From: Patescibacteria group bacterium
GTDB taxonomy: Bacteria > Patescibacteriota > Minisyncoccia > UBA6257 > HR35
DNA length: 32,000 nt
Reading direction: 5' to 3'
NCBI GenBank assembly: GCA_030549845.1
Contig: JAUQQN010000001.1
Location: forward strand, 270,596-302,595
In this document: piece by piece, positions 1-32,000 of the stretch
How the letters are laid out: each line of letters starts with the position of its first letter
Numbering within the stretch: the stretch's first letter is position 1
Translations under genes and position numbers: made by a program
Notes under the pieces: generated by a model
Told to the model about the DNA's origin: nothing
The model's input: only the letters and a program-made list of their open reading frames with translations
Databases searched by the model: none

Positions 1-1
1 A

Positions 2-1456
2 AAGTCACCAAAATATTATGAACCAACAAATGAAAATAATCTAAAAAGATTAAAAGAAAGAAGGGATTTAATTTTAAAAAGATTATTAGATTTGAAATGG
101 ATAAGCGATGATGAGTATACTCAAGCTGTAAACAGTGAATTAAAAATCACCAAAAAGAAATATACAAAAATTGCTGCCCCTCATTTTGTTATTGAAGTTA
201 AAAAAATATTAGAAAATATGTTTCCTAATAAAAATCTAGAAAATTCTGGTTTTAAGGTAATTACAACTTTGAATTATAACTATCAAAAAATTGCTGAAGA
301 AGTTGTTAAAGAAGGAGCATTAAAAAATGAGGAAAAAAGTGGTGCTAGAAATGCTGCTCTTTTAATGATGGACACAAAAACTGGGGAAATATTAGCTATG
401 GTAGGATCTAGAGATTTTTTTGATGAGTCTATTCAAGGACAAGTTAATATGACTACTGCACCTCGGCAACCTGGATCTGCATTCAAGCCAATATCATATG
501 TTACATTATTTCAGTTAGGTTATCCGATAGAGACAATAGTTTTTGATGTGCCTACAAATTTTGGTACTCCAGAAAATCCTTATTTCCCTAAAAATTTTGA
601 TGAAAGATTTAGGGGACCTGTAGATTTAAAAACAGCATTAGCACAATCTATTAATGTACCTGCTGTTAAAGTATTTTACTTAGCTGGGCCAGAAAGAGTA
701 ATAGAAAATGCAAAAAAGTTTGGGATTACAACCTTAAAAGACCCTCAGTATTATGGGCTTTCTTTAGCTTTAGGTAGCGCTGAAGTAAAAATGATAGATT
801 TAGTAAAAGCTTATAGTGTATTTGCAAATGATGGAGAACTTGTAAGTCAAAGTTTAATTTTGAAAATTTATGACCATAACAATAATTTAATTTATGAATA
901 TAAACCTGAAAGAAAAAGAGTAATAGATAGTCAGCCAGTTAGAATGTTAAATTTTATATTAAAAGATTACGAAGCTAGGAGAGGTTTACTTGTTGCTTCT
1001 TTACCATTGACCAAAATCGATGATTATGAAATTGCTATAAAAACAGGAACTAGTGAATATTATAGAGATGCTTGGACAATTGGCTATACTCCTAATTTTG
1101 TTGTAGCAGTGTGGGCAGGGAACACTGATGGAAAACCTACAAAAAAAGGAGCAAGTATTGTGGCTACCCTTCCTATATGGCATAATTTTGTAAAACAAAT
1201 TATCAAAGATTATCCAAAAACAAAATTTTTAGAACCATTACCAGTAAGAGTAAATAAACCTATGTTAAATGGTAAGTGGTATGATGAAATTTACGGGGTT
1301 CATGAAATTTTACATTATGTGGATAGAAACAATCCTTTAGGTCCTATTCCTTCTAACCCCTATAAAGATCCTCAATATATAAAGTGGGAATCTGCTCTCC
1401 AAATTTGGCTTAATCAACAAGGATTTTTACTGAATACCCTTCAAAAAAAACTTTAA
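2..1456 (+). CDS. Class A penicillin-binding protein (PBP1A-like), linker plus transpeptidase domain; 5'-truncated by the window edge
   Basis: The frame is open from position 2 with no stop, so the TTG at 92 is only the first in-window start. Transpeptidase motifs are present: SxxK (GSAFKP), SxN (QSINVP) and KTG (IKTGTS). Confidence 0.85.
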   Translation, partial: KSPKYYEPTNENNLKRLKERRDLILKRLLDLKWISDDEYTQAVNSELKITKKKYTKIAAPHFVIEVKKILENMFPNKNLENSGFKVITTLNYNYQKIAEEVVKEGALKNEEKSGARNAALLMMDTKTGEILAMVGSRDFFDESIQGQVNMTTAPRQPGSAFKPISYVTLFQLGYPIETIVFDVPTNFGTPENPYFPKNFDERFRGPVDLKTALAQSINVPAVKVFYLAGPERVIENAKKFGITTLKDPQYYGLSLALGSAEVKMIDLVKAYSVFANDGELVSQSLILKIYDHNNNLIYEYKPERKRVIDSQPVRMLNFILKDYEARRGLLVASLPLTKIDDYEIAIKTGTSEYYRDAWTIGYTPNFVVAVWAGNTDGKPTKKGASIVATLPIWHNFVKQIIKDYPKTKFLEPLPVRVNKPMLNGKWYDEIYGVHEILHYVDRNNPLGPIPSNPYKDPQYIKWESALQIWLNQQGFLLNTLQKKL

Positions 1457-1631
1457 CCATACTTTCAAGTTTTTTTATCTCTTCAAAATTTGGTCTTTTG
1501 TCTATCCTTAAGTAGATATTTTTGTTTTTATGATCAACCTTGATATAAATCTTGTAGTGAGGTGGTATTTCTTTTTTTAAATTTTCTACCAATTCTAAAA
1601 GTTTTGATTTTCTAATTTCAATACGCTCCAT
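1410..1631 (-). CDS. Small hypothetical protein (73 aa) translationally coupled to dnaN
   Basis: Its ATG (1629-1631) shares one nt with the dnaN stop (1631-1633), giving TAATG. I recognise no family. The 3' end overlaps the convergent PBP gene by 47 nt. Confidence 0.45.
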   Translation of the reverse strand: MERIEIRKSKLLELVENLKKEIPPHYKIYIKVDHKNKNIYLRIDKRPNFEEIKKLESMVKVFFEGYSVKILVD

Positions 1632-2758
1632 TAAATTGGCATTAATATATAAATAAAATCTTCTTCTAGGGGTGATTTCAAAAGAATAGGTTTTATTCCA
1701 TATTCTGATGGTAAATTAATACCAACAAAAACTTTCTCACTATCTATATTTTTAATACCTTCATACAAAAAATCAATATTAAAAGACATTTCTACTTTTT
1801 CTTCGTTATCTAATTTTTCCAAATCTATTCCTATAGTATTTTTTGTTTCACCAAGTAAATCATTTTTTGAATAAAATTCTATTGTTTTTTCCTTGGTATT
1901 AATAGTTACCTTTAGTTCTTTTGATTGATCTGTGTATACTTTATTCAATTTCAAAGCCTTTAAACTTTCATCTCTGTTTATATAGAAGATAATATTGAAA
2001 TCTTTGGGGATAACTTGTTGATAATCTGGATAATCTATAGTTAATAATTTTGTTAATAAAACCTGATCATCTAAATCAAAGGTAATTTGAGCTTTCTCTA
2101 TATAAATTCTTAATTTTAATGGTTTCTTCTTTATTTTTAAATACTCAGTAATTATTCTTTCTGGAATCAAGATTTTTTCTTCTTGGATATTAGTAATAAC
2201 TAAATCTTTTTTAAATTTAACCTCAGATAATCTTATAGTATCAGTAGTTACAAGCTTGACATAATTATTATCAATCACCATATAAACCCCAGCAAATTCT
2301 GGTTTTATTATATTTGCAGTTTTTATATTCCCATAAATTTTTTCTAAATAACCTTCAAAAAGTCTATTTTCTATTTCTAAATAAATATCCTCATTGTAAT
2401 CAGGTATTAATGGATACTCTTCTTCTGAAACACCTGGTAGATTTGAAATACTTGATTTACTTTTAATCAATAAATTATTTTCTGTGCTTTCTAAAGTTAT
2501 ATCTTCTTCAAAAAAATTTTGAAGAACTTCATAAAATTGTTTTGCTGGTATTAAAACCACTCCTTCTTCAATTATTTTTTTAGGTAAAACAGAGGCTTTA
2601 TATGAAATTTCTAAATCAGTTGCAAATATATTTAATTTTTCTCCTTTTGCTTCTAATTTAAAAAAATTCAAAACACTTAAATCAGTCTTTTTTGGACAAA
2701 TTCTATTAACTACTGTTATTTTATCTAGTAATGATGTTTTTGATATATTTACTTTCAT
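1631..2758 (-). CDS. dnaN: DNA polymerase III beta sliding clamp
   Basis: 375 aa, immediately downstream of dnaA. It has the clamp-typical N-terminus and an ATDLEIS motif (NIFATDLEISYK), and its length suits the three-domain clamp. Confidence 0.9.
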   Translation of the reverse strand: MKVNISKTSLLDKITVVNRICPKKTDLSVLNFFKLEAKGEKLNIFATDLEISYKASVLPKKIIEEGVVLIPAKQFYEVLQNFFEEDITLESTENNLLIKSKSSISNLPGVSEEEYPLIPDYNEDIYLEIENRLFEGYLEKIYGNIKTANIIKPEFAGVYMVIDNNYVKLVTTDTIRLSEVKFKKDLVITNIQEEKILIPERIITEYLKIKKKPLKLRIYIEKAQITFDLDDQVLLTKLLTIDYPDYQQVIPKDFNIIFYINRDESLKALKLNKVYTDQSKELKVTINTKEKTIEFYSKNDLLGETKNTIGIDLEKLDNEEKVEMSFNIDFLYEGIKNIDSEKVFVGINLPSEYGIKPILLKSPLEEDFIYILMPI

Positions 2759-2855
2759 AATAATAATAAAGTTTAAAATTGTGGATTTAATTACAAATTA
2801 ATTAAAAATTATACAATTTTTCATAAAAACTTTTTGTGGATGAAATGTTAATTAA
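2759..2855. promoter_or_regulatory. Candidate oriC / DnaA-box region in the dnaA-dnaN spacer
   Basis: 97-nt AT-rich spacer with two same-orientation DnaA-box-like 9-mers: TGTGGATTT (2780-2788) and TGTGGATGA (2835-2843). Their reverse complements, AAATCCACA and TCATCCACA, match TTATCCACA at 7/9 and 8/9. They lie 55 bp apart. Confidence 0.5.
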
Positions 2856-4205
2856 TTATTCATTTAAAATCCTGTTCTTTAAAACTTCTATTTCTTGAAA
2901 TAAATCGAAGCTTTCTTGAATTTCTTTTTCAATTTTTTCGCAAGAATATAAAACTGTTGTATGGTCTCTTTTGTTTAATAATTCACCTATTGAATTATAA
3001 GATAATTTCCCTATTTCTCTTAATAAATACATTGCAACTTGTCTTGGTTTAATGAGTTCCTTTTTCCTTATTTTTTTAGTTAAATCTTCTTCTTTTATAT
3101 TGTAAAATTCAGCTACTATTTTGAGAATTTTTTTAGGTGAAATAGTTTTTATATTATGCCTTTGATATTCTTTAATAAGAGTTTCAATTTTTTCTGGTGT
3201 AGCATCCTTTAAAGACCTTAATTTAAAAGCGGTATAATTTAAAGCTCCTTCTAGCTCTCTTATATTTTTTGTAATTTTTTGAGCAATTATTTCTAAAATA
3301 TAATCCGGTAAATAATAAGCCCTTTCTTGGTTTTTAAGTCTTAAAATAGCAAATCTTGTTTCAAAATCAGGAGGTGTAATATCTATTACTAAACCACCTT
3401 CAAATCTAGATTGTAGTCTTTCTTCAATATCAGGTATCATTTTAGGAGGTCTATCTGATGAAAAAACTATTTGTTTTCTTGCATTATATAACTCATTAAA
3501 TGTATGAAAAAGCTCTTCTTGTGATTTGGTTTTACCTGAAAGAAAATGGACATCATCTAAAATTAGAACATCAACTTCTCTAAACTTCTGCCTAAATTCT
3601 TCTATATTTTGGTTTTTTAATGTATTTATAAGCTCATTAGTAAATTGTTCTGTTGTAGCATACCTCACTTTTTTAGTTGTGCTGTATTTTTTGACAATTT
3701 CATTCCCAATTGCTTGTAAAAGATGTGTTTTACCTAAACCAACTCCACCCCAAATAAAAAGAGGATTAAATTTTTCACCCAAATTATTTACTACACCTTG
3801 CGCAGCTGCAAACGCTAACTCATTATTACTTCCTACTACAAAATTTTCAAAAGTATATTTTGGATTAAGGTTAGTAGAAGGGCTTACCTCAAAAATTGTT
3901 ATTTTTTGACTAAAAAGATATTTTCTAATTCTTGTCTTTTTAACTTCATTGCTGCTTATTATGTATTCTATTGATTTAAGTTCTTTAAAAACTTCTTTAG
4001 CTGTTTTTAATAAAATTACATGGAATTTATTTTCTAACCAATTTTTCACTAGTTTATTAGGAACTTCTAGTTGTAATATTCCGTTTAAAATCTGAAGAGG
4101 TACAACATTACTAAACCAAGTTTTAATTGTTGGTTTTGATACTCTTTCTTCTAAAATTGTTATAATTTTTTGCCAACCAGTATTTAAATCAAGTTTATCT
4201 TCCAT
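2856..4205 (-). CDS. dnaA: Chromosomal replication initiator DnaA
   Basis: Walker A GGVGLGKTHLL, Walker B VLILDDVHFL, and a C-terminal DnaA-box-binding domain (KPRQVAMYLLRE...DHTTVLYSCEKI). The rpmH/dnaA/dnaN synteny is classic. Confidence 0.97.
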   Translation of the reverse strand: MEDKLDLNTGWQKIITILEERVSKPTIKTWFSNVVPLQILNGILQLEVPNKLVKNWLENKFHVILLKTAKEVFKELKSIEYIISSNEVKKTRIRKYLFSQKITIFEVSPSTNLNPKYTFENFVVGSNNELAFAAAQGVVNNLGEKFNPLFIWGGVGLGKTHLLQAIGNEIVKKYSTTKKVRYATTEQFTNELINTLKNQNIEEFRQKFREVDVLILDDVHFLSGKTKSQEELFHTFNELYNARKQIVFSSDRPPKMIPDIEERLQSRFEGGLVIDITPPDFETRFAILRLKNQERAYYLPDYILEIIAQKITKNIRELEGALNYTAFKLRSLKDATPEKIETLIKEYQRHNIKTISPKKILKIVAEFYNIKEEDLTKKIRKKELIKPRQVAMYLLREIGKLSYNSIGELLNKRDHTTVLYSCEKIEKEIQESFDLFQEIEVLKNRILNE

Positions 4206-4240
4206 ATTTTAAAAATTATATTATAATAAATTTACTGGGA

Positions 4241-4357
4241 ATGAATACGGTTAAAAAGAAAAAAAAGAAAACAGGATTTTTAGCAAGGTCAAGTTATAAA
4301 GCAGGGAGAAAAATTTTGCAGAGAAGAAGGAGAAAAGGTAGGAAAAGATTAGCTTAA
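4241..4357 (+). CDS. rpmH: 50S ribosomal protein L34 (38 aa), not in the supplied ORF track
   Basis: Hand translation gives MNTVKKKKKKTGFLARSSYKAGRKILQRRRRKGRKRLA*. It carries the L34 signature GF.AR....GRK.L.RRR.KGRK.L. The stop TAA (4355-4357) overlaps the rnpA ATG as TAATG. A TATAAT lies at 4222-4227. Confidence 0.9.
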   Translation: MNTVKKKKKKTGFLARSSYKAGRKILQRRRRKGRKRLA

Positions 4358-4695
4358 TGCTTCCGAAAAAATATAAATTAAAGAAAATAGACTTTGAAAA
4401 TATTTTTAAAGTGGCGAAAAAATTTAATAATGAATATTTTGTGGTTTTAAAAGTAAATAAATTAGAAAAAAAATTTGGAGTATTTCCAAGTTTAAAAGAA
4501 TTTAAAAAGGCGGTAGAGAGAAATAAAATCAAAAGGAGGATATTTGAAATTATAAGATTAAATTTTGATAAAATACCTTTAGGGTGGTTTTTAATTTTTC
4601 CAAAAAAGAATTGTTTAAAATTAAACTTTGAAGAATTAAAGAAAAAATTGTTAGAAATAATTATTAACATAAAATCCACAAATTATTCACAATGA
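4357..4695 (+). CDS. rnpA: RNase P protein component
   Basis: Sits between rpmH and yidC. The conserved RNR motif is present (KAVERNKIKRRIFE), and the protein is basic and ~110 aa. Confidence 0.88.
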   Translation: MLPKKYKLKKIDFENIFKVAKKFNNEYFVVLKVNKLEKKFGVFPSLKEFKKAVERNKIKRRIFEIIRLNFDKIPLGWFLIFPKKNCLKLNFEELKKKLLEIIINIKSTNYSQ

Positions 4696-5318
4696 AAGAA
4701 ATTTTTTACGGAATTTTCGTTCATCCGCTTGTAGTTATTCTTTTAACTATTTATTTGTTTTTGAATGATTTTGGAATCACGATAATTTTAATGAGTCTTT
4801 TGTTAAAAATATTTTTAAGTCCACTTTCTTTTTTACAATATTTGGAAGAGAAGAAACTAAAAAAAATACGGGAAAGAGTTAATAAGGAAACTATAAATAT
4901 AAAAGATTTTATAAAAAAAGTTGAAATTATGAATAAAATTTACGAAGAAGAAAAATTCAGTCCATTTAAAAATATTTTGATTAACTTTTCTTTAATTCCA
5001 TTTTACTTAGGAGCAATTCTAGCAATTTATGAATTAGTTAAAACAATCCCAAACGCTTTATTTTTGAATTATGTAAATTTACTAAAACCGAATATTTATC
5101 TGGCTTTTATCACAACATTTTTTAATTTTTATTATGCTTATAACCAACCAGGAGAAAATAGGAAAATTATGTTTTTTATTTTTGGAGTGCTTTCAGTAAT
5201 ACTTTTTACTTTACCATCCTTTTTAATTTTATATATATTAACTTCGATTATTTTGAGTTTTTTAGAGAGAAAGATTTTCGATTGGTACTACGTAAAGTTT
5301 ATTATCAAATCTGTTTAA
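4692..5318 (+). CDS. yidC: Minimal YidC/Oxa1-family membrane insertase (208 aa)
   Basis: ATGA overlap with rnpA. It has multiple TM helices, and the first TM (ITIILMSLLLKIFLSPLSFLQ) is followed by a basic amphipathic segment, as in short YidC proteins. Synteny is canonical. Confidence 0.8.
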   Translation: MKEIFYGIFVHPLVVILLTIYLFLNDFGITIILMSLLLKIFLSPLSFLQYLEEKKLKKIRERVNKETINIKDFIKKVEIMNKIYEEEKFSPFKNILINFSLIPFYLGAILAIYELVKTIPNALFLNYVNLLKPNIYLAFITTFFNFYYAYNQPGENRKIMFFIFGVLSVILFTLPSFLILYILTSIILSFLERKIFDWYYVKFIIKSV

Positions 5319-6341
5319 AAATATTACACCTAAAGGAGTTATAACAGGTTGTAAAATATCAAATTTTCCATCTAAATCAAAATACTTAAGTTCGTTTTTA
5401 ATTGGATCAAAAATTACTAATCTATCATTAAAGTTTTCTTTGTAATAATACCACCTTGTTAAATCAGTGATAGACTGATTTAAGGGAACGCCACAAACAA
5501 GCTTTGTTTTAAATGTACATTTTTCTTTTAATGTTCCAAAATTGAATTCTTTAAGTTTAATCCCTTTTGAGTTAATTAAATAACTTTTCCATTCTTTTTC
5601 TAATAAAGAAACAAAAATCAAGTCTTTTTTGTTAGATAATGCACTTAAATTAATGCCATTTTCTAATAAAATTGTTTTTTCTCCTCTTTTGTTAATAAGA
5701 ATTAATGGTGAAGAATATGTATATTTTAAGTTTTCATAAACTAAGATACCATTCTCAATTACATCAAACTCAGGGTTTAAAATATAAATATCTACAAAAG
5801 GTTCTAGAGATTTTTTAAAGGTTGCTAAATAAGAAAATTCATTTGTTAATACATAGATATATAAATCATCTCCATACCAAAATGTTTTTTTAGTGCTTCT
5901 TGGAAGTTTTTCTATTCTATCTTTTGTGGTATCTAATAAATAATAATCTTCATCTTTTTTAAAAATAATTTTCGTTTTTGAATTAGAAAAAGAGATATTT
6001 TTAATACCCTCTTTTTTATAAAATTCTTTATAAGTTTTATCTTCTATATTTATTTCTTTAATAGTTTTTGACTCTGGATCATAAGCATATATATAAGGAT
6101 AATCTATTTCAGGATATAATAAAATTTTTTCATAAAGAATATTAGGTTTTTTTACTTCTTTTTGTTCAATTCCTCCAACCGAAGGAGAAGGCTCTTCGAT
6201 ACTTTCTTCTATAGTTTTTTCTTCTGTTATTTTAATTTCCTCAGGTTGTTTTGGTTTCAATTCTTTATAAAAGTAAAAAATAAAGCTTATGAATAAGATC
6301 AAAACTAAAACGAAGAAAATTTTTTTAACTGTACCTATCAT
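5262..6341 (-). CDS. Hypothetical N-terminally membrane-anchored extracytoplasmic protein; last gene of the T4SS-like operon
   Basis: N-terminal TM (IFFVLVLILFISFIFYF), an acidic linker, then a beta-rich repetitive body. ATGA overlap with the upstream gene. The 3' end overlaps convergent yidC by 57 nt. Confidence 0.6.
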   Translation of the reverse strand: MIGTVKKIFFVLVLILFISFIFYFYKELKPKQPEEIKITEEKTIEESIEEPSPSVGGIEQKEVKKPNILYEKILLYPEIDYPYIYAYDPESKTIKEINIEDKTYKEFYKKEGIKNISFSNSKTKIIFKKDEDYYLLDTTKDRIEKLPRSTKKTFWYGDDLYIYVLTNEFSYLATFKKSLEPFVDIYILNPEFDVIENGILVYENLKYTYSSPLILINKRGEKTILLENGINLSALSNKKDLIFVSLLEKEWKSYLINSKGIKLKEFNFGTLKEKCTFKTKLVCGVPLNQSITDLTRWYYYKENFNDRLVIFDPIKNELKYFDLDGKFDILQPVITPLGVIFLNRFDNKLYVVPIENLSL

Positions 6342-6970
6342 TTTTTTCTTTTTATAAAATAAATTATAAGAACAAAAACCAAAATAGCCCCAATTGTTGC
6401 TAAAGTTATCAAAAAAATATTAGAGAAAATTTTAGAAGGCAAGGGAATTTCTTTTTCAGTAGTTTTTGTTACCACTTTAAATTGTGTGGTTATAGGAACT
6501 AACTCCTTTATTGGTTGAGAAAATGGATAATTTGGGTTTTTTGCTGTTTTACAATCTAAGGGACATAAATTTTCTTCTCCTGGTTCACATATATTATTTT
6601 CATTACAAATTGTTAACCCTGATAAATCTAAATTTTCTTTTTGGTTATTTTTTGCATTGATTAGTTCTATTTTACTTAAATTTAAATAATTAGGAATTGT
6701 AATAAAATCAAAATAAGGTTCATTACTGGGAGAAAAATAAATTATATCAATAATCTGATTTTTAGTGTTATAAATTAAAAGCAAATAATCTTTGCCATTT
6801 CTATTTACAGTTTCATTACTGTTATTTGAATATTCTGCTCCTTTAAAATAATTGAATTTTATTTCATTATTTTCTTTAATAAAATAGATAGTTAAAAATT
6901 TAGGAAATTCTGTTTCTCCCGTTTCGCTTTCTTCAAGTTCTTCAGGTAAAATTGTTAATATTTTTTTCAT
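6338..6970 (-). CDS. Hypothetical C-tail-anchored protein with a four-Cys CxxxxxxC...CxxxC stalk motif
   Basis: C-terminal TM plus basic tail (IFLITLATIGAILVFVLIIYFIKRKK). The motif CNENNICEPGEENLCPLDC lies at 6551-6607. No obvious signal peptide. Confidence 0.6.
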   Translation of the reverse strand: MKKILTILPEELEESETGETEFPKFLTIYFIKENNEIKFNYFKGAEYSNNSNETVNRNGKDYLLLIYNTKNQIIDIIYFSPSNEPYFDFITIPNYLNLSKIELINAKNNQKENLDLSGLTICNENNICEPGEENLCPLDCKTAKNPNYPFSQPIKELVPITTQFKVVTKTTEKEIPLPSKIFSNIFLITLATIGAILVFVLIIYFIKRKK

Positions 6971-6984
6971 AGATTTATTTTAAA

Positions 6985-8079
6985 TTACTTAAGGTTAACT
7001 TTACCAATTTTACAGACTGTTATATAAGAAGGTTTTATTGATGTGGCATTATTTAAATCTCCTTTACCGAAACCAGCAAATAGATCCAACCAAGCATCAG
7101 CTCCATTTTTTAACCCACCACCTGTATCAGTAACTATCAAAATTTTACTGAAATTAGGATTACAAGAAATTTGAGTCCCATCTTTTTTATTGCACGCTAA
7201 AACCTTTAGGATATCAAAAGCATTAAAAACCATATCATTTCTATTATGAGCTACAGTTATAAGAGGAATTAATGGGCCATAACTTCCATAAATTTTCCCA
7301 GTAAATGACTTTCCAACACTATCTGCTGTAGTTATAGCTTTGTTTTCATCTAAAACATCTTTGTTCTTAATTGATTCTTTTTGGGATGACATTGCTGCAG
7401 GACAATTATGAGGAGGATTTCCTGTGACTTTAATCCAAGTCCATTTCCAACCATATCTACATTTATCTAATTCTTCCCCTGATTTTTTAGATTCATTTAA
7501 AATTTGTATCCCATCCAAGGCATTTAATACTTTCTTTGTTCCAGCAGATCCAAATAACCCTGTTCCTTGCAGGGTGACATCAGAAGAAAACTTATGCCAA
7601 TTATATGTATCTTCATAAAAAGGAATATAATAAGTTGTTAATCTAACCAAATAATTTTTAGATTTACATTCTCTTTGTTGTAATTGATTTATTTCTTCTT
7701 GCGGAATTCCTGTAACAGATATGGTGTAATCTAAATAATTTATAGTAGTAGTGGTAACAGCAACATTTATTGATGGAAGTTGAATGTTAATTATTTTAAA
7801 CATTATTAATCTTGCATTAAATATTTCTGGGTTTATCCAATAAAGCAAAACACCAGAAGAAAAAATAACAATTAAGCCTATAATAGAATTTCTCATCTGT
7901 CTTTTGCCTTCCATTTTTATATCAGGCACAACACTTAATAAGTTCTTAAAAGCTCCTATAAAAAACATAATAAAAGCAATAACAACAGCTAAAGCTACTA
8001 TTAAGTTATAAATAGCTTGAATACATCCTTGTATAGTAACACAACTTGAAGCAATAAACTGTTGTATATCTGGTATCAT
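6985..8079 (-). CDS. Membrane hairpin (VirB2/T4SS-pilin-like) fused to a 3D-domain (MltA-like) peptidoglycan lytic transglycosylase
   Basis: The N-terminus has two hydrophobic helices separated by a charged loop (NLIVALAVVIAFIMFFIGAF...KMEGKRQMRNSIIGLIVIFSSGVLLYWI). The C-terminus carries a 3D-domain hallmark, DTGGGLKNGADAWLDLF (7078-7128), preceded by LTTYYIPFYED...DVTLQGTGLF. Confidence 0.55.
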   Translation of the reverse strand: MIPDIQQFIASSCVTIQGCIQAIYNLIVALAVVIAFIMFFIGAFKNLLSVVPDIKMEGKRQMRNSIIGLIVIFSSGVLLYWINPEIFNARLIMFKIINIQLPSINVAVTTTTINYLDYTISVTGIPQEEINQLQQRECKSKNYLVRLTTYYIPFYEDTYNWHKFSSDVTLQGTGLFGSAGTKKVLNALDGIQILNESKKSGEELDKCRYGWKWTWIKVTGNPPHNCPAAMSSQKESIKNKDVLDENKAITTADSVGKSFTGKIYGSYGPLIPLITVAHNRNDMVFNAFDILKVLACNKKDGTQISCNPNFSKILIVTDTGGGLKNGADAWLDLFAGFGKGDLNNATSIKPSYITVCKIGKVNLK

Positions 8080-8690
8080 TTTTCTATTTTTATTTGGTCT
8101 GAGCTAAATTCAATTGGATTATCTATATTTGTAACAATAACCTTTACTTCGCTTCCATTTTCGAGCCCTTCGGGATCAAATAAAAGGCTGTAATAAAATT
8201 TATTAAAAACATTCCAAGCAATTGATAAGTTATCTGAAGAAAAATTAAATGTCAAAGGAAAAAGTTTTTCATTTTTTTCGATTCTTCCAAAAGGCAAAAC
8301 TACATTAAGTTCTTCTAAGTACCTTACAATAGAAACAGCAGGCAAATTTTTTTGTTTAAAAACAAAACTATATTTCTTGTCAAAACTTAAATCATTTGAA
8401 TAAATTCTTACTTTTCCTGAAAGAAGTTTATTTTTTGATTCGAAGTGCAAAAGTGGTTTATGGGTCTCATACGTTGCTTGGCTTCCTTCAAAAAATAATA
8501 CCCATTCATAATTTAATAAATCAGGCTTATATTTAGAAAAATCTGCTTCAATTCCTATTAAATACTTATCTCCATTTTTCTGAAACGAAAAATAAGCAAA
8601 ATCTTTTTGAGAAAAAACAAGGCTATAAGAAAAAAGCGAGAAAATAAAAATTATGAGTAAAATTTTAATAAATTGTGAATTAATTTTCAT
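8076..8690 (-). CDS. Hypothetical secreted protein (start moved to the internal ATG)
   Basis: The Met at 8688-8690 gives a clean signal peptide, MKINSQFIKILLIIFIFSLFSYSLVFSQ. The longer ORF (to 8786) would overlap the upstream gene by 79 nt. ATGA overlap with the downstream gene. Confidence 0.6.
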   Translation of the reverse strand: MKINSQFIKILLIIFIFSLFSYSLVFSQKDFAYFSFQKNGDKYLIGIEADFSKYKPDLLNYEWVLFFEGSQATYETHKPLLHFESKNKLLSGKVRIYSNDLSFDKKYSFVFKQKNLPAVSIVRYLEELNVVLPFGRIEKNEKLFPLTFNFSSDNLSIAWNVFNKFYYSLLFDPEGLENGSEVKVIVTNIDNPIEFSSDQIKIEK

Positions 8691-8707
8691 AAAATTATTA
8701 TAAAATA

Positions 8708-9247
8708 TCAAATGGTTTCTCCAATTACTTCTTCTTGTTGCTTTTTTACTTCTTTCTTTAATGACCTTAATCTTTTCACTCTCCAAAGCCTTCCTCTAGA
8801 AACTAGCATTGTTAATGTTTTTATTGGAGCAATTTCTATTAAGCTTCCTATTATTGGAATAAAACCAAAGAATTCTATCGCAACTAAGAAAACATAAACA
8901 CCTCCTTCAATTTGAGAAAGGTATCCATTTTTAGTATAATAAAATATCAAATATAAAAACAGTAAGGCTCCAGGTATCTCAAAAATCAAAGGAATGATTC
9001 CTAAAATACTTAAAGCTCCTGCACTTGCTAACCCTATTATACTAAATATAAATTCAAAAATATCTGCTGTTATTAATAAAATAAAGCTTAGATACCAAAT
9101 CCAGCTTATATAATGAGGTTCTTCCTCTTCTTCAGTTGTCTCTTCAAATTTTTTTAATCTTCCTGATTTTTGTAAATAATCTTCTTTTTTCTCTTCGGTG
9201 TAATCTAATTTTTTAATTTCAGAATTTGTTTCAAACACTGCCTTCAT
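8708..9247 (-). CDS. Hypothetical polytopic membrane protein (about 4 TM)
   Basis: Acidic N-terminus, then four hydrophobic helices, then a basic tail. ATGA overlap with the VirB4 ATPase gene upstream. Confidence 0.6.
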   Translation of the reverse strand: MKAVFETNSEIKKLDYTEEKKEDYLQKSGRLKKFEETTEEEEEPHYISWIWYLSFILLITADIFEFIFSIIGLASAGALSILGIIPLIFEIPGALLFLYLIFYYTKNGYLSQIEGGVYVFLVAIEFFGFIPIIGSLIEIAPIKTLTMLVSRGRLWRVKRLRSLKKEVKKQQEEVIGETI

Positions 9248-11040
9248 TGATTTTTCAAAGCTTCTTTTATTGCCATTAATTGCTCTAGGGAAGCTTTAAT
9301 TATTTGATCTTCAGCATAAGATGCTAAAACATACAAAGGAATTCTTTTAAGACCAGCAATTAAAATTCCTCTTCCTCTTTCAGCTTGTATTAAAAATCTT
9401 TTTTCGCCTTCAGATAAGGCAAATACTTGGCCTACTGTATCAATTGTTGTTGGTGATTGTTTCATTAAAAATGTAAGTGCAGAGTTTGTAATTATAGGCT
9501 TACCATAAGGAGAGCTCAAAAAATCATCTATATCTTGAGTTATTGTGGTTATTCCTAAAAGATATTTCCTACCTCTTTTTATTGCATTAAGCAAAAAATT
9601 AGCACCTGATTCATTTTTCATTATCCACCATGCTTCATCTATTATTAAAATTCTTTTCTTTCTTTCTCTTCTTATTTTATTCATTAAATCATTCAAAACA
9701 ATATACATACCAATAGGTCTTAACTCTTCTACTAAATCTTTAAACCCAAAAACAACTATTCTCTTTTTAAGATCAACATTTGTTGGTTGATTAATAAAAC
9801 CACTAAAACTACCCTGAGTAAATGGATATAATTTTTCAGCTATAGACTTACCTCCTTCTATACTTAAAAGAACTTTTTCTAAGTCATTTAATGTAGGGAA
9901 AACTTCTATTTTTCCAAAATCTGTATCAGGTAAAATATTAAAGGAAGCATACGTTTGGCTTATTGCTCTATCTAATATAGTAAGTTCTTCTGCGTTAAAT
10001 TTCTCACCTGCTATAACTTCTAAAAGTCCAATTATATCACTAACTTTTTCTTTGTATACATCTTCAGGATTTTCTCCCTCAAGTAAAGGAGGTAAATCAA
10101 GAGGGTTAATTTTGTGCTCTGATCTTAAAGAAATTGGTATAAAAGATCCTCCATAAACTTCAGCTATTGATTGATATTCATTTTCTGGGTCTAACACAAT
10201 GACATCTTGCCCCATCATTAGATTTCTCATAATTTCAATTTTTGCAGTATAACTTTTACCTGATCCTGATCTTGCTAAAATTACCATATGAGCATTCTCA
10301 AAAGCAAATCTATCGAGAAGAACCAGGGAGTTGTCTTGCAAATTAATACCCATCAAAATTCCTTTTTCCATAGACAATTCTGATGAGATAAATGGGAAAA
10401 ATGAACTTGCGGCAGATGAGTTCATTACATATTCTATTTGAAGTCTATTAGAATTAAGAGGTAGTGTTGAAAAGAAAGCATCTTCTTGTTCAAATATAAT
10501 TGGTTTTGCAACAATTAAATTACTTTCTAAAATTTTTATAATTCTTTTTTCTTTTAATAATAATTCATCTTTATCTTCAGAAAATATAGTAAGATATAAA
10601 GCAACATTAAATATCTTTTCTCTTCCTTGTACTATAGCATCCCTTAATTCCTCTATATCATTGTAGGCTGTTTCAAGTTGTGGGTCTCTAGGCAAGCCTT
10701 TTTCTTCAATTTCTATTAATTGACTTTCTACTCTTAAAAGCTGTTTTTGTAATTGCTTAAGAATAACTCCAGGATCTCTAGGAACAAAATAAATCGAAAG
10801 ATTAAAAGGCTCTTCTAATGCTAAAAGATTTTCTAACCAACCAGCAAACAAAAATCTTGGATAAGTAATTATAGCTATAACCTTTCCATAAACTTCTCCT
10901 ATTTGAAAATCAGATACCCCAAATAAAGCTCCTGGAGGGGCTATTATATTTTTTATTTTCTCAAAACCTTTTGCCTCCTCGATTTTAACGATAGGAATCC
11001 CTTTATTTGTTTGTTGGAAAAATGGTAATTTGAATGCCAT
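9244..11040 (-). CDS. virB4: VirB4/TraC/CagE-family T4SS ATPase, middle and ATPase domains
   Basis: Walker A ARSGSGKS (10252-10275) and Walker B ILIIDEAWW. The N-terminal segment ITYPRFLFAGWLENLL resembles the y-P-x-x-v-x-x-gWL segment of Firmicute ICE VirB4 proteins. At 598 aa it is ~200 aa shorter than typical VirB4. Confidence 0.85.
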   Translation of the reverse strand: MAFKLPFFQQTNKGIPIVKIEEAKGFEKIKNIIAPPGALFGVSDFQIGEVYGKVIAIITYPRFLFAGWLENLLALEEPFNLSIYFVPRDPGVILKQLQKQLLRVESQLIEIEEKGLPRDPQLETAYNDIEELRDAIVQGREKIFNVALYLTIFSEDKDELLLKEKRIIKILESNLIVAKPIIFEQEDAFFSTLPLNSNRLQIEYVMNSSAASSFFPFISSELSMEKGILMGINLQDNSLVLLDRFAFENAHMVILARSGSGKSYTAKIEIMRNLMMGQDVIVLDPENEYQSIAEVYGGSFIPISLRSEHKINPLDLPPLLEGENPEDVYKEKVSDIIGLLEVIAGEKFNAEELTILDRAISQTYASFNILPDTDFGKIEVFPTLNDLEKVLLSIEGGKSIAEKLYPFTQGSFSGFINQPTNVDLKKRIVVFGFKDLVEELRPIGMYIVLNDLMNKIRRERKKRILIIDEAWWIMKNESGANFLLNAIKRGRKYLLGITTITQDIDDFLSSPYGKPIITNSALTFLMKQSPTTIDTVGQVFALSEGEKRFLIQAERGRGILIAGLKRIPLYVLASYAEDQIIKASLEQLMAIKEALKNQ

Positions 11041-11669
11041 TATTCCTCTAATGACTCTATTAATTCTTCAAACAATTTTATTGGAGCAAGCCCCCATCTT
11101 AAGCTAGGATTGTACATCTCATACAAAAGCTGCAAAAGTTCATAATTATTTAATCTTATTGGTTGAAGTCCAATAGCAGAAAGTTTTTCTGTTATATAAA
11201 TAACCCTAGTCTCTAATTGCTCTAATTTTGTATAAAATTCCTCTTCTTTAATTTTTGTTTTTTTACCAAATTTTTTTATTTCAATTACTTCTCCCTCATA
11301 TGGTACAACAATATAAAATATTTTTTTCATTATTTTGTGGGTTTCTACATAGCTTTGTATAAATTTAATGTATTCTTCTAGTTGTAATTTAATCAATGGT
11401 TCATCTTCTACTTCAAGTCTTTCTTTTAAGTAATTTAAATAACCCTCTATATACGCATACCTTGAAACAACTAATATTTGTAAATTAAAATCTAGCCCAT
11501 CTAGAAATTCTTTAAAAGCACCAACTACTGCTTCCTTTTCTTGTTCTGAAAGTAATGTAAAATTAATTCCCGGAACAGCTAAAATAGCTCTTAAACTTCC
11601 ATCTTCTAATATAAGAGTGTCATTTTTTATATCTTTTACTTGTATTAAAGATGCAGTTGTTTTTACCAT
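11040..11669 (-). CDS. Separate ORF resembling the N-terminal domain of Gram-positive VirB4 (split VirB4, part 1)
   Basis: IQVKDIKNDTLILEDGSLRAILAVPGINFTLLSEQEKEAVVGAFKEFLDGL..LQILV matches the pattern I recall for the first ~200 aa of Tn916 Orf16/TcpF-type VirB4. 209 + 598 aa is about full-length VirB4. TAATG coupling, with GAGGAA upstream of the next start. Confidence 0.55.
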   Translation of the reverse strand: MVKTTASLIQVKDIKNDTLILEDGSLRAILAVPGINFTLLSEQEKEAVVGAFKEFLDGLDFNLQILVVSRYAYIEGYLNYLKERLEVEDEPLIKLQLEEYIKFIQSYVETHKIMKKIFYIVVPYEGEVIEIKKFGKKTKIKEEEFYTKLEQLETRVIYITEKLSAIGLQPIRLNNYELLQLLYEMYNPSLRWGLAPIKLFEELIESLEE

Positions 11670-12190
11670 CTTCTTTTAGGAAATTTTGGAATAGGGAAAT
11701 TAATATAAGGATTAAAAGGATTATAACCTCTTTCTATAGCTTTTTTTACATATACAGCTAAAGATTTATTTACTTCTTTTTCTTCTTTTGGTTTTTCATA
11801 ACTTACAAGAGGGAGCTCTTTTTGTGTTTCAGTTTCTGTTATTTCTTCTAATTCAATATATTTTTCTAAGAGAGGAGATTTTATATATTGAGTAGTAATT
11901 TTAACTTCTTCTTTCCATATATATTTTTTAGGAGATAATAGAATCATGATAAGTTTTGGAAGAAAGGCATAAATATATTTATTATTTATTTTCAACCAAC
12001 CTATAATAAAAGCTGCTAAAACAATAATTCCAGAAAGAAATACTGCAATAAAGCCACCAAATAATTTAAATGTAGCAAAGGATAACAAAAATGCCCCAAA
12101 ACTTATAAAAAGCTGAGGAAATGTAAAAGAAATCATTCCTAAACGTAATTTATCTTCTATTGTTATATATTGTGGTACACTAAATCTCAT
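11663..12190 (-). CDS. PrgI-family (VirB3-like) small T4SS membrane protein
   Basis: The N-terminus MRFSVPQYITIEDKLRLGMISFTFPQLF is followed by two TM helices, as in PrgI family proteins. It sits immediately upstream of VirB4, as in Gram-positive T4SSs. Confidence 0.55.
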   Translation of the reverse strand: MRFSVPQYITIEDKLRLGMISFTFPQLFISFGAFLLSFATFKLFGGFIAVFLSGIIVLAAFIIGWLKINNKYIYAFLPKLIMILLSPKKYIWKEEVKITTQYIKSPLLEKYIELEEITETETQKELPLVSYEKPKEEKEVNKSLAVYVKKAIERGYNPFNPYINFPIPKFPKRRW

Positions 12191-12198
12191 TAAAATAA

Positions 12199-12837
12199 TT
12201 ATAAATTAGAAAGATCTAAAACTTCTCCCTCTTTTTTTTCTTCTTTTGGTTTTTTGATTACCACAATTTTAGAAGATATATCCTCAGTTGGCTTAGGAGG
12301 CTCCCAAGAAATCGTTTGTTTTATATCAATTGTAGATTTAGGAACTTCTGTCTTTATTTGTTGGAGTTTAGATAAATCTATGGGAGTAGTTGGCTTAGGA
12401 ACCTCGATTGCTTCTTTTGTTTTTACTACTTTTTGTAAATTTAGAATTTTTTGTGGTGGAACTTCTTTGGCTTTCTGTATTAGATCAATCACTTCTTTTG
12501 GCACTTCTTTTTTGATTTTTTGAGTCTTTTCTTTCTCTTCTTTCCATAATGGTTCTACAAGTGGCAGGAATCTTGCTTTTATATGATATTCTAATTGTTT
12601 AGCTTTTTCTGTATCATAATTTAATCTATTTCTAATAATTTCCGTTAAGCTTTCTTTTTCTAAATCAAATCTTTTTATTGCTAAATCTTGCAATAAATAA
12701 ATAAATTCAACCTCATATTCATCACTAATTTCAAATTTCTTTTTATATTCTTCAAAAAAAGAATAAAAATCATCAGAATATAAAAATTCTTTTACTCTAT
12801 CTGGTGCTTCTGTATATGCATCTATAAATGATTTCAT
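12199..12837 (-). CDS. Hypothetical protein with a helical N-domain and C-terminal EVPK..IDL repeats
   Basis: Five degenerate repeats: EVPKEVIDL, EVPPQKILNL, EVPKPTTPIDL, EVPKSTIDI, EPPKPTEDI. No TM segment and no signal peptide. Confidence 0.6.
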   Translation of the reverse strand: MKSFIDAYTEAPDRVKEFLYSDDFYSFFEEYKKKFEISDEYEVEFIYLLQDLAIKRFDLEKESLTEIIRNRLNYDTEKAKQLEYHIKARFLPLVEPLWKEEKEKTQKIKKEVPKEVIDLIQKAKEVPPQKILNLQKVVKTKEAIEVPKPTTPIDLSKLQQIKTEVPKSTIDIKQTISWEPPKPTEDISSKIVVIKKPKEEKKEGEVLDLSNL

Positions 12838-12861
12838 TTTTAAATATTATAAAAATAAATT

Positions 12862-15360
12862 TTATGTAGAACTTGCACCACCACCCCCTCCAGTAGATTG
12901 GGCTGATTCAGATTTTTCTTTTTCTCTCGCCTCTTCTAGTGCCCGAATTCTTTCCTCAATTTCTTCTCTTTCTCTTCTAGCTTCTGCCCTATAAGGTCTT
13001 TCAAAAATCCCAGCAATCTTTTCAAGCAGAGGAGTTAATTCTTCGGGATTTGAAAGTTGGACACCTTGTTTTTGTATTAATTGTTGTAATTGTACGATTT
13101 CTTGTTGTAGGTCATGTATTTCTTCAAGTCTTTGCTGTAATTCGGTTTTTCTTTGGTTCAAGTTAATTTTTTCATCTTCACTTGCTCCTTGTATTTCCCC
13201 ATCTATGGCTTGTATTTCTTGGTTTAATGAATTAATTTCTCTACCTAGTTCTACTTCAATACCTTTTAATATCTGCTGTAGGTCTATTTTCCCAATAAGT
13301 TTTTGAGGATCTTTTGCCCAATCTTTTACTGTCTTATGTGATATTTCTCCTTGAGAATAAGAACCCATTAGTTGTCTTCTAATCTCTTCTTCTAATTTTG
13401 GTTGAAGCGTATCTGGTATTTTTTGGCCTCCAATCACTAACCTCTGAGCTATTTGTGGTCCTAGCTCTCTTATACTTCTTGCAGCTGGAGAAGCTCTAAT
13501 AATTCCTTGAAGTCGTTGTGGACCTATATTTCTTTCGACATCTTGATAAATACCTAAATCATGTAAATACTTTAAATTCTTTGGATTCCAGAATATATCA
13601 TTTAAATCTCTACCAGAAGTAAACATAAAATAATTGGATAATAATGTTTTAACTTCAGCCTCATCTGCTCCAGCTTTTCTAAGTAAAGTTCCTATTGTTT
13701 CTAATCCAACCTCGCGATGACTAATAATTTCTGGAAGGGTTGATAATACCTCAGCTCGTTTTTCTCTTCCTTCAGTAATTTTTGTTAAAATACATCTTAA
13801 TTTCTTACCACATAATGCTTTACGAGTACTTAAATCTAATTTATCCCAATCCAAAATACTAGCAATTTTAAATAGTTCATCTGCACTTAGTTTTGAATTC
13901 ATTACTTTAGCTAATTCTTCTTTGAATGGTCCTCTATATCTTTCAAATATTCCAGCAATCTCTTCAGGGCTTTTACCTTCCATGTGGTCACTGAAAATAG
14001 CTTCAGCTTCTTTTTTAACTTTTTCCTTTGTTGGTTTTTCTAATTTTTCACCTACTCCTTTGGTCCATAACCCTAAACTTCTAATGAATCCAACCCTACT
14101 TTTTTCTAAAGCTTTTCCTATAGTAGAAATTCCTCCTCCTATTTTTGATATAGCTGGTCTTACTGTCCACATTCCTACTCCTGCTGCAGCAGCACCAGCC
14201 AATCTCCAACCTTTCAATGCCAATCCATAAGTATAATTTGCAAAAACACCTCCTAAACTTAAAGAAACTTTCATTACAATATAGAAATAAAGAACAAGGA
14301 AAACAAATTTAGTAGAGACAGCAAAGAAAATACTTAAAGTAGTTTTTTCACTTTCTTCTAGTCCTGCTATAGGTTCTGCTTCTAATGAAGGTTTCATTAA
14401 ATTTTGTAATTTCTCTTCATTAAATGCACCAGTTATGCCTTCTGTTTTTGTTGTTGCAACTAAAGCTACTCCTATTAAAATTAAGACAATTAAAATCAAA
14501 ACATTGACTGTCCAATTTAGAAACCATTGCCACCAAGTATTCCAATATTTTTCATATCCAGGTGTTGCATATGCTATAGCAGCTAAAGGAAGTAAGCCTG
14601 CTAAAAATCCAATAATAAAGTATCTTCCAATAAATATTCCCACAAAAGACCACAAAGTAAGAGAAAATATAAGAGAAAGAACTATACCTACTAAATTAGC
14701 TACTATATTTAATGCTCTTCTTAAAGCTGCTGCTTGATCTGGAGTTAGATCAGTTTGATATTTAGTAGCATTTTCAATCATTCCTTTTAATTGTTCTGTT
14801 ATAAAACCTGGAGGTACAGCATTAAATATTGCATAAATCAATGTACCTAATTTTGAAGAGTTATAATTTTCAGTCATTAAATTTGCAGAAAGCAAAATAC
14901 TTCTTTGTATAAAATTGATTGTTCCAAAAAATACTTTTGCTAAAAGAAACGAAAAGTTTATTAAAAATGCTATAAGTATTACACCGAATAAAATCCTTCT
15001 CGCCTGGTCTTCTTTATTTAAGATCCAATTAATTCCTGAATATAATGCTAAAAATACTAAAATTACATAAGATAGATTTTTGAAGAATTCCCATAAAAAT
15101 GATGCAAGCCCTCCTTCTTCAAATGGATTTAAAACGCTGAATATGTCTATAATAATTCTTGCTAGTCTTGCGAAGATATTAAAAAGAAAAATCACTCCGG
15201 TTAAAACAATATAAGATACATAATCTATTATTCCAAAAACAAGCGCAGGAATTTTAGCCCAGAAATAATATCCTAATAAGCCTAATCCCAAAGCTCCAAG
15301 TAAACTTAGCCCTATAACTACCCAAACCACTGCTTTATTTTTTAATTTTTGATTTTTCAT
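12862..15360 (-). CDS. VirB6/TrbL-like polytopic membrane protein with a ~430-aa C-terminal soluble/coiled-coil extension
   Basis: About 9 hydrophobic helices in aa 10-400. Then a soluble domain, a Q/E-rich coiled coil, and a GGGGGASST tail. ATGA overlap with the upstream gene. Confidence 0.6.
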   Translation of the reverse strand: MKNQKLKNKAVVWVVIGLSLLGALGLGLLGYYFWAKIPALVFGIIDYVSYIVLTGVIFLFNIFARLARIIIDIFSVLNPFEEGGLASFLWEFFKNLSYVILVFLALYSGINWILNKEDQARRILFGVILIAFLINFSFLLAKVFFGTINFIQRSILLSANLMTENYNSSKLGTLIYAIFNAVPPGFITEQLKGMIENATKYQTDLTPDQAAALRRALNIVANLVGIVLSLIFSLTLWSFVGIFIGRYFIIGFLAGLLPLAAIAYATPGYEKYWNTWWQWFLNWTVNVLILIVLILIGVALVATTKTEGITGAFNEEKLQNLMKPSLEAEPIAGLEESEKTTLSIFFAVSTKFVFLVLYFYIVMKVSLSLGGVFANYTYGLALKGWRLAGAAAAGVGMWTVRPAISKIGGGISTIGKALEKSRVGFIRSLGLWTKGVGEKLEKPTKEKVKKEAEAIFSDHMEGKSPEEIAGIFERYRGPFKEELAKVMNSKLSADELFKIASILDWDKLDLSTRKALCGKKLRCILTKITEGREKRAEVLSTLPEIISHREVGLETIGTLLRKAGADEAEVKTLLSNYFMFTSGRDLNDIFWNPKNLKYLHDLGIYQDVERNIGPQRLQGIIRASPAARSIRELGPQIAQRLVIGGQKIPDTLQPKLEEEIRRQLMGSYSQGEISHKTVKDWAKDPQKLIGKIDLQQILKGIEVELGREINSLNQEIQAIDGEIQGASEDEKINLNQRKTELQQRLEEIHDLQQEIVQLQQLIQKQGVQLSNPEELTPLLEKIAGIFERPYRAEARREREEIEERIRALEEAREKEKSESAQSTGGGGGASST

Positions 15361-18300
15361 TTAATATAAATTTTTTTTGGCTTAAATATATTAATTATCT
15401 CAAAAATGTTTGCTAAAAATCCTACTCCTATATTGAAAATTCTTTTTATTAAAGAGACCCTTTGAGTTTTTTCAGGTAAAGATTGTGATGTAGATTCTTC
15501 AGCAGGTAATTCCTCTTCCTGTTGTTGAATTAATTTATTATTTATTTCCTCTTCAATTTTATCAATTAAAGAATTATATTCTTCGCATAGATTATTAATT
15601 TCTTCAATTTTTTCATTTATTCGATCCAAGTTTTGTTCAATATTAGTTTGTATGCTTTGAATTTCTTCTGGCTTAAATTGACTTAGATAATCTTCCCAAA
15701 TTTTATCTGTTTCTTTTTGCATTTCTTGTATTAATTGATCTTTTTGTTGCTGTAAATTATTTAATTCTTGTAATTTAGTCCAAAAATCTTGATTTTGTTG
15801 TGTAGAGTTTCTATATAATTCTATTACTTCTTTAAAGGCCTTGCTTGTTTTTAAAATAAGCTCTAAAGACTCATCCATTCTTAAATATATAGCTTCTCCT
15901 TTTTCAGCACTCCATTTATTTGGTACCTTAGAAATGGCAAATTCCCACTCTAAAATATTAGTTCTTTTTGCATATTCCATGGTATTTGAAGCATAATTCT
16001 CCAAAGCATTGAAGTAATCATAAAGTTTATTTAAGTCATTTTGGATTGCTTCAGGAGTTGTAGAGGGTGGATTTGTTATTAAATTTGTTAAGAAATTATA
16101 AGATGCCATAACTAGGTTTTCTTGTTGAATACCACTTTTTGATGCTGGTGAATTGTATAAAGAATAAAATATATGTATAAGATCATGAACAATAAAGTAT
16201 ATTTTATACTCAGGTTGTTGATAACCATATTTCCAATCTGTGCCATCATGAAAGTCTGTATCTAGCTGGCTATAATGGAATCTTCTTCTGAAAAATTCAT
16301 AATCTTTATCCTTCATACAATTTGTAATGTGGGTAGGATAAAAATCATTAAAGAATGATAATTTTTCTCTTTTTCCTAAAGAAGGAGCACAATCTGTGTA
16401 TTTTGTGCCTTCACCTACTCGATATATCTTTGTACCAGTGGCTACTGCAATGTAATCTCTTGGGAAATAATTATCATCTAAATCCAAAGGCGGTCGTTCT
16501 AGATCAATATACCTTTCAAAAAATATTGCTATTTTATTTGAATATAAATTACTAGCTCCGTATAAGCTTTGAGATATTTTTGAATTTATTTCTCTAATAA
16601 GATTATCAATTTGAGATTTAATTGAATTTATTTGTTCATCCAATTTATTTATTTTTTCGGTATAACTAGCAGTTATAGAATCAATTTGATTTAAAATATT
16701 TTGGTTTATTAATTTTTCTAATGTAGTTGTGTTTGAAGATATTGAATTGGAAATCTCATTTAGTTCATTTTCTAAATTTTTGAAGTTATAAACTATTTCA
16801 TTTAATCTTTCTATACTTTCTGTAGTTTGCTCTTCTTTTAATTTTTGAATTATATTATCAATTTCATTTTTTGACCTTTCGGAAGTAGAAGTATAATCTT
16901 GAATATTATTCATAAGTTGATTTATAGCCTTCACTATATTAATTACTCTTGAATTTAAACCAATAAGATTTCCTTTTTCTATTTCAGTAATTTTTCTTAA
17001 TTGTGATTCCATAGCAGATTTACATACTTGTTGCGATCCTGGAATTGATACAACCTGAAATTCATTGCATACTACATTTACTCTTTCAGGTCGATAGGCA
17101 TTTTTAATATCAGCCATATAAGAAGAGTTACTTGAAGACCTAGCCTCCAAGCTTGCAAAACCTTTATCAATTATCTTAAACAATTTACTAGAAAGCCAAC
17201 TTCTTATAAAAGCTACTAAAACATTTGTTGCTCGCTCTTGTGATTTAAATATTTCTAAGGGGGATGTTAATATTTGCTCTTTTAACTTTTCATAATCTGC
17301 TGGGGATGATAGGGTTGGCCCAGGTATTAAACAATTAGGATCTTCACCAGGAATATCTTTTTGAGCCTCTATCTTTTGTTTAATTTCTTGTAATTTTTTA
17401 TCCAACTTATCAATTTGAGTTTTATCTCCTTTTAGCATAGCATCTTCTAATTGTCTTGAAACTTCTTCATATTCTACATCTGCCCAAGTTTTTAAACATT
17501 GAGTTTTTGGTTTAAAGGTTAAACCACCGGGTTGTTGAATTTGAGTTTGAAATTGTTCATGTTCTTTATTTAAAGCTTCAATCAATGCTGCTGCATATCT
17601 ATCTTGTATAAGCAAACAATTTGAAATTTTAGCAGCGTCTAAAATAGGTTTATTATAGTCAAAAAATATAGTTTGAATAGCACTAAATTCGGAATCAGGA
17701 TAAATTTGTGCTAGTAATTTTTTGAAATTAAGTTTATTTTTTATAGTTCCAAAAATATTAGCTAGCATTTTAAAACTAGGCTTTTCTATCTTAGCTACAT
17801 AAGTTTCTGGTTTTTTTAAGCTATAAAGATTTTCTTCTTGTAAAGAAGCAGGTTGAATAAGTTCTAAATTTTTATATACTTGCTGCTCCTCGTATTTCTC
17901 GCATATTCTTTTAGAGGCAATATTAAATTCTTGATATTTATAGAAAGCATTCAAAAACCCCATTAATTTAATTGAATTTTCTGCATTTCTTGCAACCTCA
18001 TAACTCAAATCTTTTGTTGAATATAAAAGATTAATTAAACAACCTTTTAATTCTTCTGGGATACAGGGCTGCTCTTTATATTTATTAAATATTCTATTAA
18101 ATACTCTTTGATGTTCTAAAAAAATCTTAAAATTTCTATAAGCTTCTATATCTTTTATATAATTTTTCAAAATTCTTCCATATATGAATTCATTAAGTTT
18201 ATTAATTAATTGAAATTTAAAATATTGAAGGGCATCCTGTAAAGCAAGATGAATAGAAGTTTTAATACTTGCTAAAACATTTTTAGTTGCTTCTTTTATA

Positions 18301-18665
18301 GAACTTGCTATAGCTTTATTTGTTTCTGGAGCTCCTACTGGAACTTTTCCAATTAGTGAACCTAAAATAGATTCTACTGCTTCAATTATTAAACTGGATA
18401 AGAAATCTCTAATCAAGCTTTCAAAAAACCCAGGGCCTTTTGGAAGATTCCCGGCAAAAGCGTCTAATTCTGTTATATAATCAGTTGTTGATGTTGAAAA
18501 TTCTTCGGTTTCTTCAATTTCAATAGGTTTTAAATTGCATTGTAATTTATAAGAAGATAAATCAATTTTTTCAGGGAAATCATCTGATTGAGAAAATATA
18601 AATCTTACTGGCAAGGCATTGAATAAAATAACAAAGATTATAAAAATTGATAAAAATTTTTTCAT
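15357..18665 (-). CDS. Giant (1102 aa) secreted Cys-containing coiled-coil protein of unknown family
   Basis: Signal peptide MKKFLSIFIIFVILFNALPVRFIFSQS. Cys residues are scattered through the protein. A long N/I/S-rich coiled coil spans roughly 16566-16988. The C-terminus is hydrophobic/amphipathic (IFNIGVGFLANIFEIINIF). Confidence 0.7.
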   Translation of the reverse strand: MKKFLSIFIIFVILFNALPVRFIFSQSDDFPEKIDLSSYKLQCNLKPIEIEETEEFSTSTTDYITELDAFAGNLPKGPGFFESLIRDFLSSLIIEAVESILGSLIGKVPVGAPETNKAIASSIKEATKNVLASIKTSIHLALQDALQYFKFQLINKLNEFIYGRILKNYIKDIEAYRNFKIFLEHQRVFNRIFNKYKEQPCIPEELKGCLINLLYSTKDLSYEVARNAENSIKLMGFLNAFYKYQEFNIASKRICEKYEEQQVYKNLELIQPASLQEENLYSLKKPETYVAKIEKPSFKMLANIFGTIKNKLNFKKLLAQIYPDSEFSAIQTIFFDYNKPILDAAKISNCLLIQDRYAAALIEALNKEHEQFQTQIQQPGGLTFKPKTQCLKTWADVEYEEVSRQLEDAMLKGDKTQIDKLDKKLQEIKQKIEAQKDIPGEDPNCLIPGPTLSSPADYEKLKEQILTSPLEIFKSQERATNVLVAFIRSWLSSKLFKIIDKGFASLEARSSSNSSYMADIKNAYRPERVNVVCNEFQVVSIPGSQQVCKSAMESQLRKITEIEKGNLIGLNSRVINIVKAINQLMNNIQDYTSTSERSKNEIDNIIQKLKEEQTTESIERLNEIVYNFKNLENELNEISNSISSNTTTLEKLINQNILNQIDSITASYTEKINKLDEQINSIKSQIDNLIREINSKISQSLYGASNLYSNKIAIFFERYIDLERPPLDLDDNYFPRDYIAVATGTKIYRVGEGTKYTDCAPSLGKREKLSFFNDFYPTHITNCMKDKDYEFFRRRFHYSQLDTDFHDGTDWKYGYQQPEYKIYFIVHDLIHIFYSLYNSPASKSGIQQENLVMASYNFLTNLITNPPSTTPEAIQNDLNKLYDYFNALENYASNTMEYAKRTNILEWEFAISKVPNKWSAEKGEAIYLRMDESLELILKTSKAFKEVIELYRNSTQQNQDFWTKLQELNNLQQQKDQLIQEMQKETDKIWEDYLSQFKPEEIQSIQTNIEQNLDRINEKIEEINNLCEEYNSLIDKIEEEINNKLIQQQEEELPAEESTSQSLPEKTQRVSLIKRIFNIGVGFLANIFEIINIFKPKKIYIK

Positions 18666-19321
18666 AATTTTTCTAAAATTTTTTCTTGTAAATTTGCTAA
18701 ATCGTTAAGAATTAATAATAACGAAGTTCCTTTTTCTGAATCTTCTGTATTAGAAAGTTCAACCAGAGCCTCTCCTAACATCCCTAGTATTATTACTTCT
18801 AATTTGTGAAATTCATAATAACTTTTAGGTACCTCTATTTTAGAAATATTATTTGCCACACTTAAAATATATTGTCCATTGGCCCTTAAATTGTTTTTAT
18901 CATTAAAATCTAAATTAACATATTTTAAATTTTCTATTTCTTTTTTAAGTTCCTCAGCATATACTCTTTCATCCTTTAGGTTGTTTATTTTTATATTTTT
19001 TACATAATTGTCTATTTTTTTAATTAATTTTGCCTCAAGTTCAATTCTTTTTCCTCCTGTACTTATCATCTCTGCTTTTAAATAATCCAAGGCTGCTTTT
19101 TCTAAATATAAATCCTTACCTTCTAATACTTGTAATAAATCTTTAAACTCAGGATATTTGTTAAGTTCAGATTTGTAAAAATTAACGTCCTTTTTATAAT
19201 TTGTTTTCTTGCTTTGGGTTTTAGAACCTGATATTAAAGAAATAAACCCTAAAATAAAAATTATGAATAGAAAGAATAAGATGATAAGCAATAATAATTT
19301 TTTGTTTTTTAAAATTTTCAT
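18662..19321 (-). CDS. Hypothetical N-terminally anchored helical protein; first gene of the T4SS-like operon
   Basis: N-terminal TM (LLLLIILFFLFIIFILGFISLI). ATGA overlap with the 1102-aa gene. The ATG lies 5 nt downstream of tRNA-Thr. Confidence 0.6.
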   Translation of the reverse strand: MKILKNKKLLLLIILFFLFIIFILGFISLISGSKTQSKKTNYKKDVNFYKSELNKYPEFKDLLQVLEGKDLYLEKAALDYLKAEMISTGGKRIELEAKLIKKIDNYVKNIKINNLKDERVYAEELKKEIENLKYVNLDFNDKNNLRANGQYILSVANNISKIEVPKSYYEFHKLEVIILGMLGEALVELSNTEDSEKGTSLLLILNDLANLQEKILEKL

Positions 19322-19326
19322 AGTTG

Positions 19327-19398
19327 AGCCAGTAGCGGGATTCGAACCCGCAACCTACCGCTTACGAAGCGGTCGCTCTACCATTGAGCTATACTGGC
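19327..19398 (-). tRNA. tRNA-Thr (anticodon CGU)
   Basis: Hand-folded 72-nt cloverleaf: GCCAGTA/TA/GCTC-AATGGTA-GAGC/G/ACCGC-TTCGTAA-GCGGT/AGGTT/GCGGG-TTCGAAT-CCCGC/TACTGGC/T. No encoded CCA. Confidence 0.9.
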
Positions 19399-19421
19399 TT
19401 ATTAAATAAATTTTAAAACAA

Positions 19422-19706
19422 CTATTCTTCAAAATTTTCAGGCAAAATAATAACACTTTCTCCTGGTTCAGCTAGATTAAGCTTTTCTTTTAATTCTTTT
19501 TTAAAATTTTCTGGATCACTTAAATATTCTAATCTGCTTTTAAGTTTATTATTTTCGTTTAACTTTCTTTCTAAATAATTTTTGTAAATATAAATTTCAT
19601 CTTTTAAGGGTTTATTAAATCTCATTTCTTTTACTATTAAAAAACCTAAATAAATTATTATTAGAATTTCTAAAATAAGCAGAAATTTATAAAGATTTTT
19701 AAACAT
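19422..19706 (-). CDS. FtsB/DivIC-like septum formation initiator
   Basis: 94 aa with an N-terminal TM, a coiled coil (NNKLKSRLEYL), and a C-terminal ...KLNLAEPGESVIILPE, typical of the family. Confidence 0.6.
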   Translation of the reverse strand: MFKNLYKFLLILEILIIIYLGFLIVKEMRFNKPLKDEIYIYKNYLERKLNENNKLKSRLEYLSDPENFKKELKEKLNLAEPGESVIILPENFEE

Positions 19707-20034
19707 TTTCGTATACTTTTATTTTCACCTTTTTACCCAAAGATACTGTAATTAATAAGATTTTAAACTCATCTATTTTATTTTTATTTACTAAATAGTT
19801 AATCAGATTATGAAATTTTTTAGTTTTTTTGTTGGTATAATGCCAAGAAGGGTCGTAATTTTTATTTGTTTTTAAAGTTTTAACTTCTATAAAATAATAA
19901 ATATTATTCTTTTTAGCTATGATATCAATTTCTCCATACCTTTTAAACCACAAATTTTTTTCTAAAACCTCATACCCTTTTCTTTTTAAGAATTCAGCTG
20001 CAATTTTTTCTCCTAAATAACCCACTTTGTTCAT
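19699..20034 (-). CDS. yraN: YraN-family (UPF0102) endonuclease-like protein
   Basis: GEKIAAEFLKRKGYEVLEKN....GEIDIIAKK...YYFIEVKT matches the YraN signature. Confidence 0.8.
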   Translation of the reverse strand: MNKVGYLGEKIAAEFLKRKGYEVLEKNLWFKRYGEIDIIAKKNNIYYFIEVKTLKTNKNYDPSWHYTNKKTKKFHNLINYLVNKNKIDEFKILLITVSLGKKVKIKVYENV

Positions 20035-20525
20035 CTAAAAAATCTTCTATACATTAATTCCCATTTAGGAACAGCCTCTTCATATTCATCAAGGAATTCT
20101 CTTAAAGTTTTTCTTAATTCTTCCATATCAATAAGAAATTCTTCAATAGGTATGATAGCGCCTATGGTAAAAATATGCTTAGGTACAAAATACAAATAGT
20201 ATTTATCTTCTATTTTAAAAATTTCAAACCCGATAATTTCATCCCAAGTATATTTTTTATTATTTATAGAAATCCCTTCTTGATTCAATACTATTTTTAA
20301 TTCTTTTGTTTCATAAAATATAGGGTGAAAAAAAAAGAAAAGGGCTATGAAAGAAATTACTAAAAAAAGAAAATCTTTTGCGATTATAGAATATAAAATC
20401 GATGCACCTACTACAACCCCCCAAAATAAATGCCATAAAATATCGCCATAAGGATGTTCGTCATGAGAAGTAGTAACCCATGAAAATGAAAAAGAGGGTA
20501 TTCTATCTTCTTTTGCCATTATCAA
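20031..20525 (-). CDS. Hypothetical membrane protein (2 TM plus a small C-terminal domain)
   Basis: Two hydrophobic helices (aa ~35-75). ATGA-type overlap with yraN. Confidence 0.5.
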   Translation of the reverse strand: MIMAKEDRIPSFSFSWVTTSHDEHPYGDILWHLFWGVVVGASILYSIIAKDFLFLVISFIALFFFFHPIFYETKELKIVLNQEGISINNKKYTWDEIIGFEIFKIEDKYYLYFVPKHIFTIGAIIPIEEFLIDMEELRKTLREFLDEYEEAVPKWELMYRRFFR

Positions 20526-20554
20526 TTAATTTTTTATAATAATTAAATTATAAA

Positions 20555-22960
20555 ATGAGTTACCCGTTTAAAAAAATAGAAAAAAAGTGGCAAAAGATTT
20601 GGAAAAAAAATAAATACAAAAACTGGAAAGCTAAGGATTTTAAGGGTAAAAAAATTTATATTTTAGATATGTTTCCTTACCCTTCAGGTGAGGGATTGCA
20701 TGTCGGCCATGTAGAAGGGTATACTGCAACAGACATTTTAGCAAGATATTATCGTATGAAAGGATATAATGTTCTCCATCCTATGGGGTGGGATGCTTTT
20801 GGTTTACCTGCTGAGAATTATGCATTAAAGATGAAAAAAAATCCAATGACATTTGTTCCTAAAAATATCAAAAGATATAAAAATCAAATGGAAATGATAG
20901 GGTTAAGCTATGATTGGGATAGAGAAATAAATACAACTGATCCAAATTATTATAAATGGACCCAATGGATGTTCTTGAAAATGTATGAAAAAGGTTTAGT
21001 TTATCAAAAAACTGCGCCTATTAATTTTTGCCCTTCATGCAAAACAGGATTGGCAAATGAAGAAGTTATTGGAGGTAGGTGTGAAAGGTGCGGAAGTATT
21101 ACAGAAGTGAAATACCTTAATCAATGGCATATTAAAATAACAGCTTATGCAGATAGGTTATTAGAAGATTTGGATGAACTTGATTGGCCTGAAAATGTCA
21201 AAGAAATGCAAAGAAATTGGATAGGAAAAAGTGAGGGTTATGAAGTAACATTCAAAATTGCAGGAGAAGAAAAAGAAATTATTATTTTTACCACAAGATT
21301 GGATACAATTTTCGGTGCAACATTTGTAGTATTAGCTCCTGAACATCCTTTAAGTGCAAAAATTCCTGAAGAAGAATACGTTTCTAATGTGGAAAGCTAT
21401 ATAGAAAATTCACTTAAAAGGCCCGAAAGAGAAAGGAAAATAGAAGAAGAAATGTCAGGAGTTTTTACTGGTAGGTATGCTATCCATCCTATAACTGGCG
21501 AAAGAATACCTATATGGGTAAGCGACTATGTTCTTTATTATTATGGCACTGGAGCTATAATGGGAGTTCCTGCACATGACTCAAGAGATTATAGGTTTGC
21601 TAAAAAATTTGGATTAAAAATAATATCTGTGGTTTCACCAAATAAAAACGAAGAACCCCAAAATCTTCCATTTGAAGATTACGGATATTTAATAAACTCA
21701 TTTGATTATAATGGTTTAGATTCAAAAACGGCGATAGAAGAAATAGGTAAATATTTAGAAGAAAAAGGATTAGCTAAAAAAGCTGTTTATTATAAATTAA
21801 GAGATTGGGTATTTTCAAGGCAAAGATATTGGGGAGAACCAATTCCTTTAATAAAGTGTCCAAAATGCGGCATAGTTCCTGTCCCAGAAAAAGATTTGCC
21901 CCTTAAGTTACCTAAGGTCAAAAGCTATGAACCAACAGGTACGGGAGAGTCCCCATTAAAGAATATTACAAAATGGGTGAAAACCAAATGTCCAAAATGT
22001 AAAAGTGATGCTGAAAGAGAAACTCATACAATGCCACAATGGGCCGGATCCTGTTGGTATTATCTAAGATATATAGATCCTAAGAATAATAAAAAATTTG
22101 CTGGTTTTCAAAAATTAAAATATTGGTTGCCAGTGGATATATATGTAGGCGGAGTAGAGCATGCTGTTTTGCATTTACTTTATGCTAGATTCTGGCATAA
22201 ATTCTTATACGATTTAAACCTTGTTCCTACCAAAGAACCGTTTATGAAACTAGTAAATCAAGGAATTATTTTAGGGCCAGATCATGAGAAAATGTCAAAA
22301 TCAAGAGGTAATGTTATAAATCCAGACGAAGTTATCGAAAAATATGGAGCAGATACTTTGAGGATGTATGAAATGTTTATGGGTCCATTAGAAGCTGTTA
22401 AGCCTTGGGATACAAAAGGAATCATAGGAATTTTTAGATTTTTAAATAAAGTTTGGGAATATAATAAAAAGGTTAGAAAAAGTAAGAAGAAAAAAGAAGA
22501 CACTAAAATAAATATAGAACTTAACAAAACAATTAAAAAAGTTACTGAAGATATAGAAGCCATGAAATTTAATACAGCGATAAGTTCTATGATGGAATTT
22601 TTAAACTATGTGTGGGACAAAGAAGTAACCAAAACTACTTGGCTTAATTTTATAAAAATTTTATTTCCTTTTGCACCACACATAACTCAAGAAATTTGGT
22701 CTCAATACAAAAAAGGATTTTTAGATAAAGAAGCTTGGCCCAAATATGATGAAAAATTACTAAAGGAAAAAGAAAAACTAATAATAATTCAAATAAATGG
22801 CAAAAAAAGAGATGAAATGAGCGTTGATGTAAGTGCTTCATTAGAGGAAATTCAAAAAGAAGCGCTAGAAAGAACAAAAGTTAAGAAATTTTTAGAGAAT
22901 AAAAAAGTCCATAAAATAATATTTGTCCAAGATAAAATTTTAAATATAGTTACAGATTAA
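20555..22960 (+). CDS. leuS: Leucyl-tRNA synthetase
   Basis: HIGH motif (PYPSGEGLHVGHVEGY), KMSKS (EKMSKSRGN), Zn-finger Cys pairs (CPSC...CERC), 801 aa. Confidence 0.97.
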   Translation: MSYPFKKIEKKWQKIWKKNKYKNWKAKDFKGKKIYILDMFPYPSGEGLHVGHVEGYTATDILARYYRMKGYNVLHPMGWDAFGLPAENYALKMKKNPMTFVPKNIKRYKNQMEMIGLSYDWDREINTTDPNYYKWTQWMFLKMYEKGLVYQKTAPINFCPSCKTGLANEEVIGGRCERCGSITEVKYLNQWHIKITAYADRLLEDLDELDWPENVKEMQRNWIGKSEGYEVTFKIAGEEKEIIIFTTRLDTIFGATFVVLAPEHPLSAKIPEEEYVSNVESYIENSLKRPERERKIEEEMSGVFTGRYAIHPITGERIPIWVSDYVLYYYGTGAIMGVPAHDSRDYRFAKKFGLKIISVVSPNKNEEPQNLPFEDYGYLINSFDYNGLDSKTAIEEIGKYLEEKGLAKKAVYYKLRDWVFSRQRYWGEPIPLIKCPKCGIVPVPEKDLPLKLPKVKSYEPTGTGESPLKNITKWVKTKCPKCKSDAERETHTMPQWAGSCWYYLRYIDPKNNKKFAGFQKLKYWLPVDIYVGGVEHAVLHLLYARFWHKFLYDLNLVPTKEPFMKLVNQGIILGPDHEKMSKSRGNVINPDEVIEKYGADTLRMYEMFMGPLEAVKPWDTKGIIGIFRFLNKVWEYNKKVRKSKKKKEDTKINIELNKTIKKVTEDIEAMKFNTAISSMMEFLNYVWDKEVTKTTWLNFIKILFPFAPHITQEIWSQYKKGFLDKEAWPKYDEKLLKEKEKLIIIQINGKKRDEMSVDVSASLEEIQKEALERTKVKKFLENKKVHKIIFVQDKILNIVTD

Positions 22961-23319
22961 AATCCAGAAGCACTACCATAGCCAGTAATAGTACCCACAG
23001 TTGGTATAGGTATAGGATGGGGAAATGCAGGTTTTAAGCATACGCCTCCTGGGATCCACCAACCAAGCATTTTAGTTCCAGGAACAGGGGGATAAATAAA
23101 CATCATATACCTATTAGAACCTGCAGGTACAAAATATGGCCCAGGTGGTATAGAAATAGAACCAACTGGTGGTTGTACTTTTATCATAACTCCTCCATTT
23201 AAGCAAGGAAAAGGAGAGATCCAAACTACTCTAGGGGTACCAAAAGGAAGTCCTACTGCATAAGTTTTTGTGCTTATTAATAAAAATAACAATAAGAGAA
23301 GAAACAAAAGTTTTTTCAT
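22957..23319 (-). CDS. Small secreted Pro/Gly-rich protein (120 aa), unknown family
   Basis: Signal peptide MKKLLFLLLLLFLLISTKTYA. The mature part is rich in P, G, W and I and has two Cys. The region is visibly GC-richer than its surroundings. The ATG directly abuts tRNA-Ile, and the stop overlaps the leuS stop (TTAA). Confidence 0.55.
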   Translation of the reverse strand: MKKLLFLLLLLFLLISTKTYAVGLPFGTPRVVWISPFPCLNGGVMIKVQPPVGSISIPPGPYFVPAGSNRYMMFIYPPVPGTKMLGWWIPGGVCLKPAFPHPIPIPTVGTITGYGSASGF

Positions 23320-23391
23320 TGCGGCTGGGAGGATTCGAACCTCCGACCTGGTGTTTATAAGACACCCGCTCTACCACTGAGCTACAGCCGC
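23320..23391 (-). tRNA. tRNA-Ile with unmodified-type anticodon UAU
   Basis: Hand-folded: GCGGCTG/TA/GCTC-AGTGGTA-GAGC/G/GGTGT-CTTATAA-ACACC/AGGTC/GGAGG-TTCGAAT-CCTCC/CAGCCGC/A. The anticodon loop C-T-TAT-A-A gives TAT. Confidence 0.85.
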
Positions 23392-23411
23392 TTATTATAT
23401 AATTTTACTAC

Positions 23412-23780
23412 TTATTCTAGAGGAATTTTCTTAACTCCTTCTGATCTAATCTTAGGAATTCTTATCATTAATATTCCATCTTTTAAGGAAGCTTTAATAT
23501 TTTCTGTATCAACATCTCTTGGAAGAATTATTGTCTTTGAAAAAGGACCCCAATAACATTCTCTATAAAGATAATCTGTAATTCTTGGATTTTCAGGAGG
23601 CAACCTTTTACCTCTTATTATTAACATATCACCGTGAACCAAAATCTCTATATCATTCATAGTAACCCCAGAAATAGGTGATACTATAACTAGTTCATCA
23701 TCTTTTAAATAAACATCTACAGCTAATTGTCCTTCTTCTTCGCTTAAGTTTAATGGATGCTCATGTTCCCACTCTGTCAT
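23412..23780 (-). CDS. Hsp20/alpha-crystallin small heat-shock protein
   Basis: Alpha-crystallin pattern LAVDVYLKDDELVIVSPISGV..DIEILVHGDMLIIRGKR...FSKTIILPRDVD...IKASLKDGILMIRIPK. Confidence 0.88.
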   Translation of the reverse strand: MTEWEHEHPLNLSEEEGQLAVDVYLKDDELVIVSPISGVTMNDIEILVHGDMLIIRGKRLPPENPRITDYLYRECYWGPFSKTIILPRDVDTENIKASLKDGILMIRIPKIRSEGVKKIPLE

Positions 23781-24486
23781 CTTTTATCTTTAATATTTTA
23801 AATTGAATTAAAACTAAAAGAAAAACAGCCCATAAAATTGGAAAAATATAAATTCTTATATCATCTTTAATTATAAAAATATTATAAATAAAATGCAAAA
23901 GGGTTGAAGAAATAAATGCTACAATAAAAGGTAAAATCCTTCTAATTTTGATTGAAATACCATACCCAAAGCCAATTATTAATGAAGCTAATAAATGTAA
24001 AAAATTTGCCCCCAAAAATCTCAAAATAGAGATAATTATTACTAAAAATATAGAAACAACAAACTGATAGTTTAATTCAAGAAAACTCTTACATAAATAA
24101 GCAAATGTTTCTAAAAAACTAAAACCTATAGCAGAAAATCCCATATATATCATAGCATCTACAGGTTCGTCAAAATATTTTGTTGGAAATATAAAAAGAA
24201 AAATTAAAAAAAACTTTAAAAATTCTTCTATAAATGCGCTTAAGAAAAAATATAAATAACTATCAGAACTACCTAATGCAAGATAAGTCCAATACTCGCC
24301 ATAATAACTTATAATAGTCGCTAAAAATCCCAAGAGAATCGAAAAAATTATTAAATATCTAGGTTCAGGATGAGGGTCCTCATTTAATATAAATTCTAAA
24401 TAAATCCAAATAGGTACTAATGTTGTAAAGAAAAGAATAAATATATTTGGATATCTAAGACAAGTAATTAAATCTGTTGTGGCCAC
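23761..24486 (-). CDS. prsW: PrsW-family intramembrane metalloprotease
   Basis: Polytopic membrane protein with an EEFLKF motif and a downstream HFIYN (HxxxN/D) motif. Confidence 0.7.
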   Translation of the reverse strand: MATTDLITCLRYPNIFILFFTTLVPIWIYLEFILNEDPHPEPRYLIIFSILLGFLATIISYYGEYWTYLALGSSDSYLYFFLSAFIEEFLKFFLIFLFIFPTKYFDEPVDAMIYMGFSAIGFSFLETFAYLCKSFLELNYQFVVSIFLVIIISILRFLGANFLHLLASLIIGFGYGISIKIRRILPFIVAFISSTLLHFIYNIFIIKDDIRIYIFPILWAVFLLVLIQFKILKIKDDRVGT

Positions 24487-26549
24487 GTTTGAAGCATTAA
24501 TAAATCCTTATTTCCTATCTCTTGCCATAAATATTCTGTAAGAAAAGGCATAAAAGGATGAAGCATTTTTAATGAATTAATAATAATCATTCTTAAGACT
24601 TCTCTATTATTTTTAGTTTGCCCCTTACAAGATTCGATATAAACATCGCAAAATTGATTCCAGAAAAATTTATAAAATCTTTTAAGAGCATCAGAAAACC
24701 TCAAATTCTCAATGTTTTTAGTCACGTATTTTAACGTAGAATTAAAAGCTTTTATGATCTTTCTATCTTCTGCTGAGAACCCATTCTTTTTTTCCATCTC
24801 AGGATACCTTATTAAATAAAATCTAACAGCATTATAAACTTTATTTGCAAATTTCATTCCATTTTCTACATTTACTTCGTCAAATTTTAGATCTTGCAAA
24901 AAAGTTGTTTGCCATGTAAGACCAAATCTTAAAGCATCAGCTCCGTATTTTTCAATTAAATCCAAAGGATCTATACCTGTTCCTAAACTTTTTGACATCC
25001 TTTTTCCCTCCTTTGTCAAAACTGTAGGATGTACATAAACTAATTTGAATGGGGGTTTTTTCATAAAAAATATTCCTGAAAATATCATTCTACCGATCCA
25101 TAAATTAATAATATCTCTTGCGGTAAAAACTACATTCGCAGGATACCATTCTTTTTCTTTTTGTGTATATAAAATAGCAAAAGGCCATAAGGCAGAAGAA
25201 AACCATGTATCAAAAACCTCTTCTGTTCTATACCAATTGCTCTTTTTACATATCTTGCATTTTTTGTTTGGTTTTTTTCTAGAAACCTCATAACTATCTT
25301 CACAATTTTTGCAATACCAAACAGGTAAAGTTTGTCCCCACCATATTTTTCTTGATATACACCAATCCCTTATATTTTTTAGCCAATCAAAATAAATTTT
25401 TTTAAATCTTTGAGGGAATATATAAACTTCTCTTGATTTAACCGCATCCTTTGCAATCTTAGCAAGAATATCCATTTTTAAAAACCATTCTTTAGATGGA
25501 ATTACTTGAAGTTCTGTATGACATCTATAGCAATAAGGAACATTATGAAGTATTTTTTCTTCTTTGACAAGATAACCCTTTTCTTTAAGAATTTTTAAAA
25601 TTTTTTCTCTTGCAGAAAGATAATCCAAACCTTCAAAGCCTTTTATATTTACAATTTTTGCGTTTTCATCTATAACTTTTACTATTTCTAAACCATGTCT
25701 TTTCCCTATTTCATAATCTATTATGCTATGAGCTGGGGTAACTTTTACAACGCCAGTGCCAAATTTAGGATCTACTCTTTGATCTGTAATTACCAATAGC
25801 TCTCTATTAATAATTGGTAAAATAGCTATATGACCCCAATATTTTTGATACCTTTCATCTGAAGGATTTACTGCTAAAGCTACATCACCTAACATAGTCT
25901 CAGGTCTAGTTGTAGCTACAGTTAAAAATTCATCTAAGTCTTTTAGGGGGTATTTTATGTAGTAAAGAGACCCTTCTTTGGTTTCATATTCAATTTCTAA
26001 GTCTGATAAACTTGTTTGACATCTTGGGCAATAATTTATAGCCCTATAATCTCTATAAATCCACCCTTTTTTGTAATACTCTATAAAAGCCTTTTCAACC
26101 CAATCAACATATTTTTTATCCATCGTAAATCTTGTTCTTGTCCAGTCAGGAGATATGCCTAATTTCTTAAATTGCTGCAAAATAATCCCACCATATTTTT
26201 CTTTCCATTCCCAAACTCTTTTTAAAAATTTTTCTCTACCTAAATCAAACCTTGTTAAGCCTTCTTTTTTTAATTCTTTTTCAACTACATTTTGCGTAGC
26301 TATTCCAGCGTGATCTAAGCCAGGTATCCAAATTATTTTAAAACCGCGCATTCTTTTATATCTTAATAAAATATCAAGTAAGATATTTTGAAGAGAATGG
26401 CCCATATGTAAAGACCCGGTTACATTAGGAGGAGCCATTAAAGCAATGAATTTTTCACCTCCTTTTTGTTTTTCAACCTTAAGATAAGGCAACCATTTTT
26501 TATAAATTTTTTCTTCTATTTCTTGAGGGTTATATCTTGATCCAAGCAT
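24468..26549 (-). CDS. valS: Valyl-tRNA synthetase (short form, 693 aa)
   Basis: HIGH (PPNVTGSLHMGH), KMSKS (KRMSKSLGTG), CP1/editing segment (VKVTPAHSIIDY). It ends soon after the anticodon-binding region. Confidence 0.93.
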   Translation of the reverse strand: MLGSRYNPQEIEEKIYKKWLPYLKVEKQKGGEKFIALMAPPNVTGSLHMGHSLQNILLDILLRYKRMRGFKIIWIPGLDHAGIATQNVVEKELKKEGLTRFDLGREKFLKRVWEWKEKYGGIILQQFKKLGISPDWTRTRFTMDKKYVDWVEKAFIEYYKKGWIYRDYRAINYCPRCQTSLSDLEIEYETKEGSLYYIKYPLKDLDEFLTVATTRPETMLGDVALAVNPSDERYQKYWGHIAILPIINRELLVITDQRVDPKFGTGVVKVTPAHSIIDYEIGKRHGLEIVKVIDENAKIVNIKGFEGLDYLSAREKILKILKEKGYLVKEEKILHNVPYCYRCHTELQVIPSKEWFLKMDILAKIAKDAVKSREVYIFPQRFKKIYFDWLKNIRDWCISRKIWWGQTLPVWYCKNCEDSYEVSRKKPNKKCKICKKSNWYRTEEVFDTWFSSALWPFAILYTQKEKEWYPANVVFTARDIINLWIGRMIFSGIFFMKKPPFKLVYVHPTVLTKEGKRMSKSLGTGIDPLDLIEKYGADALRFGLTWQTTFLQDLKFDEVNVENGMKFANKVYNAVRFYLIRYPEMEKKNGFSAEDRKIIKAFNSTLKYVTKNIENLRFSDALKRFYKFFWNQFCDVYIESCKGQTKNNREVLRMIIINSLKMLHPFMPFLTEYLWQEIGNKDLLMLQTWPQQI

Positions 26550-26579
26550 GGTTTGTTATTTAAATTATTAAAAAGAAAT

Positions 26580-26651
26580 TGGGCGGGAGAGGACTCGAAC
26601 CTCTGACCTTCTCGTTGTAAGCGAGACGCTCTGCCACTGAGCTACCCGCCC
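26580..26651 (-). tRNA. tRNA-Val (anticodon UAC)
   Basis: Hand-folded: GGGCGGG/TA/GCTC-AGTGGC-AGAGC/G/TCTCG-CTTACAA-CGAGA/AGGTC/AGAGG-TTCGAGT-CCTCT/CCCGCCC/A. It lies 30 nt upstream of the valS ATG. Confidence 0.9.
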
Positions 26652-26666
26652 TATTTAATTTTATAA

Positions 26667-27227
26667 TTATAAACCGAGTTTATCTCTTATTTTTTTCATT
26701 GCATTAAGGCAAATTTCAGCAAGTTCTTCAACTTTTATCCCTAATAACTCTTCACATTTTTTGATAATTTCTCTATTAACTCCTCGCGCAAAGGAAGGTT
26801 CTTTAAATTTGCTCATTATTCTTTCAACAGTTACTTCATCTAAAGATTTATTAGGCATAACCAGTGCTACAGCTACAATAAAACCAGTCATTTCTTCACA
26901 AGAATATAATGCTTTTTCTAAAAGAGTCTTAGGTTCAAATCCATGAATATGATTATGGATTTTTACAGCGTTTACAATTTCTTCTGGGAAACCTTCTTTT
27001 TGCAAAATTTCTGCACCAAGAAGAGAATGTTTTTCTGGGGTTTCTTTTGTCAATTCCCAATCTATATCATGAACTAAACCTGCAATTTTCCAAAGCTCTT
27101 CATTCTCGCCAAACTTTTTTGCGAGTTCTCCCATCAATGCTTCAACTGCAAAAAGATGTTTTTTCAGGTTTTCATTCTTTATGTATTTTTCCAAAAGTTT
27201 AAGTGCTTTATTTCTTAATTCTTCCAT
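26667..27227 (-). CDS. HD-domain metal-dependent phosphohydrolase
   Basis: HD motif (AGLVHDIDWE) plus further His residues (KHSLLGAEIL, KIHNHIHG). Confidence 0.75.
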   Translation of the reverse strand: MEELRNKALKLLEKYIKNENLKKHLFAVEALMGELAKKFGENEELWKIAGLVHDIDWELTKETPEKHSLLGAEILQKEGFPEEIVNAVKIHNHIHGFEPKTLLEKALYSCEEMTGFIVAVALVMPNKSLDEVTVERIMSKFKEPSFARGVNREIIKKCEELLGIKVEELAEICLNAMKKIRDKLGL

Positions 27228-27297
27228 TTCTGAATTTATTCAATTAAAATGAAATTATAAAAAATTTTTGTTTTTTATTAAAATAATTCTAATAATA

Positions 27298-28086
27298 ATG
27301 AAAAATATAATTTCAAAACTTTTATTGGTTTCTTTATTGTTTTTGGTATGTAACCATTTTGCCTTTGCCCAAAATTTTTATCTTGAAAATTTAAAATTTA
27401 AAACTGCTTATAAAATTTCTATTCTAATTCCTAATCCTGTTCAAAAAATTTCTTTATTAAATAGCTTAGCAACAACTTCTTTGCAAACCTATAAAAAATT
27501 GAAAAATACAAGACAGAAAAATATTTTTTTAAATAACTATTTAGAAGTCTTAAAAGAATTAGATAAAACTTGGGATAATTTTTCATTTAATTATTCAGAA
27601 TATCCAAAACTATATGAAAATTCCATTAAGTTATATGTAAGTCATCTAAAGGAAAATAATGAAACAATAAAAAATTTGAAAATTCAAGAATATCTAATAA
27701 AAATAATAATAAAGGTAGCATCTAAACTTGACAGCAAAGAAAGCTTAAATTTATTAAACAATATTATCACTAAATATAAAGGAACGGATCTAAATATTTT
27801 ACAGAACTATTTAAAAGAAACAAAAAATTTAAATAACAAATATTATGTTGAATTGATAAAAATTTTAAATGAACTTAAAACTTTAATAGATGAATTTGAA
27901 AAAGGAGAAAGAATTATAGTTAGTAATTATGACAAGATGGAAGAAAAGCTGTTAGAAATGCAAAAAGAAGCAAATTTAGCTATGGAAAATATTAAAAAAA
28001 TGAAATTAAAGGAATTTGAAGAAAATATTTTAAAATTAAAAGAAGCTGTAGATTTTATTAAGAAAAATTCCAAAAAAATAAAATGA
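27298..28086 (+). CDS. Hypothetical secreted helical protein
   Basis: The ATG at 27298 gives the signal peptide MKNIISKLLLVSLLFLVCNHFAFAQ. The TTG at 27268 adds only a hydrophobic extension. K/E/N-rich helical body. Confidence 0.55.
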   Translation: MKNIISKLLLVSLLFLVCNHFAFAQNFYLENLKFKTAYKISILIPNPVQKISLLNSLATTSLQTYKKLKNTRQKNIFLNNYLEVLKELDKTWDNFSFNYSEYPKLYENSIKLYVSHLKENNETIKNLKIQEYLIKIIIKVASKLDSKESLNLLNNIITKYKGTDLNILQNYLKETKNLNNKYYVELIKILNELKTLIDEFEKGERIIVSNYDKMEEKLLEMQKEANLAMENIKKMKLKEFEENILKLKEAVDFIKKNSKKIK

Positions 28087-28610
28087 AAAAAGTATTATTT
28101 ATAATAGCAAAACAAGGATTTAGAGATGAGGAATATTTTATACCTAAATCTATACTAGAAGAAAAATTTGAAGTTAAAACAGCAAGTAATTCTAAGGAGA
28201 AAAGTATAGCCTTAGGATTTTTAGGAGGAGAAGCCGAGGTTGATATAAATTACGAAGATATTAACGTTGATGATTTTGATGCAATAATTTTTGTGGGAGG
28301 GCAAGGTGCTTTAAAAAATTTAGATAACGAAATAAGTTATAAAATTGCACAAGAAGCAATGAATAAAAATAAAATTTTATGCGCTATATGCATAGCTCCT
28401 GTTATTTTGGCTAAAGCTGGAGTTTTAAAAGACAAAAAAGCAACTGTATGGCATTCAAATTTTGATAAAGCTCCTATAAAAATATTAGAAGAAAATGGTG
28501 CTATTTTTGTAGATGAAGATGTAGTAGAGGATGGAAATATAATAACTGCAAATGGTCCTAATGCAGCAGAAGAATTTGGGAAAAAGATTCTTAAAAAGCT
28601 AGAGTCGTAA
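28083..28610 (+). CDS. DJ-1/PfpI-family protein
   Basis: Nucleophile elbow LCAICIAPVILAKAG, a flavodoxin-like N-terminus (KVLFIIA), 175 aa. Confidence 0.85.
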   Translation: MKKVLFIIAKQGFRDEEYFIPKSILEEKFEVKTASNSKEKSIALGFLGGEAEVDINYEDINVDDFDAIIFVGGQGALKNLDNEISYKIAQEAMNKNKILCAICIAPVILAKAGVLKDKKATVWHSNFDKAPIKILEENGAIFVDEDVVEDGNIITANGPNAAEEFGKKILKKLES

Positions 28611-28632
28611 TTAACCTTCATAAAAAATAAAC

Positions 28633-28827
28633 ATGTATGATAACCATATTTATAATTTAATGTCTCAATTAGTAGAAGAACACAGAAGTTTATGGAGACT
28701 TAAAAAGTACTATGTTAAAGACGCTAAAAATTGTAAAAAATGTAAAGAGTTATGGCAACAACTATTGAAAGAAAAATCTCAACATATAAAAAGAATCTCT
28801 GAAATACTAAAAGCTCATAATCTTTAA
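28633..28827 (+). CDS. Small hypothetical helical protein (64 aa)
   Basis: ORF only. It has a CKKC pair, and I recognise no family. Confidence 0.4.
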   Translation: MYDNHIYNLMSQLVEEHRSLWRLKKYYVKDAKNCKKCKELWQQLLKEKSQHIKRISEILKAHNL

Positions 28828-28829
28828 GT

Positions 28830-29495
28830 ATGAAAAAAAAAGAAAAAAGAAATATTAAAAAATTAAAAGAAAAAGCATTAAAAATTATTCAAAAACTGGA
28901 TAAATTATTTCCTGAATCTAAAATAGCATTAAATTTTTCTAACCCATGGGAACTTTATGTCGCAGTTGTTTTATCTGCAAGAAACCGAGATGATGTTGTA
29001 AATAAAGTTACTGAAAAATTATTTAAAAAATATAAAAATTTAGATGATTATGTAAACGCAAGCTTTGAAGAATTCTCAAAAGATATAAGTAAATTAGGTT
29101 TATATAAACAAAAAGCAAAATATATCTTAGAAACAGCAAAAATCATTAAAGAAAAATACGGAGGTAGATTGCCAGATAAAATGGAGGAACTTTTAAAATT
29201 ACCAGGTATTGGAAGAAAAACTGCTAATATTATTTTATGGAATGCTTATAAAAAAGCTGAAGGCATAGCTGTTGATACACATGTAAGAAGACTATCTCAT
29301 TTATTTGGACTAACAAATAAATCAAATCCAGACCAGATAGAAAAGGATTTAATGGAGGTAATTCCTAAAAAAAGATGGGGAGATATCCCCTATAAATTTA
29401 TAGATTATGGAAGAAAATATTGCACAGCAAGGTGCAAACATAAAAATTGCCCTCTTAAAAATTTTATAGTTAAAAGATACAAAGAAAGGAAATGA
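28830..29495 (+). CDS. nth: Endonuclease III-family DNA glycosylase
   Basis: HhH-GPD motifs (LLKLPGIGRKTANIIL, VDTHV). The C-terminal Cys region is present but has only three Cys. Confidence 0.88.
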   Translation: MKKKEKRNIKKLKEKALKIIQKLDKLFPESKIALNFSNPWELYVAVVLSARNRDDVVNKVTEKLFKKYKNLDDYVNASFEEFSKDISKLGLYKQKAKYILETAKIIKEKYGGRLPDKMEELLKLPGIGRKTANIILWNAYKKAEGIAVDTHVRRLSHLFGLTNKSNPDQIEKDLMEVIPKKRWGDIPYKFIDYGRKYCTARCKHKNCPLKNFIVKRYKERK

Positions 29496-29914
29496 AAACT
29501 ATAAAAATTTGGACAGATGGAGGTGTTATCAATAATCCTGGAGAGGGAGCTATAGGTGTAGTTATAGATTTTGGTGATAGAGTTAATCATTATAAAGCAA
29601 AACTCAAAGAAGTAACTAATAATGAAGCAGAATATTTAGCAGTAATCTATGCGTTAAAAAAATTAAAGGAAATTTTTGGTAAAAAGAAATTAAAAGATTA
29701 TATGGTAATATTACACTTGGATAGTGAATTAGTGGGTAATCAACTCATAGGAAAATATAAAATAAAAGAAGAAAATTTGCAAAAATTATTTTTAAAATTT
29801 TGGAATCTGAAAGTAGATATTCCAAACATCGAAGTAAAAATTATTCCAAGAGAAGAAAATAAAATTGCAGATAAACTAGTTAAAAGCCTTTTGTTTAAAA
29901 ACACGCTTTTTTAA
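29492..29914 (+). CDS. rnhA: RNase HI-family ribonuclease
   Basis: DEDD-type pattern: WTDGG...TNNEAEYLAVIYAL...LDSELVGNQL...REENKIADKL. ATGA overlap with nth. Confidence 0.8.
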   Translation: MKTIKIWTDGGVINNPGEGAIGVVIDFGDRVNHYKAKLKEVTNNEAEYLAVIYALKKLKEIFGKKKLKDYMVILHLDSELVGNQLIGKYKIKEENLQKLFLKFWNLKVDIPNIEVKIIPREENKIADKLVKSLLFKNTLF

Positions 29915-29922
29915 AAAAATTA

Positions 29923-29931
29923 TGGTATAAT
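29923..29931 (+). promoter_or_regulatory. Extended -10 promoter (TGgTATAAT) for the orphan 5S rRNA
   Basis: TG at 29923-29924 and TATAAT at 29926-29931, about 7 nt upstream of the first base of 5S helix I. No good -35 element. Confidence 0.45.
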
Positions 29932-29937
29932 TTATAA

Positions 29938-30056
29938 GTCCCTTGTGGCTGTATAGCTGGGTTGGAACCACCCCTTTCCATTCCGAACAGGCAGGTGAAA
30001 CGGCCCAGCGCCGATGGTAGTGCCCTTGAGGCGCGAGAGTAGGTGCTGCAAGGGAC
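29938..30056 (+). rRNA. rrf: 5S ribosomal RNA
   Basis: GC-rich island with the conserved 5S blocks CCATTCCGAACAGG, GTGAAAC, AGCGCCGATGGTAGTG and GCGAGAGTAGG. The terminal helix GTCCCTTG...CAAGGGAC closes it. Confidence 0.92.
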
Positions 30057-30082
30057 TTATTATTTCAACAGAATTTTAAAAA

Positions 30083-30388
30083 ATGGAAAATCAGTTATAT
30101 GAAATCAGTTTTTGGGTTAAATTAAATGCAGATGTAGAAAAAGAAATTGAAAAGATTATAAATTTGATTCAAAAAAATAATGGTGAAATTATATATAAAG
30201 ATGCACCAAAAAAGAAGGAGATGGCTTATCCTATTAAAAAAGAAAAAACTGGCTTTTTCTCTTATATTGTTTTTAAGCTAGAAAAAGACAAGATTGAAAA
30301 TATTAAAAAAGAATTATTATTCTATAAAAATATATTAAGATTTTTAATAGTTAAAAGGAAAGTTTTATTACAAAAAGAAAAAGTTTAA
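30083..30388 (+). CDS. rpsF: 30S ribosomal protein S6
   Basis: YEISFWV start, MAYPIKK motif, 101 aa, immediately upstream of ssb. Confidence 0.85.
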   Translation: MENQLYEISFWVKLNADVEKEIEKIINLIQKNNGEIIYKDAPKKKEMAYPIKKEKTGFFSYIVFKLEKDKIENIKKELLFYKNILRFLIVKRKVLLQKEKV

Positions 30389-30393
30389 TCATT

Positions 30394-30810
30394 ATGAATC
30401 TAAATAAAGTACTTTTAATTGGAAGACTAGTACAAGATGTTGATTTTAAAATAGCTCCTTCTGGAACACCTATAGCAATTATTAATCTGGCAACTAATAG
30501 ACTATATAAAGATAAAAGTGGTGCAAATAAAACAGAAACAGAATTCCATAGAGTAGTAGCATGGGGTAAGCTTGCAGAGTTGTGCAGAGATTATTTAACT
30601 AAAGGAAGATTAATTTTTGTAGAAGGAAGAATCCACTATAGAACATGGTTAAGCGCAGATGGAACTAAAAAGGTGACTACAGAAATAATAGCTGAAAATA
30701 TAATTTTTGGCCCAAGGCCATCCTTAGAGATTGTAGAATCCGAGGAAATACCGGAAGAACTAAAAGAATTTGAAGAACCTCCTCCAGACATATGGGAAAT
30801 TCAATTTTAA
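30394..30810 (+). CDS. ssb: Single-stranded DNA-binding protein
   Basis: OB-fold signature MNLNKVLLIGRLVQD...TEFHRVVAWGKLAE...FVEGRI. Acidic C-terminal tail ending in F. Confidence 0.92.
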   Translation: MNLNKVLLIGRLVQDVDFKIAPSGTPIAIINLATNRLYKDKSGANKTETEFHRVVAWGKLAELCRDYLTKGRLIFVEGRIHYRTWLSADGTKKVTTEIIAENIIFGPRPSLEIVESEEIPEELKEFEEPPPDIWEIQF

Positions 30811-30824
30811 TTTATAATTAGCAT

Positions 30825-31823
30825 ATGGCAAAGAAAAAAGAAGAAAATACAAAATCCGATTTAGATAGCTTAATAAAAGAACTCCAAAAAGAATTTGGCG
30901 AAGGCTCTGTAATGAAATTAGAAGAAGTTCCTAAAGTTGACGTTGAAGTAATATCTACAGGTTCTCCTTCTTTAGACCTTGCTTTAGGAGTAGGAGGACT
31001 TCCCAGAGGAAGAATTGTAGAAATTTTTGGTCCTGAAGCAAGTGGTAAGACAACTGTTGCTTTAGAAACAATAGCAGAAGCTCAAAAAAAGGGCGGTAAT
31101 GTTGCATTTGTAGACGTAGAGCATGCATTAGATCCAGAATATGCAAAAAAAATTGGAGTAGATATAAATAAAATAATAATTTCTCAACCAGATTCAGGAG
31201 AAGATGCCTTAAACTTAGTAGAAAGACTTGTAAAGTCGGGATTGTTTGATGTTATAGTAATAGACTCAGTAGCAGCTTTAGCTCCAAAAGCAGAATTAGA
31301 AGGTGAAATAGGAGAGCACTATATAGGATTACAAGCTAGACTGCTTTCTCAAGCACTGAGAAAACTAACAGCGATAATTTCCAAAACAAAGACAATTGTT
31401 ATATTCTTAAATCAAACAAGGGCTCAAATAGGTGCTATGATAGGGGCTCAAGAAACAACACCTGGGGGAAAAGCATTGAAATTTTATGCATCAGTAAGAA
31501 TTGAACTTAAAAAAATTGGGCAAATTAAAAAAGGTGATGAGATCATAGGAGTAAAAGTAAAGGCAAGAGTAGTTAAAAATAAAGTTGCTCCACCTTTTAA
31601 ATCAGCAGAATTTGAGATTTATTATGGAGAAGGGATTTCTTATGAAGCAGATCTATTAAATCTAGGAGAAAAATATGGTATCATTAAAAAAACAGGCACT
31701 AGCTTGTTTTATGGAGACTTAAAATTAGGAAATAGTTTTCAATCCGCAAGAGAATTTTTGAAACAAAACCCCAAAATATCAAAAGAAATTTTTGAAAATA
31801 TAAAAAAACAAGTTGTTCATTAA
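30825..31823 (+). CDS. recA: Recombinase RecA
   Basis: Walker A GPEASGKTT and Walker B VIVIDSVAAL, plus the loop L2 region (NQTRAQIGAMIGAQETTPGGKALKFYASVR). Confidence 0.98.
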   Translation: MAKKKEENTKSDLDSLIKELQKEFGEGSVMKLEEVPKVDVEVISTGSPSLDLALGVGGLPRGRIVEIFGPEASGKTTVALETIAEAQKKGGNVAFVDVEHALDPEYAKKIGVDINKIIISQPDSGEDALNLVERLVKSGLFDVIVIDSVAALAPKAELEGEIGEHYIGLQARLLSQALRKLTAIISKTKTIVIFLNQTRAQIGAMIGAQETTPGGKALKFYASVRIELKKIGQIKKGDEIIGVKVKARVVKNKVAPPFKSAEFEIYYGEGISYEADLLNLGEKYGIIKKTGTSLFYGDLKLGNSFQSAREFLKQNPKISKEIFENIKKQVVH

Positions 31824-31900
31824 TCTAATGACTATATTTTTTGAAGTCACTATTTAGCCTATCTTTATATTCTTACTCTGCTATAATAATCCTAATAAAA

Positions 31901-32000
31901 ATGATGTATTCAACAAAAAAATCTGCAAAATATTCTAAATCTCTCTCCTTTACCCTAATAGAACTCATAATAGTTCTAGCAATAATAGCTTCATTAGTAG
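31901..32000 (+). CDS. Type IV pilin / pseudopilin, N-terminal fragment (3'-truncated by the window)
   Basis: MMYSTKKSAKYSKSLSFTLIELIIVLAIIASLV carries the prepilin-type N-terminal methylation motif FTLIEL plus a hydrophobic helix. A TATAAT lies at 31882-31887. Confidence 0.7.
   Translation, partial: MMYSTKKSAKYSKSLSFTLIELIIVLAIIASLV

Follow-up and report, generated by a model that had tools for sequence, protein, structure and literature searches.

Type IV secretion systems of Patescibacteria

The locus analysed here belongs to a known clade of type IV secretion systems (T4SS) of Patescibacteria, for which an MPF_FATA-derived VirB4, a TrsD partner, pilins, the lack of a relaxase, proximity to dnaA and essentiality for epibiotic growth have already been reported (Wang 2023, Cell; Quiñonero-Coronel 2025, Microb Genom). 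The Patescibacteria VirB4 clade is monophyletic and nested in MPF_FATA, its commonest partner is TrsD, PF18895 pilins are present and relaxases are nearly absent, while dnaA, dnaN and rnpA are enriched near virB4 in Paceibacteria (PMC12102498). The T4SS genes SEML1_0006-0019 were found to be essential for epibiotic growth and include no recognisable relaxase or coupling protein (PMC10633639). That the system serves as a conduit through which signals are exchanged or material is taken up has been put forward as speculation (PMC12857230), and host-RNA feeding was described along with tubular structures that are possibly T4SS pili (bioRxiv 10.64898/2026.06.21.733656).

Gene organisation and genomic context

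The stretch of DNA under study (32,000 nt, hereafter the window) carries twelve consecutive, tightly coupled minus-strand ORFs between positions 5262 and 19321, which are numbered g1 to g12 in cluster order and encode products of 219, 1102, 832, 212, 175, 209, 598, 179, 204, 364, 210 and 359 aa; the 204-aa ORF is counted from the ATG at 8690, and the mechanical ORF extends to a TTG at 8786. ATGA overlaps occur at 18662, 15357, 9244, 8076 and 6338, one TAATG junction at 11040 and one overlap of 7 nt at 11663, and the other intergenic gaps measure 8, 14, 17 and 24 nt. The run and every junction named in a preliminary description of this DNA were reproduced from the ORF listing and by reading the junctions. 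Judged by the gene overlaps alone, the cluster is probably read as one transcript; promoter and terminator scans were uninformative. The GC content of the cluster (0.277) is similar to that of its flanks (0.257 and 0.289), as had been stated before.

On its left the cluster is flanked by a housekeeping block on mixed strands (1631..5318) consisting of dnaN (-), dnaA (-), rpmH (+, 4241-4357), rnpA (+) and yidC (+), with the 3' end of g12 overlapping that of yidC by 57 nt, and on its right by genes for DivIC/FtsB, YraN, LeuRS, ValRS and onward to RecA. The window reaches 5.2 kb and 12.7 kb past the cluster ends, and only housekeeping genes are found there. Consistent with the preliminary description, no relaxase, T4CP or integrase is encoded among the flank or cluster genes of the window. 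A tRNA-Thr(CGT) gene identified by ARAGORN (19326..19398, minus strand) precedes the first cluster ATG by 4 nt. Stretches of at least 12 nt from this gene have no second copy anywhere in the window, and the same tRNA-Thr immediately precedes the g1 orthologue at loci L002-L006, L011 and L012; it is a conserved neighbour and not an att site. The proposed position beside the replication origin is suggested only by the adjacency of dnaA, dnaN, rpmH and rnpA; DnaA boxes are not enriched in the window (9 found vs 9.3 expected) and the GC skew in the window tracks the coding strand.

The same cluster was found in the same order, VirB6-x-VirB3-VirB4N-VirB4C-x-x-pilin/hydrolase-(x)-propeller, at species-level loci of 80 Patescibacteria species, and this order is kept across Paceibacteria, Giovannoni-, Niyogi-, Ryan-, Yanofsky- and Nealsonbacteria. 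At least 43 of the 80 loci adjoin yidC-rnpA-dnaA-dnaN, and close species hold the cluster in the identical place, between yraN-divIC-tRNA-Thr and yidC-rnpA-dnaA-dnaN. Because the order is shared by 80 species and dnaA adjacency by at least 43, the cluster is inherited vertically and is not an integrative and conjugative element (ICE), which strongly supports the earlier view of a chromosomal, domesticated and non-mobile locus.

Motor and membrane core

Profile searches upheld the VirB4, PrgI, TrbL/VirB6 and 3D assignments that had been made from the sequence. Several assignments in the cluster are transitive via family profiles, the VirB6, PrgI, propeller and Ig-like proteins of the window being under Pfam thresholds when taken alone. 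The VirB4 ATPase is indeed encoded in two pieces, the stop codon of g6 overlapping the start of g7. The 209-aa g6 product (11040..11669, minus strand) is a TrsD-like, separate VirB4 N-terminal domain (NF041427 TrsD, 3.4e-7) that also matches positions 102-278 of the Mbov_0397 VirB4 (E 2.3e-11), and the 598-aa g7 product (9244..11040, minus strand) is a VirB4 motor ATPase of the CD1110/PrgJ type (NF045971, 367 bits vs a cutoff of 325) with further profile matches to PF19044, AAA_10 and CagE_TrbE_VirB. Its Walker A (G259-S-G-K-S263) and Walker B (D468-E469) motifs were read off alignments to PrgJ and Orf16. Because the TrsD-like piece is a separate ORF at 73 of the 80 loci and fused at none, the split is ancestral and does not result from a frameshift. 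No second VirB4-like ATPase was detected within ±10 kb at any of the 80 loci.

The core had been likened to the orf17-orf16-orf15-orf14 order of Tn916, but this comparison did not hold. The g7 product aligns with residues 242-778 of pCF10 PrgJ over 548 aa (26% identity, E 2e-37), whereas its match to the Tn916-type Orf16 (E 3e-10) is confined to the P-loop region and that to TcpF reaches 19.7 bits; the position of VirB6 upstream of VirB3 also counts against Tn916. The affinity is instead to the MPF_FATA systems of pCF10, with its PrgH-PrgI-PrgJ-PrgK order, and of pGO1, with its TrsD.

The 832-aa g3 product (12862..15360, minus strand) is an extended VirB6-like polytopic protein with about nine TM segments and a hydrophilic coiled-coil C-terminal region of ~470 aa. 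Alone it yields no Pfam match, and a comparison with PrgH alone gives a weak match; its family, present at 59 of the 80 loci, matches R388 TrwI (7o3v_F, E 1.5e-6) by profile A1, and 8 of 40 members match TrbL (PF04610, best 3.5e-10). Similarly, the PrgI/VirB3-like g5 product (175 aa; 11663..12190, minus strand; TM segments 27-45 and 48-66) stays under the gathering score of PF12666 on its own (E 1.4e-3), and 38 of 40 members of its family, found at 69 of the 80 loci, match this PrgI model (best 9.5e-16).

Between VirB6 and VirB3, at each of the 49 loci (of 80) that have it, lies g4 (212 aa; 12199..12837, minus strand), the sole cluster product apart from the ATPase pieces to have no TM segment and a candidate cytoplasmic adaptor. 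Its helical domain of ~105 aa is followed by a disordered linker rich in Pro, Glu and Lys, and its C-terminal motif is conserved (IDLSNL here, D-x-Y-R-E elsewhere in other clades; alignment A5), with AF2 pLDDT values of ~90 for residues 1-100 and ~50 for 106-212. The fold is an orphan, since no fold match in PDB and no sequence match in PDB or Pfam was obtained, and its narrow profile retrieved 35 representatives among 1.84 billion. Comparison with PrgF and PrgG revealed no likeness, and g4 was ruled out as a counterpart of either.

Envelope proteins

The single pilin-domain ORF of the window, g10 (364 aa; 6985..8079, minus strand), combines a VirB2-like hairpin with a predicted MltA-family (3D/DPBB) lytic transglycosylase, in agreement with the hairpin and 3D-domain hydrolase noted previously. 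The hairpin (residues ~15-84, two TM segments and a basic loop) matches PF18895 over the gathering score (1.8e-8). The C-terminal part is probably extracytoplasmic and of MltA type: the top 12 Foldseek matches in PDB are all MltA (2ae0, E 1.1e-4, probability 1.0, TM ~0.27), albeit from a moderate AF2 model (pLDDT 65 overall, 70-87 in the C-terminal core). MltA chains are likewise the only sequence matches in PDB, and although this alignment is not significant (E 1.1), the YYxP and D-x-G-G...D308 motifs align. One family member matches Pfam 3D (7.5e-7), and D332 in the motif W-L-D-L-F is the candidate catalytic Asp.

Among the products for which no family had been recognised, only the 212-aa protein is neither polytopic nor equipped with a hydrophobic segment at its N- or C-terminus, as had been claimed. 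The last cluster gene, g12 (359 aa; 5262..6341, minus strand), occurs at 37 of the 80 loci, each time last before yidC. Alone it gives no Pfam match, and its family profile (A2) matches TolB (2w8b, 2.3e-12) and designed 'Cake' propellers (4e-22), with PD40 in 5 of 36 members, which identifies it as a TolB-like (PD40) β-propeller. The protein is anchored at its N-terminus, and two of its Cys residues (C275, C283) form a conserved pair. The 204-aa g9 product (8076..8690, minus strand; hydrophobic segment 7-25) has a signal/anchor segment and a β-rich ectodomain. Family profiles place it in an Ig-like/β-sandwich family: BiPBP_C (11 of 36), Ig, PKD or Rib domains are found in members and g9 itself has no such match, weak Ig-type PDB matches were obtained, and a ~330-aa family of distant loci aligns with it (hhalign probability 91%).

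The preceding g8 (179 aa; 8708..9247, minus strand), which is fused to g9 in L010 and L014, has three TM segments, an acidic N-terminus and a weak match to DUF4112 under the cutoff (4e-4), and belongs to a conserved positional family right after VirB4 (hhalign probability 92% to the ~139-aa family at distant loci). The 219-aa g1 product (18662..19321, minus strand) consists of an N-terminal TM anchor (9-27) and an extracytoplasmic helical domain without a PDB match. It aligns with a ~337-aa upstream family of distant loci (hhalign probability 84%), and TSP3_bac, the bacterial TSP3 Ca-binding repeats, occurs in 16 of 30 members of the g1-position family and is absent from g1 of the window. Neither g1 nor g9 resembles PrgL; g1 was rejected as PrgL-like and g9 as VirB8-like, and no VirB8-like component was found in the cluster by these comparisons.

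Two products have a narrow distribution. The giant g2 protein (1102 aa; 15357..18665, minus strand) has a signal peptide (hydrophobic 5-23), 12 Cys, coiled coils in its centre and near its C-terminus and a TM anchor at the C-terminal end (1076-1094), and its profile gave coiled-coil noise only against PDB. Relatives fall into just 13 clusters among 5.8 billion proteins and were seen at 6 of the 80 loci; distant loci have a protein of ~500 aa in this position, but its homology to g2 was rejected (profile comparison probability 1%). The C-terminally TM-anchored g11 (210 aa; 6338..6970, minus strand) is restricted to the closest relatives (4 of 80 loci), among which the four-Cys motif CNENNxCExGEExxCPxDC is invariant, and found no family match in Pfam and NCBIfam profile searches.

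Proposed function

We consider it highly probable that the cluster encodes an MPF_FATA-derived envelope machine, resembling Gram-positive conjugation systems, that has lost its DNA-processing link and most likely mediates epibiont-host cell interaction. By homology, the VirB4 motor, whose Walker A and B motifs are intact, is made as two translationally coupled polypeptides, the TrsD-like N domain and the 598-aa ATPase, and would dock on the PrgI/VirB3-like two-TM protein and the extended VirB6, which together form the membrane translocon. The VirB2-like hairpin carries the predicted extracytoplasmic MltA-type lytic transglycosylase, able to cut peptidoglycan. The g12 propeller, Ig-like g9, Cys-motif stalk g11, coiled-coil g2 and anchored g1 may constitute the wall-spanning or host-contact part and take the place of VirB7/9/10, VirB8 and adhesins, which are missing, and the cytoplasmic g4, with its helical domain, disordered tail and conserved C-terminal peptide, might serve the ATPase face as an adaptor; for g1, g2, g4, g8 and g11 the role is guessed from topology. 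By analogy with Saccharibacteria, whose epibiotic growth requires the orthologous cluster, the machine may be a non-conjugative conduit to the host. As for its task, we would give uptake of host macromolecules or nutrients roughly an even chance, protein export to the host a smaller though substantial one, and anything else a minor share.

The cluster resembles H. pylori ComB in having neither T4CP nor relaxase, Patescibacteria lack nucleotide synthesis, and the ATPase weakly matches the archaeal DNA importers CedB (1.9e-17) and CedD (1e-6), all of which could speak for a ComB/Ced-like machine dedicated to the uptake of DNA (competence), that is, a reversed T4SS importing DNA for recombination or nucleotides. 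The co-localisation of T4SS loci with comF, recG and radA in class ABY1 points the same way (PMC12102498). However, competence in Southlakia depends on type IV pili and ComEC, and a comEC deletion is viable while the T4SS is essential, therefore the essential role of the T4SS is not ComEC-linked DNA uptake (PMC10633639, PMC12857230). Moreover, the CedB and CedD matches lie far under the cutoffs and reflect the shared P-loop only, and no com/rec linkage is seen in the window, recA being 11.5 kb from the cluster with unrelated genes in between. Import of DNA as the dedicated task is thus unlikely.

We attach very little probability to a T4SS-derived apparatus for cell-envelope biogenesis or division with which the cell would remodel its own wall or display surface proteins, with no host contact. 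Such a role could be read from the placement between divIC/ftsB and yidC, beside a PBP (the neighbours being DivIC/FtsB, YidC and a transpeptidase), and from the lytic transglycosylase and TolB-like propeller, as TolB of diderms contributes to envelope integrity and to division. These neighbours, however, are standard origin-proximal genes that are separately conserved in bacteria without a T4SS, and to our knowledge the VirB4/VirB3/VirB6/pilin core has no division role. The Saccharibacteria data and a 2026 preprint also point to the host interface (PMC10633639; bioRxiv 10.64898/2026.06.21.733656). Finally, an ordinary ICE, Tn916-like or of another Firmicute type, inserted at tRNA-Thr, whose relaxase, T4CP and integrase would lie just outside the window, is scarcely credible and already largely refuted: the tRNA gene directly at one cluster end and the homology of the core to Gram-positive conjugation genes would fit, but the flanks are purely housekeeping, neither an att-like repeat nor a composition shift is seen, the site is identical in the close species and next to dnaA in at least 43 of 80 species, Tn916 Orf16 and TcpF are only distant relatives of the VirB4, and relaxases lie near virB4 in just 15 cases among 2,474 VirB4 homologues (PMC12102498).

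Relation to published work

The locus is an origin-proximal, non-conjugative type IV secretion cluster of the kind carried by most ultra-small Patescibacteria (CPR). The preliminary statement that it has no coupling protein is right for the window, but beyond it most Patescibacteria are reported to have VirD4-like genes at a large distance from virB4 (Quiñonero-Coronel 2025, Microb Genom). The implied novelty was overstated, as the system, the missing relaxase and the dnaA proximity have been published (PMC12102498, PMC10633639); the interpretation is correct yet already known from work of 2023-2025, and the window represents one more member. What is new is the identity of the 359-aa g12 protein as a TolB-like β-propeller, the membership of the 204-aa protein in an Ig-like family, the recognition of the 212-aa protein as a cytoplasmic helical domain of orphan type that bears a disordered tail, and the clade restriction of the 1102-aa coiled-coil protein. 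The locus is real and biologically important, and the window contributes to this family a further member and a few newly assigned accessory parts.

Organization and genomic context of the cluster

In this low-GC (about 27%) DNA from a Paceibacteria-type member of the Patescibacteria (CPR), twelve minus-strand ORFs, designated g1 to g12, occupy positions 5262-19321, and every junction claimed for them in the preliminary description was found again: the ATGA overlaps, five in number, the TAATG (11040), the 7-nt overlap (11663) and the intergenic gaps, which measure 8, 14, 17 and 24 nt. All twelve genes are intact and coupled, and the locus is a clean and complete Paceibacteria-type example of a type IV secretion system (T4SS) cluster. 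Judged from the gene overlaps, it probably constitutes an operon; promoter and terminator scans of the window returned nothing beyond shuffled expectation and are thus uninformative with regard to a single transcript. A tRNA-Thr(CGT) gene (19326-19398) lies on the same strand as the cluster, only 4 nt upstream of its first gene. This tRNA keeps its place upstream of the cluster in the closest species (L002-L006, L011 and L012 of the compared loci), which suggests that yraN, divIC and tRNA-Thr are co-transcribed with the T4SS genes.

The left flank carries dnaN, dnaA, a 38-aa rpmH-like ORF, rnpA and yidC, and the cluster ends 0.6-1.1 kb away from rnpA and dnaA, while divIC/ftsB, yraN, leuS, a small heat-shock gene, a PrsW protease gene and valS, onward to recA, make up the right flank. 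The convergent yidC (plus strand, end at 5318) and g12 (minus strand, stop at 5262) share 57 nt at their 3' ends (5262-5318), leaving no intergenic room for a terminator on either strand. The rpmH (L34)-like ORF (4241-4357, plus strand) is rich in arginine and lysine and belongs to a classic rpmH-rnpA-yidC set that diverges from dnaA, with a dnaA-rpmH spacer of only 35 nt. Within the window, DnaA boxes are no more frequent than expected (9 matches to TTATCCACA with at most one mismatch, against 9.3), so that oriC cannot be placed from them, and the GC skew follows the coding strand. Farther to the right, ARAGORN called a tRNA-Ile with the anticodon TAT (UAU) at 23320-23391. AUA codons in bacteria are usually decoded by a lysidine-modified CAU tRNA, and the tRNA-Ile(UAU) may have a bearing on how this very AT-rich genome is decoded.

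A chromosomal locus rather than a mobile element

The twelve proteins and the flanking genes were mapped by BLASTP, iterated HMMs and hhalign onto 80 loci surrounding VirB4 relatives in species-representative genomes. The order [g1-like][large protein]-VirB6-g4-VirB3-VirB4N-VirB4C-[small TM][Ig-like]-pilin protein-propeller, in which VirB4N stands for the TrsD-like g6 and VirB4C for the ATPase g7, recurs across Paceibacteria-like MAGs as well as Giovannoni-, Niyogi-, Ryan-, Yanofsky- and Nealsonbacteria. At least 43 of the 80 loci lead straight from the cluster into yidC-rnpA-dnaA-dnaN-PBP, and the upstream yraN-divIC-tRNA-Thr block is kept as well in the closest species. Neither a patchy distribution nor a variable insertion site was seen, position and order being fixed across species and candidate classes. 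The cluster is thus vertically inherited at a fixed chromosomal site, in agreement with the earlier view that it is not mobile.

The reading that this is an integrative conjugative element (ICE) of the Tn916/MPF_FA type is therefore rejected, the more so as Pfam and NCBIfam scans of nearly all window ORFs of at least 80 aa (those of 101 and 138 aa at 30083-30810 excepted) detected no relaxase, coupling protein (T4CP) or integrase, and no att repeats are present in the window, all as first proposed. The GC content inside the cluster equals that outside. No second VirB4-like ATPase lies within 10 kb on either side of any of the 80 loci, as searched with a VirB4 profile at E values up to 10, which is a weak detector of T4CPs. 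The tRNA-Thr gene is ruled out as an att site, because no stretch of it recurs in the window and it is a conserved neighbour.

A two-piece VirB4 motor

The ATPase g7 (598 aa) scores 367 bits against the NCBIfam model NF045971 (conju_CD1110), above its curated cutoff of 325, and has intact Walker A (G259SGKS) and Walker B (D468E) motifs. The match extends over model positions 186-734 of 752, so that g7 lacks the first fifth to quarter of a complete VirB4. BLASTP aligned g7 with residues 242-778 of PrgJ from plasmid pCF10 (26% identity over 548 aa, E 2e-37), whereas Tn916 Orf16 resembles it in the P-loop only (E 3e-10) and the TcpF model scores g7 at only 19.7 bits. By sequence, then, PrgJ is a far nearer relative of the window ATPase than Orf16, and with the CD1110 family annotation common to g7 and PrgJ these comparisons give the ATPase an MPF_FATA affinity.

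The preceding g6 (209 aa), linked to g7 by the TAATG coupling, matches the TrsD family NF041427 (3.4e-7) and, at 2.3e-11, a VirB4 model from mycoplasma over its positions 102-278; it has no significant BLASTP match to the N-terminus of PrgJ. These profile matches identify g6 as the source of the N-terminal VirB4 domain missing from g7, in keeping with the two-piece VirB4 recognized beforehand. A frameshifted VirB4 or a sequencing artefact is ruled out, since a separate TrsD-like ORF lies ahead of virB4 in 73 of the 80 loci and is fused to it in none; the seven others are truncated at that point or of the Gracilibacteria type.

Nearly all of the best 80 VirB4 relatives (43-89% identity) are titled Patescibacteria/CPR or unclassified 'bacterium' MAGs, apart from one labelled Mollicutes and one labelled Humimicrobiaceae, and the closest among these 80 (75-89% identity) are MAGs labelled Pacebacteria, Paceibacter or Minisyncoccia. 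The labels, which come from a similarity search and not from a phylogeny, are consistent with membership of the Patescibacteria clade.

In two of the compared loci, L060 (2630-6692) and L066 (about 9360-11764), the VirB4 gene is split into two or three ORFs, which could represent a pseudogene, a frameshift or an assembly error. The propeller gene is absent from these two loci too.

Membrane platform

Both platform components named in the preliminary description were recovered, chiefly through their families. The protein g5 (175 aa) has two TM segments and matches PF12666 with an E value of 1.4e-3, under the gathering score, while 38 of 40 family members match PrgI, the best at 9.5e-16; through its family, g5 is a PrgI/VirB3-like membrane protein near virB4. 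The 832-aa polytopic g3 has no Pfam match by itself, for which reason its assignment is transitive: in the PDB, the profile of its family matches TrwI, the VirB6 protein of R388 (1.5e-6), and 8 of 40 family members match TrbL/VirB6, by which g3 is VirB6-like. The similarity of the g3 profile to the single PrgH sequence is weak (E 0.0033, probability 10%). With its hydrophilic tail of about 470 aa, g3 is an 'extended VirB6' as the available text of a 2025 review (PMC12857230) uses the term.

A pilin hairpin fused to an MltA-like domain

Residues 15-82 of g10 (364 aa) match the VirB2-like pilin family PF18895 with 34.8 bits (gathering score 26.6). This N-terminus is the sole VirB2-like pilin hairpin of the window, which holds no free-standing pilin or pilin array, and it is present only in fusion with a hydrolase-like domain. 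The AlphaFold model of g10 has a pLDDT of 65 overall and of 70-87 in the C-terminal core, and the best 12 Foldseek matches in the PDB are all MltA or LtgG (E 1e-4 to 2.5e-2, probability 0.95-1.0, TM about 0.27). From this moderate-quality model, the C-terminal domain is predicted to adopt an MltA-like fold. Against PDB sequences the domain finds only MltA, at a non-significant E value of 1.1; this alignment pairs the Y-Y-x-P and D-x-G-G...(D308)-x-Y/F motifs with g10 and places D318 and D332 of g10, which are invariant across four orthologues, opposite D297 and the catalytic D308 of MltA. The Pfam 3D domain is matched by one member of the g10 family (7.5e-7), without significance for the window protein. 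The earlier reading of g10 as a membrane-hairpin/3D-domain hydrolase is upheld on account of the MltA structure and sequence matches and the 3D match of the orthologue, with the hairpin now recognizable as a VirB2-like pilin domain.

MltA itself (lytic transglycosylase A of E. coli; 3D domain, PF06725) is a lipoprotein of the diderm outer membrane, whereas the g10 domain sits on a two-TM hairpin in a T4SS operon and, unlike MltA, contains a long insertion. The loop of the hairpin is positive-inside, from which an outward-facing catalytic domain is predicted.

In related loci the PF18895 hairpin is likewise an N-terminal module joined to very different C-terminal parts, including M23, C39-like and M15 peptidases, a 3D domain, a lamin-tail domain and Cys-rich segments, in proteins of up to 1101 aa (L026, L039, L053, L054, L057, L064, L071 and L073 are among the loci with such pilin-domain ORFs). 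The majority of these extensions have no Pfam domain.

Accessory proteins

Six products had been described as belonging to no recognizable family, which still holds for g2 and g4, neither of which has a known fold, but no longer for g12 and g9. The family profile of g12 (359 aa; profile A2) matches TolB (2w8b, 2.3e-12) and designed propellers (4e-22) in the PDB, and PD40 is found in 5 of 36 family members; g12 is thus probably an N-terminally anchored TolB-like (PD40) β-propeller, and it is the final cluster gene in 37 of the 80 loci. The family of g9 (204 aa) includes longer members with Ig-like/β-sandwich domains. The small three-TM protein g8 (179 aa) keeps its position after VirB4 (hhalign 92%), and in L010, L014 and L015 g8 and the following Ig-like g9 are joined as one ORF of about 400 aa after virB4, which suggests that the two act together.

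The membrane-anchored g1 (219 aa) has a helical ectodomain, and its distant homologues contain TSP3 calcium-binding repeats. The only non-membrane accessory, g4 (212 aa), lies between VirB6 and VirB3 in 49 of the 80 loci and comprises a confidently predicted helical domain of about 105 residues, a disordered linker rich in Pro, Glu and Lys, and a conserved peptide at the C-terminus (IDLSNL in the window, DxYRE in other clades); it yielded neither a PDB or Pfam sequence match nor a fold match. Family profiles showed no similarity of g9 and g1 to the VirB8-like PrgL of pCF10, or of g4 to PrgF and PrgG, and Pfam and NCBIfam sequence searches gave no match to a VirB8/PrgL/TcpC-like (NTF2-like) domain in any cluster product.

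The 1102-aa g2 carries a signal peptide, 12 Cys residues, two coiled-coil regions and a C-terminal anchor. Its profile returned only coiled-coil noise from the PDB and no recognizable fold, and its distribution is narrow (13 clusters among 5.8 billion proteins). Kinship of g2 with a protein of about 500 aa at the same position in distant loci was ruled out by comparison. In L017-L074 the ORF directly upstream of the VirB6 gene belongs to this conserved secreted family (alignment A8), which has a Cys-containing core and the motifs WIRTG, PQNNxYG and GFLG, and for which no known fold was found; some copies bear C-terminal bacterial Ig domains and one a Hint domain. Finally, g11 (210 aa) has a C-terminal anchor and an invariant four-Cys motif, and occurs in the closest relatives only.

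Comparison with known systems

The following statements on published systems hold for the available parts of the sources cited. An unusual Gram-positive-like T4SS with essential pilins was described for Southlakia epibionticum (Wang et al. 2023, PMC10633639); it is encoded by SEML1_0006-0019, includes neither a recognizable relaxase nor a recognizable coupling protein, and was shown by Tn-seq, in this species only, to be essential for growth as an epibiont. Of the 3,035 Patescibacteria genomes surveyed by Quiñonero-Coronel et al. (2025, PMC12102498), 2,417 carry VirB4, which makes up a monophyletic clade within MPF_FATA. The most abundant partner of VirB4 there is TrsD, with PrgI/VirB3, VirB6 and PF18895 pilins nearby; relaxases are nearly absent, VirB8 is almost undetectable and found almost only in the class ABY1, and in Paceibacteria and Microgenomatia the surroundings of virB4 are enriched in dnaA, dnaN and rnpA. 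The system is listed as a new T4SS type in the review mentioned above (PMC12857230), where an uptake or signalling conduit is speculated upon, and a 2026 preprint (10.64898/2026.06.21.733656) describes feeding on host RNA, along with tubular structures that are maybe T4SS pili.

With this Patescibacteria-clade T4SS, as far as these sources describe it, the window has in common VirB4, a separate TrsD-like partner, PrgI/VirB3, VirB6, the PF18895 domain, the lack of a cluster relaxase or T4CP, the adjacency to dnaA/dnaN/rnpA and vertical inheritance within the class. It differs in having no free-standing pilin but only a hairpin fused to an MltA-like domain, and in its additional components, namely the clade-restricted 1102-aa coiled-coil and Cys-motif proteins and the TolB-like propeller. 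No mention of the pilin-MltA fusion or of this accessory set was found in the available portions of PMC12102498 and PMC10633639.

The MPF_FATA prototype, the Prg/Pcf system of pCF10 from Enterococcus faecalis, has PrgJ in the same NCBIfam family (CD1110) as g7 and the same core order, that is VirB6 (PrgH), VirB3 (PrgI), VirB4 (PrgJ) and then a wall hydrolase (PrgK). In contrast to the window, pCF10 lacks a pilin, has its VirB4 in one piece and encodes the VirB8-like PrgL, a T4CP (PcfC), a relaxase (PcfG) and LPXTG adhesins; the window hydrolase is of the MltA type on a pilin hairpin instead of a PrgK-type enzyme, and g4, g8 and g9 are intercalated in the order. The Trs system of the staphylococcal plasmids pGO1/pSK41, an MPF_FATA subclass, resembles the window in having, beside the VirB4 ATPase, a separate TrsD that is homologous to the N-terminal region of VirB4. 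It is set apart here by its description, as a conjugative plasmid with relaxase and T4CP and, according to the available text of PMC12102498, without a VirB6 homologue.

Tn916, ICEBs1 and pCW3 (MPF_FA) also combine VirB3-like, VirB4, VirB6-like and wall-hydrolase genes of a monoderm T4SS in one operon. However, the Tn916 order orf17-orf16-orf15-orf14 places VirB6 after VirB4, whereas in the window VirB6 precedes VirB3, and the MobT relaxase, FtsK-like T4CP and integrase of Tn916 are absent from the window. The likeness to the Tn916 core order put forward in the preliminary description does not stand, the order being that of prgH-prgI-prgJ-prgK and the ATPase being nearer to PrgJ than to Orf16; both comparisons used the pCF10 annotation, which carries the Prg/Pcf system and a Tn916-like element. 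This analogy is its one comparative error, and its other conclusions match the published papers, in their available parts, point by point.

Possible function and significance

The cluster is real, was correctly interpreted and is another member of the published system, with novelty limited, as far as the accessible literature shows, to the accessory set of this lineage and the pilin-MltA fusion. Homology shows a two-piece VirB4 motor, a VirB3/VirB6 membrane platform and a lytic transglycosylase that is anchored by the pilin hairpin, with its catalytic domain predicted to face outward. Topology and conservation suggest that the propeller, the Ig-like and Cys-motif proteins, the coiled-coil giant g2 and g1 may form an extracytoplasmic, wall-spanning or host-contact part, and that g4 may act as a cytoplasmic adaptor. 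In the light of the literature, the whole is most likely a non-conjugative host-interaction conduit, and as to the direction of transport we lean slightly towards uptake. In a more specific reading, the T4SS of this lineage would do without a free pilin or a T4CP from the cluster, its hairpin-MltA protein working together with the propeller, the Ig-like protein, g2 and g4, and it could be a wall-breaching 'feeding' device for the import of macromolecules, for instance RNA or nucleotides, from the host. We regard this as rather unlikely; if true, both the operating mode and the architecture of the accessories would be without a demonstrated precedent among T4SSs.

The picture published in 2023-2025 is unchanged by the window. 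Patescibacteria account for a large share of bacterial diversity and are obligate epibionts, and few of their machines besides the T4SS have been shown to be essential for this lifestyle. Testable assignments are offered here for a few parts, namely an MltA-like hydrolase on a pilin anchor, a propeller of the TolB type and a conserved cytoplasmic protein that ends in a peptide motif, and they could guide structural and genetic work.
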